Shown: positions 1 to 16,633 of the stretch, piece after piece | How the letters are laid out: every line of letters begins with the position of its first letter | How positions within the stretch are numbered: the first letter of the stretch is position 1 | IMG/VR virus record: IMGVR_UViG_2740892219_000014 | Source of the DNA: a virus | Lineage: Duplodnaviria; Heunggongvirae; Uroviricota; Caudoviricetes | Length of the DNA: 16,633 nt | Strand: one strand, 5' to 3' | Position numbers and translations under genes: made by a program | The notes under the pieces: generated by a model | What the model was told of the DNA's origin: nothing | The model's database searches: none | The model's input: the letters and a program-made list of their open reading frames with translations, nothing else

Positions 1-348
1 CTACTGCATACGGCGCTGTTGCTGCTTTTCTGTATGCACGCGTTTTACTATCTTATAAATCCATTGCAGCGTCAGATTATATTTCTTCGCTAATTCGGCG
101 TAGTTGCGCCCATCGCACTCGCTGTAGATTTGATAGTCCCGCTCCGAGGCTCGCCTGGCGATTCCTTTTGGAAAATAAATGCTTTGTCCGCCCCAGTTTC
201 GCATCATGCGATCGGCAATGGCATAGCCAACATTTTCCGCAGATGAGCTATCCAGATTGATGCTCTCAATCAGAACTTGCGAAGCATGAAACGCCAAATC
301 GTTAATGATCTCCGGTGTCCGGGTCATCTCTTTTGCTTTTTGTATCAT
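1..348 (-). CDS. Mor/C-family transcriptional activator (Mu middle/late operon regulator family)
   Basis: 115-aa ORF with stop at 1-3 and ATG at 346-348; GGAG RBS upstream on minus strand. C-terminal GGQSIYFPKG...DGRNYAELAKKYNLTLQWIYKIVKR matches the Mor/C pattern (GGQ-IY-P-G followed by a C-terminal HTH ending YKI/YKA-RR). Divergent from the lysis/tail operon. Confidence 0.8.
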   Translation of the reverse strand: MIQKAKEMTRTPEIINDLAFHASQVLIESINLDSSSAENVGYAIADRMMRNWGGQSIYFPKGIARRASERDYQIYSECDGRNYAELAKKYNLTLQWIYKIVKRVHTEKQQQRRMQ

Positions 349-567
349 TTTTCATCTCCATATATCTTGCACCCTGTATGGACTCTGATGTGAGTTACAC
401 CACGGATATCCGCTAAGTTGGTGCAATTACTGCTTTTCAATACATTCAACACGCAAATAAATAATCACAATGTATATGCAATAAAAATTAAAACGAATTA
501 TAAATTCACAAAACAAATATATTATTTTCATTACATGTCTTATCAACAGGAGTGCCATTTTACACGA

Positions 568-587
568 TACTGTATACATACACAGTG
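568..587. promoter_or_regulatory. Putative LexA (SOS) box TACTGTATACATACACAGTG
   Basis: CTGT-N8-ACAG palindrome with 17/20 matches to the E. coli consensus TACTGTATATATATACAGTA, both half-sites intact. Lies in the AT-rich divergent intergenic region; a TTGAAA -35-like hexamer sits on the minus strand at 613-618, oriented toward the Mor-like gene, with the -10 ambiguous. Confidence 0.6.
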
Positions 588-903
588 CTATTTATCATTT
601 TTATCGCCTACTTTTCAAAAAGCTCGTTTCCCTCACAGTCGAGGATTTTTTTAAACAAACTTTAAAAATCAAATAAGTAACGACCATGATTGCAATATGT
701 CATCCCCTTCATTACACATAACGCAGGATTTATCTAACTAGCAGCCATTTTATCCTTAGTTCTCTATTTTGAGTTGGGAGATTAATTGGCGAACATGTTA
801 ATTCGAAGAGAACACATTTTTTAAAGTTATTTATTAAAGCTTTTTTCATTCTTCAGCAAAGAGATAAGCAGACACTGGTATCTCACTTATCAGGAGATAT
901 CGT

Positions 904-1191
904 ATGAAAAAAATCACTTTTCCCCGTCTTTCCGGTTGGCTGGCTGCAGCCATTGCTCTGATTGCATTAATCGGCTGGACATCTTCAGCACAAATTCCGG
1001 TCGTCATTTATAAACTAAGCCTGGTTTCACTTTCTGCAGTGCTGGGATACTGGCTCGATCGTAGTTTGTTCCCCTGGGCACGGCCTGACTTTTTTTGCCC
1101 CAGAAAGGAACCGCGTTGCTACGCAGCGGCAATGATTCGTCGCGCCATCATCGTGGCTGCAGTCTGCCTTTCCGTCGCGTTAGGGCTATAG
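904..1191 (+). CDS. Small hydrophobic membrane protein, putative holin
   Basis: 95-aa ORF with AGGAG RBS (892-896) 7 nt before the ATG; 2-3 hydrophobic segments and a charged C-terminal region; its stop TAG (1189-1191) abuts the start of the downstream endolysin gene. Function inferred from position and topology only. Confidence 0.45.
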   Translation: MKKITFPRLSGWLAAAIALIALIGWTSSAQIPVVIYKLSLVSLSAVLGYWLDRSLFPWARPDFFCPRKEPRCYAAAMIRRAIIVAAVCLSVALGL

Positions 1192-1193
1192 TG

Positions 1194-1799
1194 ATGTGGC
1201 TAAAATATATCGCGCTTATGATTATTTTCGTTCTTTTCCCGCTTAACGCGTCTGAACCACCACAAGCCTCTCTGGCATGGAGAAATGAATTGATTCGTAC
1301 CGCCCGAGAAGTCTGGGGACTGAACGCTCCGGTGGCTGACTTTGCCGGGCAATTACACCAGGAGTCCGCCTGGCAGCCAATGGTACGCTCCCCCGTTGGC
1401 GCACAAGGTATGGCGCAATTTATGCCTGCCACAGCGACATGGATAAGCCAACTGTATCCACAGCTACATGAAAACAAACCGTATAACCCAACCTGGGCAA
1501 TCCGGGCGTTGGTACAGTACGACCAGCATTTATGGAACAACATCTCTGCAAAAAATGATTGTCAACGTATGGCGTTTACTCTAAGCGCCTATAACGGTGG
1601 TCAGGGTTGGATTAACCGGGATAAAAAACTGGCGACAACAAAAGGGTTAAATGCCGCCATCTGGTTTGGTCATGTTGAGCAAGTCAACGCCGGGCGCAGC
1701 GCCGCAAACTGGCGAGAAAATCGTCACTATCCGAAGATGATTCTCTATCAACACGCCGCCCGCTACTTACTCTGGGGACAGGCAAGCTGTCTTCACTAA
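1194..1799 (+). CDS. Endolysin, lytic transglycosylase (SLT domain) with N-terminal signal or signal-anchor
   Basis: 201 aa from ATG 1194. N-terminal hydrophobic stretch MWLKYIALMIIFVLFPLNA; the three SLT motifs are present in order: catalytic E-S (QLHQESAWQP), GxxQ (GAQGMAQFMP), AYNxG (LSAYNGGQG). Confidence 0.8.
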   Translation: MWLKYIALMIIFVLFPLNASEPPQASLAWRNELIRTAREVWGLNAPVADFAGQLHQESAWQPMVRSPVGAQGMAQFMPATATWISQLYPQLHENKPYNPTWAIRALVQYDQHLWNNISAKNDCQRMAFTLSAYNGGQGWINRDKKLATTKGLNAAIWFGHVEQVNAGRSAANWRENRHYPKMILYQHAARYLLWGQASCLH

Positions 1800-1811
1800 T
1801 CAGAGGGGCCG

Positions 1812-2126
1812 ATGAAACTCAGTATCGATTTTTGGGAAGTGATCTCCTTTATGCTTTCATTCGTTGGATTAATGTTTGCTGCCGGAAAATTGCTGTTAGC
1901 GCAAATTGAAAAAAGACTTAATGAGCGTTTTGAGTCCCTGGAAAATGCCCGCAGGGAATCAGAAACAAGCTGGTCGAAACTGGAAAGAGAATTTCTCGAA
2001 TTTCGTGCCGAACTTCCACTGTATTATGTCCGCAGAGAGGATTATCTTCGTGGACAAGCAGTATTAGAAGCAAAGCTGGATGCCTTATATAGCAAAATAG
2101 AGTTATTACAACGTGGCAGTTATTAA
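1812..2126 (+). CDS. Membrane-anchored coiled-coil protein of the lysis cassette (possible spanin-like or Mu gp25-like)
   Basis: 104 aa with GAGGGG RBS; N-terminal TM helix (ISFMLSFVGLMFAAGKLLL) followed by a charged heptad-like segment; sits directly after the endolysin and before a terminator. Functional class is inference. Confidence 0.4.
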   Translation: MKLSIDFWEVISFMLSFVGLMFAAGKLLLAQIEKRLNERFESLENARRESETSWSKLEREFLEFRAELPLYYVRREDYLRGQAVLEAKLDALYSKIELLQRGSY

Positions 2127-2130
2127 ATAC

Positions 2131-2164
2131 ATCCCCACCTTTACGTAAGTGTGGGGATTTTTTA
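2131..2164 (+). terminator. Rho-independent terminator after the lysis cassette
   Basis: ATCCCCAC (2131-2138) pairs with GTGGGGAT (2151-2158) around a palindromic TTACGTAA loop, followed by a run of six T; located 5 nt after the stop of the 1812-2126 gene. Confidence 0.7.
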
Positions 2165-2271
2165 TAACCATTCAATTTTTTCTCTAAATCACATTAAAAG
2201 ATTCTTCACTCTCACTGCTTCAGAATACATTTCAACGATAACGAAGTGAGCGGTAATAAGGTACACCTCAT

Positions 2272-2727
2272 ATGAAAGTTTTATCTGTAATGAATTATGT
2301 CGTGGTCAGATTACGTGATCGGCATCCTGAAATGGACATATTCATTTCATCTACGGATGCCCAAAAATATATTCCACAGACACAACAGATTACGGTGATT
2401 ATTAATTATAGCGGTTCTGTCTTCACCACGCCCGAAAGTAGTGATGCCATTGTACAACAGCAAATACTCCGCTTAACCGCCACCGTTATTGTTGGCAAAA
2501 ATTGTGATGCGTTAAACGCACTTGATCACATACGCAGCGCATTGGGAGGCCTTCAGCCTCCTGATTGCGATCATCTTATTTGGCTTGAAAAAGAAATTAA
2601 TACGGGTGAGAGCGACGGTTTCTGCCGCTACATCCTGGAAATGGCGACCAGCTCGCTGTTTATCGCTGAACAGGACAGCACGGATCTTCCCCTGCTTACT
2701 GAAGTTAATTACGAGGAAACTGAATGA
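2272..2727 (+). CDS. Phage virion protein, Mu gp37-like (putative tail completion or terminator protein)
   Basis: 151-aa ORF at the position Mu gene K (gp37) occupies immediately upstream of the sheath gene; its stop overlaps the next ATG (ATGA). Start codon uncertain (ATG 2272 or 2290). Family assignment from synteny and size, not a strong motif. Confidence 0.45.
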   Translation: MKVLSVMNYVVVRLRDRHPEMDIFISSTDAQKYIPQTQQITVIINYSGSVFTTPESSDAIVQQQILRLTATVIVGKNCDALNALDHIRSALGGLQPPDCDHLIWLEKEINTGESDGFCRYILEMATSSLFIAEQDSTDLPLLTEVNYEETE

Positions 2728-2921
2728 AATATATCTACAACGGTCCGGCAAGCGGCGTCACCCTTGCCGACGGTCAAGAAATCTTATTATGGCCGAACAG
2801 TGAAATTGATCTGCCAGAAGACAATGAGTGGGTTATGACCATGATTGCCCGAAATCACTTGATTCTCATCATCCCCCAGGAAGAACAAAATAACGTAGAG
2901 GAAATTGTACATGGCAGCTAA
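2724..2921 (+). CDS. Small phage protein, Mu gp38-like, translationally coupled between gp37-like and sheath
   Basis: 65 aa with GAGGA RBS (2714-2718); start overlaps the upstream stop and its end overlaps the sheath start by 11 nt; acidic; syntenic with Mu gp38. Confidence 0.4.
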   Translation: MKYIYNGPASGVTLADGQEILLWPNSEIDLPEDNEWVMTMIARNHLILIIPQEEQNNVEEIVHGS

Positions 2922-4332
2922 TTATCTGCACGGTGTAGAAACCATTGAAATTGAAACCGGCCCGCGTCCGGTAAAAGCAGTAAAATCAGCTGTAATCGCT
3001 TTAATCGGTACCGCTCCCTGTGGCCCGGTAAACCAACCGACGCTGTGCCTTTCTGAAAGTGACGCGGCACAGTTTGGATCGATTCAGGCTAACTTTACGA
3101 TCCCGCAGGCGCTGAAGGCGATTTATGATCACGGTGCCGGTACAGTGGTGGTAATTAATGTGCTGGATCCAGTAAAACATGGACTACACATTACCAATGA
3201 AACCATTACGTTCAATAGTGACGATAAAGCTAAATTAGCTCATCCGGGGGTAAGTTCGGTAACGCTAAGAGCAAGTATCAGTTCCACTACATACAAAAAT
3301 ACATCATACAGCGTTAATGCCGCTGACGGCGTTATTACCCGTACAGGAACTGAAATTGCGGCAGGAGCAAAGGTTTACGCGACTTATACCTATGTTGACC
3401 CTACAAAGGTCACCGCAGCCGATATTATCGGGGCCGTTAATACCGCAGGCGATCGCACGGGGATGAGGCTCCTTCAGGACACTTATAACTTGTATGGTTT
3501 CTACGCCAAAATTCTGCTGGCACCCGTTTTTTGTACGCAAAAATCAGTGACTACCGAGCTGATTGCACAAGCGGAAAAACTCGGTGCGATTACCTACATT
3601 GATGCCCCAATTGGGACTACATTCCAGCAGGTATTGGCTGGACGCGGTTCGCAAGGCGCAATCAACTTCAATACCAGCTCTGATCGTGCACGTTTATGCT
3701 ACCCACACGTCAAAGTTTACGATGGCATCACTAACCAGGAAATTCTTGAACCTCTCTCTTCGCGCGCTGCCGGGCTACGTGCCAAAGTAGACCTCGAAAA
3801 AGGTTTCTGGTGGAGCAACTCAAACCAGGAAATTCAGGGTATTACCGGTATCGAACGTTCGCTTTCCGCAATGATTGATGATCCACAAAGCGAAGTGAAT
3901 CAGCTCAACGAAAACGGTATTACCACTATTTTCAATAGTTATGGTTCTGGTCTGCGCCTGTGGGGCAACCGCACAGCGGCATGGCCAACCGTGACTCATA
4001 TGCGTAACTTTGAAAACGTTCGCCGGACAGGCGATGTAATTAATGAGTCAATCCGTTATTTCAGTCAACAGTATATTGATATGCCGATCAATCAGGCACT
4101 GATTGACGCGCTGACCGAATCGGTAAATACCTGGGGCCGAAAACTGATTGCCGACGGCGCACTGCTTGGCTTTGAGTGCTGGTACGATCCGGCGCGAAAT
4201 TCACCGGCTGAACTCAGTGCCGGGCATTTATTGCTCAGCTATAAATTTACCCCACCGCCGCCGCTGGAACGTCTGACGTTTGAAACTGAAATTACCTCTG
4301 AATATTTAGTCTCTCTGGAGAGCAATCGCTAA
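2911..4332 (+). CDS. Contractile tail sheath protein (Mu gpL / P2 FI family)
   Basis: 473 aa from ATG 2911 (GAGGA RBS 2898-2902; the track's TTG at 2905 is less likely). N-terminus MAANYLHGVETIEIETGPRPV is typical of sheath proteins; size and position directly upstream of the tube gene fit. Confidence 0.9.
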   Translation: MAANYLHGVETIEIETGPRPVKAVKSAVIALIGTAPCGPVNQPTLCLSESDAAQFGSIQANFTIPQALKAIYDHGAGTVVVINVLDPVKHGLHITNETITFNSDDKAKLAHPGVSSVTLRASISSTTYKNTSYSVNAADGVITRTGTEIAAGAKVYATYTYVDPTKVTAADIIGAVNTAGDRTGMRLLQDTYNLYGFYAKILLAPVFCTQKSVTTELIAQAEKLGAITYIDAPIGTTFQQVLAGRGSQGAINFNTSSDRARLCYPHVKVYDGITNQEILEPLSSRAAGLRAKVDLEKGFWWSNSNQEIQGITGIERSLSAMIDDPQSEVNQLNENGITTIFNSYGSGLRLWGNRTAAWPTVTHMRNFENVRRTGDVINESIRYFSQQYIDMPINQALIDALTESVNTWGRKLIADGALLGFECWYDPARNSPAELSAGHLLLSYKFTPPPPLERLTFETEITSEYLVSLESNR

Positions 4333-4856
4333 TGGCTGGAAAAATTCAAATTAACCGTATTACCAACGCCAATATTTATCTCGATGGTAATAATCTTTTA
4401 GGCCGTGCAACAGAAATTAAATTGCCAGATGTCAGTTTAATTATGCAGGAACATAAAGCACTGGGCATGGTGGGTAAAATAGAACTCCCGGCTGGTTTCG
4501 ATAAACTGGAGGGGGAAATTAAATGGAACTCCTTTTACCAGGACGTAATGCGTAAAACGGCAAACCCGTGGCAGGCTGTAGCATTACAGTGTCGCTCCAG
4601 TATTGATTGTTATAACTCTCAGGGGAAAGCGAATCAATTAGCGTTAGTCACACATTTAACCGTGATGTTTAAAAAAAATCCACTGGGCACATTTAAACAG
4701 AATGAAAACCCGGAATTCAGCAGCGCCTTTGGCTGCACTTATATTAAACAAGTAGTCGATGGTGAAACGCTGCTTGAACTGGATTATATGGCGAATATTT
4801 TCCGCGTTAACGGCGTGGATCAATTAAGTACCTATCGCAATAACATCGGTGGCTAA
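4332..4856 (+). CDS. Tail tube protein (Mu gpM / P2 FII family)
   Basis: 174 aa; start overlaps the sheath stop (TAATG). N-terminus ...NANIYLDGNNLLGRATEIKLP and C-terminus ...NIFRVNGVDQLSTYRNNIGG closely resemble the P2 FII tube pattern (NLFxDGxN ... VNGVDxLxxxRxNIG). Confidence 0.9.
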   Translation: MAGKIQINRITNANIYLDGNNLLGRATEIKLPDVSLIMQEHKALGMVGKIELPAGFDKLEGEIKWNSFYQDVMRKTANPWQAVALQCRSSIDCYNSQGKANQLALVTHLTVMFKKNPLGTFKQNENPEFSSAFGCTYIKQVVDGETLLELDYMANIFRVNGVDQLSTYRNNIGG

Positions 4857-4862
4857 GTTATT

Positions 4863-4878
4863 CGGGGCTACGGCCCCG
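4863..4878 (+). other. GC-rich hairpin (CGGGGC-TACG-GCCCCG) right after the tube gene
   Basis: Perfect 6-bp GC stem with tetraloop 7 nt after the tube stop; no T-run follows, so more likely an RNA stability or attenuation element than a full terminator. Confidence 0.35.
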
Positions 4879-4906
4879 AACTCCGCAAAATAAATAAGGA
4901 TACAAA

Positions 4907-5224
4907 ATGAAAGAGCATTATATCTTACAGTTTCCCTTTACGTCGGCAGCAGGAAATAATATCGACACGCTACAATTACGTCGCCTGAAAGTCAAAGATA
5001 TGCGTAATGCACGCCGGGTCAGCGAAAAGCCGGAAGAATGGGATGAACCGCTAATGGCAGCGATGACCGGGCTGGTACCAGAAGATTTAGCTGAAATGGA
5101 TTTGCTGGATTACCAGGCGTTGCAGAAACGATTTCAATCCATGCTTACCGTGGCTACAGAATCCCCCCTTGCTATGGCAGGCAATGGCGCTACTGGCGAG
5201 ATGGTTTCGCTTTCCACCCAGTGA
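4907..5224 (+). CDS. Tail assembly chaperone (P2 gpE / Mu gp41 position), short in-frame product
   Basis: 105 aa, acidic, with AAGGA RBS; located between the tube and tape-measure genes, as for tape-measure chaperones. Confidence 0.7.
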   Translation: MKEHYILQFPFTSAAGNNIDTLQLRRLKVKDMRNARRVSEKPEEWDEPLMAAMTGLVPEDLAEMDLLDYQALQKRFQSMLTVATESPLAMAGNGATGEMVSLSTQ

Positions 5225-5312
5225 GATTGACGCTCTAACGATAGATGACTTTAGTCACTGGCTGGATGAAGCCAGCGCTCAAATAAAAATCGAATATGAC
5301 TCGCAGACCTGA
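5163..5312 (+). other. Putative programmed frameshift site (C6 run) and +1-frame extension giving a longer chaperone isoform
   Basis: The +1 frame (equivalent to -2) is open from 5055 to a TGA at 5310-5312, overlapping the chaperone 3' end; UCC_CCC_CUU at 5162-5170 would let tRNA-Pro re-pair 2 nt back; the extension reads ...PPSEIDALTIDDFSHWLDEASAQIKIEYDSQT. The -1 frame closes almost immediately. Confidence 0.45.
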
Positions 5313-5412
5313 TGTCTGCGAGTTCTTCAAAGCCCGCCAGGTTTATTTCTTCCCAGCCCATTTTTCAGAAAACTAACCAGCGGGCCATCACCAATCTATA
5401 AGAGAAACAATT

Positions 5413-7788
5413 TTGGCCAACGATATTATTACCCAGCTTCAGGCGCGTAATGAGACGTTGACGCAGGCAATAGCCCGTTACGGCTCACTCAACGCCAGAA
5501 CATTGTTAGCACTCTCTTCTCAGCAAGCGACAGTAATCAAACTAACGCAGCAACTTGCCGATTCCGCTCTCCGCCTGGAGGAAAATAGCCGAAACCGCGC
5601 TGATCTGATGGAGAAAACCCAAACATTTGCTGGGCAATTTAGCAAAGTATTCAATGTTGAAGTCCCTGACTGGAAGTTGCCGTATGAGTTTCAGGACAAC
5701 ATGGTCAATTTGGCGACCAAAGGTGGGATGAATGATACAACCCGCGAGACACTCAGCCTTAATCTGCGCGACTGGAGCATGGATTTTAACCAGCAGCAGA
5801 CCACCTTACAGAACGCAGCCCAGGTGCTAATCGAAGGTAATTTGTCGTCGATGCAGGATCTCAACCGTTATATGCCGGAGCTCGCCAAAGCGGCCACCAC
5901 CACGCGCGAAAGTGCTGAAACATGGGCGAATGCCGCGCTCGCGACTCATGATCGACTGAATATTGCGCCAGAAAATTTCCACGCCGCGCAAAACATGATG
6001 TACGGCATTAGCAAAAACGGTGGGCCTACCGTTGCCGGGCAAACACAGTGGATAGACAAATTTGCAGTTAAAACTGGCGCACAGGGTTTAGAAGGTATGG
6101 CTGAACTGACCGCCACAATGCAGATCGCAATGAAAAATGGTGCCAGCGCCAGTGTGGCGGCGGAGAATTTCGACCACTTTCTGCAAACCATCTTTTCGAA
6201 AAAAACCGATAACTGGTTCGTCAGCCAGGGCGTCGATCTGCAAGGCTCTTTGCTTGAACATCAGCAAAACGGCATGGGTGTTAGCGAAGCCATGATTCAT
6301 ATCGTGCAAACGCAACTTGAGAAGATGAATCCGGCGATCCTCGACACCTTCAAACGCACCATGCAAATTGAAGATTTATCTGCTCGCAGCAACGCACTGC
6401 AATCGATGGTGACGCAATTTAATCTGGGCGAAATGTTCGGCGATGCGCAAACAGTGGAATTCCTGGCACCTGTGCTGGCGAATATGGAAGAGTATCGCCA
6501 GTTAAAAGCATCCGCCATGCAAGACAGCGGTAAGAATATGATTGACAACGATTTTTCTGTGCAGATGGCCTCGCCCATTGAACAAACTAAAACGTTACAA
6601 CTGGCGTTAAATGATTTATGGCTCAGCATTGGCTTGCAATTAATGCCGCTGATTGGCGAGTTGGCGCAAAGCCTTACTCCGGTGATTCGCCAGTTCAGCG
6701 CCTGGCTACGTGAACACCCGGCGCTGGTGCAAAACATTGCGAAAATCGTCGGAGCGATTTGGCTGTTTAACGGCGCACTGAATGTTTTAAAGCTGGGCGC
6801 GAACGTCATCGCCTCGCCGTTTATTCGTCTGGTCGATATCTTCCTGAAAGTCAGGGCAAGTCTGACGCTCACAGGCGCGGCAAGTAAGATGCTATCAGCG
6901 GTTAATTCATTATATAACGGCGCAAAATGGCTAACGCAACTGCTTGGCCGTGGCCTGATTGGCGCATTGAAACTGGCAGGTCAGACCGTCTTCTGGTTGG
7001 GTAGAGTTTTATTGATGAATCCTATTGGTCTGGTCATCACCGCGATTGCGGGCGCTGCTTATCTGATCTATCGCCACTGGGAACCTATCTCCAGATTCTT
7101 TTCCGCCATCTGGCAACGTATCACCACGGCCTTTGACGGCGGCATTGCAGGGATTTGCCGGTTAATTCTCGACTGGTCGCCGCTGGAGTTGTTCTACAAC
7201 GCCTTTTCCAGTGTGATGAATTGGTTTGGTGTCGAGATGCCTGCAAGTTTTAGCGAGTTCGGCAGCAATCTTCTGGGCAGTCTGGTTGACGGCATAATGA
7301 ATGCTTTCCCCGCTCTGAAAGGCATTATTGATCAGGTCAAAAACGCCTTACCGGACTGGCTAAAAACCACGATGGGTATTAGCACAGAAGGATCGGCTAC
7401 GGCTGTTACAAGCACGACGAATACCGCATCAATCTCCCCCACGACCGTTGTTCCAGGCGTTGCCGGAGCGATTTTAACGCCTCCTGTGGGCAAACAACTC
7501 GCGCCATCCAGTAAAACGACAACGTCGCCATCGACACCAGCGGAAAAAAATACAGCCGCCAAACCCGCATCGGCTTCTTTACCTGGTAAATCTGTAACCA
7601 AACCGGCGACGCTCCCCTCCCGTTCCTCTGGAAAAGTTCAGGTGAATTTTTCGCCACAAATTACCGTGCAGAGTAACGGACAAAACACCACTAAAGACAT
7701 TCAGAACGTGTTGACGATAAGTAAACGCGAACTGGAAAGAATGATTAACGACGTAATGGCGCAACAACAGCGCCGGGGGTATGCCTGA
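5413..7788 (+). CDS. Tail tape measure protein
   Basis: 791 aa; helical Q/A/L-rich N-terminal half, hydrophobic glycine-rich segments in the middle, and a Ser/Thr/Pro-rich low-complexity C-terminal region; sits after the chaperone gene. Apparent TTG start at 5413 (no in-frame ATG or GTG after the upstream stop at 5374-5376). Confidence 0.85.
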   Translation: MANDIITQLQARNETLTQAIARYGSLNARTLLALSSQQATVIKLTQQLADSALRLEENSRNRADLMEKTQTFAGQFSKVFNVEVPDWKLPYEFQDNMVNLATKGGMNDTTRETLSLNLRDWSMDFNQQQTTLQNAAQVLIEGNLSSMQDLNRYMPELAKAATTTRESAETWANAALATHDRLNIAPENFHAAQNMMYGISKNGGPTVAGQTQWIDKFAVKTGAQGLEGMAELTATMQIAMKNGASASVAAENFDHFLQTIFSKKTDNWFVSQGVDLQGSLLEHQQNGMGVSEAMIHIVQTQLEKMNPAILDTFKRTMQIEDLSARSNALQSMVTQFNLGEMFGDAQTVEFLAPVLANMEEYRQLKASAMQDSGKNMIDNDFSVQMASPIEQTKTLQLALNDLWLSIGLQLMPLIGELAQSLTPVIRQFSAWLREHPALVQNIAKIVGAIWLFNGALNVLKLGANVIASPFIRLVDIFLKVRASLTLTGAASKMLSAVNSLYNGAKWLTQLLGRGLIGALKLAGQTVFWLGRVLLMNPIGLVITAIAGAAYLIYRHWEPISRFFSAIWQRITTAFDGGIAGICRLILDWSPLELFYNAFSSVMNWFGVEMPASFSEFGSNLLGSLVDGIMNAFPALKGIIDQVKNALPDWLKTTMGISTEGSATAVTSTTNTASISPTTVVPGVAGAILTPPVGKQLAPSSKTTTSPSTPAEKNTAAKPASASLPGKSVTKPATLPSRSSGKVQVNFSPQITVQSNGQNTTKDIQNVLTISKRELERMINDVMAQQQRRGYA

Positions 7789-8741
7789 TGTATGCCGTTT
7801 TAGGAGAGATTGAATTTAAGGTTGTCACATTCTGGGACGGCTTTAAAAGCACAATGGGCGTGGACTACGCCACACATGCCCGTATAGAAGGCAAACCCGG
7901 CGTGCAGTTTATTGGCGATAAGCTGGATATGCTGGCACTGGAATTTTCCTTGCACAGCCAGTTTTGCCAACCCACAACAGAGCTGAATCGACTGCGTGAA
8001 GCCATGCTTGCCCACAAAGCGATGGCTCTGGTGTTTGGCAATGGCGATTATCGCGGCTGGTTTGTGATTACGGAGCTAACCGCCACCCACCAGCACACCG
8101 ATCCCTGGGGCAATGTGATTGCTCAAAGCGGAACAATGTCGCTCCAGGAGTACACCGGCGATCCTAAAAATCCACTCTTGCCCCCGGCAATTACTACCCA
8201 AGACCCGAATATTGACGAAAAGGCGAGCGATTTTCCAGACATGGTGGAGTCCTGGTTTGATCAGATATTGAACGCCATTGAAGAAGGTATGCGTAAGGCC
8301 AAAGAGATGCTCGATGAGCTGACTCAAGCCATTGAAGATATTAAAAAAACGGTGGCAAAAGTGAAAGCACTGGTTAAAGAGGCCAAAGCGTTAAAAGAAA
8401 AGTGTGAAAAGATAATTACGTCGTTGAAAAAGACTATCGACGCCATCGAAACCCTGTTTAAACAGCCCATGGATCTGCAAACGCTGGCAGGACTCCCAAA
8501 AGCGTTGTCGGCGCAGATTAACGCTTTACTGGGTAACATGCCAGGTATCCGGGACTGCGCCAAAGACGCCAGCACGCTGGTTGACCATGCTCAGGCGCTT
8601 TTCGACGACATTACCAACGACATCGCCGAAGCGACGTTCGATAAAGCCGCAACGTTGGTTGAGCAGGCACGAACAACGGTACAACAAACCACTCCCGCAG
8701 TGAGCCAGCTTGCTGCCGCGACCATTACGAGGAGCTGGTGA
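7788..8741 (+). CDS. Tail protein with gpU-like N-terminal domain (about 130 aa) fused to a long predicted coiled-coil C-terminal region
   Basis: 317 aa; start overlaps the tape-measure stop (TGATG). The N-terminal segment fits the slot and general pattern of P2 gpU / Mu gp43 N-domain; residues about 150-317 are K/E/A/L-rich heptad-like sequence (EEGMRKAKEMLDELTQAIEDIKKTVAKVKALVKEAKALKEK...). Confidence 0.5.
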   Translation: MYAVLGEIEFKVVTFWDGFKSTMGVDYATHARIEGKPGVQFIGDKLDMLALEFSLHSQFCQPTTELNRLREAMLAHKAMALVFGNGDYRGWFVITELTATHQHTDPWGNVIAQSGTMSLQEYTGDPKNPLLPPAITTQDPNIDEKASDFPDMVESWFDQILNAIEEGMRKAKEMLDELTQAIEDIKKTVAKVKALVKEAKALKEKCEKIITSLKKTIDAIETLFKQPMDLQTLAGLPKALSAQINALLGNMPGIRDCAKDASTLVDHAQALFDDITNDIAEATFDKAATLVEQARTTVQQTTPAVSQLAAATITRSW

Positions 8742-8950
8742 TGCGATACCTTGAACATATCACCACCGACGGCGAACGCTGGGATAATCTGGCATGGCAT
8801 TACTACGGCGATGCGCTGGCTTATGAACGCATCATCGCCGCCAATCCACATGTCGCCATTTACCCGGTACTGCCTTCCGGTATTCAGCTCATTATTCCGG
8901 TCATTTCCGTCAACAAAACCTTATCGGAGATACCACCATGGCTGAGATAA
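8741..8950 (+). CDS. Tail protein X-like (LysM-like fold, P2 gpX family)
   Basis: 69 aa from ATG 8741 (GAGGA RBS 8730-8734; overlaps the upstream stop). The sequence GERWDNLAWHYYGDALAYERIIAANPHVAIYPVLPSGIQLIIP fits the gpX pattern (GDxxDxLxxxYYG...ANPxL...LPxGxxLxIP). Confidence 0.7.
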   Translation: MRYLEHITTDGERWDNLAWHYYGDALAYERIIAANPHVAIYPVLPSGIQLIIPVISVNKTLSEIPPWLR

Positions 8951-9978
8951 GCGTATCTGGTGGCGTCTTTGCCACACTCGCGCCCATTTTTACCCTTTGG
9001 TATGGGCATAAAGATATCACTTATGACATCACGCCCTATGTCACCAGCATCAGTTACCACGACAGCATCAAAAACGAGTCAGATACCATCGCCATTACAC
9101 TGGATGACACCGATGGACGTTGGATAAAAGAGTGGTATCCCGGCAAAGGCGATACGCTGGCGCTGCATATGGGTTATCAGGGGGAGACGCTCCTCGATTG
9201 CGGTCAGTATATTATTGATAAAATTGATATTTCATCACCACCTTCCACGGTAAATATTGATGGCATTGCCACTTCCGTCAATCAGGCGCTGCGTACCCGT
9301 AACAGTCAGGGCTTTGAAGAAACGACGCTTTCGGCCATCGCCAGTCGTATCGCGCAAACTCACGGTCTGAAGCTGGTGGGCAAAATCGAGCCGCTGGCGA
9401 TTGACCGGGTGACACAGTACGGCGAAACCGATGTTGGATTTCTCAAGCGTCTGGCCAGCGAATATGGCTATACCGTGAAAGTGACGACAAAAGAGCTGAT
9501 TTTTTCACATCTGCCGACACTACGCTGCCTGGCGCCAGTGAAAACCATCGACCGCAAAGAGGTTTCGCACTTTACCTTCAAAGACACCATTAATCGCATC
9601 TACAAGAACGCCACCGTACAGCATCAAAATAGTAAGAAAAAAGAACTGGTTATCTACACTCACGACAGCCAGCAAAAACCGTCAGCCCGTGGAGTCGGCA
9701 CCAGTGCCGACACGTTGAAACTCAACAGCCGGGCGACGGATGTTGGCGCGGCACAGGCAAAGGCCAACGCTGCACTCGACAGCCACAACGAATATCAGCA
9801 AACCGGAACACTCAGGATGATGGGCTGCCCGGAACTGACAGCAGGCAATAAAATCGAACTCATTGATTTTGGTATTCTTTCTGGACAATGGCTGATTGAT
9901 AAATCTACTCACAGTTTTGTGCGCAGCGGCTATACCACTGAAATCGACGTTTCGCGCGGGCCAGCAACCAGCCAGTAA
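8938..9978 (+). CDS. Baseplate hub / late control gene D-like protein (P2 gpD, Mu gp44 family)
   Basis: 346 aa with GGAG RBS; start overlaps the gpX-like 3' end; size and position (after U/X, before the spike) fit the gpD family. Confidence 0.8.
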   Translation: MAEISVSGGVFATLAPIFTLWYGHKDITYDITPYVTSISYHDSIKNESDTIAITLDDTDGRWIKEWYPGKGDTLALHMGYQGETLLDCGQYIIDKIDISSPPSTVNIDGIATSVNQALRTRNSQGFEETTLSAIASRIAQTHGLKLVGKIEPLAIDRVTQYGETDVGFLKRLASEYGYTVKVTTKELIFSHLPTLRCLAPVKTIDRKEVSHFTFKDTINRIYKNATVQHQNSKKKELVIYTHDSQQKPSARGVGTSADTLKLNSRATDVGAAQAKANAALDSHNEYQQTGTLRMMGCPELTAGNKIELIDFGILSGQWLIDKSTHSFVRSGYTTEIDVSRGPATSQ

Positions 9979-9987
9979 GGAGGCACT

Positions 9988-10647
9988 ATGAAGGGAGTAA
10001 CCCGGCAAACGGGGATTATCAGCGATATTGACGAAACCAGCGTTCGGGTGCGAGTCACACTGCCAGAGTGCGACAATCTGAAGAGTAACTGGCTTGCGGT
10101 ACTTCAACGTAATTCCCAGGACAATAAAGACTACTGGCTACCGGATATGGGTGAGCAGGTGGAAGTTCTGCTGGACGACAACGGCGAAGATGGCGTGGTA
10201 CTTGGGGCCGTTTATTCTACGGTTGACACCGCGCCTGTGGCCTCGCGAGATAAACGTTACGTCCAGTTTTCTGATGGCGCAGCGTTTGAATATGACCGCA
10301 GCACACACCAGCTTACGATTAACGGCGGTATTGAGAAAATCGTGATTGAGGTTATTGACCGTACTAACCTGACATCACCCAACGTTGAGGTTAAAGCCCA
10401 ACAGGTCACCGTGACTTCCGATACCGTCGATATTAAAGCGACGGCAGTGACGGTAGATGCGCCCATGAGCACCTTTACTGGTAACGTCACGGTAATGAAA
10501 AAACTCACCTGGCTGGGTGGCATGGCAGGAAGTGGAGGCATCGGTAACGCCGCCACGATAACTGGCAATGTCAATGTGATTGGTAACGTTCAGGCCAGCG
10601 GCACATTGCAGGATAGCGGTGGTAACTCAAATCACCATTCACACTAG
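9988..10647 (+). CDS. Baseplate central spike (P2 gpV / Mu gp45 family)
   Basis: 219 aa with a perfect AAGGAGG RBS; N-terminal OB-fold-like region, a middle region of repeated short beta-strand motifs (VTVTSDTVDIKATAVTVDA...), a glycine-rich section and a C-terminal NHHSH tip, as in gpV-type spikes with a metal-binding apex. Confidence 0.85.
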   Translation: MKGVTRQTGIISDIDETSVRVRVTLPECDNLKSNWLAVLQRNSQDNKDYWLPDMGEQVEVLLDDNGEDGVVLGAVYSTVDTAPVASRDKRYVQFSDGAAFEYDRSTHQLTINGGIEKIVIEVIDRTNLTSPNVEVKAQQVTVTSDTVDIKATAVTVDAPMSTFTGNVTVMKKLTWLGGMAGSGGIGNAATITGNVNVIGNVQASGTLQDSGGNSNHHSH

Positions 10648-10653
10648 CTTTTA

Positions 10654-10682
10654 ACCCGCCTGATGGCGGGTTTTCTCTTTTT
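10654..10682 (+). terminator. Rho-independent terminator-like hairpin after the spike gene
   Basis: ACCCGCC-TGAT-GGCGGGT stem-loop followed by TTTTCTCTTTTT, starting 7 nt after the gpV-like stop; leaves a roughly 60-nt spacer before the gpW-like gene. Confidence 0.55.
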
Positions 10683-10745
10683 AATCAATCAGTTTTCTAA
10701 ATCGCTTTAATATCCCCACTGTCCGTTCAGGGCGAAAATAAGCAC

Positions 10746-11105
10746 ATGAACACAAAAACACGCCCCTCAACGCTGCACTGGCAACCCGCCTTGCAGCGGC
10801 CTGAAGAATACGTCTGCGGACTGGATGATATTCACCAGGCAATACACATCATTCTGCGCACGCCGCGCGGCAGTGATCCCCACAGACCGCTGTTTGGCAG
10901 CAACTTGTGGCACTACATCGATTACCCCATCGAGCGGGCAATCCCGCATGTGGTACGGGAGTCGGTGGAAGCCATCCGCCAGTGGGAACCGCGATGTCGG
11001 TTGCTGAAGGTAGCACCGATAATCGACGGTGAACATCTGACGTTACGTGTGCAATGGCGCGCCGCTGACGGCGTAATCAACTCAACGGAGGTGTTATGGC
11101 GATAG
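10746..11105 (+). CDS. Baseplate protein W (GPW/gp25 family)
   Basis: 119 aa; IHIILRTPRGSDPHRPLFGSNLWHYID ... WEPR matches the GPW/gp25 signature (ILxTxxGE/S...P.FGS.L...D...WEPR). Confidence 0.75.
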   Translation: MNTKTRPSTLHWQPALQRPEEYVCGLDDIHQAIHIILRTPRGSDPHRPLFGSNLWHYIDYPIERAIPHVVRESVEAIRQWEPRCRLLKVAPIIDGEHLTLRVQWRAADGVINSTEVLWR

Positions 11106-12211
11106 CCGAACCCGATTTTATTGACCGCGATCCTGCGCAAATTACCAGCGAGATGATTGCGCAATACGAAGATGCCAGCGGTAAAAAACTCTATCCGGCA
11201 CAGGCCGAACGGTTACTCATCGACCTGTTTGCCTATCGTGAAAACCTTGTGCGCATCGCCATTCAGGAAGCGGCGAAACAAAACCTGGTCGCGTATTCCC
11301 GCGCACCAATGTTGGATTATTTAGGGGAGCTGGTGGGTGTTCACCGTTTACCTGCGCAACCGGCAAAAACGACGTTGCAGTTTTCGGTCGTCAGTGCGTA
11401 TACCAGCAATATCCTGATTCCCCAGGGGACGCGGGCCAGTGCCTCTGACAGCGTGATGTTCGCCACCGATGAAGATGTTCTGCTTCCGGCCAGGAGTTTG
11501 CATATCGCCGTTCCGGCCACCAGCCTCGCAGTAGGTGAACAGGGCAATGGCTGGCAGCCTGCACAGATTAGCGCCCTTGTTGACAGGATCGGTTATTACG
11601 ATATCAACGTGACTAATCTGACTCCCACAACCGGCGGTTGTGGTGAAGAGAACGATGATGCACTACGCCAGCGTATACAACTGGCGCCAGAAAGCTTCAG
11701 TAATGCCGGCAGCTATGGCGCATATCGCTTTCATACACTTTCGGTTAGCCAGTCAATTATTGACGTTACAGTACTGGGGCCAGATGAAGGGTTGCCAGAA
11801 GGCTGCGTCGAGCTCTACCCGCTAACCCTGAATGGTCTGCCAGGAACCGAGCTACTCGCGCAAATTGAACAAGAAGTGAGTAAAGAGAAAAAACGTCCGC
11901 TGACTGACAAAGTAAGTGCGAAATGTGCTCTTAGGGTGCCGTATGAAATTCGTGCGCAGCTAACGCTGTTTACCACCGCCGATCAGGAGACAACACTGGC
12001 TGCGGCGCGTAAAGCGATTAGCCTCTGGACGCAACAGCGGCAGAAACATCTGGGGCAGGACATTGTGCCAAACCAGATAATCAAAGTGTTACAAGTCGAT
12101 GGCGTCTATGACGTTGTGCTGAACATGCCTACAAAACGTATTTTGCAGGCGCATGAATGGGCGGAATGCACTGTAATAGACGTCACGATTGCCGGAGTCA
12201 GCGATGGATAA
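11096..12211 (+). CDS. Baseplate wedge protein J (P2 gpJ / Mu gp47 family)
   Basis: 371 aa; start overlaps the gpW-like stop; DDALRQRIQLAPESFSNAGSYGAYRFHTLS resembles the conserved gpJ core; sits in the gpW-gpJ-gpI order. Confidence 0.85.
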   Translation: MAIAEPDFIDRDPAQITSEMIAQYEDASGKKLYPAQAERLLIDLFAYRENLVRIAIQEAAKQNLVAYSRAPMLDYLGELVGVHRLPAQPAKTTLQFSVVSAYTSNILIPQGTRASASDSVMFATDEDVLLPARSLHIAVPATSLAVGEQGNGWQPAQISALVDRIGYYDINVTNLTPTTGGCGEENDDALRQRIQLAPESFSNAGSYGAYRFHTLSVSQSIIDVTVLGPDEGLPEGCVELYPLTLNGLPGTELLAQIEQEVSKEKKRPLTDKVSAKCALRVPYEIRAQLTLFTTADQETTLAAARKAISLWTQQRQKHLGQDIVPNQIIKVLQVDGVYDVVLNMPTKRILQAHEWAECTVIDVTIAGVSDG

Positions 12212-12920
12212 ATTGCTGCCACCGCCGCCGCTTGCCAGCGATGAGCGTTTTTCAACTCTGGCAAATATCGCCGCCGAACGTTTTGCGCAACTCGATCTGA
12301 CGGCATTAATGATATACCTGGTCGACCTGGTTGATGCTTCGGCATTACCTGCCCTTGCAGAACAATTTCACGTTCAGGGGCTGGAAGGTTGGTTATTTAC
12401 TACTGATGAACAAGAGAAGCGTGAGTTAATTAAGCAAGCCATTGAGTTACATAAATATAAAGGAACAGTTTGGGCGGTACGGCGAGTACTGGAAATACTC
12501 TCATTGCCTGGAACTATTGCCGAATGGTTTGAATATGGCGGGAAAGCTTATTTTTTTAAGGTTGATATTACACTAGAGGAAAAAGGGTTAAATGAAGATG
12601 AATTTAATGCACTTATCACATTAATTCATGAATATAAAAATGTTCGTTCAAAACTGGAAAGTATTGTTATTTGGCTTATTAATCAAAGCTCAATACCAGT
12701 TATTGGCAGTGCCATGCAAGGAGGGGAAATCATTACAGTATTGCCTCCTGTTGCAGAAAGTATCAGCCAATCATCAAGAATATTTTTAGCGACAGGTTAT
12801 TGTGTAGAGGAATATATCCAACTACTACCTTATCAACCTGATCGCCTTACACAATCCCAACCGATGAAAATCGGTACAGGATACTGGAGCACCGAAATTA
12901 TGTCTGTATACCCGGAGTAA
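12204..12920 (+). CDS. Baseplate/tail protein I-like (P2 gpI / Mu gp48 position) with an AT-rich C-terminal extension
   Basis: 239 aa from ATG 12204 (GGAG RBS; ATGGATAA overlap with the gpJ-like stop; the track's TTG at 12189 is less likely). N-terminus [16 protein letters not shown] fits the gpI type; the 3' half (about 12480-12920) is markedly AT-rich compared with neighbours. Confidence 0.65.
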
Positions 12921-12922
12921 TA

Positions 12923-14671
12923 ATGGCAAGTGAATTTTTTACAATATTAACTGCTGCAGGCAAAACCCAAATTGCCTCAGCACTGGCGGAGCAAAAACAG
13001 ATCCGTCTGCAAACTATGGTAGTTGGCGATGGCAACGGTAAATATATCGAACCGACAGAAATCCAGACCAAAGTAGTCCATGAGGTCTGGCGTGGTCAGC
13101 TCAATACATTAAAAATTGCGCCAGATAATCCGGCCTGGGTTATCGCAGAAGCGATTATTCCCGAAGAGGTTGGAGGCTGGTATGTTCGCGAAGTTGGGTT
13201 GCTGGATACCGACGGCACGCTGGTCGCTATTGGTAAATTCCCTGAAACCTATAAACCACAATTACCTGCAGGTGCCAGTAAGCAAATTGTTATACGCGCA
13301 GTGATGGAAGTGACAAATGCGGATGTGGTGACGCTGTTGATAGATCCTTCAGTTGTTATGGCAACCAGGGAATATGTCGATGACACGCTGAAAGCACATC
13401 AGCAATCACGAAATCATCCTGATGCAACACTGACGCAGAAAGGTTTCACGCAACTGAGTAATGCAACTAATAGCGATGATGAAACCAAAGCGGCCACACC
13501 AAAAGCAGTAAAAACCGCATATGACCTGGCAAATAGCAAAGCCGCCACCAGCCATACTCATGGCTGGAATCAGATAACCAGTATCCCTGACGGTACGCTG
13601 GCGCAGAAAGGGATTGTGAAGCTTAACAGTACCACAAACAGCACCAGCACAACGGAAGCTGCAACACCGAGCGCGGTGAAGGCGGCAATGGATAAGGCTA
13701 CTGCGGCTGCACCAGCAAGCCATACCCACACCTGGGGACAAATCACTGGTATCCCCGACGCCACGCTGACGCAAAAAGGAATTGTGAAGCTTAACAGTAC
13801 CACAAACAGCACCAGCACGACGGAAGCTGCAACACCGAGCGCGGTGAAGGCGGCAATGGATAAGGCTATTGCGGCAGCACCAGCAAGTCATACCCACGCC
13901 TGGGGACAAATCACTGGTATCCCCGACGCCACGCTGACGCAAAAAGGAATTGTGAAACTTAACAGTACCACAAACAGCACCAGCACGACGGAAGCTGCAA
14001 CACCGAACGCGGTGAAGGCAGCAATGGATAAGGCTATTGCGGCGGAAAACTGTCCCGTAGGTATGCCTATTCCCTGGCCGTCTGATTCTGTACCTTCAGG
14101 CTATGCGCTGATGACAGGACAAACATTCAATAAAACCTCCTATCCCAAACTGGCGATTGCATATCCATCTGGTGTCATTCCTGATATGCGTGGATGGATA
14201 ATTAAAGGGAAACCGGCCAGTGGGCGCACAGTATTATCAACTGAACTGGATGGAGTTAAATCACATAACCATACGGGCAGTATTTCTAGTACGGATTTAG
14301 GGACAAAAACCACAGCCCTCACAGACTTGGGGACTAAAACTACATCAGCATTTAACCATGGTAATAAAACAACAAGTTCATCTGGCACAGTCTCGGCAAC
14401 TGCAACTGTAAGAACAGGGACATCTTCGCCAGAGGGCCAAGCCGACTGGACATCATATGGCCCTGGAACCGGATCATCTTTGACTATTAATGTTCCATCA
14501 CACGCCCATAGTATTACAATTGGTTCCCATTCCCACACTGTTGCACTCGGCACCCATTCGCATTCAATTGCCCTTGGTTCCCATAACCACTCCCTAACCA
14601 TTAATAATACAGGCCCCCCCGAAAACACCGTTAAAAATATCGCATTCAACTATATTGTGAGGCTAGCATGA
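12923..14671 (+). CDS. Tail fiber protein (P2 gpH / Mu S type) with collagen-like repeats and a His-x-His tip
   Basis: 582 aa. Conserved N-terminal baseplate-attachment region (HEVWRGQLN...[38 protein letters not shown]...[48 protein letters not shown]); three 56-aa tandem repeats ([36 protein letters not shown]...); a C-terminal array of H-x-H motifs; and a terminal ...[15 protein letters not shown]. Confidence 0.9.
13553..14045 (+). repeat. In-frame 168-nt tandem repeat, about 2.9 copies, inside the tail fiber gene
   Basis: Copies begin at 13553, 13721 and 13889 (period exactly 168 nt); copies 2 and 3 are nearly identical at the nucleotide level and copy 1 is more diverged; a degenerate partial copy lies upstream at about 13425-13552. 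Confidence 0.85.
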
Positions 14672-15375
14672 ATACTTTTACCTTTTCCGATGAAGCTCAA
14701 ATACTGACTGTTTATAATTTTTCACAAGACTCCCGAGAATATATTGGTGAGTCTGATGCATACATTGCGCCTAATACAGGCTTACCAAATTTTTGCACAT
14801 TAATTTCACCTCCCAAAAAGGTTCCTGGTTTTACTCCTGTTTGGGAGAGTGAAACATGGGGACTTATTGAAGATCATCGAGGCCAAACAGTTTATAACAA
14901 AGTTGATGGCAGCCAGACTATTATTAATAAATTGGGTCAATTGCCTGAAACTGTCACAATTATTTCCCCTACCAGTACTTTTGAGCGTTGGGATGGCGAA
15001 AAATGGCAGCCATCACTTGATGATGCTAAACAGGCGATATATGCCGAAATCAAAAACCTGCGCGATTCTGCCATCGCCGATTACATCATCATCAACGCTC
15101 ATCACTTCCACAGTGATACAAATAGCCGAATACAACAACTCTCACTCACAAAAATGGGAGCCGAAAAACAAATTCCGCCAGGTTTAATGTGGAAAACTAA
15201 AAATAACGGTCTGATTGAGTTAACCAACGAAATCGCCGCCCAGTTTGAATCGGTAACAATAGATCACGATATGCGCCTGTTTGCCAACGCCCAGCGCCAT
15301 ATTGCGGCGGTGGAAACTCTGGGCGATATTCAGGCAGTGCTCGACTACGACTACTCCACAGGCTGGCAACCATGA
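14668..15375 (+). CDS. Tail fiber assembly protein (Tfa, chaperone for the fiber tip)
   Basis: 235 aa; start overlaps the fiber stop (ATGA). N-terminal region ...[34 protein letters not shown]...[20 protein letters not shown]...[13 protein letters not shown]...WDGEKW resembles lambda/P2-type Tfa N-domains; the C-terminal half is divergent. Confidence 0.8.
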
Positions 15376-15827
15376 GTAAAACCACTGTCTGGCTCGCTTG
15401 CTATAAAGGCCGAACAGAGCACCGGGGTATTGCGCAACTAGCTGACTGGCTTACCCGTAAAATCACACGCGGCAGTTATTCCCACTGCGAGTTAGCAGTG
15501 GTATATGGTGAAAAAAATTACCTTTGTTACTCTGCATCACTGCGCGATCGCGGTGTACGCGGAAAGATAATGCCACTACCGTCAGATAAGTGGGATATGC
15601 TGCCGCTCCAGGCTAGCGTTCAGGATGTGGAAGCTTTTTTCCATAAACATAATGGCAAAAAATACGACTGGCGCGGAGCCTTAGGAATTATCACAGGCAA
15701 TAAAGAACAGCGCGATCGTCTGTTCTGCAGTGAATTTTGCGCCGAGTTTCTACAGTTAAAAGAGAGTTGGCGCTATTCCCCAAACCATTTGTATGCTTTA
15801 GTCAGCAGTTGGCAATATCAGCCGTAA
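15372..15827 (+). CDS. Hypothetical 151-aa protein coupled to tfa; possible permuted papain-like (NlpC/P60 YaeF/LRAT-like) hydrolase or acyltransferase
   Basis: ATG overlaps the tfa stop (ATGA), so it is the last gene of the tail operon. An N-proximal His (SYSHCELAVVYG) and a C-proximal Cys in a CSEF context (RLFCSEFCAEF) tentatively fit a permuted His...Cys papain-like arrangement. It is real as an ORF; the function is weakly supported. Confidence 0.5.
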   Translation: MSKTTVWLACYKGRTEHRGIAQLADWLTRKITRGSYSHCELAVVYGEKNYLCYSASLRDRGVRGKIMPLPSDKWDMLPLQASVQDVEAFFHKHNGKKYDWRGALGIITGNKEQRDRLFCSEFCAEFLQLKESWRYSPNHLYALVSSWQYQP

Positions 15828-15832
15828 AATAA

Positions 15833-15853
15833 CGCCGGGCATCACGCCCGGCG
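15833..15853. terminator. Hairpin shared by the convergent gene ends; likely terminator for the minus-strand gene
   Basis: CGCCGGGC-ATCAC-GCCCGGCG stem-loop between the plus-strand stop (15825-15827) and the minus-strand stop (15842-15844, inside the loop); on the minus strand it is followed by TTATTTTAC, whereas on the plus strand no T-run follows. Confidence 0.55.
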
Positions 15854-16633
15854 CATTACCGTCTGGTACAGTAAACTATCCAGTTCCTTAACGTCCCCTT
15901 CCCTGCTGTCCGGTAACACTGGTGGAATTTTCCCGTGCACCAGTTCCGTACTAATAAACACATGCAACAAAGGACGACGCGGACCATATTCCACTTCACC
16001 CGCACGCTGTTTACATTCCAGCAACTCGTCTATTTCTGCGCGTAACGGCGCATCAAGTTCGCTTCCCGCCAGTAATTCGGCAAACCGCATTGGCAGTACA
16101 CCTTTACCCGCTTCAACCCAACGCACAGCCAGCAGTGGCCGCAGCACGTAAAAGTATTTTTTCAGCCAAACTACGTTGCCCTGCAAATAACCGCGAAAAT
16201 TTTTCCGCGCCATCGGATAATAATGCCAACGCGCGCGCAGCGGAGAAAACCACTTCGGCACCATTGCCTTAAGCGCCGTTATCGTTTCTTCATCTTGTTG
16301 ATAGACCACCGGAGAATCCAGCCATTCAATCAGCGTCGGATTCGCGCCTTTCAGTAATCCCAGCGCCTTGCGCCACTCCCAGCCTGAAACATCTAACTCG
16401 TCGTCAATAGGCAACTCAATAACATCGCGCGGCGCCTCCACCCGCAGATACCATTCCGGCGGATGAACATACAAGAACCGCACATCGTAGTCGCTGTCGG
16501 GTGAGGCAAATCCCCAACCGCGACTCCCCGATTCACTCGCATACAACACTTTCACATCATACCGCCGTTCAATTTCTTTTAACTGCTGCGATACCCGTTC
16601 GTGCATCGCAACACTGACTCCATTTAATGGCAT
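15842..16633 (-). CDS. Nucleotidyltransferase-fold protein (Pol beta superfamily)
   Basis: 263-aa ORF whose ATG is the last codon of the window (16631-16633), so the true N-terminus could lie beyond the edge. The motif LYASESGSRGWGFASPDSDYDVRFLY matches the minimal nucleotidyltransferase signature hG[GS]-x(9-13)-DhD; it is convergent with the tail operon. Confidence 0.6.
   Translation of the reverse strand: MPLNGVSVAMHERVSQQLKEIERRYDVKVLYASESGSRGWGFASPDSDYDVRFLYVHPPEWYLRVEAPRDVIELPIDDELDVSGWEWRKALGLLKGANPTLIEWLDSPVVYQQDEETITALKAMVPKWFSPLRARWHYYPMARKNFRGYLQGNVVWLKKYFYVLRPLLAVRWVEAGKGVLPMRFAELLAGSELDAPLRAEIDELLECKQRAGEVEYGPRRPLLHVFISTELVHGKIPPVLPDSREGDVKELDSLLYQTVMRRA

What the first reader, a model, noticed from the sequence alone, without database searches (positions are those of the whole stretch)
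1..15827. Contractile-tail cluster with a lysis cassette but no capsid or packaging genes: candidate Mu-type tailocin
The window encodes an activator, a holin-like protein, an endolysin, and a complete contractile tail (sheath, tube, chaperone, tape measure, hub, spike, wedge, fiber, fiber chaperone) in Mu gene order. No terminase, portal, protease/scaffold, major capsid or head-completion ORF appears anywhere in 16.6 kb. In Mu those genes lie between the lysis genes and gene K/L; here that junction (2127-2271) holds only a terminator and a short spacer. Lysis plus tail without head is the defining architecture of R-type tailocins, which have arisen independently from P2-like and Mu-like phages. 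The alternative is a prophage with its capsid module deleted or located elsewhere.
Basis: partly seen in the sequence, partly recalled or inferred. Interest (0 to 1): 0.85.

Follow-up and report, generated by a model that had tools for sequence, protein, structure and literature searches.

The report
Headless phage-tail weapon cluster, SOS-wired
This Escherichia albertii chromosome segment is a phage reduced to one activator, a cell-lysis cassette and a complete contractile tail, kept intact by selection at the same chromosomal site in several enteric genera (including Salmonella), so it is most likely an uncharacterised DNA-damage-induced "tailocin" that kills rival bacteria.

Summary
Window 1-15827 encodes a Mor-family activator, a holin, an SLT endolysin, a membrane protein and a complete contractile tail, and no head or packaging gene. 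Six-frame searches find no remnant of one.

The window is an E. albertii contig, and its flanks are core genes: pgi-lysC on the left, and a nucleotidyltransferase gene, slipin, yjbD and rluF on the right.

The ancestor is a BcepMu-like transposable phage (Bcepmuvirus), not Mu proper. Every gene is collinear with BcepMu gp01, gp21, gp22, gp25 and gp37-gp51. The early region, the Rz/Rz1 spanins and gp26-gp36 are gone.

The same headless element sits next to lysC in E. coli (152 of 5426 genomes), Salmonella (STM4198-4219), Superficieibacter and Phytobacter. All its genes have dN/dS of 0.01-0.28.

A perfect LexA box lies upstream of Mor only in this lineage. A late-promoter motif shared with BcepMu and PhiKM precedes three gene blocks: the lysis genes, Gp37 through gpV, and gpW through the 151-aa gene. 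Other BcepMu-like lineages lost the head independently.

Best reading: an SOS → Mor → late-promoter R-type tailocin. Particle production and killing are untested. It is a new member of a known kind.

The parts
1..348 (-). Mor/C-family late transcription activator (115 aa); ortholog of BcepMu gp01
   Evidence: PF08765 E=8e-38; phrog_532; 48% identical to BcepMu gp01
557..587 (-). Predicted SOS-controlled Mor promoter: LexA box TACTGTATACATACACAG (568-585) abutting an invariant CATTTTACAC, which reads as a -10-like TAAAAT on the Mor strand
   Evidence: The only match in the window, with 0 expected by chance. Conserved in E. coli, Salmonella, Superficieibacter and Phytobacter, and the only CTGT-N8-ACAG in each 21-kb genome-scan locus (Salmonella's locus has one other). 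The promoter assignment is inferred.
814..839 (+). Candidate Mor-dependent lysis promoter: ACATTTTTTAAAGTTATTTATTAAAG, which contains the late motif in inverted orientation (819-833)
   Evidence: Nearly invariant in six genomes; motif scan
904..1191 (+). Holin (95 aa)
   Evidence: PF13272 E=7e-26; phrog_1528; ortholog of BcepMu gp21
1194..1799 (+). Endolysin: lytic transglycosylase with a hydrophobic N-terminal signal or anchor (201 aa)
   Evidence: PF01464; phrog_669; 54% identical to BcepMu gp22
1812..2126 (+). Membrane-anchored coiled-coil protein (104 aa); ortholog of BcepMu gp25; role unknown; it takes the place where the spanins were lost
   Evidence: tblastn to gp25; phrog_462; dN/dS 0.03-0.06; no link to the Mu gp25 releasin
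2133..2165 (+). Intrinsic terminator after the lysis genes
   Evidence: Hairpin plus T-run, with compensatory stem changes in Salmonella
2185..2199 (+). Late-promoter motif TAAATCACATTAAAA upstream of the tail genes; it matches the motif upstream of the protease (head) genes of PhiKM and BcepMu
   Evidence: (0.02 expected)
2272..2727 (+). Tail terminator or collar (Gp37 family, 151 aa)
2724..2921 (+). Small conserved protein (65 aa); ortholog of BcepMu gp38
2911..4332 (+). Tail sheath
   Evidence: PF04984 and PF17482; 70-75% identical to BcepMu and PhiKM; pyocin sheath PA0622 E=2e-45
4332..4856 (+). Tail tube
   Evidence: PF04985 E=4e-56
4907..5312 (+). Tail assembly chaperone (4907-5224) plus a conserved extension ORF in the +1 frame (5166-5312, GpE-like)
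   Evidence: PF10109; the extension is conserved as far as BcepMu gp42; weak PF06528 hit
5413..7788 (+). Tape measure protein (791 aa)
   Evidence: PF10145
7788..9978 (+). gpU-like protein, gpX and baseplate hub gpD
   Evidence: PF06995, PF05489, PF05954
9988..10647 (+). Spike gpV
   Evidence: PF04717; TIGR01644
10653..10712 (+). Terminator (10653-10672) followed by a second late-promoter motif, TAAATCGCTTTAATA (10698-10712), upstream of gpW
   Evidence: The same motif lies in the V-W gap of PhiKM, BcepMu and Brenneria.
10746..12920 (+). Baseplate wedge gpW, gpJ and gpI
   Evidence: PF04965, PF04865, PF09684
12923..14671 (+). Tail fibre (582 aa) with a 168-bp tandem repeat at 13581-14043
   Evidence: PF12571, PF03406 (4 stretches), PF07484; TRF; 526-aa alleles in other strains; the tip is about 60% identical to fibres of diverse coliphages
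14668..15375 (+). Tail fibre assembly chaperone
   Evidence: PF02413 and PF14301; phrog_1807 and phrog_105
15372..15827 (+). Conserved 151-aa protein of unknown function; last gene of the element (Salmonella STM4198)
   Evidence: phrog_1128 only; no Pfam or PDB hit. E. coli genomes that lack the element align from 15823 onward.

Best explanation
This is a domesticated, headless derivative of a BcepMu-like transposable phage that works as an R-type tailocin. The proposed sequence of events is as follows. DNA damage leads to LexA cleavage. That de-represses the Mor gene, whose promoter carries a LexA box. Mor then activates three late promoters that share one motif. These drive the lysis genes, the genes from the terminator through the spike, and the genes from the wedge through the fibre. 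Tail particles about 120 nm long assemble; that length is inferred from the 791-aa tape measure. The holin and the SLT endolysin then lyse the producer cell. The released particles bind another enterobacterium through the variable fibre, contract and depolarise it. Four things are shown here: gene content, the absence of head genes, synteny across genera, purifying selection, and conservation of the motifs. Four things are inferred: LexA and Mor binding, particle production, killing, and the target.
For: 1. The tail set is complete and collinear with a functional phage (BcepMu gp37-gp51), including the tail terminator.
2. There are no head, packaging, early or transposase genes or fragments in the window. 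There are none in the same-genome flanks or in E. coli and Salmonella flanks.
3. The same architecture lies directly downstream of lysC in Escherichia, Salmonella, Superficieibacter and Phytobacter, and these form one clade in the sheath tree.
4. dN/dS is 0.01-0.28 for every gene, and dS is comparable to that of flanking core genes. All genes are annotated intact in further E. coli strains.
5. The LexA box is conserved in all six genomes of this lineage. It was not found near Mor in the headless relatives that have a Mor gene in the fetched DNA.
6. The motif TAAA-N5-TTAA[AT]A occurs only three times in the window, each about 50-90 bp upstream of an operon start. In BcepMu and PhiKM it occurs only at late-operon starts.
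7. Head loss recurred independently in Brenneria, Lonsdalea, Paraburkholderia and Chromobacterium/Rivihabitans. In Brenneria and Lonsdalea the promoter motif is kept upstream of Gp37.
8. The fibre is the most variable gene, with repeat-number alleles.
Against: There is no experimental evidence of particles or killing. No paper describing this locus as a tailocin was found; the Salmonella copy is called a phage remnant. The Rz/Rz1 spanins of the parental lysis cassette are missing, and no lipobox ORF exists, so release may be inefficient. Only about 3% of complete E. coli genomes carry the element. One strain has a frameshifted gpI and a broken fibre gene. LexA control of Mor and Mor control of the three promoters rest on sequence conservation only. 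The sheath tree is not fully congruent with the species tree, because the two Superficieibacter copies split, so some inter-genus exchange occurred.
Confidence: 0.68

Rival explanations
1. It is an inert prophage remnant. A BcepMu-like prophage lost its head and early genes by chance, and what is left has no function.
For: It is patchy in E. coli (152 of 5426 genomes). Pseudogenes are present in strain NCTC9699. The spanins are lost. The literature calls the Salmonella copy a phage remnant.
Against: All genes are intact across genera that differ at nearly saturated synonymous sites, with dN/dS of 0.01-0.28. There is no gene debris. Three promoter motifs and a lineage-specific LexA box are retained. 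The element occupies the same locus in at least four genera.
Confidence: 0.1
2. It is a tail donor. The cluster supplies tails to capsids made by another element, such as a BcepMu-like prophage or a head-only element, rather than acting alone.
For: The tail terminator, which forms the docking surface for heads, is retained. BcepMu-like phages infect E. coli and Klebsiella.
Against: The head-tail adaptor gp36 is deleted. No partner element was seen in the flanks. The element has its own lysis and SOS control, which a helper module would not need. Conservation at one locus in genera with different prophage contents argues for autonomous function.
Confidence: 0.07
3. It is a contractile particle or lysis module used for something other than killing bacteria. 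Examples are SOS-triggered altruistic lysis that releases cell contents or vesicles, or action on eukaryotic cells as in eCIS.
For: The lysis genes have their own promoter. The carriers are gut-associated. The function of the 151-aa terminal gene is unknown.
Against: There is no AAA+ ATPase, toxin or effector gene. The fibre tip resembles coliphage receptor-binding fibres. The whole tail, not only the lysis genes, is under purifying selection.
Confidence: 0.1
4. It is a split prophage: the capsid module of the same element lies elsewhere in the chromosome.
For: Only about 8-10 kb of each flank was inspected in the source genome.
Against: The flanks are conserved core genes in three species. 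The deletions are clean and shared by four genera. There is no transposase and there are no phage ends.
Confidence: 0.03

Closest known systems
Burkholderia phage BcepMu, Escherichia phage PhiKM, Klebsiella phage KP12 (genus Bcepmuvirus, Mu-like transposable myophages)
   Same: Orthologs are in the same order for Mor/C (gp01), holin, SLT endolysin, gp25 and gp37 through gp51. Sheath identity is 70-75%. The same late-promoter motif is present.
   Different: The window lacks gp02-gp20 (transposase, repressor, early genes), the Rz/Rz1 spanins and gp26-gp36 (terminase, portal, protease, capsid, adaptor). It has a LexA box that was not seen in the non-class-A loci examined. Its fibre, fibre chaperone and 151-aa terminal gene are different.
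[quoted passage not shown]
   Same: It is a headless contractile tail plus a lysis cassette in the chromosome, induced by DNA damage. It shares the P2-family tail proteins. The sheath matches PA0622 at E=2e-45 and the terminator resembles collar PA0615.
   Different: The pyocin keeps the P2 gene order and is controlled by PrtR/PrtN (general knowledge). Here the order is Mu/BcepMu, the activator is Mor-family and the LexA box is direct.
Mu/SfV-like tailocins: R-syringacin (Rp4) of P. syringae and enterocoliticin of Yersinia enterocolitica
   Same: These tailocins derive from phages with Mu-type tail gene order (PMC4684702; PMC13030884).
   Different: Their proteins resemble Mu or SfV proteins. 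Apart from Mor and short stretches of the spike and fibre, the window's proteins show no detectable similarity to Mu. Their regulators differ (prtR/prtN-like in Rp4).
P2-like tailocins of other bacteria: BceTMilo (Burkholderia) and kosakonicin (Kosakonia)
   Same: The head module was deleted cleanly at the tail/head boundary and the tail genes are strictly conserved (PMC5411513; PMC6629978).
   Different: They have P2 order and use an Ogr or CI-type regulator and integrase. BceTMilo keeps its spanins.
Salmonella Typhimurium LT2 STM4198-STM4219 'phage remnant' carrying gtrABC
   Same: It is the same element at the same lysC site, at 77% DNA identity, with all genes orthologous. STM4215 is PDB 2GJV.
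   Different: The Salmonella copy has the O-antigen glucosylation operon gtrABC inserted between gpV and gpW, just upstream of the retained promoter motif.

Membership tests
R-type tailocin (phage tail-like bacteriocin) | Complete contractile-tail gene set (terminator, sheath, tube, chaperones, tape measure, hub, spike, wedge, fibre, fibre chaperone) | tested here: met
R-type tailocin (phage tail-like bacteriocin) | No capsid, packaging or replication genes in the cluster or adjoining it | tested here: met
R-type tailocin (phage tail-like bacteriocin) | Own lysis genes for release | tested here: met
   Holin and SLT endolysin are present and conserved. The spanins are absent, so completeness of lysis is uncertain.
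R-type tailocin (phage tail-like bacteriocin) | Maintained by selection in the host lineage rather than decaying | tested here: met
   dN/dS 0.01-0.28; same locus in at least four genera
R-type tailocin (phage tail-like bacteriocin) | Stress (SOS) inducibility | tested here: inconclusive
   A conserved perfect LexA box lies upstream of Mor. Binding and induction were not tested.
R-type tailocin (phage tail-like bacteriocin) | Production of headless particles that kill other strains without replicating | not testable with these tools
   Needs induction, EM and killing assays
Bcepmuvirus prophage (BcepMu-like transposable phage) | Transposase and early region, and a head/packaging module | tested here: not met
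   No hit to gp02-gp20 or gp26-gp36, even at E<=1
Bcepmuvirus prophage (BcepMu-like transposable phage) | Homologous, collinear lysis and tail genes | tested here: met
Muvirus (phage Mu proper) tail lineage | Sequence homology to Mu tail proteins | tested here: not met
   Only Mor and short stretches of the spike and fibre match. The gene order is shared.
P2-type tailocin (R-pyocin, kosakonicin, BceTMilo) | P2 gene order (V-W-J-I-H-G ... FI-FII-E-T-U-D) | tested here: not met
   The order here is terminator-sheath-tube-E-T-U-X-D-V-W-J-I-H-G. The protein families are P2-type.
Extracellular contractile injection system (Afp/PVC type) | AAA+ ATPase and toxin or effector cargo | tested here: not met
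   No such family in any ORF. The cap/terminator is phage-type.

The most novel reading that the evidence does not exclude
This would be an overlooked family of tailocins in the best-studied enteric bacteria, including Salmonella LT2, some E. coli and E. albertii. It would derive from a transposable BcepMu-like phage and would have been held at the lysC locus since about the Escherichia-Salmonella split. Its phage repressor circuit would have been replaced by direct host LexA control of a Mor activator. In addition, BcepMu-like phages would have been converted to headless tail elements repeatedly, each time keeping the late promoter. In Salmonella the nested gtrABC operon might serve as self-protection by altering the O-antigen.
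Probability: 0.45. Interest if true: 0.7.

Novelty: new member of a known kind. Interest (0 to 1): 0.55.

Why it matters
If the element is active, E. albertii, a subset of E. coli and much of Salmonella would carry a natural, SOS-induced contractile weapon that has gone unnoticed. This locus has long been annotated as a phage remnant, and one of its proteins was crystallised as a protein of unknown function. An active element would bear on strain competition in the gut. It would also explain why the locus is conserved, and it would offer a new enterobacterial tailocin scaffold with swappable fibres. The several independent head losses in one phage lineage, some of them keeping the late promoter, give a concrete system for studying how phages are domesticated.

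Tried and rejected
1. Pseudomonas relatives as known Rp-type tailocins. Loci that lacked BcepMu-type head hits (for example L066) carry a lambda-type capsid, decoration and protease module, so they are mosaic prophages.

2. The gp25-like protein as a homolog of the Mu gp25 releasin. hhalign gives probability 0.2%, and there is no Pfam hit.

3. A hidden o-spanin. No lipobox ORF is present on the coding strand.

4. The ST131 'tailocin' paper. It describes a P2-like prophage, not this locus.

5. Kosakonicin and BceTMilo. Both are P2-like, not this lineage.

6. A C-run slippery site at 5163-5168 for the chaperone frameshift. It is not conserved in E. coli or Salmonella. The shift site, or separate initiation at ATG 5184, is unresolved.

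7. A sigma-70 promoter at 546-519 for Mor, and rightward promoters at the LexA box. These are poorly conserved. The invariant TAAAAT on the Mor strand fits better.

8. PADLOC on the flanking nucleotidyltransferase, slipin and the 151-aa protein gave no hits.

9. Rfam and tRNA scans found nothing.

10. A profile search of the PDB for Gp37 found only 2GJV. The fold comparison was needed to link it to tail terminators.

11. The relationship to carotovoricin could not be tested, because no sequence was available.


Full report
**What is in the window.**
- A Mor-family activator lies on the minus strand at 1-348.
- On the plus strand come a holin (904-1191), an SLT lytic transglycosylase (1194-1799) and a 104-aa membrane coiled-coil protein (1812-2126).
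- A tightly packed tail cluster follows:
  - Gp37 (2272-2727)
  - a 65-aa protein
  - the sheath and the tube
  - a chaperone with a conserved +1-frame extension
  - the tape measure
  - gpU-like, gpX, hub gpD and spike gpV
  - wedge gpW/J/I
  - the fibre and the fibre chaperone
  - a 151-aa protein of unknown function that ends at 15827
- Gp37 is a close homolog of PDB 2GJV (Salmonella STM4215).
- Gp37 is therefore a tail part, not a head part.

**No head genes, inside or outside the window.**
- tblastn of all 53 BcepMu proteins and the PhiKM head proteins against the window finds nothing for the early genes, the spanins or gp26-gp36, even at E<=1.
- The window is 99.99% identical to a contig of Escherichia albertii. 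The species name comes from source annotations.
- In that genome the cluster is flanked by two runs of host genes, not by a capsid module:
  - Upstream: malF-malG-psiE-yjbT-pgi-lysC.
  - Downstream: a RlaP nucleotidyltransferase gene, slipin, yjbD, rluF and the sorbose operon.
- E. coli NCTC9699 (16 kb flanks) and Salmonella Infantis show the same situation.

**Ancestry.**
- The nearest complete phages are Bcepmuviruses. Sheath identity is 75% to Escherichia phage PhiKM and 70% to BcepMu.
- Every window gene from Mor to gpI has an ortholog in the same order in BcepMu: gp01, gp21, gp22, gp25 and gp37-gp51.
- Phage Mu shares the gene order. It shares no detectable protein similarity except for Mor and short stretches of the spike and fibre.
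- 'Mu-type' should therefore read 'BcepMu-type'.
- Relative to BcepMu, three blocks are gone: the early/transposase/repressor region, the Rz/Rz1 spanins, and gp26-gp36.

**Conservation.**
- The same headless architecture lies immediately downstream of lysC in several taxa:
  - E. coli: 152 of 5426 complete genomes, always on the chromosome
  - Salmonella: LT2 tags STM4198-STM4219
  - two Superficieibacter species and Phytobacter
- These copies form one clade in a sheath tree.
- For all genes, dN/dS is 0.01-0.24 against E. coli and 0.04-0.28 against Salmonella. Synonymous divergence is like that of the flanking core genes.
- Other E. coli strains have every gene annotated intact. NCTC9699 has a frameshifted gpI and a broken fibre gene.
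- In E. coli genomes that lack the element, the alignment starts at 15823, which sets the right boundary. A zeta-toxin gene can occupy the site instead.

**Regulation (inferred).**
- The 555-bp Mor-holin spacer holds a perfect LexA box, TACTGTATACATACACAG, at 568-585.
- It is the only such match in the window, and none is expected by chance.
- It is conserved in all six genomes of this lineage, where it lies 230-290 bp upstream of the Mor start codon.
- In each 21-kb genome-scan locus of this lineage it is the only CTGT-N8-ACAG. The Salmonella locus has one other match, inside the tail cluster.
- It was not found near Mor in the Brenneria, Paraburkholderia, Chromobacterium and Rivihabitans relatives.
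- It abuts an invariant CATTTTACAC, which reads as a -10-like TAAAAT on the Mor strand.
- A motif, TAAA-N5-TTAA[AT]A, occurs three times in the window:
  - upstream of the holin, in inverted orientation (819-833)
  - upstream of Gp37 (2185-2199)
  - upstream of gpW (10698-10712)
- The last two copies follow terminators. About 0.02 matches are expected by chance.
- In BcepMu and PhiKM the same motif occurs only upstream of the holin, upstream of the protease (head) genes and in the V-W gap.
- The junction at 2127-2271 therefore keeps a copy of the late-promoter motif that precedes the head genes in those phages.
- The resulting model is LexA → Mor → three late promoters.

**Recurrent head loss.**
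- Independent BcepMu-like lineages are also headless, each with a different junction:
  - Brenneria and Lonsdalea: gp26|gp37, with the transposase and Rz retained
  - a Paraburkholderia MAG: Rz|gp37
  - Chromobacterium and Rivihabitans: Mor|gp37
- In Brenneria and Lonsdalea the late-promoter motif sits upstream of Gp37.
- This pattern argues that selection favours the tail-plus-lysis form.

**Points against.**
- The spanins are absent, and no lipobox ORF exists.
- The gp25-like protein is not related to the Mu releasin.
- Carriage in E. coli is patchy.
- No experiment shows particles or killing.

**Literature.**
- Searches found no paper that describes this locus as a tailocin.
- Salmonella reviews call it a phage remnant that carries gtr.
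- A 2026 survey of Salmonella T6SS loci set aside unnamed 'tailocin/phage' loci.
- The known tailocins checked belong to other lineages:
  - P2/KL3-like: BceTMilo, kosakonicin
  - Mu/SfV-like: Rp4, enterocoliticin

**Verdict.**
- The element is best read as a candidate SOS-induced R-type tailocin.
- It is a new member of a known kind, and its function is still to be shown.

Noticed in passing
L002 22229-25064 (Salmonella Infantis; LT2 STM4204-4206): The O-antigen glucosylation operon gtrABC is inserted inside the tail cluster, between gpV and gpW. It lies just upstream of the retained late-promoter motif (L002 25180). This raises the idea that it protects the producer from its own particles.
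   Followed up: partly
L014 3058-3984 (E. coli SOI121): In E. coli genomes without the tail cluster, the lysC-nucleotidyltransferase gap can hold a zeta-toxin family gene instead. The site is therefore a variable hotspot.
   Followed up: partly
window 15842-16633(-) and L009 11268-12395(-): A RlaP-family nucleotidyltransferase gene and a slipin gene flank the element. They are present in about 1600 E. coli genomes independently of the tail cluster. PADLOC gave no hit.
   Followed up: partly
L018, L021 (Brenneria); L026, L028, L030 (Lonsdalea); L052 (Paraburkholderia MAG): These BcepMu-like elements are headless but still carry the transposase, the early region and the Rz spanin. They may be younger or still mobile tail-only elements.
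   Followed up: partly
L043, L047-L051, L053, L055, L056 (Chromobacterium); L078 (Rivihabitans): The Mor gene lies directly next to Gp37 and the tail genes, with no lysis cassette between them. Many Chromobacterium contigs break 1.4-2.6 kb upstream of the sheath gene, which suggests a repeat there. In Rivihabitans the wedge genes are inverted and lie upstream of Mor.
   Followed up: no
L028 8520-9140 (Lonsdalea quercina): The gp26-Gp37 gap contains several copies of a roughly 70-bp repeat and a (CCCCGAA)n run before the promoter motif.
   Followed up: no
window 13581-14043: A 168-bp tandem repeat (2.8 copies, 95% matches) encodes Phage_fiber_2 units. Other E. albertii strains have a 526-aa fibre instead of the 582-aa one, and one has a split fibre gene (L008).
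   Followed up: partly
L003 2749-4073 versus L001 5184-12403: The E. albertii locus lacks xylE and yjbEFGH, which in E. coli lie between malG and pgi, on either side of psiE.
   Followed up: no
phage collection records OR845313, OR845696, OR850896, OR850955, OR851066, OR851449: Short unannotated records named 'Escherichia phage ECO95 1-6-1' and 'Salmonella phage S.Kent 1-2-1' are fragments of this tail cluster, at 74-87% DNA identity. A 501-kb Salmonella chromosomal contig is also filed among the phages.
   Followed up: no
window 617-672: A block in the Mor-holin spacer (CAAAAAGCTCGTTTCCCTCACAGTCG ... TTTTTAAACAAACTTTAAAAATCAA) is conserved in Escherichia, Salmonella and Phytobacter but not in Superficieibacter. 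Its function is unknown.
   Followed up: no

Follow-up and report, generated by a model that had tools for sequence, protein, structure and literature searches.

A predicted LexA operator next to a Mor-family activator gene in a tail-only, R-tailocin-like cluster of Escherichia albertii and related enterobacteria

The closest known circuit to the one considered here is the RdgA/RdgB system of Pectobacterium (RecA-RdgA-RdgB), in which DNA damage is the input, a Mor-family activator acts as the output switch and a chromosomal tail-only bacteriocin is a target. The RdgA/RdgB pair has been described as regulating both pectin lyase and carotovoricin upon DNA damage (Liu et al. 1994, as cited). Carotovoricin is a Mu-type tailocin and the lysis is also controlled by the RdgA-RdgB circuit, and the path from DNA damage over the loss of a repressor to a Mor-like activator, and from there to a tailocin and lysis, is already known. 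In our comparison, a P. carotovorum gene 50% identical to the activator gene of the analysed DNA was found to follow a repressor gene with HTH and Peptidase_S24 domains, and we take these two genes to be rdgB and rdgA, respectively. Pectobacterium thus has its own rdgA repressor gene in front of the activator, and the activator is placed away from the tail genes, whereas in the locus under study no dedicated repressor is present, the activator gene and the lysis-tail operon diverge, and a LexA box lies in between. The promoter region of Pectobacterium rdgB carries no LexA box, and no homology was detected between the sequence upstream of rdgB and that upstream of mor in the analysed DNA. The new aspect of the present locus would be the missing dedicated repressor and the predicted host LexA operator in its place.

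Colicin operons, for example that of colicin E1, are directly repressed by LexA as a unit of bacteriocin and lysis genes, and their expression is suicidal and SOS-dependent. Colicin promoters contain two overlapping boxes just past the -10 and have no dedicated activator, whereas one box and a Mor-family activator are seen here. The R/F pyocins and R-tailocins of Pseudomonas show RecA-dependent induction via the PrtR repressor and the PrtN activator. They have the tail-only cluster, the lysis cassette and the repressor-then-activator cascade in common with our locus; on the other hand, their dedicated repressor PrtR resembles LexA, and PrtN falls outside the Mor family. The original prediction had listed pyocins under direct LexA control, which at the level of titles and abstracts has to give way to PrtR/PrtN control. 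In coliphage 186, where tum is a LexA-controlled antirepressor gene, and in Gifsy (dinI-gfoA), a single host LexA box triggers the lytic programme and the phage repressor is not cleaved. These boxes control antirepressors of a resident repressor, whereas the present locus has no repressor and the controlled gene is probably an activator. Phage Mu shares the activator family and the build of the candidate target promoter, with a -10, without a -35 and with a conserved upstream element. Mu mor, however, is expressed as part of the early operon, which the Mu repressor controls and LexA does not, and Mu Mor binds at a 5-6-5 dyad with its centre at -43.5, which was not found in our sequence.

The window of our study is the whole 16,633-nt stretch of DNA of the IMG/VR record IMGVR_UViG_2740892219_000014. 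It contains the following genes and gene groups.

1-348, minus strand: Mor-family activator gene, 115 aa (PF08765, E = 8e-38)
Between the Mor gene and the holin gene: AT-rich spacer of 555 bp
904-2126, plus strand: lysis cassette, assigned by Holin_2-3 and SLT profiles and by the annotation of the E. coli orthologues
904-1191, 1194-1799 and 1812-2126, plus strand: holin, SLT lytic transglycosylase and small membrane protein, respectively
2272-15827, plus strand: contractile tail genes in the order Gp37, sheath, tube, chaperone, tape measure, GpU, X, D, V, W, J, I, fibre, fibre assembly
15842-16633, minus strand: convergent RlaP-like nucleotidyltransferase gene (PF10127, E = 3e-92)

The PF08765 match covers 105 of the 107 profile positions, and the best solved relatives of the activator are Mu Mor (1RR7, E = 5e-9) and then Mu C (E = 3e-5), so by profile comparison the protein is a clear member of the Mor/C family. 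Of its characterised homologues, Pectobacterium RdgB is the closest. The genes GpU, X, D, V, W, J and I are P2-type. No head, terminase/packaging, replication, integrase, transposase or repressor genes were found in the cluster of the window, and an S24 (LexA-like) repressor gene is absent beside the activator in the window as well as in the E. coli locus. Judged by its gene content, the cluster is a domesticated tail-only, R-tailocin-like unit with an activator and a lysis module of Mu type and a P2-type baseplate. The placement of the box in a divergent control region between a Mor-family activator and a lysis-tail operon, as originally predicted, agrees with this content; the cluster is not simply Mu-like, however, as baseplate genes of P2 type are found in its tail module.

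The exact Mor and holin proteins of the window are those of E. albertii, and the cluster adjoins lysC and pgi in six E. albertii assemblies. At this site, 197 of 5426 complete E. coli genomes (~4%) carry a cluster that is 82% identical, bounded by lysC on one side and by the nucleotidyltransferase gene, a slipin gene and then yjbD on the other; in the E. coli locus L001, the region 35642-37566 shows the slipin-family gene after the nucleotidyltransferase gene. In Salmonella, the major Mor allele (>1000 contigs) is arranged in the same way beside lysC and also has the box, and this Salmonella element very probably corresponds to the 'Def4' remnant known from S. Typhimurium. A full set of contractile tail and lysis genes, as is expected of an R-tailocin, is thus found at a fixed site by lysC in E. 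albertii, E. coli and Salmonella. The literature search returned no report of this element as a tailocin, of its regulation or of killing particles.

The spacer contains one candidate operator.

568-587, no strand assigned: candidate LexA operator TACTGTATACATACACAGTG, with half-sites CTGT (570-573) and ACAG (582-585)

This sequence matches the consensus TACTG(TA)5CAGTA at 17 of 20 positions, with 3 mismatches and both half-sites intact at 8-nt spacing, exactly as had been predicted. It is the sole site with at most three mismatches in the 16.6-kb window, and none of 200 dinucleotide shuffles yielded such a site. The bare dyad CTGT-N8-ACAG is also present in one copy (570-585), but it is weaker evidence when taken alone because 32 of the 200 shuffles contained at least one. 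For scoring we used a heterology-index matrix from 28 E. coli operators, whose absolute values are approximate; the operator set is reportedly the one tabulated by Lewis in 1994 and Fernandez de Henestrosa in 2000. On this approximate matrix the site scores 3.96 on the plus strand, 6.73 on the minus strand and 4.9 when symmetrised. The recA, sulA and dinI operators fall in the same range, known operators score between 1.2 and 9.4 (one-strand matrix, approximate), and the window background lies at 14 or above with the second-best site at ~14, so the matrix scoring through which the prediction was to be checked supports the site. When 5 Mb of sequence were generated by a first-order Markov model with the composition of the spacer or of the window, no site scored 6 or better, and the chance expectation for such a box is <1e-4 per spacer. 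We consider it very likely that 568-587 is a functional LexA operator; its binding by LexA is what we infer from the sequence.

The commoner allele of the box is TACTGTATACATATACAGTG. At box position 14 (window 581) this window carries C, in contrast to the T of eight further E. albertii loci (TACTGTATACATATACAGT); with C, the heterology score is 4.9 instead of 3.2, and the rightward -10 candidate described below lacks its T-12.

The box was found at the same position in 23 of 23 orthologous loci, which comprise 19 distinct spacers with scores of 2.0-5.7 and belong to six groups (E. albertii, E. coli, Salmonella, Phytobacter, Dryocola and Superficieibacter). When loci were collected through the Mor protein (E. 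coli, E. albertii, Phytobacter, Dryocola and two Superficieibacter), all 11 orthologous ones carried the box ~220-290 bp upstream of the mor start codon. A second retrieval from IMG/VR was anchored on the conserved pre-holin block, which does not include the box; the AT-rich anchor TAAAGTTATTTATTAAA matched ~120 stretches, of which 13 were relevant, and the box was present in 13 of these 13 further mor-holin loci. Among 70 distant Mor loci (Pectobacterium, Pseudomonas, Burkholderia, Chromobacterium, Pasteurellaceae and others), none had a site scoring 9.5 or better within 3 kb.

Box positions 1-6, 8, 13 and 15-18 are invariant across the 23 loci and CTGT and ACAG are unchanged, while the central 8 bp occur in at least eight forms (ATACATAC, ATACATAT, ATGCACAT, ATGTGCAT, ATGCATAT, ATGTATAT, ATAAATAA and TTTTACAT). 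A fixed core with a free centre in 23 of 23 loci points to purifying selection on the box in the orthologous control regions. The mean column identity of the spacer is 0.66 (0.663 over ten lineage representatives), and its most conserved 20-mers are 819-838 (0.975) and then 556-575 (0.945), the latter spanning the left half of the box and its flank. Moreover, in a rare Salmonella remnant which has kept mor and lost the tail genes, the homology stops right beside the box and the box is absent. Taken at the sequence level, this pattern of conservation is that expected for an operator selected jointly with the tail operon.

Several rearrangements were observed around the box. In L082 and L083 (Salmonella, serovar Stanley type), intact mor and ~200 bp upstream of it remain beside lysC, and a hexapeptide-repeat transferase gene stands in place of the LexA box, the holin gene and the neighbouring tail genes. 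In E. coli CREC-544 (L204, 1660-3000, corresponding to window 574-581), an ISL3-family element with an ISKox3 transposase has inserted exactly in the middle of the box, with an 8-bp target duplication ATACACAT and the half-sites ~1.3 kb apart; the tail sheath gene of this strain is annotated as frameshifted. Eleven of the 197 E. coli carriers have a match of <80% of the query across the box region. Two E. coli box alleles, TACTGTATGCACATACAGTA (L001, 20556-20575) and TACTGTATGTGCATACAGTA (L120 and L168), are exact mutual reverse complements, so that either the centre was flipped or two neighbouring bases were changed, with intact half-sites.

The promoter candidates around the box are listed below.

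519-546, minus strand: sigma-70-like leftward promoter TTGATA-16-TAATAT, the sole leftward hit of a consensus scan in the window
556-564, no strand assigned: invariant element CA.TTTACA, 3-4 bp from the box
581-586, plus strand: rightward -10-like hexamer inside the operator, CACAGT here and TACAGT in most orthologues
588-610, minus strand: tract rich in A on the mor-sense strand, directly upstream of the operator and UP-element-like for a leftward promoter
613-618, minus strand: TTGAAA, the -35-like hexamer of the original prediction, 25 nt from the box and not conserved

The invariant element can be read in two directions. Read on the minus strand, TAAAAT (562->557) forms a -10 towards mor which is followed by G at -6, and read on the plus strand, TTTACA (559-564) forms a -35 towards the lysis operon; positions 556-557 fit the leftward promoter only and 563-564 the rightward one only. 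Because of this element, the operator would lie over the -35 and the spacer of the leftward candidate (-37 to -18) or over the spacer and the -10 of the rightward candidate (-25 to -6), so both candidate cores are overlapped. The box had been expected to cover the -10/+1 of a leftward promoter, and this geometry has to be revised since the conserved element lies on the other side of the box. The TTGAAA hexamer on which that geometry was built is present on the minus strand 25 nt from the box, but as a -35 it is not conserved and its -10 partner is weak; its stretch is affected by a 10-bp deletion in E. coli and is unrelated in Phytobacter, Dryocola and Superficieibacter.

The leftward candidate scores 7.6 bits. 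Its -35 (CTGTGT here and CTGTAT in the orthologues) is weak, and the -35 and the spacer lie within the box. In its -10, TAAAAT, the positions T-12, A-11 and T-7 are fixed in 19 of 19 distinct spacers and -8 is the sole variable position. The 22 nt beside the box contain 45-64% A in 11 of 11 sequences (10 lineages) compared to a background of ~33%. The rightward combination TTTACA-16-TACAGT scores 10.8 bits and its hexamers are identical in 16 of the 19 spacers, but T-12 or T-7 of its -10 is missing in 3 of 10 lineages, this window included: T-12 is replaced by C here and by A in Dryocola, and Salmonella L192 has C for T-7. Since the rightward -10 is unprotected whereas TAAAAT is fixed, and since the A-tract sits at the position of an UP element and 556-557 fit this promoter only, the diagnostic positions favour the leftward reading towards mor, without settling the direction.

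On the holin side, the spacer has the following features.

816-840, plus strand: most conserved block of the spacer, ATTTTTTAAAGTTATTTATTAAAGC, with 0.975 identity and a single copy in the window
871-876, plus strand: -10-like hexamer GACACT (nA[T/C]ACT in the orthologues), with A.ACT invariant in the alignment
892-896: strong Shine-Dalgarno sequence AGGAG before the holin ATG

No -35 was found for the hexamer at 871-876. The block 816-840 is a direct repeat TTAAAG-N7-TTAAAG centred near -55 from the guessed start; neither a Mu-type 5-6-5 dyad in this block nor a second copy of it in the window was detected. A -10 without a -35, preceded by a conserved upstream block, is by analogy the general build of a Mor/C-dependent promoter, from which we infer the Mor dependence of the holin promoter, and 816-840 is the probable activator site of the lysis-tail promoter.

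From these features, the following circuit can be proposed. A LexA dimer on 568-587 would cover the core of the leftward promoter of the Mor-family activator gene, which would consist of the -10 TAAAAT (562->557), a weak -35, a spacer lying in the operator and the UP-like A-tract at 588-610. DNA damage would lead to RecA-stimulated self-cleavage of LexA and mor would then be transcribed. The activator would turn on the -35-less holin promoter (block 816-840 and -10-like hexamer 871-876), which in turn would drive the lysis and tail genes, and host LexA would take the role played by the phage-type repressor RdgA in the related Pectobacterium circuit. Repression of the mor promoter by the LexA operator is the best-supported direction of control, and we put its probability at roughly 0.5. 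With no phage repressor involved, the host SOS response probably turns the cluster on. Several findings stand against the mor model. The leftward candidate, with its poor -35, scores 7.6 bits against 10.8 bits for the rightward one which uses the same invariant element; a stronger sigma-70-like promoter (546->519) is located downstream in Escherichia, too far from the operator to be occluded by it; and the direct repeat in front of the holin gene differs from the 5-6-5 dyad at -43.5 that defines the Mu Mor site.

If LexA controls the cluster, treatment with quinolones or mitomycin C would lead to a suicidal release of contractile bacteriocin, with effects on gut competition and on cell lysis under treatment. 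This would hold for E. albertii, for a subset of E. coli and probably for many Salmonella. The locus would also illustrate a route of prophage domestication in which the phage repressor is dropped and the activator gene acquires a host operator.

Expression data which bear on the direction of control are available from the RNA-seq of S. Typhimurium 14028 with and without nalidixic acid (PMC8072944, Merida-Floriano et al.). The island of 14028 begins after yjbD (STM14_5041). At its lysC end, the 348-bp gene STM14_5073 was up 4.08-fold, from 49 to 204 TPM (Dataset S1 of PMC8072944), whereas none of the 31 genes STM14_5042-STM14_5072 was in the induced list or passed 2-fold. In the same experiment recA was up 36-fold, and more than 2000 genes changed, many of which are unrelated to SOS. 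STM14_5073 is missing from Table 1 of PMC8072944, which gives the induced genes with a LexA box within 400 bp, and this absence counts against the mor model. By its length and position, STM14_5073 is the probable mor orthologue, and in the major Salmonella allele a box with 17 of 20 matches lies 227 bp upstream of mor. The pattern in 14028 agrees better with induced mor than with transcription running on into the holin gene. As to the claim that the whole operon is SOS-inducible without a phage repressor, no repressor gene was found, but the Salmonella data give no sign of operon-wide induction, with 0 of the 31 island neighbours passing 2-fold. The supplements of three Salmonella transcriptome papers contain no mapped transcription starts at the locus. 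An intergenic SNP between D23580 (African ST313) and 4/74 (ST19) was noted in the STM4218-STM4219 spacer (C>T, 4/74 position 4458827; PMC6333337), which by rough placement is ~125 bp upstream of the holin-side gene and outside the box. The LexA boxes of a paper on the ExPEC 'Epel' endolysin were also considered; they belong to other loci and have other sequences, and none occurred in the fetched loci.

The main rival explanation, which is less probable, is that the operator mainly or also represses the rightward promoter TTTACA (559-564)-16-(T/C)ACAGT (581-586). Transcription would then start near 593, ~310 nt before the holin gene, so that LexA would gate the operon directly and Mor would amplify the response. 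This promoter is the top-scoring and the sole positionally conserved candidate, it is flagged by the consensus scan in E. coli and Salmonella, and the six consecutive invariant bases 559-564 are exactly its -35 hexamer. Further, no terminator, stable RNA structure or Rfam family was found between the box and the holin gene, so that a rightward transcript would reach the lysis genes; the hairpins in the interval from the box to the holin promoter were weak, and a terminator or small RNA there was rejected, with fold z-scores of -0.7 to +0.6 and no Rfam match. However, the rightward -10 is the right half of the LexA consensus and hence comes free, its key positions are those found unprotected above, and the T-run right after its start is unusual and better understood as the UP element of the opposite promoter. 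The holin-side genes of Salmonella stayed below 2-fold with nalidixic acid while recA rose 36-fold, and mor would be left without visible control.

The rightward and the leftward promoter may also form one compact unit from which SOS transcription runs both ways. Two real promoters would account for each of the eight invariant positions (556-557 and 559-564), and by analogy with uvrA/ssb a bidirectional arrangement under one operator is a serious possibility. We hold only tentatively the more specific view that one LexA operator in a bidirectional promoter gates both mor and the lysis-tail operon as a feed-forward circuit at lysC across at least six genera. If this bidirectional reading were true, a 'remnant' annotated as defective would be an SOS-triggered weapon present in most Salmonella ('Def4') and in ~4% of complete E. 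coli genomes.

It is improbable that LexA binds at a poorly placed site and acts as a weak modulator or needs a co-factor, with the mor promoter at 546->519 in Escherichia and at other positions elsewhere. In E. albertii and E. coli this downstream promoter (TTGATA/TTGACA-16-TAATAT/CAATAT) scores 10-13.5 bits, and the operator would lie at -56 to -75 relative to it; the probable Salmonella orthologue of mor already shows 49 TPM when uninduced and rises 4-fold only. Outside E. albertii and E. coli, however, neither the position nor the sequence of this promoter is conserved, in contrast to the box and its flank, and chance hits are common in AT-rich spacers, with 3.3 expected per 1300 bp and 1 found. 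Moreover, the strict conservation of the operator is hard to explain if it has no promoter to occlude.

That the palindrome is no LexA site in vivo at all, being a chance or relic inverted repeat, the site of another protein or an insertion target, is very improbable: an ISL3-family element did insert exactly at its centre in some E. coli genomes and LexA binding there is predicted from sequence, but the chance expectation is <1e-4 per spacer, the pattern of invariant and variable positions fits the LexA consensus, and we know of no other enterobacterial regulator with a CTGT-N8-ACAG dyad.

Several other conserved features were noted in the spacer. The mor leader carries an inverted repeat TTGCACC/GGTGCAA (369-375 and 420-426) just upstream of the mor Shine-Dalgarno sequence, which is kept across genera, and a motif AATGTATTG at 439-449 is also conserved. 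As a conserved RNA stem (GCACC...GGUGC), its pairing is kept in most lineages with no compensatory change, and such a stem cannot be told apart from conservation at the DNA level by the alignment. The block 616-677 (AAAAAG.TCGTTTCCCTCACAGTCG ... TTTTTTAAACAAACTTTAAAAATCAA) is kept in Escherichia, Salmonella and Phytobacter, and its second half resembles the holin-promoter block (TTTTTTAAAC compared to TTTTTTAAAG). GATC (Dam) sites are present 45-70 bp on the holin side of the box, in the orthologues of window 612-650: three in Salmonella L157, two in Salmonella L192 and in Phytobacter (L008), one in E. coli (L001) and none in E. albertii, which has GCTC. This cluster of GATC sites resembles Dam-sensitive control regions such as those of Mu mom and the gtr operons.

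Follow-up and report, generated by a model that had tools for sequence, protein, structure and literature searches.

Recoding of tail assembly chaperones in characterized systems

The production of two tail assembly chaperone isoforms by ribosomal frameshifting is a textbook example of recoding, and nearly all of the documented cases involve a -1 shift. Mu is said to be the exception among these chaperones, with a shift of -2.

In phage P2, gpE and gpE+E' are described as products of a programmed -1 frameshift at T_TTT_TTG (Christie et al. 2002, as cited in PMC3931495). The -2 frameshift of Mu gp41 is placed at GG_GGG_CGA (Xu, Hendrix, Duda 2004, as cited in PMC3458567 and PMC3498833), and we read this site directly at positions 2958-2966 of sequence L004. 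In lambda, a -1 shift at G_GGA_AAG relates gpG to gpGT, with the chaperone and its extension located just upstream of the tape measure gene (PMC5009743). Outside the phages, the PA-X protein of influenza A has a proven +1 site, UCC_UUU_CGU, and a wider class of UUU_C sites was predicted in the same work (PMC3498833).

A P2 E-type chaperone gene with an extension in the +1 frame

The locus described here lies in a 16,633-nucleotide stretch of DNA from a virus of the Caudoviricetes (IMG/VR record IMGVR_UViG_2740892219_000014; hereafter the window), where the chaperone gene is flanked by a PF04985 tube gene (4332-4856) and a PF10145 tape measure gene (5413-7788). Its coding features are:

4907-5224, plus strand: short-form tail assembly chaperone of the P2 gpE type, 105 aa, ending at TGA 5222-5224 (direct reading and translation)
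5136-5312, plus strand: +1-frame part of the predicted 134-aa long form, 58 codons followed by TGA 5310-5312; NPCLPWLQNPPLLWQAMALLARWFRFPPSEIDALTIDDFSHWLDEASAQIKIEYDSQT (translation)
5184-5285, plus strand: E'-like core of the extension; MALLARWFRFPPSEIDALTIDDFSHWLDEASAQI (PF06528 and BLASTP similarity)

Profile searches matched the 105-aa ORF to PF10109 (Phage_TAC_7) over residues 6-80 with 69.7 bits against a cut-off of 25, a profile on which P2 E itself scores 47.8 bits. The ORF matches this profile alone, with no match to PF23746 (Gp41_Mu), whereas Mu gp41 scores 119.5 bits on PF23746 and reaches PF10109 only below the threshold. The counterpart ORF in E. coli is named 'phage tail assembly protein' by PGAP. 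The stop at 5222-5224 is where the first-pass annotation had put it; that annotation also took the +1 frame to be open from 5055. This frame, whose codons begin at positions divisible by 3, is interrupted by stops at 5064-5066 and 5088-5090 and is open from 5091 to the TGA at 5310-5312, ending in ...IDDFSHWLDEASAQIKIEYDSQT; the -1 frame closes at 5238. Fused to the chaperone, the extension would yield a protein of 15.7 kDa, against 11.8 kDa for the short form; no relative of the predicted long form was found in the PDB.

The extension scores 18.1 bits (E = 0.0019) on PF06528 (Phage_P2_GpE), under the cut-off of 23, as compared to 78.7 bits for P2 E' itself. BLASTP aligned it to P2 E' with 33% identity over 30 aa (E = 1e-4), and the two have the motif FxxPPSE(I/L)...W in common. 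The corresponding E'-like ORF in E. coli is labelled 'GpE family phage tail protein' by PGAP. Taken together, these similarities suggest that the extension is likely homologous to P2 E'.

The window and P2 display the same modules, namely a PF10109 chaperone and, probably, a PF06528-type E', the same location of the gene between the tube and tape measure genes, and a short and a long form with a common N-terminus. They differ in the frame of the extension, which is -1 in P2 and +1 here. Further, the proposed site in the window falls 3-4 codons earlier in the domain, the zero frame continues for 29 more codons (6 in P2), and the extension, rather than overlapping the start of the tape measure gene as in P2, is separated from it by a 100-nt structured spacer. 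Neither a T6G heptamer nor a T-run was found in 5091-5224, leaving no -1 site of the T6G/T7G type there.

The likeness to Mu noted in the first-pass annotation holds in part: the window likewise combines a myovirus tail module with Mu-type accessory genes (Mor, Gp37), places the long form of the tail chaperone in the +1 frame and has a CGA codon at the proposed site. It does not extend to the chaperone family, to the extension, which in Mu lacks a PF06528 match, or to GG_GGG_CGA, which a motif scan found absent from the window. The slippery run of Mu is a G5 with tandem -2 re-pairing, whereas -2 re-pairing is impossible at UUU_C. The lambda proteins are functional analogues, in that the ratio of the two forms is set by recoding; however, lambda is a siphovirus with a -1 shift and its proteins show no sequence similarity to those of the window.

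Selection on the extension and the switch between frames

The location of the extension in the +1 frame was recovered in every intact relative, including 38 anchored loci (the window, E. coli and genome contigs), and also in 80 IMG/VR loci and in BcepMu, Ralstonia, Pseudomonas and Burkholderia phages. A search of 5,426 complete E. coli genomes recovered the segment in 195. The same two-frame layout is seen in the three complete E. coli genomes that were read and in every intact related locus read, which excludes a sequencing error as its origin, including the homopolymer error that the first-pass annotation had raised as a concern.

In all relatives examined, the extension peptide is conserved and under purifying selection in the +1 frame, far above chance. 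In the zero frame, codons varying only synonymously persist to about 5152, and from about 5153 purifying selection is absent from most of the frame: most codons past this point show 0-41 synonymous as against 180-529 nonsynonymous pairs, with the exceptions of codons 5186, 5195 and 5204, which are invariant or still vary synonymously. Conversely, +1-frame codons are invariant or vary only synonymously from the Trp W5151 (5151-5153, invariant), and strongly so from 5172-5181. For instance, A5181 shows 365 synonymous pairs and R5199 shows 416 (codons AGA, AGG, CGA and CGG), neither with any nonsynonymous pair, and codon 5205 alternates between TTT and TTC among relatives. By these frame-specific counts the extension is a genuine conserved coding domain. 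Homology, frame and selection support the proposal, made in outline in the first-pass annotation, that the chaperone requires a programmed shift into the +1 frame for a longer isoform resembling P2 E+E'.

The same comparison bears on the end of the short form:

5153-5221, plus strand: zero-frame C-terminal tail of the short form, residues 83-105 (frame-specific substitution counts, variable stop, AlphaFold)

The zero-frame stop differs among relatives, occurring at the equivalents of 5159, 5178, 5207, 5222 and 5228, and in the AlphaFold model a confident helix at residues 66-83 precedes residues 85-102 with a pLDDT <50. The short form comprises a folded domain (residues 1-83) and an unselected, probably disordered tail, the tail being a by-product of the overlap between the frames.

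A conserved UUU_C as the probable shift site

Placement of the site drew on a comparison of about 200 related loci, which pointed to:

5129-5135, plus strand: proposed +1 shift site CGA_UUU_C, comprising Arg75-Phe76 and the first base of codon 77 (codon conservation across relatives)

Phe76 is encoded by TTT in all 104 distinct enteric sequences and Arg75 by CGA in 103 of them. Other Phe codons of the same set are mixed (53 TTC to 26 TTT and 88 to 15), and other Arg positions use 2-5 different codons. More distant members of the family were sought by single-protein scans and by a DNA pattern scan for the E' motif, and the loci retrieved by this motif alone constitute an independent sample. TTT_C is found in the zero frame, 61-70 nt upstream of the WFRF motif, in 94 of these 94 distinct loci, which differ in their flanking codons (22 contexts) and whose locus GC ranges from 45 to 70%; their other nearby Phe codons comprise 25 TTC versus 7 TTT. 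The codon after TTT always begins with C, even as its amino acid varies (Q, H, R, L). This is the signature of the UUU_C class, i.e. a zero-frame UUU followed by C and conserved beyond the need of the protein, and it recurs in the BcepMu, Ralstonia, Pseudomonas and Burkholderia relatives. Stop codons in both frames closely bracket the site: the +1 frame opens just 3 codons before UUC in 15 of the E'-motif loci, and the zero frame terminates 5-8 codons past UUU in 33.

The BcepMu clade shows +1-frame selection from the codon directly after UUC, a GCN Ala with 50 synonymous and 12 nonsynonymous pairs that is overlapped in the zero frame by a residue varying among S, L, R, D and G; the +1 frame upstream of UUC is without selection. 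The site reads UCC_UUU_CGC in BcepMu and UCC_UUU_CGA in vB_HM795, where it lies three codons 3' of the residue aligned with Phe76. The BcepMu-type relatives thereby have the complete UCC_UUU_CGN motif in common with PA-X, and the window has the identical UUU_C tetranucleotide, allowing the same re-pairing of tRNA-Phe from UUU to UUC. The window differs from PA-X in its bacterial translation, in belonging to an unrelated gene family, in a mechanism that we infer from comparison, and in its flanks (CGA and CAA), with the slow codon, if relevant, lying 5' of UUU and not in the A site.

The A-site codon following UUU is CAA in the window and CAG, CAT, CTN, CGC, CGG, CGT or CGA in relatives, so that no one rare A-site codon is common to all; the enteric and Ralstonia groups keep the rare CGA 5' of UUU. 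No evident stimulator was seen near UUU_C in the window, where the A-site CAA is not rare, and inspection by eye of the sequence directly upstream brought up nothing resembling a Shine-Dalgarno sequence. RNAalifold on 38 non-redundant sequences found no conserved structure in 5100-5229 (-2.7 kcal/mol, no covarying pair), and an RNA structure in this region was rejected as a stimulator on that basis. No Rfam family was matched at the gathering score in the whole window, or at E <= 1 in 5000-5450.

Taken together, the codon conservation and the onset of selection make it probable that the long form is made by a +1 slip at CGA_UUU_C.

Alternative routes to the long form

The enteric clade leaves some latitude, as protein-level conservation is absent from the five +1 codons that follow UUC (5136-5150) but present in the zero frame there; taken alone, the enteric selection data would allow the frame switch anywhere in 5132-5150. 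The shift might accordingly use lineage-specific +1 sites just before the conserved Trp, in 5136-5150, with UUU_C being kept for another reason. The enteric protein-level switch maps to 5147-5153, and the interval matches the position of the -1 sites of P2 (T_TTT_TTG) and Pasteurella phage AFS-2018a (A_AAG_GGA), which lie 3-5 codons further 3' than UUU_C, at the end of the PF10109 domain. Going by the AlphaFold model, a long form made by a shift at Phe76 would lose the last two turns of helix 66-83. Candidates do exist: CUU_A (5144-5147) in the window and GGG_N in the Pectobacterium, Brenneria and Xenorhabdus clades, with many clades carrying GGG then NUG_G there. However, no motif is common across clades, codon 5147 changes freely and synonymously (ACC, AGC, AAC, GGC, GGT, GGG or GGA), and Photorhabdus has no re-pairing site in the interval. 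Such sites would also leave unexplained both the TTT_C of all 94 E'-motif loci and the BcepMu selection right after UUC, and we consider this explanation unlikely.

The first-pass annotation had located the shift about 30 bases downstream of CGA_UUU_C, on a homopolymer:

5163-5168, plus strand: C6 run, encoding Pro-Pro in the +1 frame, within GAA_UCC_CCC_CUU (direct reading)

Here tRNA-Pro would slip by -2 (or +1) on UCC_CCC_CUU (5162-5170) to give a long form of 135 aa (or 134 aa), with predicted junction peptides FQSMLTVATESPPLLWQAMALLAR for the -2 and FQSMLTVATESPLLWQAMALLAR for the +1 shift. The run is indeed present inside the overlap of the two open frames, perfect re-pairing is possible, and the product would differ from that of UUU_C by only about 10 residues. 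Yet the run is confined to the closest relatives: in a set of 123 that were anchored, C6 was seen in the window and L048 alone, the rest having C1-C5 except for L049, in which a T-to-C substitution creates a C7 with the frames unchanged. The bases are used as +1-frame Pro-Pro codons that drift synonymously among relatives (CCT CCC, CCG CCA, CCG CAG). In particular, L003 has CCG CCA CTG TTA where the window has CCC CCC TTG CTA; the +1 frame reads PPLL in both and the zero frame differs (SPLA versus SATV). As this change is synonymous in the +1 frame only, the C-run lies downstream of the frame switch. Moreover, the +1 frame is selected upstream of the run, already at W5151, and the zero frame of L075 and L076 ends ahead of it with a TAA at the equivalent of 5159-5161. 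Nor are such runs in excess: the 2 places in the window that contain CCCCCC give 3 overlapping matches, compared with an expectation of 5.4. The in-frame 134-aa proteins P0008 and P0010 were discarded as evidence for a C-run junction, as their contigs carry further 1-nt indels that break sheath, tube or tape-measure genes; several of these fall in homopolymers, and they were treated as assembly errors. A slip on C6 is thus very improbable as the source of the long form, even if it may make a minor, lineage-specific contribution. Homopolymer runs are therefore poor indicators of shift sites, frame-specific comparative selection having placed this one elsewhere.

Equally hard to sustain is a Mu-like event one codon before UUU_C, in which tRNA-Lys on AAA (5126-5128) would slip +1 or -2 with the slow CGA waiting in the A site. 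CGA is nearly invariant, the Mu site also ends in CGA (PMC3458567) and many relatives have CAA_AAA_CGA, where perfect -2 re-pairing is possible. The window itself, however, reads CAG_AAA, several lineages have CAA, GAG, ACA or AAG at codon 74, making re-pairing impossible, GC-rich relatives have neither AAA nor CGA at these positions, and AAA at codon 74 is conserved no better than AAA at Lys30. The invariance of TTT and CGA could in principle stem from their also encoding Asn-Asp-Phe in the +1 frame, given a shift immediately upstream.

The least probable reading dispenses with frameshifting and takes the E'-like ORF as a separate gene from ATG 5184, as PGAP does in some E. coli with its 42-aa 'GpE family phage tail protein', or as a sequencing error or pseudogene, given the in-frame 134-aa versions in public assemblies; this founders on the replacement of that ATG by Gln, Ser or Ala in other clades, selection on the +1 frame at least 11 codons upstream of it, the annotation of the homologous P2 E' as an E+E' fusion (PMC3931495), the indel-ridden contigs of the in-frame versions and the identical two-frame layout of every intact relative read.

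A hairpin around the long-form stop codon

The extension ends within a predicted stem-loop:

5298-5324, plus strand: hairpin of 11 bp, 5298-5308 pairing with 5314-5324, with the long-form stop codon in the 5-nt loop CUGAU (fold prediction)

The hairpin and its loop had been recognized earlier, with a stem of 8 bp that is here extended to 11. The region folds better than all of 200 shuffles (z = -4.7), and across 19 enteric sequences the stem pairs in 97% of cells as opposed to 29-44% for slid controls, with one compensatory A-U/G-C exchange in the enteric clade. It is missing from the Pectobacterium, Photorhabdus and Brenneria clades. We rejected it as a frameshift stimulator, since it is 165 nt downstream of UUU_C, 130 nt downstream of the C run and missing in several clades, and as an intrinsic terminator, as it has no U tract; no terminator-like site was reported at this position. 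One might speculate that it acts as a barrier stabilizing the upstream mRNA or separating translation from the tape measure gene.

A model for the +1 slip and its wider implications

In the proposed mechanism, a +1 variant of the well-known frameshifting of phage tail chaperones, the majority of ribosomes would translate 4907-5224 and release the 105-aa chaperone. A minority would move +1 at CGA_UUU_C when the UUU codon of Phe76 occupies the P site: tRNA-Phe, whose anticodon is GAA, would leave UUU 5132-5134 and pair with UUC 5133-5135, exchanging a G-U wobble for a G-C pair, and decoding would restart at AAU 5136 and terminate at TGA 5310-5312. The 134-aa product would consist of chaperone residues 1-76, a linker and the P2 E'-like domain, with the junction RF|NPCLPW and the tryptic junction peptide FNPCLPWLQNPPLLWQAMALLAR; an example of a junction peptide not of the UUU_C type is FQSMLTVATESP(P)LLWQAMALLAR. 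The homology of both parts, the +1 relation across the subfamily, the switch of selection from the zero to the +1 frame and the nucleotide conservation of UUU_C are features of the sequences, from which we infer the slip itself, its efficiency and any role of the preceding CGA codon as context. By analogy to lambda G/GT and P2 E/E+E', binding to the tape measure protein would fall to the common N-terminal part and recruitment of tube or sheath subunits to the E' part, and tail assembly would require a constant ratio of short to long forms.

On this model, long forms of this kind are at present annotated wrongly: PGAP lists the extension as its own 'GpE family' ORF, and BcepMu has been assigned another frameshift pair, gp42/gp43.

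On balance we lean slightly towards a wider use of the site: a large P2 E/E'-type family, made up of BcepMu-like phages together with tailocin-like clusters (tails without heads) from Enterobacterales, Burkholderia, Ralstonia and Pseudomonas, may as a whole use a +1 slip on UUU_C as a bacterial counterpart of PA-X, with CGA stimulating in the enteric and Ralstonia lineages. There, the poorly decoded CGA directly 5' of UUU would exert its effect once in the E site, or while still in the P site ahead of translocation. Our literature search, of incomplete coverage and hence weak evidence of novelty, found no published +1 UUU_C site in phage tail chaperones, tailocins or BcepMu.

If true, a conserved, structure-free +1 site would be used across many proteobacterial phages and tailocin-like clusters, and bacteria would offer a natural system in which to study how tRNA-Phe slips +1 in the P site and how adjacent codons, CGA among them, influence this. 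Many genomes that now lack the long form, or show it in two pieces, would have their annotation corrected. Tailocin engineering would also be affected, in that recoding or codon optimization of the gene would silently remove the long form.

The chaperone ORF and the overlapping +1 frame

The tail assembly chaperone ORF encodes a PF10109 protein (Phage_TAC_7, 'E, or 41 or 14'; 69.7 bits) and is flanked by a P2-type tube gene (PF04985) and a tape measure gene (PF10145). The features concerned are:

4907-5224, + strand: short-form chaperone ORF, 105 aa, with TGA at 5222-5224
5129-5135, + strand: proposed +1 shift site CGA_TTT_C, with nucleotide conservation beyond the need of the protein

The first-pass annotation had the +1 frame open over 5055-5312; its end holds (TGA at 5310-5312, codons starting at positions divisible by three), but stops at 5064-5066 and 5088-5090 move its opening to 5091. 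The -1 frame is closed at 5238. The +1-frame peptide ends in ...IDDFSHWLDEASAQIKIEYDSQT and, from Met 5184, gives a sub-threshold match (18.1 bits, E = 0.0019) to PF06528 (Phage_P2_GpE), which corresponds to the E' part of P2 (78.7 bits for P2 E' itself). Compared directly, P2 E' matches the extension with E = 1e-4, MALLARWFRFPPSEIDALTIDDFSHWLDEA in the window aligning with MADVAVIFHWPPSELYPMSLTELITWREKA in P2 E'. A PF10109 chaperone together with these E'-like matches points to homology of the ORF pair with P2 E/E+E'. P2 makes E+E' via a -1 shift at T_TTT_TTG (PMC3931495). The predicted long form has 134 aa and 15.7 kDa. PGAP annotation of E. coli is uneven: certain genomes have the +1 ORF as a gene of its own (42 aa, 'GpE family phage tail protein'), and in others it is unannotated.

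The two-frame layout is real. The segment is found in 195 complete E. coli genomes, with an identical layout in all three that were read, and the layout is kept in 33 intact loci (of 35 from other genera) and in 80 IMG/VR loci. In-frame 134-aa versions exist in the protein database (P0008, P0010), and in five related loci from public assemblies (L043-L047) a 1-nt deletion at or near a run of C (equivalent of window 5163-5169) creates such chaperone-E' 'fusions'. We take these versions as assembly errors, given that sheath, tube or tape measure genes on their source contigs are disrupted by additional 1-nt indels, several of which fall in homopolymers. The deletion TCCTCCC-TG, common to four independent records, could be a true allele or an error that recurs systematically. 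Separately, in the Erwinia tracheiphila locus (L039, ~1800-1890) a 1-nt deletion in CCGGGGGAG joins the zero-frame tail to the distal E', yielding a 130-aa ORF that is probably a decaying copy.

Selection passes from the zero frame to the +1 frame

A codon-by-codon comparison of 36 gap-free relatives in each frame revealed a translated-gene pattern in the zero frame up to ~5152, with synonymous/nonsynonymous pairs of 308/0 at D5108, 413/0 at L5120 and 323/0 at Q5123. From 5153 to the stop, synonymous variation in this frame is nearly nil and nonsynonymous pairs number 180-529 per codon. Conversely, the +1 frame varies freely and has frequent stops before 5127, shows no variation at the Trp codon 5151-5153, and from 5172-5181 on has only synonymous variation (365/0 at A5181, 243/0 at F5205); at R5199, 416 pairs are synonymous and none nonsynonymous, across the codons AGA, AGG, CGA and CGG.

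The zero-frame stop itself wanders among the relatives, lying at the equivalents of 5159, 5178, 5207, 5222 and 5228: it is a TAA at 5159-5161 in two loci (L075 and L076, 1450-1455), a TAA at ~5178 in another (L082), and in five more (L036, L078, L080, L081, L116) a TAG at 5207 that arises from +1-frame AGG/AGA Arg codons. This mobility indicates that the short form can do without its last 20-odd residues. In the AlphaFold model, a helix predicted with confidence (66-83) precedes residues 85-102, whose pLDDT is < 50. In some relatives the +1 frame is closed by a stop at the equivalent of 5103-5105; together with the zero-frame TAA at 5159-5161, this would place the shift within 5106-5158 if its position is conserved. 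The wandering stop, the low pLDDT and the bracketing stops are all consistent with the frame switch seen in the selection pattern, and a programmed shift into the +1 frame is, on this comparative evidence, very probable.

UUU_C as the candidate shift site

Inside 5106-5158, CGA_TTT_C is the only nucleotide-level conservation that exceeds the requirement of the protein: of 104 distinct sequences, all have TTT for Phe76 and 103 have CGA for Arg75, while comparison Phe codons are mixed (53 TTC/26 TTT at residue 9; 88/15, 88/14 and 86/13 for +1-frame Phe) and comparison Arg positions use several codons each. Distant relatives from GC-rich hosts, with chaperones 24-45% identical to one another and to that of the window, have kept TTT_C at this Phe even though their loci usually encode Phe by TTC.

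Sequence at the equivalent Phe codon in distant relatives
BcepMu: TCC_TTT_CGC
Ralstonia YO107_2: CGA_TTT_CTG
Pseudomonas Komp_PAO1_1: GTG_TTT_CGG
Pseudomonas Bise: GCA_TTT_CAA
Burkholderia vB_HM795: TCC_TTT_CGA

An independent sample of 94 distinct loci was collected with a DNA pattern for the E' motif WFRFQPSE, without using the chaperone. In each of the 94, a zero-frame TTT with C as the next base lies 61-70 nt 5' of the motif; the set covers 22 contexts of flanking codons and locus GC values of 45-70%, and its other nearby Phe codons are 25 TTC vs 7 TTT. The codon 3' of TTT has C as its first base in every locus, whether it encodes Gln, His, Arg or Leu.

On enteric-clade evidence alone, the frame could switch anywhere in 5132-5150: there the five +1 codons past UUC are not conserved, whereas the zero frame is. 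The -1 sites of P2 and Pasteurella phage AFS-2018a (A_AAG_GGA) lie 3-5 codons further 3' than UUU_C. Among the E'-motif loci, the +1 frame opens just 3 codons before TTC in 15, and the zero-frame stop falls 5-8 codons past TTT in 33. In the BcepMu clade, +1-frame selection starts at the codon directly 3' of TTC (GCN Ala, in all four synonyms), where the overlapping zero-frame residue is S, L, R, D or G, and the +1 frame upstream is unselected. We regard UUU_C as the probable site of the shift.

The first-pass annotation had instead proposed a -2 slip of tRNA-Pro on a C6 run. The run is present, at 5163-5168 inside GAA_UCC_CCC_CUU, but lies 3' of the permitted interval. The window has CCCCCC at two places, counted with overlap as three matches (5.4 expected by chance); the only other C run of at least six is a C7 at 14614-14620 (...GGC CCC CCC GAA...), 50 nt short of the end of the tail fibre gene. 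Among 123 anchored loci, C6 is confined to the window and one relative (L048), the others having C1-C5 except for a C7 (L049) that arose by a T-to-C substitution with the frames unchanged. The window's CCC CCC TTG CTA corresponds to CCG CCA CTG TTA in E. coli Z226-1, giving PPLL in the +1 frame of both, vs SPLA and SATV in the zero frame. The run is simply a pair of +1-frame Pro codons under synonymous drift and thus not the conserved shift site; it may make a small added contribution to shifting in this particular element.

At UUU_C, tRNA-Phe (anticodon GAA) would move by +1 from UUU to UUC, gaining pairing. Such a slip has been demonstrated at the influenza PA-X site UCC_UUU_CGU, in a study whose authors predicted that sites of this kind form a class in which the flanking codons are restricted (PMC3498833). 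A -2 re-pairing at UUU_C is impossible, as GAU or CCU precedes UUU. The Mu site, GG_GGG_CGA (PMC3458567; also read directly in the Mu locus), is absent from the window. No conserved RNA structure was found near UUU_C, and Rfam gave no match. CGA is a poorly decoded I:A codon. In the enteric and Ralstonia groups it is nearly invariant 5' of UUU, which suggests that as a neighbouring codon it influences the slip.

The hairpin and spacer before the tape measure gene

The hairpin reported around the +1-frame stop exists and is longer than first described, with 11 pairs (5298-5308 with 5314-5324). Across 19 distinct enteric sequences, 97% of cells pair vs 29-44% in slid controls, with one compensatory A-U/G-C exchange and several one-sided G-U-compatible changes; the 5' arm codes for DSQ(T/A). 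It is missing in the Pectobacterium, Photorhabdus and Brenneria clades. It has no U tract, and a terminator scan reports nothing there; as a frameshift stimulator, it is too distant from either candidate site. In P2, E' overlaps the start of T; the window instead has an untranslated 100-nt spacer (5313-5412) between the long-form stop and the tape measure TTG start (5413). A second stem is predicted in the spacer at 5332-5385, and the segment 5285-5420 as a whole has a folding z of -4.7.

Genomic context

The whole window (1-16633) is a headless cluster, and its gene order runs from a Mor activator, holin, transglycosylase and Gp37 to a complete P2-type contractile tail module and fibre genes:

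1-348, - strand: Mor-family activator
904-1191: holin
1095-1799: SLT transglycosylase
2272-2727: Gp37
after Gp37: tail module with P2-type sheath, tube, E, T, U, X, D, V, W, J, I, fibre and fibre-assembly genes

In E. coli, the cluster lies between lysC and yjbD/rluF (strain ws5-3, L151, 9173-25659) and has no head, integrase or replication genes at that locus; it resembles an R-type tailocin or the remnant of a prophage of which only the tail is left. Relatives occur on 14-18 kb IMG/VR contigs in Pectobacterium and on 22-47 kb ones in Photorhabdus and Xenorhabdus. The gpU-like protein (7788-8741, 317 aa) matches PF06995 only over residues 6-123; the rest has weak coiled-coil-type matches and looks like an unusual C-terminal extension. 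After the tail cluster comes an RlaP-type nucleotidyltransferase (PF10127, 309 bits; 15842-16633, minus strand) and, in E. coli, next a slipin-family gene (L151 24868-26792 for this region); the two may have joined the element as cargo or for defence.

Relationship to known recoding systems

Frameshifting in tail chaperones is well known: most phages shift by -1 and Mu by -2, and +1 has been proposed for a few others (PMC5009743). In the literature searched, no member of the E/E' family was described as shifting by +1 at UUU_C. Current annotations split the long form or, in BcepMu, put the frameshift on a different ORF pair: that record (L006, 2510-3271) has gp42/gp43 as a G/GT-like frameshift pair, while gp41 is the PF10109 chaperone, with TCC_TTT_CGC at 2726-2734, and gp42 (2766-2969) is by homology the E' module, in the +1 frame of gp41. 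Pasteurella phage AFS-2018a (L131, ~810-835) belongs to the same E/E' family and has its extension in the -1 frame; a canonical A_AAG_GGA heptamer immediately precedes its stop. The E/E' family has thus switched between -1 and +1 recoding in the course of its evolution.

Follow-up and report, generated by a model that had tools for sequence, protein, structure and literature searches.

The window analyzed here, a 16,633-nucleotide stretch of DNA, contains tail genes in the order tape measure, long gpU, gpX, gpD, V, W, J, and I. The open reading frame (ORF) list and translation place a complete long GpU-family gene at 7788..8741 on the plus strand; it starts with ATG and encodes a 317-aa protein, the likely tube initiator or baseplate centerpiece of the tail, and the interval 8238-8741 corresponds to codons 151-317 and the stop codon. 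Directly upstream lies the gene for a 791-aa tape measure protein (5413..7788, plus strand), identified by the Pfam family PhageMin_Tail and by the RefSeq annotation of its E. coli ortholog. The two genes are translationally coupled, the long gpU ATG overlapping the tape-measure stop codon by 1 nt in the sequence TGATG at 7786-7790. The same overlap of 1 nt recurs at the other end of the gene, where TGATG at 8739-8743 joins its stop codon to the ATG of a gene for a gpX-type small protein (8741..8950, plus strand; Phage_tail_X, PF05489, E = 1.7e-23), and the E. coli annotation of the gpX-type gene begins at the base equivalent to 8741. A 346-aa gpD-type baseplate hub follows (8938..9978, plus strand), supported by Pfam Phage_GPD (E = 7.8e-11), phrog_52 (E = 3.7e-131), and annotation. 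The E. coli ortholog of the 317-aa protein (WP_022646413.1) is 96% identical in protein sequence and is annotated as "phage tail protein."

By gene content, the window (1-16633) appears to be a tail-only locus, with no head, transposase, or integrase genes. It opens with a divergent Mor-family activator gene (1-348, minus strand) followed by holin, SLT lysozyme, and membrane protein genes, and a Bcepmuvirus-type tail operon then runs through a gp37-family gene, sheath, tube, baseplate, and fiber genes. The corresponding E. coli locus (L001) adjoins lysC and was found in 195 of 5426 complete genomes at 90-99% identity, and the head-less arrangement is also present in Dryocola, Phytobacter, and Superficieibacter. 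On this gene content the window is a candidate R-type tailocin. We found no paper describing this tail-only locus; papers on the BceTMilo tailocin and on an ST131 "tailocin" concern P2-like elements and do not explain it. The relatives encoding the 294-aa type of the protein that we checked (L010, L012, L024, and L034) have head genes upstream. A Pectobacterium fontis cluster encoding the 305-309-aa type (L021, 10001-10909 and flanks) has a lysis cassette upstream and no head genes; we presume that it may be a carotovoricin-type tailocin locus.

Other features of the window lie outside the long gpU gene. The fiber gene (12923-14671) encodes a protein 74% identical to its E. coli ortholog, compared with 86-100% for the other tail proteins, and G+C content falls to 0.42-0.43 around 12000-13500 while AT skew rises to 0.28 over 13000-14500. 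Together, the divergence of the fiber and the compositional shift across 12000-14700 fit an exchanged receptor-binding module. The gpV spike (9988-10647) is shorter here, at 219 aa, than its counterparts from E. coli, Dryocola, and Phytobacter, at 233 aa, which indicates an internal indel of ~14 residues. A gene with a nucleotidyltransferase domain (15842-16633, minus strand) comes directly after the tail cluster and is followed in E. coli by a slipin-family gene; the nucleotidyltransferase gene also adjoins the tail cluster in Phytobacter and Superficieibacter.

A tube-like GpU domain occupies aa 1-134 of the 317-aa protein (7788..8189, plus strand) and ends in the near-invariant motif GDPKNPLxPPAI. 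Phage_P2_GpU (PF06995) matches aa 6-123 over profile positions 1-119 of 120, with 116.8 bits against a cut-off of 27.5 (E = 5.8e-34). Low AlphaFold confidence (pLDDT below 50 over residues 126-154) and low conservation mark an acidic, proline-containing linker, predicted to be disordered, at aa 135-154 (8190..8249, plus strand). The remaining ~163 residues (aa 155-317; 8250..8738, plus strand) form a helix-rich C-terminal domain, predicted to be an antiparallel bundle of five long helices and one short helix. Its end is a tail recognized by conservation (aa 301-317; 8688..8738, plus strand) with the consensus SPxLSxLAAxIxTRS, in which S306 is invariant and R315 is more than 90% conserved in the family alignment; this tail is a candidate partner-binding helix. 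No curated Pfam family matched aa 151-317 at the cut-off, and only sub-threshold matches to assorted coiled-coil families were obtained.

A first-pass annotation made from the sequence alone had described a gpU-like N-terminal part, in the genomic slot of gpU, extended by a K/E/A/L-rich coiled coil of roughly 170 residues. The first element holds: the GpU domain at aa 6-123 is encoded after the tape measure and before gpX and gpD. The composition of aa 151-317 (A 15%, L 10%, K 10%, T 10%, D 8%, I 8%, and E 7%) also fits the description. The coiled coil is only partly borne out. Over aa 151-230 there is a hydrophobic periodicity of 3.5 residues that none of 1000 shuffled sequences equaled, so that the description of the C-terminal region does not reflect chance, and a single heptad register runs unbroken from ~aa 155 to 224. 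Across aa 231-317, the periodicity is 3.6 residues (P = 0.001) and prolines and glycines interrupt the helices, a pattern that suggests amphipathic helices and not a heptad coiled coil. An AlphaFold2 monomer model built from a 47-sequence alignment (mean pLDDT 68, pTM 0.50) shows a beta-rich N-domain connected through a disordered linker to a helical bundle in the C-terminal region. Helices are predicted at residues 156-188, 192-225, 230-234, 238-273, 280-299, and 302-316, and block-mean pLDDT is mostly 82-96 on the main helices but drops around 221-250 and from 301 onward. The C-terminal region is thus predicted to fold back on itself as a compact antiparallel bundle instead of forming one long coiled coil, and the proposal that it acts as a length adaptor, for which we found no support, sits poorly with such a shape.

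The whole protein (aa 1-317) aligns with PHROG 788 ("tail protein") over profile positions 1-297 of 297 (E = 2.1e-130). Searched alone, the C-terminal half matched PHROG 788 positions 148-297 (E = 4.7e-40). A search of 5.8 billion proteins returned 161 homolog clusters, and most of the best 120 of these were full-length, at 288-327 aa. Full-length homologs are widespread in Enterobacterales; the matches listed include Salmonella, Enterobacter, Escherichia, Yersinia, Klebsiella, Pectobacterium, Photorhabdus, Xenorhabdus, and other sources. Scanning genomes extended the range to Dryocola, Phytobacter, Superficieibacter, Pantoea, Brenneria, Lonsdalea, and Chromobacterium, and intact 317-aa orthologs are present in at least four other genera (Salmonella, Dryocola, Phytobacter, and Superficieibacter). 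Megablast of phage genomes matched nothing, and tblastn was needed. Phage proteins with the same layout are BcepMu gp45 and phiE255 gp19 (296 aa each), "tail protein U" of Escherichia phage PhiKM, and a 289-aa protein of a Pseudomonas relative. In all four, the surrounding genes follow the order seen in the window, from the tape measure through long gpU, gpX, gpD, V, W, and J to I.

These matches tell against the idea, raised in the first-pass annotation, that the extended protein is a lineage-specific innovation or a fusion: all 317 aa belong to a standard full-length member of a known family, relatives of full length are widespread, the Bcepmuvirus phages share the layout, and the C-terminal domains are homologous across subtypes. 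On sequence grounds, the protein is a further member of the PHROG 788/Bcepmuvirus long-gpU group, with a layout that is already known.

Variant forms were seen among the homologs (P0054, P0071, P0087, P0022, and P0026-P0030). Rare in-frame fusions of long gpU with gpX, 364 aa long, occur in other genomes (P0054, P0071, and P0087) and have an order of parts like that of Mu gp43. A 488-aa form in Salmonella Oslo is the result of a deletion joining long gpU to gpD, and in Salmonella variants of 288-289 aa the first helices are shortened by exactly 28 residues (four heptads, aa 169-196). Apparent short homologs of 185-250 aa (P0094, P0103, and P0109) were considered as true bare forms and rejected, as they are frameshifted and carry out-of-frame tails past ~residue 145. 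In Salmonella and in Klebsiella phage KP12, long gpU is systematically misannotated as "chemotaxis protein" or "methyl-accepting chemotaxis protein," and many homologs of Mu gp43 carry the name "multidrug DMT transporter permease."

The two halves of the protein evolve very differently. Across subfamilies, the N-domain is 60-66% identical with many invariant columns. Identity over residues 155-300 is 11-18% between the 317-aa subtype and the 294/305-aa subtypes, with several indels, and the last 17 residues are 35-71% identical in most sequences and 24-29% in a few. The 317-aa subtype has additional residues near aa 226-245. Relative to PhiKM, the encoded proteins and domains are identical at 75% (sheath), 75% (tube), 68% (gpW), 66% (GpU N-domain), 65% (gpX), 59% (gpD), 57% (gpJ), 34% (tape measure), and, over 127 aa, 23% (helical domain). 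In comparison with the E. coli ortholog, dN/dS is 0.017 over the N-domain; over the helical domain it is 0.225, so that this domain is less constrained but clearly maintained by purifying selection. Profile comparison of the C-terminal domains aligned the 317-aa and 305-aa types end to end (probability 98.3%, E = 1.7e-14) and linked the 305-aa and 294-aa types (probability 99.7%, E = 2e-25). The domains of the three enterobacterial subtypes therefore represent one divergent family and not repeated acquisitions. A phmmer search with the C-terminal domain alone against 1.84 billion representative proteins gave 19 hits: members of the 317-aa subtype itself, fragments, and three long repetitive sequences, the last of which are taken as compositional.

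Among the closest known systems are the Bcepmuvirus proteins. BcepMu gp45, phiE255 gp19, and PhiKM "tail protein U" likewise consist of a GpU N-domain, a helical C-domain of ~160 aa, and a conserved C-terminal tail, and their genes have the same neighbors, with the tape measure upstream and gpX and gpD downstream. The phiE255 protein aligns end to end (aa 1-315) at 33% identity and keeps the conserved C-terminal tail. Unlike these genes, which belong to complete phages, the window gene sits in a tail-only locus. Within the same Pfam family (PF06995), the tube domains of P2 gpU and phiCTX gpU lack such a long C-domain: phiCTX gpU has only 146 aa, and P2 gpU is modeled to approximately residue 150. 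P2 gpU forms a ring on the gpD hub, with the LysM glue protein gpX as a separate chain; in both P2 and phiCTX, gpX is encoded elsewhere in the genome, whereas here it is directly downstream.

Mu gp43 (protein N, "DNA circularization protein"; Protein Data Bank [PDB] 9KI1) fills the corresponding slot behind the tape measure, and its tube-like and helix-rich parts follow one another as they do here. However, it has 495 aa and eight helices, belongs to Pfam DNA_circ_N (PF07157, 91.2 bits) and not to PF06995, and contains LysM in the same chain, where the present locus has a separate gpX gene. PF07157 was absent from Pfam matches to E = 1 for both the whole 317-aa protein and its N-terminal half, and no LysM or Phage_tail_X match was found within the 317 aa. 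Placed between the 146-aa phiCTX gpU and a 495-aa DNA_circ_N protein with an internal LysM, the protein is neither a compact gpU nor a full Mu gp43, as had been proposed at first reading. BLASTP with Mu gp43 gave nothing significant, and hhalign gave probabilities of 22-29% (29% in the comparison of the two families). The alignment is collinear but falls short of significance, and we therefore do not claim that the helical domains are homologous. The Agrobacterium phage proteins 7-7-1 gp114 (PDB 9RKU) and Milano gp25 also begin with a tube domain of ~127 aa, after which comes a helical bundle that scaffolds two neighboring wedges. Both are longer than the 317-aa protein (398 and 396 aa) and have larger bundles, and Milano gp25 ends in a fused LysM that is separate here.

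The pyocin R2 ripcord PA0626 (PDB 6U5B chain h, 290 aa) shares with the 317-aa protein the Pfam GpU domain and the gene neighborhood of tape measure, ripcord, LysM glue (PA0627), and hub, and is close to it in total length; a wedge-joining role has been ascribed to the ripcord extension (PMC10811340). According to the same study, the pyocin helical bundle is fused to the C terminus of the tube domain, and we initially assumed that the ripcord and the 317-aa protein share their domain order. Sequence alignment gave the opposite result and conflicts with that description. The phiCTX gpU aligns to PA0626 residues 158-285, a segment that scores 114 bits on Pfam GpU, and because this GpU domain lies at residues 158-285 of 290, the extension of ~157 residues is N-terminal. 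The domain order is thus reversed relative to the 317-aa protein, in which GpU is at aa 6-123 and the extension is C-terminal. BLASTP detected no similarity between the GpU domain of PA0626 and the GpU domain studied here.

No structure exists for the long-gpU subfamily, and PDB sequence searches with the whole protein, the N-domain, the family profile, and the Pseudomonas homolog yielded only coiled-coil and designed-bundle noise and no relative. With Foldseek, the GpU domain matched tube-initiator chains of contractile systems, and the AlphaFold model has a tube-like beta-barrel domain followed by a helical domain. The best PDB match to the full-length model was 9rku_A1 (398 aa; 370 aligned columns, E = 3.4e-3, identity 9%, TM-score 0.24), which we take to be phage 7-7-1 gp114 because of its length of 398 aa. 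Among viral models, a Mu gp43-type protein of 407 aa named "DNA circulation, N-terminal" matched best (369 columns, E = 1.8e-6), and LysM-containing viral models of 424 and 560 aa matched over 330 and 292 columns. The full-length fold matches have low TM-scores (0.20-0.25), as the interdomain orientation is arbitrary in a monomer model. A helical bundle is a generic fold, which weighs against the tube-initiator reading.

Recently solved structures define what proteins in this slot do. As tube initiator, P2 gpU forms a hexamer seated on the gpD hub, and its C-terminal helix contacts the wedge triplex; P2 gpX is a LysM-fold "glue" protein (bioRxiv 10.64898/2026.09.14.750843). In Mu gp43, a tube-like domain is joined to an eight-helix domain with LysM that is embedded between wedges and stabilizes the wedge-hub connection (PMC11915804). 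Milano gp25 comprises a Tube domain (1-127), a Helical domain (141-345), and LysM (346-396), and its helical part scaffolds the wedges (PMC10811340); phage 7-7-1 gp114 comprises a beta-barrel (1-127) and helical bundles (128-398) scaffolding the wedges (PMC12796354); and in Pam3 gp17, two C-terminal helices lie at the inner wedge face (PMC9942802). Taking these solved relatives together with the Foldseek fold matches, we consider it likely that the 317-aa protein is the tube initiator (baseplate centerpiece) of a Bcepmuvirus-type contractile tail and that its helical domain bridges the hub and the wedges. The position of the helical domain and its wedge-joining (glue) role are inferred by analogy with the Mu, Milano, 7-7-1, Pam3, and P2 structures, with which the proposed location at the tail-baseplate junction, already suggested in the first-pass annotation, also agrees.

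In the resulting model, six GpU N-domains would form a tube-like ring atop the trimeric gpD hub, and this ring would seed polymerization of the tube around the tape measure. Past the flexible linker, the helical bundle would extend outward and downward from the ring and, together with the separately encoded LysM protein gpX, would occupy the space between the hub and the wedges (gpW, gpJ, and gpI), where the two would lock the wedges in the precontraction baseplate. The pyocin centerpiece is extruded with the tube on contraction (PMC10811340), and by this analogy the centerpiece would probably exit the baseplate with the tube tip. One feature fits the model less comfortably: an identity to PhiKM of 23% for the helical domain, as against 57-68% for gpX, gpD, W, and J, is unexpected of a tightly packed interface.

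That rapid divergence, shared with the tape measure (23% and 34% in the PhiKM comparison, against 54-75% for other core tail proteins), could instead point to a helical domain that acts mainly after contraction, riding the tube tip into the target envelope to insert into the membrane or stabilize a pore, or, in phage relatives, binding DNA ends as does Mu N. Mu gp43 reportedly accompanies the DNA into the cell and circularizes it (PMC11915804), the pyocin centerpiece is reported to move out with the tube (PMC10811340), and the helices of the C-domain are amphipathic. However, no transmembrane or DNA-binding family was detected in the 317-aa protein with Pfam or PHROG, it has no significant sequence relation to Mu gp43, and a locus without head genes would have no DNA to circularize, yet the domain is under purifying selection. 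Such a role would be compatible with the fast evolution and with the Mu and pyocin reports, and also with an additional structural role in the baseplate, but we regard it as unlikely to be the main one. A bolder version, in which six fast-evolving bundles, taken across the target envelope on the tube tip, would constitute a lineage-specific effector-like module that helps to breach or depolarize the membrane, strikes us as highly improbable; were it true, the helical domain, and not the fibers alone, would set part of the killing efficiency or target range.

The kinship in character between long gpU and the tape measure, both helical and fast evolving and encoded by translationally coupled genes, also raises the idea that the helical region lies inside the tube lumen beside the tape measure as a second tape-measure-like or chaperone element setting or capping tail length. 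Residues 140-310 do give weak PHROG matches to tape-measure families (E = 2e-4 to 2e-2), but these fall well short of the family-level matches and are of the kind that shared composition commonly produces among helical proteins. In every solved relative, moreover, the extension of the tube-initiator domain runs outward to the wedges and not into the lumen, the prediction is of a folded bundle rather than an extended helix, and the length of the C-domain differs between subtypes (whole proteins of 288-327 aa), so that we give a lumenal element hardly any credence. The names attached to the Salmonella homologs and to the feature in Klebsiella phage KP12 would imply a signaling or chemotaxis-type coiled coil, an accidental fusion or a decaying pseudogene being further options, and profile searches do match cytoplasmic domains of methyl-accepting chemotaxis proteins (MCPs) in the PDB (E ~1e-5). 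Those matches, though, are interspersed with viral fusion proteins and de novo designed helical bundles and so are compositional; no MCP family is among the best 25 Pfam matches, and none matches the C-terminal half at the cut-off. The gene lies within a tail operon in every genome examined, and it is intact at 317 aa in four or more further genera with dN/dS below 0.25. Gene context and domain content effectively refute this last interpretation.

Three layouts of the GpU tube-initiator family can thus be distinguished: the bare form of P2 and phiCTX; the N-terminally extended form of the pyocin R2 ripcord; and the C-terminally extended form of the Bcepmuvirus type. Set beside Mu gp43, the 317-aa protein falls into a series whose members carry the helical glue domain and the LysM module either in one chain or in separate ones. 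The tube-initiator assignment opens no new question, but it gives a specific, likely role to a protein that databases name "phage tail protein" or, wrongly, "chemotaxis protein," and it would be useful for annotation and for the engineering of tailocins from this E. coli locus.

Follow-up and report, generated by a model that had tools for sequence, protein, structure and literature searches.

An AT-rich gpI gene at the boundary of a two-allele fibre cassette in a tailocin-like contractile-tail cluster

Results

A head-less, Mu-derived contractile-tail cluster

The window analyzed here is the whole 16,633-nt stretch of IMG/VR record IMGVR_UViG_2740892219_000014. All of its + strand genes form a single contractile-tail operon, which is preceded and followed by genes on the opposite strand. 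From left to right, the genes are as follows:

1-348, minus strand: Mor-family activator, followed by an AT-rich spacer and then the holin gene
from 904, + strand: holin, then SLT transglycosylase, lipoprotein and Gp37, in that order
from 2905, + strand: sheath
from 4332, + strand: tube, then tail chaperone
from 5413, + strand: tape measure, then gpU-like, X, D and V
from 10746, + strand: W
11096..12211, + strand: gpJ-like baseplate protein (Pfam Baseplate_J, E 1.1e-61), the backbone partner of the gpI N-terminus
12204..12920, + strand: gpI-like protein, 238 aa (Pfam Tail_P2_I), between the gpJ gene and the fibre gene
12923..14671, + strand: tail fibre, 582 aa (Pfam PF12571, PF03406 x4 and PF07484)
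14668..15375, + strand: tfa, tail-fibre assembly protein, 235 aa (Pfam DUF4376 and Caudo_TAP; phrog_1807 and phrog_105)
downstream of tfa, + strand: 151-aa ORF
right end of the window, minus strand: RlaP-family nucleotidyltransferase

The window thus holds the gene set of an R-type tailocin, namely a complete set of contractile-tail genes with a lysis cassette. The W-J-gpI (N-terminal) backbone was matched in 197 of 5426 complete E. coli genomes, in 195 of them at 90-95% identity, and in all 197 carriers the homologous cluster is chromosomal and present in single copy. Its right flank is yjbD/rluF in three annotated E. coli copies, and lysC lies to the left in the one copy with an intact left end, that of strain MS14386. 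There, the lysC-yjbD interval is filled entirely by the tail cluster and, on the opposite strand, genes for an RlaP-family nucleotidyltransferase and a slipin. Between the chromosomal flanks of the E. coli cluster lie no head, transposition or immunity genes, and genes for packaging, replication and integration are likewise absent. Because tail genes occur here without head, transposition or immunity genes, the gene content is that of an R-type tailocin. The window element accordingly looks like a head-less, Mu-derived contractile-tail cluster, tailocin-like in gene content, whose genes suggest that it may produce particles.

The host is a non-coli Escherichia, probably E. albertii, as judged from a chromosomal flank that is 89.6% identical to E. 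coli and from a sister contig whose gpI bears the NCBI name Escherichia albertii. The exact gpI protein is present on 19 public contigs, which led us to reject a pseudogene or an assembly artefact. PADLOC gave no match to the slipin, the RlaP-family nucleotidyltransferase or the 151-aa ORF. Literature searches covering tailocin, Mu-like, lysC, E. albertii and Salmonella loci found no description or experimental report of this element.

gpI is a baseplate wedge protein with a C-terminal repeat tail

The gpI-like protein belongs to family Tail_P2_I (PF09684; residues 9-148, E 2.2e-33, 115.5 bits against a cut-off of 20.6) and matches phrog_48, 'tail protein' (E 6.8e-81). Profile comparison with the PDB matched it to PA0619, Tri2 of pyocin R2 (E 2.8e-7). 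The top eight Foldseek matches in the PDB all come from baseplate structures of contractile systems, with 6u5b_0 at a probability of 1.0 and a target-normalized TM-score of 0.64. Matched chains, all of 148-190 aa, are wedge subunits from the baseplates of pyocin, diffocin, P1, phiCD508 and others. Gene position agrees: gpI (12204-12920) follows J (11096-12211) and precedes the fibre gene (12923-14671). By family and fold assignment, gpI is a subunit of the baseplate wedge 'triplex', presumably in single copy by analogy with its solved relatives. In R2 pyocin the triplex is a heterotrimer of Tri1 and Tri2.

An AlphaFold model of gpI, built on a 50-sequence alignment, has a core of high confidence (pLDDT ~90, residues 41-160). 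Helices occupy residues 8-98 and are followed by a small alpha/beta domain that begins with a strand at 103-107, a short helix at 108-111 and a strand at 117-125. From residue 161, block means of pLDDT drop from 68 to 32. The affected segment is a repeat array:

12687..12917, + strand: three tandem 28-residue units at the gpI C-terminus (residues 162-189, 190-217 and 218-238)

Compared in register, the units resemble one another in every pairing (z 4.0-4.7, p <= 3e-4). Most of the array has a pLDDT <50 (182-186 and 195-238), as would be expected of a segment that folds on a partner. A 210-aa allele of gpI, described below, is shorter than the 238-aa form by exactly 28 aa and has two units. More distant relatives, at 35-41% identity, have one, two or three units, with three in Chromobacterium. 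A search for a DNA-level duplication behind the third unit found none.

The original prediction held that gpI is longer than typical for such proteins. This is true relative to Tri2 PA0619 (177 aa); P2 gpI has 176 aa. Within its own family gpI is not long: among the nearest 147 cluster representatives the median is 217 aa and the interquartile range 202-242 aa. Neither is the extension newly acquired, as had been supposed, since full-length matches run to residue 238 in Chromobacterium (41% identity) and a Ralstonia phage (46% identity). An extension ancestral in homologues had itself been named beforehand as evidence against acquisition, and this is what the homologues display. Because relatives carry one to three units and the family median is 217 aa, the tail is ancestral and variable in copy number rather than recent.

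An AT-rich island covers most of gpI

An abrupt AT-rich island had been predicted at the 3' end of gpI, and base composition confirms it. GC is 0.374 over positions 12480-12920 versus 0.514 over 11096-12479, and in sliding 300-nt windows it drops abruptly from 0.49-0.57 to 0.36. Equally AT-rich stretches make up 4.7% of all 441-nt windows, the others starting at 155-613 (the Mor gene's 3' end together with the Mor-holin spacer) or 1952-2094. Greedy change-point segmentation of GC at third codon positions (GC3) over all + strand genes delimited two AT-rich blocks:

12330..12958, + strand: AT-rich island (GC 0.38, GC3 0.231, 199 codons)
14018..15031, + strand: second AT-rich block, comprising the fibre tip and the N-terminal half of tfa (change points 14018 and 15031)

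Segments upstream (5195-12329) and downstream of the island have a GC3 of 0.544 and 0.408, respectively. None of 2000 permutations gave a 199-codon window with a GC3 as low as that of the island, the lowest permuted value being 0.312. The left edge is abrupt (best cut 12330, 2-unit support interval 12324-12393, LLR 21.5) and the right edge diffuse (support interval 12855-13595). With these limits, the island begins ~150 nt before the originally predicted coordinate and extends slightly into the fibre gene; its deepest trough, at a GC of 0.275, lies at 12560-12679. The GC3 of gpI codons 62-238 falls far short of the value expected from their amino acids and from codon usage in the remaining tail genes (0.27 versus 0.50, z = -6.4). 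Promoter-like sites are not enriched in the island (one found versus 2.8 expected), and no terminator or Rfam RNA family was matched there.

Similar AT-rich stretches had also been predicted in the distal fibre, tfa and cargo region. They are present in the fibre tip (residues 381-582, GC3 0.36, z -5.2) and the N-terminal half of tfa (residues 1-130, GC3 0.28, z -5.4). The remainder of the prediction did not hold: GC3 is normal in the tfa C-terminus (0.52) and the downstream 151-aa ORF (0.46), and the 'cargo' is therefore not AT-rich.

The exchangeable cassette begins within gpI and ends within tfa

Comparison of breakpoints with related elements bore out the proposal that the 3' part of gpI, the fibre gene and the 5' part of tfa constitute one exchangeable block. 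Its extent was derived from identity profiles of the window with L020, L001 with L013 and the window with L003, along with identities of protein segments:

12204..12568, + strand: backbone part of gpI (codons 1-121), common to both alleles, its 3' 240 nt already AT-rich
12522..12568, + strand: conserved block at the left crossover, with DNA highly conserved in nine elements from five genera
12569..15100, + strand: dimorphic specificity cassette of ~2.5 kb (gpI codons 122-238, the whole fibre gene and tfa codons 1 to ~140)

The window and L020, an element of the same species, are 99-100% identical over 2204-12568 and again from ~15101 on, with 20-80% identity between. At higher resolution, a single mismatch is found over 12204-12568, mismatches are dense from 12569 to 15076-15100, and identity thereafter is ~99%. 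E. coli IAI39 and MS14386 (L001 and L013) are likewise ~97% identical except in the homologous interval. The cassette is thus sharply bounded, at 12569 and 15077-15100 in the window and over the homologous interval in E. coli. Divergence between alleles sets in at 12569 in the window's species and at ~12563 in E. coli. The adjoining left-junction block reads GAATGGTTTGAATATGG..AA.GC.TATTTTTTTAAGGT and codes for ~14-15 gpI residues.

Protein comparisons place the limits at the same points. Between L003 and L001, which represent the two E. coli allele classes, identity is 1.00 for J and 0.97 for gpI 1-119, then 0.43 for gpI 120-end, 0.65 for fibre 1-150, 0.23 for the fibre tip and 0.20 for tfa 1-125, and returns to 0.97 in the tfa C-terminus and 0.96 in the 151-aa ORF. 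The gpJ-like protein is 97-100% identical across elements with different cassettes. In the window's tfa, the N-terminal half is allele-specific and the DUF4376 C-terminal half belongs to the backbone (identity to the other allele of 0.22 over residues 1-125 and 0.91 over the last 100).

The fibre within the cassette consists of an N-terminal tail-collar fibre domain, four fibre repeats, a collar domain and a His-x-His-rich tip, and its gene contains three 168-nt repeats at 13488-14043. The tip is 69% identical to T4 gp37 over 78% of the tip length and 55-70% identical to tips of T4-like, P2-like and lambdoid phages (~60% for P2-like and lambdoid phages). For the tfa N-terminus, matches to many tfa proteins were obtained. 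Tip identities of this order indicate membership of a widely exchanged pool that includes low-GC phages. T4 is a low-GC phage, and the phage fibre-tip pool is a plausible low-GC source for the distal AT-rich block.

Two alleles linked to fibre type

The 238-aa and 210-aa gpI cassettes behave as alternative alleles at one locus in E. coli, occurring in 149 and 46, respectively, of the 197 single-copy carriers. Both are present in the window's species, in E. coli and in Superficieibacter, and they are the only two alleles seen in Escherichia. Surveyed IMG/VR loci revealed complete linkage of gpI tail type to fibre N-terminal type (37 of 37 loci): a 238/239-aa gpI was accompanied by a fibre starting MASEFF or MSDEFF at 10 of 10 loci, and a 210-aa gpI by one starting MDNEFY at 27 of 27. 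An exception lies outside this survey, in a Lelliottia element (L007) that pairs a 211-aa gpI with the fibre N-terminal type usual for the 238-aa form. Between species, each allele is ~88-95% identical, compared with 91-93% for the backbone and 89.6% for the chromosomal flank. Because the alleles are about as diverged between species as the backbone, the dimorphism is old or has moved around as a unit. The two alleles would be predicted to differ in target specificity.

AT-richness follows the swap only in part

Compositional edges and crossovers agree on the right and disagree on the left, so that the proposed correspondence between AT-richness and exchange holds at one end of the cassette. 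The right change point at 15031 (support 14953-15226) covers the crossover at 15077-15100, whereas the left change point at 12330 (support 12324-12393) is well separated from that at 12569. The compositional edge precedes the crossover by ~240 nt, and this part of the island is therefore backbone common to both alleles.

In relatives, AT-richness failed as a mark of the swap: the alternative allele and every tail-only relative examined carry the gpI dip. It was seen in Escherichia, Superficieibacter, Dryocola and Phytobacter, and in 33 IMG/VR contigs, and so is not absent from sister elements without the supposed import. Across both alleles, gpI 120-end has a GC3 of 0.25-0.47 against 0.53-0.74 for J of the same element (means of 0.36 versus 0.61 for the 238-type and 0.41 versus 0.62 for the 210-type). 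A dip shared by both alleles and all tail-only relatives examined is not the mark of the swap that separates these alleles. The island, which overlaps the left end of the swappable cassette, is ordinary phage-tail mosaicism, not the scar of one recent swap.

The dip is lacking in 239-aa forms, one of which (L012) lies within a Mu-like prophage (mean GC3 of 0.60 for gpI 120-end versus 0.66 for J), and in the Lelliottia element; gpI homologues with 60-76% protein identity have a GC3 of 0.67-0.71. Since 239-aa forms and Lelliottia do without it, the protein itself does not demand AT-rich codons. In the largest 210-type group (L039-L054; Salmonella-type), the dip is found only in gpI and the fibre N-terminus has a GC3 of ~0.73. 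A gene-local cause would explain this confinement no less well than the import of a large block.

No lower-GC donor, as invoked in the original prediction, was identified for the gpI part. Residues 121-238 alone, searched against a set of 5.8 billion proteins, gave 13 matches that revealed no other source; those with names are gpI proteins or gpI fragments from Escherichia or Salmonella, except for one fibre-domain entry. A tblastn search of gpI against 50,697 phage records returned no relative of >68% identity and none indicating a low-GC donor. The AT-richness of both alleles could equally reflect local constraint or mutational bias.

Discussion

The reading we favor, with a probability of about 0.7 for the account as a whole, is that gpI is a baseplate-fibre adaptor, that an old two-allele cassette is swapped at conserved blocks and that the AT-richness stems from older low-GC ancestry. 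The N-terminal ~120 residues of gpI, consisting of the helices and first alpha/beta strands, would build the wedge triplex with gpJ and be passed on together with the baseplate backbone. The gpI sequence from codon 122, which completes the alpha/beta domain and adds the 28-residue repeat tail, would be part of the 2.5-kb specificity cassette, as would the fibre and the N-terminal half of its chaperone (tfa). The two old alleles, roughly 35-80% divergent, would be exchanged through homologous recombination at a pair of conserved blocks. The gpI repeat tail, modelled at low confidence, would most likely dock the trimeric fibre, which would explain its travelling with the fibre N-terminus. The corresponding single-copy triplex subunit of diffocin is joined to the fibre through its C-terminal region (PMC10996793). 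AT-richness would then be a synonymous-site signature of the gpI part and of the fibre tip/tfa N-terminus, common to both alleles and all tail-only relatives. Its most likely cause is an older origin in a phage gene pool of lower GC, with drift toward the composition of the host still incomplete.

A more far-reaching proposal would make the element an uncharacterized Mu-derived R-type tailocin of Escherichia and relatives, with a two-allele specificity predating the split of E. coli from its sister species. The exchanged unit would include a gpI docking array of 28-residue units, in one to three copies matched to the fibre N-terminus, and AT-richness at the junction would be functionally maintained because it is recombinogenic or silenced. 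We hold this combination to be doubtful.

Somewhat less probable, and in our view unlikely, is that selection at the nucleotide level keeps the island AT-rich, be it as a tract bound or silenced by a nucleoid protein (H-NS, for instance), as slow codons or as a linker that favors recombination. In the slow-codon variant, a candidate only, slow translation would set the gpI dose or let gpI fold together with the fibre. Persistence of the dip in both alleles and several genera, beside flanking genes at host-like GC3, speaks for selection of this kind, as does its confinement to gpI in Salmonella-type elements. Some short blocks, among them CATGAATATAAAAA and most of GAATGGTTTGAATATGG, do not vary even at synonymous positions, and one of these blocks borders the crossover. 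In the 210-type, synonymous identity of gpI 120-end is 0.66-0.72 in five of six cross-genus pairs and 0.55 in the other, compared with only 0.49-0.60 for J, despite the lower protein identity of gpI 120-end. However, homologues of the same architecture (the 239-aa forms including L012, and the Lelliottia element) lack the dip, and neither the count of promoter-like sites nor the Rfam search points to a regulatory element. Moreover, gpI codons 43-119 have the lowest cross-genus synonymous conservation of the region (0.40-0.52).

Quite unlikely, and largely refuted, is the view that a single recent import of the fibre-attachment and host-range end, from a donor of lower GC, left the island as its direct scar in an element that is uniform elsewhere. 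Such an import would account for the contrast in GC3 (0.23 versus 0.54), for the abrupt left edge and for the coincidence of the right compositional edge with the right crossover, and the cassette swap itself is demonstrable. Against it, the island starts ~240 nt upstream of the crossover, in sequence that is identical in both alleles, and the same dip recurs in the alternative allele and in every tail-only relative examined, from several genera. The window's species and E. coli also share the island at 93-95% identity, a level no different from that of the remaining element, and the island therefore predates the split of the two species. Furthermore, the fibre shaft, although part of the cassette, has a normal GC3 of 0.50, and no donor was found.

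The notion that low GC merely follows from a protein rich in K, N, I, F, Y and E, without historical or functional meaning, is highly improbable. The residues encoded by the deepest trough speak for it, and amino-acid composition does explain 0.04 of the 0.12 GC deficit over gpI codons 62-238, but synonymous codon choice explains the other 0.08, or two thirds, which refutes it as a sufficient explanation. Homologous proteins of 60-76% identity are, moreover, encoded at a GC3 of 0.67-0.71.

The element and its exchangeable cassette can be set beside several known systems. In tailocin loci, the genes for receptor-binding protein and chaperone are known to recombine locally, as described for R-type syringacins of Pseudomonas syringae (PMC6331570) and carotovoricin of Pectobacterium (PMC13195805). 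In both, as here, a conserved chromosomal tail cluster differs sharply between near-identical strains only in the fibre and chaperone region, and alternative alleles are common to several species. Syringacins are also Mu-derived. Localized fibre/chaperone recombination in tailocin loci is thus already known; the difference is a start inside the gene for the baseplate adaptor. In the window the exchanged unit begins within gpI (codon 122) and ends within the chaperone gene, and no more than two alleles were seen in Escherichia.

Pyocin R2 Tri2, P2 gpI and the diffocin subunit share with the window's gpI a Pfam family, a fold and a gene position between a gpJ-like gene and the fibre. Tri2 (177 aa) has a tail of ~25 residues after the core, whereas that of the window's gpI spans 80-90 residues in three 28-residue units and has no counterpart in the matched solved chains (148-190 aa). 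Mosaic tail-fibre genes are well known from P2, Mu, lambda and T-even phages, where fibre tips and tfa are classical subjects of horizontal exchange. The window's fibre tip and tfa N-terminus match that pool. The literature on these phages concerns the distal fibre and chaperone, whereas the block exchanged here also takes in the proximal baseplate junction.

The comparisons provide base-precise limits (12569 and ~15100) for a natural specificity cassette of an enterobacterial tail-like particle, and show that the exchanged unit includes, beyond fibre and chaperone, the C-terminal half of the adaptor gpI. For retargeting tailocins or phages, grafts joined in the conserved gpI block and where the DUF4376 core of tfa starts would use natural junctions. 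The comparisons also caution that an island of deviant composition, even one lying next to a genuine recombination cassette, need not have arisen as its scar.

A related tail module occurs in the Mu-like prophage of E. coli OkiPb01694 (L012), which resembles the window in gene order from tape measure to fibre chaperone and a 150-aa ORF, and has a 239-aa gpI with three repeats. It differs in having com and mom after the tail module and in the absence of a gpI dip (GC3 of 0.69 versus 0.68 for J). That such a module is found in a Mu-like prophage ending in com/mom fits the Mor activator and Gp37 of the window.

Organization and chromosomal site of the element

From end to end, the window consists of a contractile-tail cluster that derives from Mu and lacks a head, and a literature search found no published account of it as a tailocin. 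In Escherichia coli, the counterpart occupies the whole lysC-yjbD/rluF gap (MS14386 copy, L013 1457-19932), and the cluster was found in 197 of 5426 complete genomes of this species. Features of the window considered here are as follows.

1-16633: whole cluster, including a Mor-family activator, a cassette for lysis and the tail genes, which run from sheath to fibre
349-903: spacer between the Mor-like and holin genes, 555 nt
13488-14043: three tandem fibre-shaft repeats of 168 nt (56 aa) each
14513-14590: three fibre-tip units of 27 nt, encoding His-x-His motifs
15372-15827: ORF of 151 aa directly after tfa

Several E. coli copies are interrupted by insertion sequences. ISEc53 lies at the expected position of the Mor gene in IAI39 (L001 203-1423), and tfa of MS14386 is split by IS1A (L013 16457-17154). 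For strain TCM3e1 (H7), an ISVsa5-family element is among the features listed under the J-to-fibre match.

Regions near the two ends of the element

No other part of the window is as AT-rich as the spacer between the Mor-like and holin genes, whose GC content is about 0.30-0.33. This spacer is presumably a regulatory region, and at 58-76% identity to E. coli is far more diverged than the genes. At the other end of the element, the 151-aa ORF follows tfa in every tail-only element, and it likewise occurs in the Mu-like prophage of E. coli OkiPb01694 (L012), where it immediately precedes com and mom. The ORF has no Pfam family and matches phrog_1128, which is labelled as an enoyl-CoA hydratase-like 'moron'. 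Cargo at the right junction varies (window 15842-16633; L014 13639-15563; L016 13838-16286; L020, the sister element, 13382-15120): the window type consists of an RlaP-family nucleotidyltransferase and a slipin (Band_7) gene, and that of sister strains of a GT4 glycosyltransferase and unknown ORFs. PADLOC returned no defence-system matches for the nucleotidyltransferase, the slipin or the 151-aa ORF.

Variation in fibre, spike and sheath genes

The three fibre-shaft repeats share 77-78% mutual identity. Fibres of the same allele in E. coli copies are shorter (526-536 aa versus 582 aa in the window), which suggests that repeat number in the shaft varies. The part of the fibre bearing the His-x-His tip shows 69% identity to T4 gp37 across 78% of its length. 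Size also differs in the gpV-like spike gene (window 9988-10647), whose product is 219 aa in the window and sister strains versus 233 aa (702 nt) in E. coli copies, with the gap located at the C-terminus. Within the sheath gene, a patch at 3167-3391 has approximately 58% identity to E. coli IAI39, between flanks of 90-95%, and also differs between the sister element and E. coli MS14386; by sequence comparison, the patch resembles a small mosaic segment, a second one in this element.

One compared locus, the 6.7-kb contig JAEZCC010000043.1 (L003), carries the label 'MAG: Bacillota bacterium'. It is probably mis-binned, judging from sequence identities of 93-97% to the Escherichia element and of 100% to E. 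coli strains across 1.2 kb.

Follow-up and report, generated by a model that had tools for sequence, protein, structure and literature searches.

An in-frame shaft-module array in an Escherichia albertii tail-fibre gene, with probable unit turnover and a homogenised interior

The shaft of the tail fibre considered here is encoded by tandem units of nearly the same DNA sequence, and the question is whether these units were duplicated or converted recently, were brought in together from elsewhere, or are old copies held alike by selection on the protein, and whether their number is real. The stretch of DNA that we analysed, hereafter the window (16,633 nt), is Escherichia albertii DNA, and the fibre gene occupies positions 12923-14671 on the plus strand. 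Its 582-aa product is 100% identical to WP_059271789.1, annotated as 'phage tail protein [Escherichia albertii]'. The assignment as a tail-fibre gene rests on the ORF list, the translation, this exact protein match and the Pfam domains (PF12571, four copies of PF03406, and PF07484), and 12923-14671 is the sole long plus-strand frame, with one stop codon in frame 0, whereas the two alternative frames have 32 and 42.

The fibre gene and its repeat array

The domains of the fibre follow one another in a simple order: a baseplate-attachment domain of the P2 gpH type (residues 1-149, nt 12923-13369, plus strand; PF12571, E 1.3e-57), four repeated motifs (residues 167-374) and a C-terminal receptor-binding tip homologous to the distal tip of T4 gp37 (residues 374-582, nt 14042-14671, plus strand). 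The repeated motifs belong to Pfam family PF03406 (Pf2), which the protein matches with 214.6 bits against a cut-off of 22 in four separate stretches, the best of them at residues 169-208 and covering profile positions 1-40 of 42; as in tail-fibre proteins with this family, they lie between an attachment domain and a distal domain. Upstream of the fibre gene are Baseplate_J (11096-12211) and Tail_P2_I (12189-12920). Downstream, and overlapping the fibre stop codon, is a tail-fibre assembly chaperone on the same strand (14668-15375; DUF4376/Caudo_TAP, PF14301 and PF02413; phrog_1807 and phrog_105), which co-varies with the tip.

Tandem Repeats Finder reports the array at 13581-14043 with a period of 168 nt, 2.8 copies, 95% matches, no indels and a score of 828, which is far above chance. 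When unit boundaries are set in the protein register D[AG]TL[TA]QKG, an in-frame tandem array of 168 nt (56 aa) per unit spans 13421-14045, so that the start at 13425 given in the first-pass annotation was good to within four bases. All units are on the plus strand. The first, u0 (13421-13588), is an old and diverged Pf2 motif with an HxH linker, about 58% identical in nucleotides to the other units and saturated in dS against u1 and u2, and is conserved at 99-100% among E. albertii alleles. It is followed by two full units of 56 aa, the edge unit u1 (13589-13756), conserved by position, and the interior unit u2 (13757-13924), which is homogenised and 96-98% identical to the interior units of other alleles. 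The last, u3 (13925 to about 14045), is the fourth PF03406 stretch and is truncated after about 40 aa: it keeps the whole Pf2 motif and lacks the linker, its similarity to u2 stopping at about nt 121 of the unit, where it joins the tip domain directly. The array thus totals four PF03406 motifs with three HxH-W-QITGIP linkers between them. Nucleotide identity is 94.0% for u1 and u2 (168 nt), 95.9% for u2 and u3 (123 nt) and 90.2% for u1 and u3. The earlier count of three 56-aa units is right for the full units and leaves out the truncated fourth, and the statement that only the second and third copies are near-identical has to be revised, since three copies are near-identical and the closest relative of u2 is u3. 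Likewise, the fibre-repeat peptide that had been assigned to every unit occurs exactly in u2 only; u1 has AQKG and u3 has PNAV.

The two minus-strand ORFs that had been called spurious products of the repeats are both present at the coordinates given for them: a 178-aa frame at 13406-13942, directly complementary to the fibre frame and with a repetitive Cys/Arg-rich translation, and an 82-aa frame at 13570-13818, wholly inside the fibre gene and also repetitive. The codons TTA, CTA and TCA occur 19 times in the whole gene and not once in the 208 codons of the array, and the directly complementary antisense frame is open because the array lacks them. In all relatives the open antisense stretch grows with copy number and measures 107-331 codons. 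To judge from these sequence features, the economical reading is that both ORFs are by-products of the repeat.

Comparison with P2 gpH (NP_046775) places the fibre in a known type. Both proteins have an N-terminal PF12571 domain followed immediately by tandem PF03406 motifs, the identity is 44% over the first 297 residues (gpH residues 25-295), and the gene order J-I-H-chaperone is the same. However, gpH has two motifs with a period of 44 aa and a GKYTAQ linker, whereas the linker here is the 16-aa HxH-W-QITGIP, and the distal part of gpH (PF21446 and its own C-terminus) is unrelated. The earlier remark that the repeated motif is also found in P2 gpH therefore holds at the level of the family, gpH being PF12571 plus two PF03406 motifs with the 44-aa period and no HxH linker. 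The tip has a different relative: the last 209 residues align over their whole length with the T4 gp37 tip (PDB 2XGF, E 4.6e-62, query 374-582), including the collar (PF07484), the HxH motifs and the terminal peptide. The tip alone is common to the two proteins, since the T4 shaft has no PF03406 array and the fibre here has a P2-type N-terminus.

A second in-frame repeat lies within the tip, where Tandem Repeats Finder detects a 27-nt period at 14513-14590 (SHAHSITIG / SHSHTVALG / THSHSIALG / SHNHSLTIN). Their counterparts in the alignment with 2XGF are the HxH repeats in the needle of T4 gp37, which are the iron-binding sites of that needle.

The PF03406 motif was reportedly found by Haggard-Ljungquist and colleagues, and by Sandmeier, in the early 1990s to be shared and rearranged among the fibres of P2, Mu, P1, lambda and the T-even phages. 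PF03406 is also common to our fibre and Mu S/gp49 (PDB 5YVQ, 8JU3, 9KI1), but Mu S has a single motif. Megablast of the fibre gene against the phage collection gave no match, and tblastn against the same collection gave modular matches only, either to the N-terminus plus motifs or to the tip alone. PF03406 motifs are present in lambda Stf and in the collagen-like fibres of EHEC prophages, and little is known of the structure and function of Pf2 (PMC3368898). Length polymorphism of the EHEC fibres comes in whole multiples of repeat units, the varying elements there being collagen triplets and heptads, not Pf2 (PMC3368898).

What the module may look like can be read in part from its linkers. The consensus S-H-x-H-x-W-x-Q-I-T-x-I-P is found in each of the three, and direct reading of the sequence places the HxH of linker 1 (His211, His213) at 13553-13561 and those of the other two at 13721-13729 and 13889-13897, all on the plus strand. 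H213 is nearly invariant in alignment A1, and the close Escherichia relatives (MASEFF-type) have one HxHxW..IT linker fewer than they have motifs. An AF2 monomer model (18-sequence alignment) has a mean pLDDT of 43.7, with values of 60-85 only in the N-terminal domain and below 50 in the shaft and tip; its hint of a single helix in each unit, at the TPxAVKAAxDKA segment, comes from a part where at pLDDT <50 the model is unreliable. In sequence searches of the PDB no solved multi-unit Pf2 array appeared, the only matches being to the single motif of Mu S, and the Mu cryo-EM paper says no more than that gp49 was modelled at its N-terminus and leaves motif coverage unstated.

Age of the units and their number among alleles

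To date the units we compared their synonymous divergence with that of the rest of the gene. Within the window, dS is 0.16 for u1-u2, 0.11 for u2-u3 and 0.29 for u1-u3, at dN of 0.01-0.05, or 0.01-0.03 for the two neighbouring pairs; these are Nei-Gojobori estimates on units of 40-56 codons, so that each dS rests on 3-16 changes. The two corresponding paralogous units of the E. coli orthologue (u1-u2) have a dS of 0.74 at a dN of 0.02, and between E. albertii and E. coli the flanks have a dS of 0.24 (N-terminal domain) and 0.22 (tip). The raw counts give the same picture: 4 of 120 sites differ between u2 and u3 of the window versus 16 of 120 between u1 and u2 of E. coli (Fisher p = 0.009), and 10 of 168 between u1 and u2 of the window versus 28 of 168 between the window's u1 and that of E. 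coli (Fisher p = 0.003). Because the dS between neighbouring units (0.11-0.16) is lower than that of the flanks, the units of the window are younger than the split of the two versions of the cluster.

Units taken from seven alleles were also placed in a neighbour-joining tree, which adds a second line of evidence. The E. albertii units u1-u4 form one clade, apart from the units of E. coli and of E. fergusonii. Within that clade u1 forms a sub-clade by position, with 99-100% identity between alleles, and the interior units of different alleles are intermixed. Judged on sequence, such a pattern is the usual signature of an array that has been homogenised inside and carries older units at its edges. 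The original proposal of recent duplication or gene conversion is thus borne out by the dS contrast, by both Fisher comparisons and by the single E. albertii clade.

Part of this clustering by lineage could have another origin, however. If the whole array had been imported by homologous recombination from another PF03406 fibre gene (mosaicism), the E. albertii units would also group together. Over the repeat region (window 13421-14045 versus L001 13499-13993), u0 included, the dS between E. albertii and E. coli is 0.5-1.0, or 2-4 times the flank value. It follows that the array and the remainder of the gene have had different histories, and that part of the lineage-specific clustering may be due to recombinational import of the array. 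PF03406 is also present in many co-resident prophage fibres, and the tip and chaperone cassettes are demonstrably mobile, with a breakpoint at the array. On the other hand, import leaves unexplained why alleles with otherwise identical flanks differ by single units, tandem duplication would still be needed to make the units whatever the donor, and no donor was found, the megablast search of the gene against phages having given nothing. We consider import as the main explanation to be unlikely, though it is the alternative that survives best.

It is much less likely that the units are old and have been kept similar solely by purifying selection on the protein, with no recent duplication or conversion. 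The low dN between units (0.01-0.05) is what such selection would produce, and the E. coli paralogues do keep their protein identity despite the divergence of their DNA. But it is these same paralogues, with dS of 0.74 at dN of 0.02, that show that the protein can stay conserved while the DNA drifts, and in the window the synonymous sites are near-identical too, with dS of 0.11-0.16 against 0.22-0.24 in the flanks. With unit dS below that of the flanks and far below that of the E. coli paralogues, the identity of the DNA goes beyond what protein constraint alone would give and indicates recent duplication or conversion. Moreover, copy number varies among alleles whose N-terminal domains are 100% identical.

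Copy number itself can be followed across Escherichia. Orthologous fibres have 2 motifs (470 aa), 3 (526 aa), 4 (582 or 442 aa), 5 (498 aa) or 6 (554 aa); the step per motif is always 56 aa, and the N-terminal domains of these orthologues are 92-100% identical in nucleotides. The E. coli orthologue is found in 147 complete genomes at >=80% coverage and about 89% identity, and in the top matches it spans 1581 nt, which is the window's gene minus exactly one 168-nt unit; in further E. coli alleles the span is 1611 or 1641 nt. The cleanest case is a near-isogenic E. albertii allele (P0002), which is 98-100% identical to the window in each 100-nt block over about 6.7 kb except for one clean 168-nt gap. 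The comparison of related strains that had been proposed as a check for repeat-number polymorphism therefore yields alleles with 2-6 motifs in Escherichia, and at the level of sequence the predicted change in steps is seen in two series of orthologues, of 470/526/582 and 442/498/554 aa. By extension from these sequences, each unit would change the physical length of the fibre.

Repeats of this kind could in principle be collapsed or expanded by short-read assembly, and two observations point that way: several E. albertii drafts carry 'partial' fibre proteins of 208-302 aa (P0121, P0126, P0129, P0130 and P0132-P0134) on contigs that are about 27 kb long apart from one of about 12 kb, and the first 3-motif allele to be retrieved, P0002, comes from a MEGAHIT metagenome contig. 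The lengths of the 'partial' proteins fall inside the array, as they would if short-read assemblies tended to break at this point. However, an array of the same four motifs stands without gaps, at 97-100% identity to the window, on the closed chromosome CP117620.1, and the copy number of the window is hence not an artefact. Nor is the array, since alleles with 3, 4 and 6 motifs all sit in megabase-scale E. albertii assemblies of 4.7-5.0 Mb: 3 motifs (526 aa) on 4.85- and 5.0-Mb contigs, 4 motifs (582 aa) on contigs of 4.87-4.98 Mb as well as on CP117620.1, and 6 motifs (554 aa) on CP099877.1. In addition, an independent assembly (contig DBGXXH010000017.1) agrees with the window with 1 mismatch in 13,711 nt, and the units differ from one another at 5-12 sites, which is sufficient for anchoring reads. 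An assembly origin is accordingly very improbable, slightly more so than an explanation by protein constraint alone.

Tail-fibre genes are classical targets of diversity-generating retroelements and invertible segments, but programmed diversification, whether by a template/variable pair or by an invertible G-segment or shufflon, has next to no probability here, because the copies are direct, in tandem and in the same ORF, there are 0 inverted repeats in 12800-14800, and no reverse transcriptase or invertase is encoded in the window or its flanks. As regards the individual candidates, a retroelement target was rejected because none of the window ORFs encodes a reverse transcriptase and the differences between units involve all bases and are not adenine-specific; an invertible segment of the Mu G or P1 C type was rejected on the inverted-repeat count and the lack of an invertase in the window or 10 kb of flank; and phase variation was rejected because a repeat unit whose length is divisible by three leaves the reading frame unswitched.

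A separate observation concerns annotation. In E. coli strain 20 (NZ_CP064847.1, L001 13001-14581) RefSeq splits the fibre gene into two incomplete pseudogene fragments, yet the 526-codon frame is intact. The call looks like an annotation artefact and is possibly related to the repeat.

Cassette exchange and a mechanism for unit turnover

The first-pass annotation also called the repeats a hotspot for recombination, and for this there is one clear case, the allele on CP099877 (L084). It is 96-100% identical to the window per 100-nt block as far as the array end at about 14000-14045, beyond which the allele is unrelated through the tip and chaperone, to about 15900; the chaperone was swapped together with the tip. 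The last motif of this allele shares only 78% identity with the last motif of the window and evidently came in with the new tip. The allele on CP117620 (L088) differs from the window only at 14300-14900, a stretch covering the distal tip and the beginning of the chaperone gene. Of the left breakpoints of these E. albertii cassette swaps, one is thus at the array end and one within the gp37-like tip. Cassette exchange therefore has one of its boundaries, but not all of them, at the array or its conserved motif.

Tip length is inversely related to the number of Pf2 motifs, with gp37-like tips of about 209 aa accompanying 1-4 motifs and tips of about 75 aa accompanying 4-6. Total fibre length among the 120 best homologues (P0001-P0120), which are 90%-identity clusters and not independent events, ranges from 442 to 628 aa. 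Taken as a pattern in sequences, this suggests a constraint on overall fibre length.

The mechanism that we propose starts from a module made of a PF03406 motif of about 40 aa and a 16-aa linker, HxH-x-W-x-QITGIP, in the shaft of a P2-gpH-type fibre. With 94-97% identity between interior units across the 168 nt, homologous misalignment, be it unequal crossing-over, slipped replication or gene conversion, would gain, lose and homogenise whole units, and because a unit is 56 codons the frame would always be kept. The outcome of this turnover would be the Escherichia alleles of 2-6 motifs. Units at the edges would escape homogenisation, u0 remaining old and u1 conserved by position. In at least one allele, an exchange of tip and chaperone also has its left edge at the conserved motif. 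Each unit added would presumably extend the trimeric shaft by a fixed length, and the three HxH pairs contributed per trimer may, like those of the gp37 needle, bind metal and so act as a clamp between motifs. Overall, we regard it as highly probable that this is an in-frame array of shaft modules with unit turnover via misalignment, a homogenised interior and a cassette edge at the array end.

The tail-only cluster and the meaning of the array

The whole window (1-16633) encodes a divergent Mor-family regulator, a holin, an SLT lysozyme, a complete contractile tail, the fibre, its chaperone and a 151-aa ORF. Specifically, the contractile-tail and lysis genes comprise holin, SLT, sheath, tube, chaperone, tape measure, U, X, D, V, W, J, I, fibre and Tfa, and in E. 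albertii and E. coli the cluster contains no head, packaging, integrase, transposase or replication genes. In both species it sits at the same site, where the Mor gene adjoins lysC/pgi and the RlaP-slipin genes adjoin yjbD/rluF. Being tail-only at a fixed chromosomal site, the cluster is a candidate R-type tailocin.

Some features at the edges of the cluster can be recorded here. The conserved 151-aa ORF after the chaperone (15372-15827, plus strand) has no Pfam match and matches only the N-terminal part of phrog_1128. At the cluster edge are an RlaP nucleotidyltransferase in the opposite orientation (15842-16633, minus strand) and a slipin (L087 13717-14844), and PADLOC gave no match for RlaP, the slipin or the 151-aa protein. 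Within the tail genes, the tail assembly chaperone (Phage_TAC_7, 4907-5224) is followed by a short overlapping ORF of about 42 aa (L087 2262-2390), an arrangement that, by analogy, would be expected for a programmed frameshift of the gpE/E' type.

The cluster resembles R-type tailocins such as the R2 pyocin and kosakonicin in having a regulator, a lysis cassette and a complete contractile tail and in lacking head, integration and replication genes, but its gene order is presumably unlike that of the R2 pyocin. As in kosakonicin, the fibre locus is the variable part (PMC6629978). Literature searches found no published description of a tailocin cluster between lysC and yjbD; the ST131 'tailocin' paper concerns two prophage regions of about 23 kb, one of them with head genes (PMC9205054). 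A more ambitious reading would make this the fibre of an undescribed, chromosomally fixed R-type tailocin of E. albertii and some E. coli, lying between lysC and yjbD, with the number of motifs tuned by selection so that the reach of the fibre stays within limits, adaptive turnover and linkers that act as metal clamps in the trimer. If it were true, copy-number turnover would be an adaptive length adjuster alongside tip swapping, but we consider this combination unlikely.

With the more modest reading, an in-frame array that turns over by misalignment, our general understanding of fibre evolution is unaltered: the array is ordinary, a long-known route by which fibres vary their length and exchange their tips. 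In practical terms it may break short-read assemblies and may mislead automatic annotation, as in the one E. coli genome where an intact gene appears as pseudogene fragments, and the left boundary of the tip and chaperone exchange is useful to fibre or tailocin engineers. What the locus offers is a documented case of concerted evolution together with copy-number turnover in a tail-fibre shaft, in which one species holds 3-, 4- and 6-motif alleles in megabase-scale, mostly closed assemblies and a sister lineage, whose two corresponding units stayed apart at synonymous sites, provides the internal control.

Follow-up and report, generated by a model that had tools for sequence, protein, structure and literature searches.

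It has long been established that one fibre-tip module is shared by T-even phages, lambda and P2/Mu-like fibres and that its HxH motifs bind iron, and work from 1992 is said to have dealt with the mosaicism of P2 tail fibres. In T4 gp37 the needle is inserted into the collar, domain D10, of which the C-terminal strand forms part (PMC6957217). The HxH motifs of gp37 hold seven iron ions on the length of the needle, one for every HxH triplet in the trimer, with buried histidines as ligands of the axial iron (PMC6957217; PMC6116203). The substitutions H929A and H931A are null, which makes the tip-adjacent histidines essential, and the receptor-contact residues map to the tip subdomain (PMC6957217). 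HxH-iron sites are also found in the R1/R2 pyocin fibres and in P2-type spikes, while the HxH site of T4 gp12 held zinc in crystals (PMC6116203). For the Tfa chaperones, PMC9608196, in its summary of North et al. 2019, gives a modular model in which the N-terminal domain is matched to the fibre tip, to which it binds, and oligomerisation depends on the C-terminal domain.

Analyses of the window (the whole 16,633-nt stretch of DNA) indicated that residues 374-582 of its tail fibre very probably (probability about 0.88) constitute a receptor-binding module of the T4 gp37 / lambda Stf type, that is a globular collar with an inserted needle carrying metal sites.

Domain map of the fibre and relatives of its C-terminal module

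The fibre open reading frame (12923-14671, 1749 nt) and the chaperone gene that follows it were divided into the following features.

12923..14671, + strand: tail fibre gene, 582 aa (open reading frame and translation; Pfam; PHROG tail-fibre families)
12923..13369, + strand: N-terminal baseplate-attachment domain of P2/Mu type, aa 1-149 (Phage_tail_fib PF12571, E = 1.3e-57)
13409..14041, + strand: shaft, aa 163-373 (Phage_fiber_2 PF03406, E = 8.4e-65, four stretches)
14042..14260, + strand: collar, T4 D10-like, aa 374-446 (54/71 identical to T4 gp37 811-881)
14264..14272, + strand: base HxH, H448-N-H450 (SHNHT), aligned with T4 H883/H885 (His 100% in 92 homologues)
14291..14380, + strand: ascending stem of three 10-residue repeats, aa 457-486 (from sequence; conserved in T4)
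14390..14398, + strand: V490-S-A492, the site of the tip-proximal HxH in relatives (T4 H929/H931; homologue alignment)
14399..14482, + strand: hypervariable tip subdomain, aa 493-520 (predicted to form the distal end and to contact the receptor)
14498..14596, + strand: descending stem of four 9-residue units, SHAHSITIG / SHSHTVALG / THSHSIALG / SHNHSLTIN, aa 526-558
14618..14671, + strand: C-terminal strand, aa 566-582, and stop (16/17 identical to T4 1010-1026, part of D10 in T4)
14668..15375, + strand: tail-fibre assembly protein (Tfa), 235 aa, its start overlapping the fibre stop (ATGA) (Pfam Caudo_TAP_N and DUF4376)

The shaft contains a tandem repeat of 168 nt (56 aa) in 2.8 copies with 95% matches at 13581-14043 (Tandem Repeats Finder), each 56-aa repeat bearing one SHTH motif (H211, H267 and H323), and the shaft of the E. 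coli orthologues has one 56-aa unit fewer. The collar was matched by PF07484 (aa 380-426, E = 9.1e-11, 42 bits at a cut-off of 24). The region C-terminal of the collar received no Pfam assignment and was assigned through a search of PDB sequences.

In this search phmmer aligned residues 374-582 with residues 26-242 of 2xgf_A, which is the whole crystallised domain of T4 gp37 (E = 4.6e-62). The first-pass annotation had compared the histidine motifs with those of gp37, and the comparison proved to be one of direct homology, beyond a resemblance of motifs. Alignment by segment, with the domain limits taken from PMC6957217, gave identities to gp37 of 54/71 for the collar, 23/50 for the ascending strand, 20/50 for the descending strand and 16/17 for the final strand, while the tip, 493-520, was identical to T4 932-959 at 4/28 positions. 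The T4 HxH motifs at 883, 966, 980, 989 and 998 align with the five of the fibre (5/7 of those of T4), and the motifs at 915 (H915/H917) and 929 (H929/H931) have no counterpart in it. Over the module, lambda Stf (orf-314) is 49% identical (E = 9e-81). Among named proteins, one from Escherichia albertii comes closest, with 99% identity.

The motifs SHAHS, SHSHT, THSHS and SHNHS, which had been reported near the C-terminus at a spacing of 8-10 residues, were found at residues 527, 536, 545 and 554 (nt 14501-14590); the spacing is exactly 9 and the array lies within the last 57 residues (H527-H556). The short DLGTKTT repeats reported to precede them are present upstream as two perfect copies (458-464 and 468-474), followed by a third, degenerate copy, FNHGNKTT. 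The interval originally assigned to the domain, 14280-14671, is the 3' end of the open reading frame; it does contain the array of four HxH but cuts the domain, since the domain begins at about residue 374 (nt 14042), and it leaves out a fifth HxH belonging to this domain (SHNHT, H448/H450), located 8 nt ahead of the interval.

The HxH array is real and not a product of chance. In composition-preserving shuffles (20000 per segment) the eight HxH of the whole protein were reached in 0/20000 cases (mean 0.65) and the five of residues 374-582 also in 0/20000, while the four in the 130 residues of the original interval were reached in 12/20000. An independent call by Tandem Repeats Finder placed a 27-nt repeat of 2.7 copies at 14513-14584, within the array; its copies are only 66% alike in DNA and every His codon is retained.

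A word-indexed search yielded 1041 relatives at E <= 1e-5, mostly fibres of Escherichia prophages, and an exhaustive HMMER scan of 1.84 billion cluster representatives yielded 1526 at E <= 1e-3, 240 of them at E <= 1e-30. In the relatives found by HMMER the module is always C-terminal, on fibres of 214-1599 aa. Alignment of 92 unique homologous C-terminal domains revealed that all ten histidines of the five motifs are 99-100% conserved and that the 28 residues of the tip are essentially unconserved; even in L006, the closest other relative, the tip is identical at 3/28 positions. The C-terminal strand ends alike in the large majority of homologues. The needle is of modular length in the family, with 3 to 9 HxH in 165-260 residues, and the number of HxH is therefore not family-defining. 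Megablast of the fibre-Tfa DNA against phage records found no close cultured-phage relative, only two partial Salmonella matches (74-76%) in Tfa and the part downstream. The 74-aa tip region gave no match by tblastn among 50,697 phage records, a result that the short query or the low-complexity filter may explain.

A tip subtype without the tip-proximal HxH, and its gene cluster

The site of V490/A492 is occupied by H/H in 90 of the 92 aligned homologues, T4 included (about 97% of relatives), and V/A occurs among the 92 only in this fibre and in its 99% identical twin, P0001. A frameshift hiding an HxH at 490-492 was considered and rejected: the DNA holds no HxH in an alternative frame, and in the E. 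coli orthologues, too, the substitution stands in frame. These orthologues, which likewise have no tip-proximal HxH, are 93-94% identical in amino acids and about 89% in DNA. The tip-proximal HxH is missing in only 7 of 231 family members, and these seven, fibres of 278-672 aa that differ in other respects, have the tip ..RTxTxSPEGxxDWTxYGPGxGxxL.. in common.

The genes of the window code for a Mor activator, a holin, an SLT (transglycosylase), sheath, tube, chaperone, tape measure, gpU/X/D, V, W, J, I, the fibre and Tfa, and no head, packaging, replication or integration genes were found among them. The cluster thus comprises a complete contractile-tail set, a lysis cassette and a regulator, with all open reading frames of the window intact; judged from the genes, its architecture is that of an R-type tailocin. 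Of 5426 complete E. coli genomes, 196 carry a cluster of 89% identity. In E. coli and close relatives it is located between lysC and yjbD-rluF, again with neither head nor integrase genes. Contigs carrying an identical Tfa have the same right-hand junction, and one of them, L089, has an identical fibre as well. A search for papers describing a tailocin of E. coli or E. albertii at lysC returned nothing relevant.

The absence of the tip-proximal HxH could be taken to mean that the needle no longer folds and that fibre and cluster are debris of a cryptic prophage, a reading that we consider unlikely. Its basis is the replacement by V490/A492 of a motif kept in 90/92 homologues, the null effect of H929A/H931A in T4 (PMC6957217), the decay of several E. 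coli copies of the cluster (fibre pseudogene, IS insertion, internal stop in the tape-measure gene) and the split fibre gene of a close relative, L088. However, the histidine-less tip has been kept in the E. coli orthologues at the amino acid identity given above although their DNA has diverged further, dN/dS against the E. coli orthologue is 0.08 (whole gene) and 0.28 (needle), and the changes in the tip are 1 non-synonymous versus 3 synonymous; the same type of tip recurs on unrelated fibres that also have no tip-proximal HxH, and no open reading frame of the cluster in the window is broken. Because the E. coli orthologues have the replacement in the same frame, dN/dS is low and the tip sequence recurs, the sequences favour a variant tip subtype maintained under purifying selection, not decay.

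We read this maintained variant as a subtype that would close the distal end of the needle with no tip-proximal metal site. Since two T4 sites are absent, one of them the essential tip-proximal site, T4 cannot simply serve as the template for the distal needle. A more far-reaching proposal, which is put forward tentatively and at somewhat less than even odds, is that Escherichia has an undescribed R-type tailocin, fixed in the chromosome at lysC-yjbD in about 4% of complete E. coli genomes, which finds its targets by means of this distinct, uncharacterised tip subtype without the iron site essential in T4. A new receptor specificity would then be indicated, together with a natural example of how far the metal 'zipper' can shorten. 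The conserved tip subtype without a metal site beside the tip is the only point of interest, and a modest one.

Proposed architecture of the needle, its specificity and its chaperone

The architecture proposed here follows the crystal structure of T4 gp37. The three chains would go outward as an ascending strand of 10-residue xDLGTKTTxx repeats, form a small hypervariable tip (about 493-520) and return as descending 9-residue HxHxhxhGx repeats, giving a six-stranded antiparallel needle, and the C-terminal strand would, by homology, return into the collar. Each HxH, taken over three chains, would place six imidazoles on one buried metal ion on the three-fold axis (iron in T4), and aliphatic residues between the pairs of histidines would fill the remaining core. 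The even positions of each descending 9-mer are H, H, aliphatic, aliphatic, a pattern compatible with a beta-strand of which one face lines a core where metal sites alternate with hydrophobic layers. The fibre is thus predicted to hold five metal sites, as compared to seven in T4. Iron as the metal, and the clustering of the histidines on the axis, are inferred from T4; the metal may also be zinc, as in crystals of T4 gp12 (PMC6116203). Prediction of the monomer with AlphaFold2 (51-sequence alignment) gave a poor model (pLDDT 60, pTM 0.22), for which Foldseek returned 2xgf_A as the sole match at E <= 0.001 (E = 1.4e-7, TM 0.32, rmsd 12 A); the proposed geometry draws nothing from this model.

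Comparison of needles of different length showed that shorter members of the same tip subtype lack exactly one ascending 10-mer and one descending 9-mer (VALGTHSHS). This paired gain of an up and a down unit indicates that the HxH array and the DLGTKTT repeats, noted as separate features in the first-pass annotation, pair as the two strands of a single needle. The count of ascending GxK repeats correlated with that of descending HxH over 179 unique sequences (Spearman rho = 0.56, phylogeny uncorrected). The coupled change of the repeats fits what a hairpin running up, through the tip and down would demand.

The metal sites would set the register of the needle and stiffen it, leaving the reading of the receptor to the tip loop. 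The first-pass annotation had placed the HxH array at the fibre tip and had taken the C-terminal domain as the likely specificity determinant. The first of these claims does not hold, the array being a conserved scaffold of the stem whose strand, by T4 topology, runs back down to the collar. The second stands for the domain but has to be moved within it: the HxH array is invariant and the loop at about 493-520 is hypervariable, and specificity therefore likely resides in this loop. On a Mu/P2-like shaft in a head-less tail cluster, the module would set the target range of the tail-like particle.

That the histidine array might itself be a functional surface, contacting external metal, siderophore-bound iron or a receptor instead of forming a buried core, is very improbable. 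The 'Ferrojan/Trojan horse' idea put forward for HxH-bearing fibres (PMC11705849) would accommodate such a surface, and other histidine-rich repeats can be solvent-exposed metal binders, but the HxH histidines of the homologous T4 structure are buried and coordinate axial iron (PMC6957217; PMC6116203), the T4 receptor contacts map to the tip subdomain (PMC6957217), and the histidines are invariant though host ranges differ, the tip loop being the hypervariable part. The notion that the regular HxH spacing has nothing to do with metal and arose incidentally from low complexity or tandem repetition, to which the 27-nt tandem repeat and the richness of the region in Ser, Thr and Gly might lend colour, is effectively refuted by homology, alignment and conservation, as the homologous residues in 2XGF are metal ligands, the histidines are 99-100% conserved in the 92 homologues, all His codons persist in DNA copies 66% alike and shuffled sequences fail to reach the count.

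Folding would require Tfa, co-translated from the adjoining gene, with an N-terminal domain of the type that accompanies such tips. An adjacent Tfa suited to a tip in need of assisted folding had already been pointed out, and the searches bear this out. The N-terminal 113 residues of Tfa are 43% identical to lambda Tfa 3-114 (E = 3e-32), and the N-terminal domain is 25% identical to T4 gp38 1-101 (E = 6e-9); a match to PHROG 105, tail fibre assembly, was also obtained (E = 7e-42). By sequence comparison T4 gp38 is itself related to lambda Tfa. Lambda Tfa can substitute for T4 gp38. Among 36 genomic loci with the gp37/Stf type of tip, a homologue of this N-terminal domain is encoded directly downstream of the fibre in 32. 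Residues 119-227 are DUF4376 (E = 2.4e-13) and the C-terminal half did not align with the C-terminal (oligomerisation) domain of lambda Tfa, so that the protein was classed as a Tfa-like chaperone whose C-terminal domain has been exchanged. In the 36 loci the C-terminal half is of the lambda type in most and DUF4376 only in L006 and L009. The PDB search detected no relative of Tfa, and NCBIfam and PDB searches with Tfa and the 151-aa open reading frame downstream gave no informative matches.

The annotation of the gene can thus be taken from a generic "tail fibre protein" to a usable domain map, consisting of a conserved scaffold (collar, DLGTKTT repeats and HxH), a swappable tip of about 28 residues and a cognate chaperone that has to be co-expressed. 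Such a map would be of practical use for retargeting or expressing the fibre and for predicting the target range of the head-less tail cluster.

Comparison with described fibres

Phage Mu gpS with TfaMu (5YVQ) resembles the fibre in the shaft, aa 163-208 matching Mu S 107-152 (E = 1.6e-5), and in the modular organisation of Tfa, whose N-terminal domain binds the fibre tip (PMC9608196). The C-terminal receptor-binding part of the present fibre is not of the Mu type. T4 gp12 and other short fibres (e.g. 9CUY) share the collar (aa 376-452 versus 9cuy_c, E = 6e-7), and gp12 has an HxH metal site (PMC6116203). They differ in having one metal site, another receptor-binding head and no needle of repeated HxH.

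The R1/R2 pyocin fibres (PDB 6CL5/6CL6) gave no sequence match with the fibre in the PDB sequence search. They carry a single iron in a shaft domain and end in a domain of lectin fold. As described in PMC6116203, the R1/R2 fibre (PA0620) is the receptor-binding fibre of a head-less contractile tail particle, as is predicted for the present fibre, and the two agree in principle in a buried HxH-iron on the trimer axis and a chaperone gene directly downstream. The likeness is one of role and principle, not of family membership.

Lambda Stf and Tfa have, besides the similarity over the module, the same gene order with overlapping stop and start. Lambda differs in its eight HxH and much longer tip region, and the C-terminal half of its Tfa is a domain other than DUF4376.

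The module is homologous to the T4 gp37 tip (D10 collar and D11 needle; 2XGF) over all 209 residues (about 52% identity in the Foldseek alignment), sharing the collar, the DLGTKTT ascending repeats, four descending HxH units with the base HxH and a near-identical C-terminal strand. T4 has seven HxH and the present fibre five, and the tip sequences are unrelated (4/28). The module is borne here by a Mu/P2-type fibre of 582 aa, while T4 gp37 has 1026 aa; in place of gp38 there is a Tfa whose C-terminal half is DUF4376, and no gp57A-like gene is present within the 16,633-nt window. The fibre thus joins a well-known type of fibre-tip module that moves horizontally, from which it departs in a minor but conserved feature.

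The tail cluster and its chromosomal site

The window carries a tail gene cluster whose content runs from Mor, a holin, SLT and the sheath to the tail fibre and the tail-fibre assembly protein Tfa, and a cluster of 89% identity was found in 196 of the 5426 complete E. coli genomes. The principal features are the following:

Window 1-16633; loci L001 2052-19675, L004 1052-18676 and L086: Mu/P2-like, head-less tail cluster
Window 4907-5224: tail-assembly-chaperone ORF
Window 5413 onwards: tape-measure ORF
Window 15842-16633 and beyond (L086 11175-13099), minus strand in the window: RlaP-family nucleotidyltransferase and Band_7/slipin gene

In E. coli, as in contigs that match the window almost exactly, the cluster occupies a fixed site, the interval between lysC and yjbD-rluF, where neither capsid nor integrase genes were present. 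The cluster is described here as a candidate R-type tailocin of Escherichia; a literature search retrieved no publication on the Escherichia tail cluster at this site. The RlaP-family nucleotidyltransferase and Band_7/slipin genes lie within the lysC-yjbD insertion, convergent to the tail cluster, and may be cargo or defence genes accompanying it. The gap of about 190 nt between the tail-assembly-chaperone and tape-measure ORFs is the expected site for a programmed -1 frameshift product resembling P2 E/E', and in locus L089 a 42-aa ORF was called in this gap.

Several copies of the cluster are in decay, as listed below:

L001 15001-16197, E. coli strain 20: fibre annotated as pseudogene fragments
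H5, genome match TCM3e1: ISVsa5 insertion in the cluster copy
L004 6449-8824, 2016C-3878: tape-measure gene with an internal stop
L088 8256-10004: split fibre gene

Tfa and the adjoining ORF

Analysis of the window Tfa (14668-15375) revealed a domain chimera in which the N-terminal half is of the lambda-Tfa/gp38 type while the lambda-type C-terminal half is replaced by DUF4376. In Superficieibacter (L006) and in Serratia microhaemolytica (L009), too, a related fibre is followed by this combination of domains. Tfa is followed by one further ORF:

Window 15372-15827: 151-aa ORF overlapping the Tfa stop (ATGA)

This ORF showed no match in Pfam, NCBIfam or PDB, its sole match being PHROG 1128 'moron' (E = 2e-56). 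It adjoins Tfa in E. coli too, and Salmonella records keep it beside Tfa at 74-76% DNA identity.

Fibre shaft and tip

Two stretches of the fibre gene are of note:

Window 13581-14043: shaft tandem repeat, 168 nt = 56 aa, 95% matches
Window 14390-14482: tip subtype ..RTxTxSPEGxxDWTxYGPGxGxxL.., compared with fibres P0027, P0041, P0051, P0124 and P0130

Since every 56-aa shaft repeat carries one SHTH motif (H211, H267 and H323; window 13553-13897), the shaft may contain three extra axial metal sites. Repeat number is polymorphic: the window fibre, at 582 aa, has three units; the E. coli orthologues and L087, at 526 aa, have two.

Thirteen matches came from genome contigs of unrelated taxa, including Chromatium, Leeuwenhoekiella, Neobacillus, Pseudomonas, Shewanella and Bradyrhizobium (L011-L021, L025 and L078). 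A real distribution of the fibre module in these taxa was rejected, since 12 matched phage lambda DNA at 100% identity and L078 at 99.94%, and several lay on low-coverage contigs, three of them of about 48.4-48.5 kb; these matches are lambda control-DNA contamination of public assemblies.

The small tip subtype was found again on unrelated fibres; what separates its members is a single ascending 10-mer inserted jointly with a single descending 9-mer. The tip-proximal His-x-His motif, essential in T4, is absent from every member of this subtype.

Follow-up and report, generated by a model that had tools for sequence, protein, structure and literature searches.

The window, as the whole stretch of 16,633 nucleotides analysed here is called, contains a complete set of contractile tail genes, a lysis cassette and a gene for a Mor-family activator (Table 1). 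Genes for head formation, packaging, replication and integration are absent from the window (positions 1–16633). A complete contractile tail combined with lysis genes and a Mor regulator, and with no head, corresponds to the layout of an R-type tailocin, so that, judging by its gene content, the cluster would be tailocin-like. The tail operon ends with the genes of a tail fibre, its chaperone and a 151-residue protein, which is the subject of this work and is referred to below as the enzyme. The Caudo_TAP and DUF4376 domains of the ORF that precedes the enzyme gene identify it as a tail-fibre chaperone, and DUF4376 proteins have been described experimentally as the tail-fibre chaperones of Alteromonas phages (PMC10579305).

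Table 1. Genes and other features of the window, with positions counted from its first nucleotide.
Feature	Position	Strand	Remarks
Mor-family activator	1–348	−	
Holin	904–1191	+	Followed by SLT transglycosylase and small membrane protein
Tail genes, first part		+	In order: Gp37, sheath, tube, tail assembly chaperone, tape measure
Tail genes, continued		+	In order: gpU, gpX, gpD, V, W, J, I; then fibre, chaperone, enzyme
Tail fibre	12923–14671	+	Phage_tail_fib N-terminus, Phage_fiber_2 repeats, Collar domain
Tail-fibre chaperone, 235 aa	14668–15375	+	Pfam DUF4376 (E 2.4e-13) and Caudo_TAP (E 2.5e-5); tail-fibre-assembly PHROGs
ATGA overlap of enzyme start and chaperone stop	15372–15375	+	ATG 15372–15374, TGA 15373–15375
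Permuted NlpC/P60 (YaeF/YiiX-like) thiol enzyme, 151 aa, soluble	15372–15827	+	ORF, profiles, hhalign, predicted fold
Proposed catalytic codon, His38 (CAC)	15483–15485	+	Read from DNA
Proposed catalytic codon, Tyr98 (TAC)	15663–15665	+	Read from DNA
Proposed catalytic codon, Cys119 (TGC)	15726–15728	+	Read from DNA
Right junction of cluster and chromosome	15818–15827		
G+C-rich hairpin	15832–15854		Just past the enzyme stop codon; T-run on minus strand
RlaP-family nucleotidyltransferase, host gene	15842–16633 and beyond	−	PF10127, E 3e-92

An earlier note on this DNA described a 151-residue ORF with an ATG that overlaps the stop codon of the chaperone (tfa) gene. This ORF is real, and the two codons share an ATGA tetranucleotide through which the translation of the chaperone and the enzyme is coupled. 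The overlap, together with the lack of any sigma-70-like promoter between positions 14400 and 16100, bears out the further proposal that the protein is made along with the tail proteins. The counterpart of the enzyme gene in E. coli NCTC9699 has 88.7% nucleotide identity to it, and in this pair of sequences the dN/dS ratio is 0.046 for the enzyme versus 0.18 for the chaperone. Homologues of the enzyme number in the thousands. The gene is therefore real and is under strong purifying selection. Among 5,426 complete E. coli genomes, 199 have the gene, always as a single copy, and a protein of identical sequence is found on a record from Escherichia albertii.

No further gene of the element follows the enzyme gene: homology to element-free E. 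coli begins at about position 15823, at its stop codon. The hairpin beyond the stop codon terminates transcription of the convergent host gene and at the same time marks where the tail operon ends. The host gene encodes an RlaP-family nucleotidyltransferase and is followed by a slipin/Band_7 gene (locus L005, 7268–8395), and this conserved, host-encoded pair is found in about 1,630 of the 5,426 E. coli genomes. In NCTC9699, the same cluster lies between lysC and the convergent RlaP gene, with the slipin gene and yjbD/rluF beyond. There (locus L001, 5774–7739), there is a frameshift in the gene for tail protein I, and the fibre gene survives as pseudogene pieces; the chaperone and enzyme genes are intact. 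E. coli HS (locus L183, 2940–3050) carries no tail cluster, and its lysC–RlaP interval contains a gene of the zeta-toxin family, so the tail cluster and the zeta gene are alternative occupants of one site.

An orthologous cluster occupies the same chromosomal site next to lysC in Salmonella LT2, where it is known as the Def4 prophage remnant (STM4198–STM4219). The fibre (STM4200), the chaperone (STM4199) and the orthologue of the enzyme (STM4198, 76% identical) follow each other in the same order as in the window. Unlike the window, the Salmonella cluster has a gtrABC operon inserted among its baseplate genes. In Salmonella Infantis SARB27 (locus L259, 11748–14583), this O-antigen glucosylation operon is located between V and W. 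The gtrABC operon is true cargo within a tail operon.

The earlier note guessed, on the strength of two short motifs, that this might be a circularly permuted papain-like (NlpC/P60) enzyme. Both motifs are present, as S-Y-S-H38-C-E and F-C119-S-E-F, and the guess is upheld by a profile match to the structure 3kw0, by the alignment with YiiX and by invariant His, Tyr and Cys residues. A profile built from 42 aligned sequences (alignment A1) has a single match in the Protein Data Bank, the YaeF/YiiX-family enzyme of Bacillus cereus (3kw0, E 2.3e-4), and the two aligned stretches of this match span exactly the S-H and C-S-E-F motifs. When the alignment of the enzyme is compared by hhalign with an alignment of bona fide YiiX proteins, all of which belong to PF05708, the probability is 84% with an E-value of 7e-6. 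His38, Tyr98 and Cys119 of the enzyme are thereby paired with YiiX His49, Tyr115 and Cys128. Xu et al. 2011 (PMC3142127) defined four catalytic residues, and three of them are matched in this way. Profile and structure-based searches, which the note had proposed as a check, return papain-like proteins and no unrelated non-enzymatic family.

Structure prediction, proposed in the same place, likewise yields a papain-like fold. The AlphaFold2 model calculated from A1 is confident (mean pLDDT 83.2, pTM 0.82) and contains the core common to the group, a five-stranded sheet and two core helices. His38 belongs to the N-terminal β-sheet part of the model (strand 38–45), the C-terminal part is helical, and Cys119 opens helix 119–126. 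The chain thus has the permuted order, with a His in the N-terminal sheet and then a Cys at the start of a C-terminal helix, and the Tyr that precedes the Cys in known members (Tyr115 in YiiX, Tyr127 in BcPPNE) has its equivalent in Tyr98. Superposition on YiiX would place His38 and Cys119 next to each other. In a set of 229 sequences, consisting mainly of representatives of clusters at 50% identity, His38, Trp74, Tyr98 and Cys119 are conserved in every sequence, and Ser37, Glu40, Ser56, Gly61, Val62, Arg63, Ser120, Glu121 and Pro137 in at least 96% of them. The enzyme has a permuted papain-like (NlpC/P60) fold of the YaeF/YiiX type.

The resemblance to YiiX does not extend to the third residue of the catalytic triad. 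Glu64 of YiiX and BcPPNE is not conserved and stands opposite Ser54 in the hhalign alignment or Ala55 in the HMMER alignment; position 55 is Ala in the window enzyme and Ser in 78% of its relatives. Glu40, which is 99% conserved, may stand in for this residue, as far as its conservation can tell. PPPDE1 and LRAT likewise lack a third residue that orients the His (PMC3142127). In BcPPNE, a lysine in the S1' site is bound through its amino group by Asp68 (PMC3142127); this residue stands opposite Asp59 of the enzyme, a pairing compatible with a substrate of the acyl-amino-acid or acyl-lysine type. Two other roles for the cysteines were considered and rejected. A zinc site made up of Cys39, Cys52, Cys119 and Cys123 does not hold, as many relatives have Val, Ser or Ile at the positions of Cys39, Cys52 and Cys123; Cys39 and Cys123, which are Val or Ile in many of these, are probably buried structural residues. 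A lipoprotein with the N-terminal 'WLAC' as its lipobox does not hold either, as this Cys varies among relatives and the model has a core strand here.

The enzyme is 18–20% identical to E. coli YiiX (2if6) and to BcPPNE (3kw0), both of which belong to PF05708 (Peptidase_C92). It differs from YiiX in being about 50 residues shorter (151 versus 202), from both proteins in having Ser or Ala in place of Glu64, and in being encoded in phage tail operons. The gathering threshold of PF05708 is not reached by the window enzyme, and a scan of the 42 relatives with the same model gave one weak match (E 0.073). The missed threshold and the absence of the canonical third residue define a divergent, phage-borne subfamily rather than a plain member of YaeF/YiiX. 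The type VI effectors TseH (6v98) and Tox-Act1 share the permuted NlpC/P60 core, in which a His and a Cys are essential. In LRAT/PLAAT (HRASLS) proteins and the picornavirus 2A H-box/NC proteins, the motif is NCEHF, the third residue is a second His and the C-terminus carries a membrane anchor. With its F-C-S-E-F motif and no anchor, the enzyme falls outside the LRAT/PLAAT group. A distant YiiX-like permuted enzyme, LnsA of Staphylococcus aureus, provides an analogue for acyl transfer onto a protein, being one of the two proteins needed for lipoprotein N-acylation (PMC7387801). Unlike the phage enzyme, LnsA has a partner, LnsB, and acts on exported lipoproteins.

Wall hydrolases are common components of phage tails, and the membership of the enzyme in the NlpC/P60 superfamily could be taken to mean that it is a classical peptidoglycan endopeptidase, active in lysis or carried by the virion to degrade the cell wall. 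This is very unlikely. In the canonical endopeptidase class the Cys precedes the His, the S1 site is polar and accommodates γ-D-Glu, and an export signal is present; the enzyme, with its His before the Cys and a core strand at the N-terminus in place of a signal peptide, does not belong to this class. The paper on the virion proteome of Haemophilus phage SuMu, in which peptide-mass matching is weak, does not mention gp51, the SuMu homologue.

Public annotation gives a different picture. Pfam and NCBIfam scans of the single enzyme sequence return no match. PHROGs places it in phrog_1128, 'enoyl-CoA hydratase/carnithine racemase-like' (E 2e-56), and among 95 relatives found in a database search all but one are named 'hypothetical' or 'enoyl-CoA hydratase', the latter name being borne by Pasteurellaceae records, Ralstonia phage RP12 and SuMu gp51. 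The view that the enzyme is an enoyl-CoA hydratase or carnitine racemase-like protein, as PHROG 1128 and the many Pasteurellaceae records have it, draws on these database names and on nothing else, and it is almost certainly wrong. Neither the window enzyme nor any of its 42 relatives has a Pfam match to the crotonase family, fold searches give papain-like proteins and no crotonase, and the name was copied by similarity from one Haemophilus parasuis record. Since any crotonase signal is absent, the label is a propagated error, which the papain-like assignment corrects. The exception among the 95 relatives is a metagenomic viral protein named 'Permuted papain-like amidase enzyme, YaeF/YiiX, C92 family', and automated labelling has already given the same assignment to a few metagenomic viral proteins. 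A literature search on the 'enoyl-CoA hydratase' phage gene found no paper, and within the literature searched nothing was found on the enzyme family or its link to the fibre chaperone. A paper on E. coli ST131 'tailocins' deals with other, head-bearing prophages, and the enzyme family is absent from the text of a survey of Pseudomonas tailocins.

The family is large. A profile search of 1.84 billion cluster representatives gives 4,512 proteins at E ≤1e-3, of which 1,940 reach E ≤1e-10; the resulting family size of about 4,500 refers to clusters at 50% identity. Nearly all members are single-domain proteins of 130–180 residues. Members of a first clade are found on at least 544 IMG/VR contigs and belong to Enterobacteriaceae, Pasteurellaceae and Moraxella. 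A second clade, on at least 399 contigs, is represented in genomes of Beta-, Gamma- and Alphaproteobacteria, Campylobacterota, Fusobacteriota and Ignavibacteria, as well as on one short contig binned as Tissierella. The hosts are essentially all diderm bacteria. Among 150 matches from an exhaustive search, the enzyme is nowhere joined to a chaperone or fibre domain in the manner of a Rosetta-stone link, and the over-long proteins in this set are over-extended ORFs or read-through into a lipoprotein-like tail. One relative, P0374 (227 residues), has a C-terminal extension with a lipobox-like 'LALAGC', and its sequence suggests a read-through into, or a fusion with, an o-spanin-like lipoprotein gene.

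The most consistent property of the family is the position of its genes. ORFs were called in the best 80 IMG/VR loci of each clade. An ORF on the same strand ends within 12 nucleotides of the start of the enzyme-homologous region in 73 of 78 loci of the first clade and in 69 of 79 loci of the second, so that an abutting or overlapping upstream ORF is present in 142 of the 157 viral loci, mostly with a four-nucleotide overlap of start and stop codons. BLAST links 88 of the 95 upstream proteins of the first clade into a single component, to which the window chaperone belongs, and the 32 representatives of the upstream proteins include 19 with DUF4376 and six with Caudo_TAP. Upstream proteins of the second clade match several tail-fibre-assembly PHROGs and families of unknown function, and the gene that comes before them belongs mostly to tail-fibre families. 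A role of DUF4376 as the specific recruiter of the enzyme was considered and is not general, the domain being recognisable in 4 of 33 upstream representatives of the second clade versus 19 of 32 in the first.

The arrangement is not restricted to one type of phage. Among Mu-like phages, it is found in SuMu and in Haemophilus prophages, where com and a mom-like gene come next. The earlier note had the enzyme standing at the end of the operon instead of mom-type genes, and this is not a general rule, as Pasteurellaceae Mu-like phages have the enzyme gene between the chaperone and com/mom-like genes. In a P2-like cluster, the enzyme lies between the fibre genes and the sheath gene. Moraxella and Pasteurella phages also show the arrangement. 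There are a few exceptions: one distant member adjoins a ribonucleotide reductase gene and has no fibre neighbour, the equally distant member in the Ralstonia jumbo phage RP12 is not beside fibre genes, and a copy in Candidatus Tokpelaia (5001–5444, loci L012/L013; 57% identical) is solitary, being located in non-phage chromosomal surroundings away from fibre genes and flanked by electron-transfer-flavoprotein genes on one side and an FAD monooxygenase gene on the other. The near-obligate order of fibre, chaperone and enzyme, and its persistence through fibre swaps and in a head-less cluster, are new.

The persistence through fibre swaps is seen when Enterobacteriaceae loci with mosaic fibre regions (L019, L023, L025 and L029–L035) are compared with the window as reference. 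In these loci, identity to the window is 11–19% for the C-terminus of the fibre and 2–20% for chaperone residues 1–100, and at the same time 79–92% for the final 100 residues of the chaperone and 56–95% for the enzyme. The low identity of the fibre tip and the N-terminal part of the chaperone means that these two form the receptor-specific cassette, and the high identity of the C-terminal domain of the chaperone and of the enzyme means that both belong to the constant backbone. The chaperone is therefore itself a two-part mosaic, in which about 100 N-terminal residues are swapped together with the fibre tip and the C-terminal DUF4376 domain stays constant. Tfa proteins of the lambda and Mu type have a conserved N-terminus and a variable C-terminus, and the window chaperone displays the reverse pattern.

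These observations bear on the suggestion of the earlier note that the gene is accessory or defence cargo of the kind that accumulates at the end of a tail operon. An ordinary moron, unrelated to the tail and located at a permissive operon end for the benefit of the host or as a toxin or defence gene, would agree with the tendency of such ends to gather cargo, with the insertion of gtrABC in the orthologous Salmonella cluster and with the intact state of the enzyme gene next to the fibre pseudogenes of NCTC9699. The suggestion is nevertheless a poor fit, and cargo in this sense is unlikely. The enzyme occupies the same overlapping position in about 90% of the 157 loci, in Mu-like, P2-like and putative siphovirus genomes, and stays constant when fibres are swapped. 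It has no promoter of its own, a comparison of the downstream genes across loci reveals no conserved partner or immunity gene, and PADLOC matches neither the enzyme and the chaperone nor the flanking host genes, RlaP and slipin. The recurrent, overlapping fibre–chaperone–enzyme order, which survives the replacement of the fibre tip, points to a fixed accessory of host recognition and not to variable cargo. Conserved synteny could also come from co-inheritance of the genes as a cassette, with no functional link between them.

We therefore favour, with moderate confidence and largely by analogy with characterised relatives, a reading in which the protein has acyl hydrolase or transferase activity and works as an accessory to the fibre module. 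Its retention in a cluster that has no head argues for a role in the production, function or release of tails and speaks against the protection or establishment of a phage genome as its task. As the product of the last cistron of the late tail operon, the enzyme would be cytoplasmic, and its coupling to the chaperone would place it in the cytoplasm alongside the fibres and the chaperone during tail assembly. By analogy with the YaeF/YiiX family, His38 would deprotonate Cys119 at the start of its helix, and Cys119 would then attack the carbonyl of an acyl-amide or acyl-ester bond, with Tyr98 holding the carbonyl. The resulting acyl-thioester would be resolved by water, if the protein is a hydrolase, or by an acceptor, if it is an acyltransferase. 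The acyl group, fatty or other, might reside on a lipid, an LPS precursor or an acylated protein. In addition to the catalytic Cys/His/Tyr/polar set, Xu et al. 2011 described a hydrophobic S1 pocket and a fatty acid bound in YiiX, and a fatty-acyl amidase activity of YiiX and BcPPNE was put forward as a proposal (PMC3142127). The permuted proteins Tox-Act1 and TseH have phospholipase activity (PMC12994826). The hydrophobic S1 pockets of permuted members and the activity of the tested ones towards phospholipids make a hydrophobic, fatty-acyl group the likely one.

Given the phospholipase activity of Tox-Act1 and TseH, the enzyme could be a late membrane lipase, which attacks phospholipids of the inner membrane from the cytoplasm in the manner of a phospholipase A and thereby assists lysis and release or remodels lipids; its place after the chaperone would then reflect mere late timing. 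The genes downstream of the enzyme are heterogeneous and include endolysins, a spanin, a methyltransferase, minor tail proteins and others, and several phages have holin or endolysin genes directly after it, among them Pseudomonas and Acidovorax phages, where both follow. Moreover, one relative appears to be fused to, or read through into, a spanin-like tail with a lipobox, and the hosts are nearly all diderm. In the window, however, 13 kb separate the enzyme gene from the lysis cassette at the start of the cluster, and across loci it is the upstream chaperone, rather than any lysis gene, that is conserved as a neighbour. The enzyme also has neither a membrane anchor nor an amphipathic targeting segment, residues 6–11 being a core β-strand in the model. 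We regard a lipase of this kind, the strongest of the alternatives, as doubtful, if still worth keeping in mind.

The reading as a fibre-module accessory has a narrower form, in which the enzyme acts on the tail fibre itself and is brought there by the chaperone, which has a constant C-terminal domain that stays with the enzyme. We put this form forward only tentatively and would not expect it to be the correct one. Three versions fit the evidence. First, the enzyme may add or remove an acyl or isopeptide-linked modification on a lysine of the fibre or chaperone. Bil-type defence systems put ubiquitin-like tags on tail fibres, and this version could cover the removal of such host conjugates. 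Second, it may trim or free the chaperone 'cap'. Third, it may be a deacylase directed at lipid A or LPS and carried by the fibre tip. Any of these would make the enzyme a member of a new class of enzymatic components in the host-recognition modules of phages and tailocins.

A papain-like enzyme in a phage is not surprising as such; a widespread enzyme tied to the host-recognition module is a concrete lead. Phages and prophages of diderm bacteria are the main carriers of the family, which has no Pfam model and bears a misleading inherited name. Its near-obligate place behind the chaperone suggests that an enzyme takes part in the maturation of fibres, the interaction with receptors or the release of particles, a step absent from current models of tail-fibre assembly. 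Orthologues are at hand in tractable systems, namely STM4198 in the Def4 element of LT2, gp51 of Haemophilus phage SuMu and the homologue in Acidovorax phage AP1. The 90%-identity cluster that contains the Salmonella enzyme (151 residues) also includes proteins of 201–204 residues named 'DUF4376 domain-containing', which correspond to the upstream chaperone. This mixed cluster is probably either a clustering artefact or the result of a bridging sequence in which a frameshift has fused the two genes.

Follow-up and report, generated by a model that had tools for sequence, protein, structure and literature searches.

A predicted RlaP-type nucleotidyltransferase abutting a tail cluster in Escherichia albertii is the distal gene of a putative reduced RNA-repair operon beside lysC

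We report that a nucleotidyltransferase gene at the right-hand end of the window (the whole 16,633-nucleotide stretch analyzed here), where it abuts a cluster of phage-tail genes, codes for a predicted member of the RlaP family and lies in a predicted operon with a gene for an SPFH protein. We consider it likely that this Escherichia slipin-rlaP pair is a form of the RtcR/sigma-54-type RNA-repair operon found beside lysC throughout the Enterobacteriaceae, and that the tail cluster does not belong to it but is a tailocin-like island of its own, inserted between lysC and the terminator of rlaP.

The gene and its product

The gene rlaP occupies positions 15842..16633 on the minus strand (263 aa, with the stop codon included in the coordinates), as defined by its ORF and translation, Pfam and exact-sequence look-up; the final three bases of the window are its ATG, and its protein is an exact match to WP_059271798.1 of Escherichia albertii. 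An earlier reading made from the letters of the window alone (the sequence-only reading) had described an opposite-strand 263-aa ORF with a GS...DSDYD signature, and the translation displays both elements, namely ESGSRGWG (G36-S37) and DSDYD (D46-D50). The convergent neighbor, which lies outside the rlaP operon, is the 151-aa final gene of the tail cluster (15372..15827, plus strand), for which no Pfam family was found. Its TAA (15825-15827) and the rlaP TGA (15842-15844) are 14 nt apart, with the latter inside a hairpin loop, in agreement with the earlier description of this convergent end. The nucleotidyltransferase gene as described there is confirmed as a real observation.

The rlaP product matches the Pfam family RlaP (PF10127, "RNA repair pathway DNA polymerase beta family") along its full length with an E-value of 3.3e-92 (309 bits against a cutoff of 23), residues 10-256 aligning to positions 1-248 of the 249-position profile, and no other Pfam family was recovered at E<=0.01. 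In an alignment of 17 RlaPs, comprising that of the window and 16 from fetched loci and reaching down to 39% identity, G36, S37, D48 and D50 are invariant, as is the family motif YVHPPEWYL, while D81 is an aspartate in 16 proteins and a glutamate in one. On the strength of this profile match and alignment, we identify the product as a predicted RlaP with the Pol-beta signature, three carboxylates and an intact catalytic set. The full-length match and the conserved catalytic residues uphold the Pol-beta nucleotidyltransferase fold and motif call made from the letters, and the profile search that had been proposed for subclassifying the enzyme points to a single full-length family, RlaP. No NCBIfam model matched the protein, and a PDB sequence search gave nothing at E<=0.01. 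An AlphaFold2 model built from 20 close homologs was too poor for use (mean pLDDT of 63.7, with residues 30-113, and with them the NTase core, below 50) and was discarded.

An SPFH protein gene as the upstream partner

The E. albertii contig L059 is 99.99% identical to window positions 5842-16633 (10.8 kb) and extends past the window edge. The sequence-only reading had suspected an unseen partner gene beyond position 16633, and L059 shows that there is one: a gene for a 375-aa slipin (Band_7/SPFH) ends 5 nt before the rlaP ATG, with an AGGA box within its final codons, and no promoter or terminator was found between the two genes in this contig. The partner is not the small antitoxin or effector that had been envisaged but an SPFH protein. 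Further upstream of slipin are a 528-nt non-coding stretch, yjbD, rluF and a sorbose operon. This gene order identifies rlaP as the distal gene of a predicted chromosomal two-gene operon, slipin(SPFH)-rlaP. An alternative in-frame rlaP ATG, positioned outside the window 9 nt upstream of the annotated one (L059 9992-10003) and overlapping the slipin stop as ATGA, would add three residues; the AGGA box favors the annotated 263-aa start.

Comparison of the window with E. coli, E. ruysiae and Escherichia sp. yields dN/dS values of 0.10-0.14 for rlaP and 0.05-0.07 for slipin within Escherichia. The dS of the two genes (0.31-0.54) is near that of the neighboring rluF (0.56), which, together with the low dN/dS, fits vertical descent under purifying selection; the value of about 0.1 for rlaP also argues for a working gene. 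We observed an identical G4-to-G5 frameshift at about slipin codon 168 (L058 about 9370), accompanied by T855G, in three independent E. albertii assemblies (L058, L060 and L062, out of five E. albertii contigs), where it splits slipin into products of 180 and 187 aa and the RlaP protein is unchanged. Slipin is intact in L059 and L061, the window's own lineage. These frameshifts, along with the loss of slipin in E. ruysiae, indicate that the module can decay.

A terminator belonging to rlaP

A terminator scan and fold place the predicted terminator hairpin of the slipin-rlaP operon at 15832..15854 on the minus strand. It has eight G-C pairs plus wobbles, with the TGA (15842-15844) in its loop, and the final three codons of rlaP (R-R-A) constitute its 5' arm. 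The folding energy is -21.7 kcal/mol for the minus-strand RNA and -18.9 kcal/mol for the plus strand, and shuffles folding as well were obtained in 0/200 and 1/200 cases, respectively. The T-tract TATTTTA follows 3' of the hairpin on the minus strand (15825..15831), overlapping the TAA of the convergent 151-aa gene; read in the plus-strand direction, the letters that come after the hairpin are ATTACCG and contain no T-run. Given that the T-tract is on the minus strand only, the element is predicted to work in one direction only, as a canonical intrinsic terminator of the nucleotidyltransferase operon, and is not symmetric. Thus, of the shared terminator hairpin proposed earlier, the GC-rich hairpin with the TGA in its loop holds good, whereas its sharing between the two convergent genes does not.

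Both the hairpin and the T-tract are retained in those E. coli loci that have a zeta-toxin-family gene instead of the tail cluster, and homology between these two locus types stops directly past the T-tract. The restriction of the T-tract to the rlaP strand and the retention of the hairpin regardless of the neighbor assign the terminator to rlaP.

The tail cluster as a probable separate island

The stretch from 1 to 15827 resembles a tailocin-type island and not a prophage; it has no head, integrase or replication genes. It has a gene for a Mor regulator (1-348, minus strand), followed by those for a holin (904-1191) and an SLT lysin (1095-1799), and includes genes for Gp37, sheath, tube, tape measure, baseplate and a DUF4376 assembly protein, with that for the fiber at 12923-14671. 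Within the fiber gene, positions 13581-14043 comprise tandem units of about 168 nt with 95% self-identity, and copy number and frame integrity vary among E. albertii contigs (582, 526 and 490+71 aa). The 151-aa gene at the cluster end matches phrog_1128 ('enoyl-CoA hydratase/carnithine racemase-like', moron category) and is conserved at 78-95% identity across several genera; it accompanies the tail cluster in E. coli, Superficieibacter and Phytobacter massiliensis. In E. coli NCTC9699 the end of lysC lies 61 nt to the left of Mor, and the cluster occupies the same site in Superficieibacter and Phytobacter massiliensis. Among the papers searched, none links a tailocin to lysC in Escherichia.

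In a set of 5426 complete E. coli genomes, we found rlaP in 1628 and the leader plus slipin in 1629; a zeta-toxin-family gene lies between lysC and rlaP in 1431, and the tail cluster is found in 196-197. As 1431 and 197 add up to 1628, the zeta-toxin gene and the tail cluster are alternatives at this site, and the slipin-rlaP module is the constant element. Moreover, rlaP beside lysC without the tail cluster is encountered in Citrobacter, Klebsiella, Kluyvera, Kosakonia and others. These comparisons mark rlaP, by its genomic distribution, as an ordinary chromosomal gene that is independent of the tail cluster. The sequence-only reading had left open whether the gene was cargo of the tail element or the first host gene. 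It had also specified that conservation of the gene in the same context without the tail cluster would refute the cargo idea, and this is what 1431 of the 1628 E. coli carriers display; the gene is a conserved, lysC-adjacent operon gene of the chromosome. In E. coli HS, the lysC-rlaP gap holds a zeta-toxin-family P-loop gene of 308 aa (L002 8035-8961) that lacks an obvious partner, convergent with rlaP and with its stop about 35 nt from that of the latter.

We give scarcely any credence to the notion that rlaP was brought by the tail cluster, for instance as a phage-borne RNA-repair or counter-defense gene of the kind seen in T4 and the jumbo phages. It would account for the abutment of rlaP on the final tail gene, repeated in Superficieibacter and Phytobacter massiliensis, and it could draw on the occurrence of RlaP genes in T4 and jumbo phages and on the full-length match of the rlaP product to phrog_14344. 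However, 88% of the E. coli carriers (1431/1628) have no tail cluster, many genera have rlaP directly beside lysC, and rlaP is convergent with the tail genes and second in an operon starting from the host side. Furthermore, a megablast of 50,697 phage records gave no match, and the nearest homologs of the protein in these records, at most about 44% identical, are all in unrelated phages, the best being from Pseudomonas jumbo phages. The phrog_14344 match probably stems from prophage boundaries drawn too wide into host DNA. We also looked for an island boundary within the 3' end of rlaP and saw no sign of one, as the identity to Superficieibacter stays level, at about 70-85%, from rlaP through the tail genes.

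Orthologous loci in Enterobacteriaceae

To place the predicted chromosomal operon among its relatives, we classified the architectures of 53 loci, one genome per species, by tblastn and Pfam, the latter identifying RtcB and RtcR at the orthologous loci. The most complete arrangement encountered is rtcR <> leader RNA-slipin-rtcB-rlaP. A divergent gene for the sigma-54 activator RtcR precedes slipin-rtcB-rlaP, and then comes lysC, in Phytobacter, Kosakonia, Yokenella, Siccibacter, Franconibacter and one Citrobacter. The form rtcR <> slipin-rlaP is found in Klebsiella, other Citrobacter, Kluyvera, Pseudocitrobacter, Superficieibacter, Lonsdalea and Brenneria, and rtcR <> rtcB-rlaP in Serratia, Erwinia and Buttiauxella. 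In Escherichia the slipin-rlaP pair is present and rtcR is missing; in E. ruysiae only rlaP is left. Positional RlaP orthologs with 73-85% identity lie directly 3' of rtcB in Citrobacter, Phytobacter, Kosakonia, Yokenella, Siccibacter, Franconibacter and Serratia. Synteny at the locus extends over about 15 genera. This shared lysC-adjacent synteny with rtcR and rtcB identifies the rlaP of the window as the positional ortholog of the RlaP gene of an Rtc-type RNA-repair operon.

In Escherichia, no rtcB is found between slipin and rlaP (the gap being 5 nt), no divergent rtcR is found at the locus, where yjbD is upstream instead, and no ligase gene adjoins rlaP in the window's lineage (L059). A divergent rtcR is present in all other enterobacterial genera examined, and in L016 and L030, the two loci subjected to a Pfam scan, no rtcA was seen beside lysC. 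The missing rtcB and rtcR point to a reduced version of an Rtc operon and not to a complete one. The paper naming the RlaP family claims an RNA-ligase neighborhood for some members only. A canonical rtcR is present elsewhere in the genome in 4849 of the 5426 E. coli genomes.

This synteny also bears on the proposal that the rlaP product is a toxin or defense nucleotidyltransferase (MenT/AbiEii, a CBASS cyclase or similar) whose antitoxin or effector is encoded by the upstream gene, a proposal that we regard as very unlikely. The enzyme does have a Pol-beta family assignment with an intact active site, the variable interval next to it also hosts a zeta-toxin-family gene or the tail cluster, and RNA-repair systems belong to conflict biology. 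Nevertheless, RlaP is the sole Pfam family recovered, neither the enzyme nor slipin matched any of 5027 PADLOC models, and the partner is a 375-aa SPFH protein and not a small antitoxin. Orthologs are operonic with RtcB under RtcR, and the synteny over about 15 genera fits vertical descent, as does a dS between E. albertii and E. coli (0.31-0.53) near that of rluF. The idea, raised when only the window was in view, that a toxin, defense or addiction gene sits as cargo at the edge of the tail element is hence not borne out.

A predicted sigma-54 promoter and a structured leader

The predicted control region of the slipin-rlaP operon lies about 1.1-1.4 kb past the right end of the window (L059 8554-8868). 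A motif match identifies a sigma-54-type element, TGGCACGCTTCTCGCA, at L059 8554-8569, 314 nt upstream of slipin, and TGGCAC-N5-T[GC]GCA is found at the equivalent position in 32 of 33 loci scanned, the exception being E. ruysiae. Between this element and slipin lies a structured leader of about 300 nt that includes a T-arm-like hairpin. The T-arm-like motif GGTTCGA[TA]TCC occurs only in loci with slipin; the leader of the Serratia-type loci is roughly 50-70 nt in length and has no such motif. From 23 aligned leaders (genera or species) we derived a structure of 46 pairs, in which 96.8% of the cells are paired. Compensatory changes are seen in 28 of the 46 pairs, a number reached by 0/500 shuffles, and registers slid by 1-3 columns gave at most 10 compensated pairs. 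By eye, we noted an additional long-range helix between columns of about 29-33 and about 124-129 of alignment A1, with the pair variants GCGTT/AACGC, GTCA/TGAC, GTTAT/ATAAC and GCCA/TGGC.

Rfam, searched at the gathering threshold and at E<=1, returned nothing over the leader, ARAGORN called a tRNA in 0/34 loci, and an acceptor-stem pairing for a full cloverleaf, sought by eye, was not established. The leader is probably the b7a-tRNA (standing for "band 7-associated tRNA") predicted by Burroughs and Aravind in 2016, going by the description of it quoted in later work.

GATAA/TTATC repeats upstream of the sigma-54 promoter (L059 8341-8553, compared with L007-L037) are kept in Escherichia despite a clean deletion of rtcR, and they are conserved across the rtcR-encoding genera. 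They are possibly RtcR binding sites. The canonical rtcR-rtcB intergenic region resembles these repeats only loosely, a TATCCTTA-like start being common, and given this loose likeness cross-regulation is something that we infer.

The losses in Escherichia might alternatively be read as those of a decaying relic, useless since rtcB and rtcR were lost from the locus. The frameshifted slipin in three of the five E. albertii contigs, the loss of slipin, leader and promoter in E. ruysiae and the absence of the whole module from 70% of E. coli genomes are all in keeping with such decay. Against it are the low dN/dS of both genes within Escherichia, the intact catalytic residues, the retention of the promoter, of the GATAA repeats ahead of it and of the covarying leader, and the stability of the rtcB-less slipin-rlaP form in Klebsiella, Citrobacter, Kluyvera, Lonsdalea and Brenneria. 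We hence deem a relic unlikely and favor a reduced form of the RNA-repair operon.

Proposed function

The RlaP enzymes of Pseudomonas add one or two NMPs to the 3'-OH of RNA, with a preference for damaged RNA, and can restore aminoacylation to a tRNA missing a nucleotide (PMC12776372). Three aspartates are essential for catalysis, and the crystal structure of PfRlaP displays an N-terminal NTase domain and a C-terminal helical domain, with the terminal helix packing back (PMC12776372). By analogy with this published biochemistry, we infer that the window's protein would catalyze RlaP-type addition to RNA 3' ends. RtcR is activated by tRNA fragments (PMC7790460). We posit that upon RNA damage the sigma-54 promoter would fire, resulting in production of the leader, slipin and RlaP; the latter might then extend damaged RNAs, for instance tRNAs cut back by ribotoxins, by one or two nucleotides at their 3'-OH, and the refilled RNAs would be resealed by a ligase encoded elsewhere. 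The SPFH protein and the tRNA-like leader might act as a scaffold or cofactor, comparable to the Ro/Y-RNA of the Salmonella rsr-yrlBA-rtcBA operon. As the Escherichia locus has no ligase, cyclase or RtcR, repair would depend on genes elsewhere, and in Escherichia the canonical rtcR-rtcBA locus might provide both the ligase and the RtcR activator in trans. The product of RlaP carries a 3'-OH, whereas RtcB requires a 3'-phosphate, a mismatch flagged as a problem by the authors of the Pseudomonas study (PMC12776372).

A more speculative and rather doubtful proposal is that the Escherichia slipin, tRNA-like leader and RlaP form a self-contained RNA-damage module under the canonical RtcR acting in trans, and not a leftover. 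In one variant, the SPFH assembly would hold the tRNA-like RNA or damaged tRNAs and RlaP would rebuild their 3' ends without ligation; in another, RlaP would work on the operon's own leader RNA. If this were the case, the SPFH and b7a-tRNA components could be studied in E. coli and E. albertii as tractable hosts.

Implications and comparison with known systems

The components of this module are annotated generically, as "nucleotidyltransferase domain-containing protein" and "slipin family protein", with rlaP so labeled in thousands of genomes. Our analysis removes a false lead, in that rlaP is not an addiction or defense module of the tail element, and it allows the right-hand boundary of the latter to be placed just past the rlaP terminator. 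It also suggests that a reduced Rtc branch composed of the SPFH protein, the tRNA-like leader and RlaP exists in E. albertii and in about 30% of complete E. coli genomes. What RlaP, the SPFH scaffold and the RNA are predicted to do is thus directly testable in a genetically tractable host.

The MenT/AbiEii toxins and the CBASS CD-NTases have the Pol-beta family and the GS...DxD motif in common with the rlaP product. MenT, too, adds nucleotides to tRNA 3' ends. The rlaP product differs from these systems in showing no match to their profiles, in having no antitoxin or effector partner, and in its host-syntenic RNA-repair context.

PfRlaP and PaRlaP from P. fluorescens and P. aeruginosa (bioRxiv 2025, PMC12776372), like the protein of the window, belong to PF10127 and have the same catalytic signature, and both their loci and those of the window's gene family are RtcR-type RNA-repair settings. 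The Pseudomonas gene lies between rtcB and rtcA, whereas that of the window is without an adjacent ligase or cyclase and has an SPFH gene upstream. The rtc locus of P. aeruginosa also contains an SPFH gene (PMC13086221).

The rsr-yrlBA-rtcBA operon of Salmonella (Hughes et al. 2020, PMC7790460) has a sigma-54 promoter and an RtcR activator, as in the operon type described here, and likewise brings RNA-end-processing enzymes together with a scaffold protein and with an RNA that is encoded in the operon and has a tRNA-like domain. The operon type described here differs in having an SPFH protein in place of Ro60, a different RNA and RlaP in place of RtcA, and in being located at the lysC site and not at glpR-malT.

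As quoted in bioRxiv 10.1101/312249, Burroughs and Aravind (2016) predicted a Band-7 protein and a b7a-tRNA beside RtcB; that 2018 preprint describes the b7a-tRNA as being without experimental validation. Their system of Band-7 protein, tRNA-like RNA, RtcB and RlaP is like the Phytobacter, Kosakonia and Yokenella loci described here; by comparison, Escherichia keeps the Band-7 gene, the RNA and RlaP and has lost rtcB and rtcR. The leader resembles the b7a-tRNA by description only, on the same account, and ARAGORN makes no tRNA call on it. The rlaP gene is thus a member of a known family with published biochemistry at a locus of a type predicted in 2016, of which the reduced Escherichia form is a minor variant.
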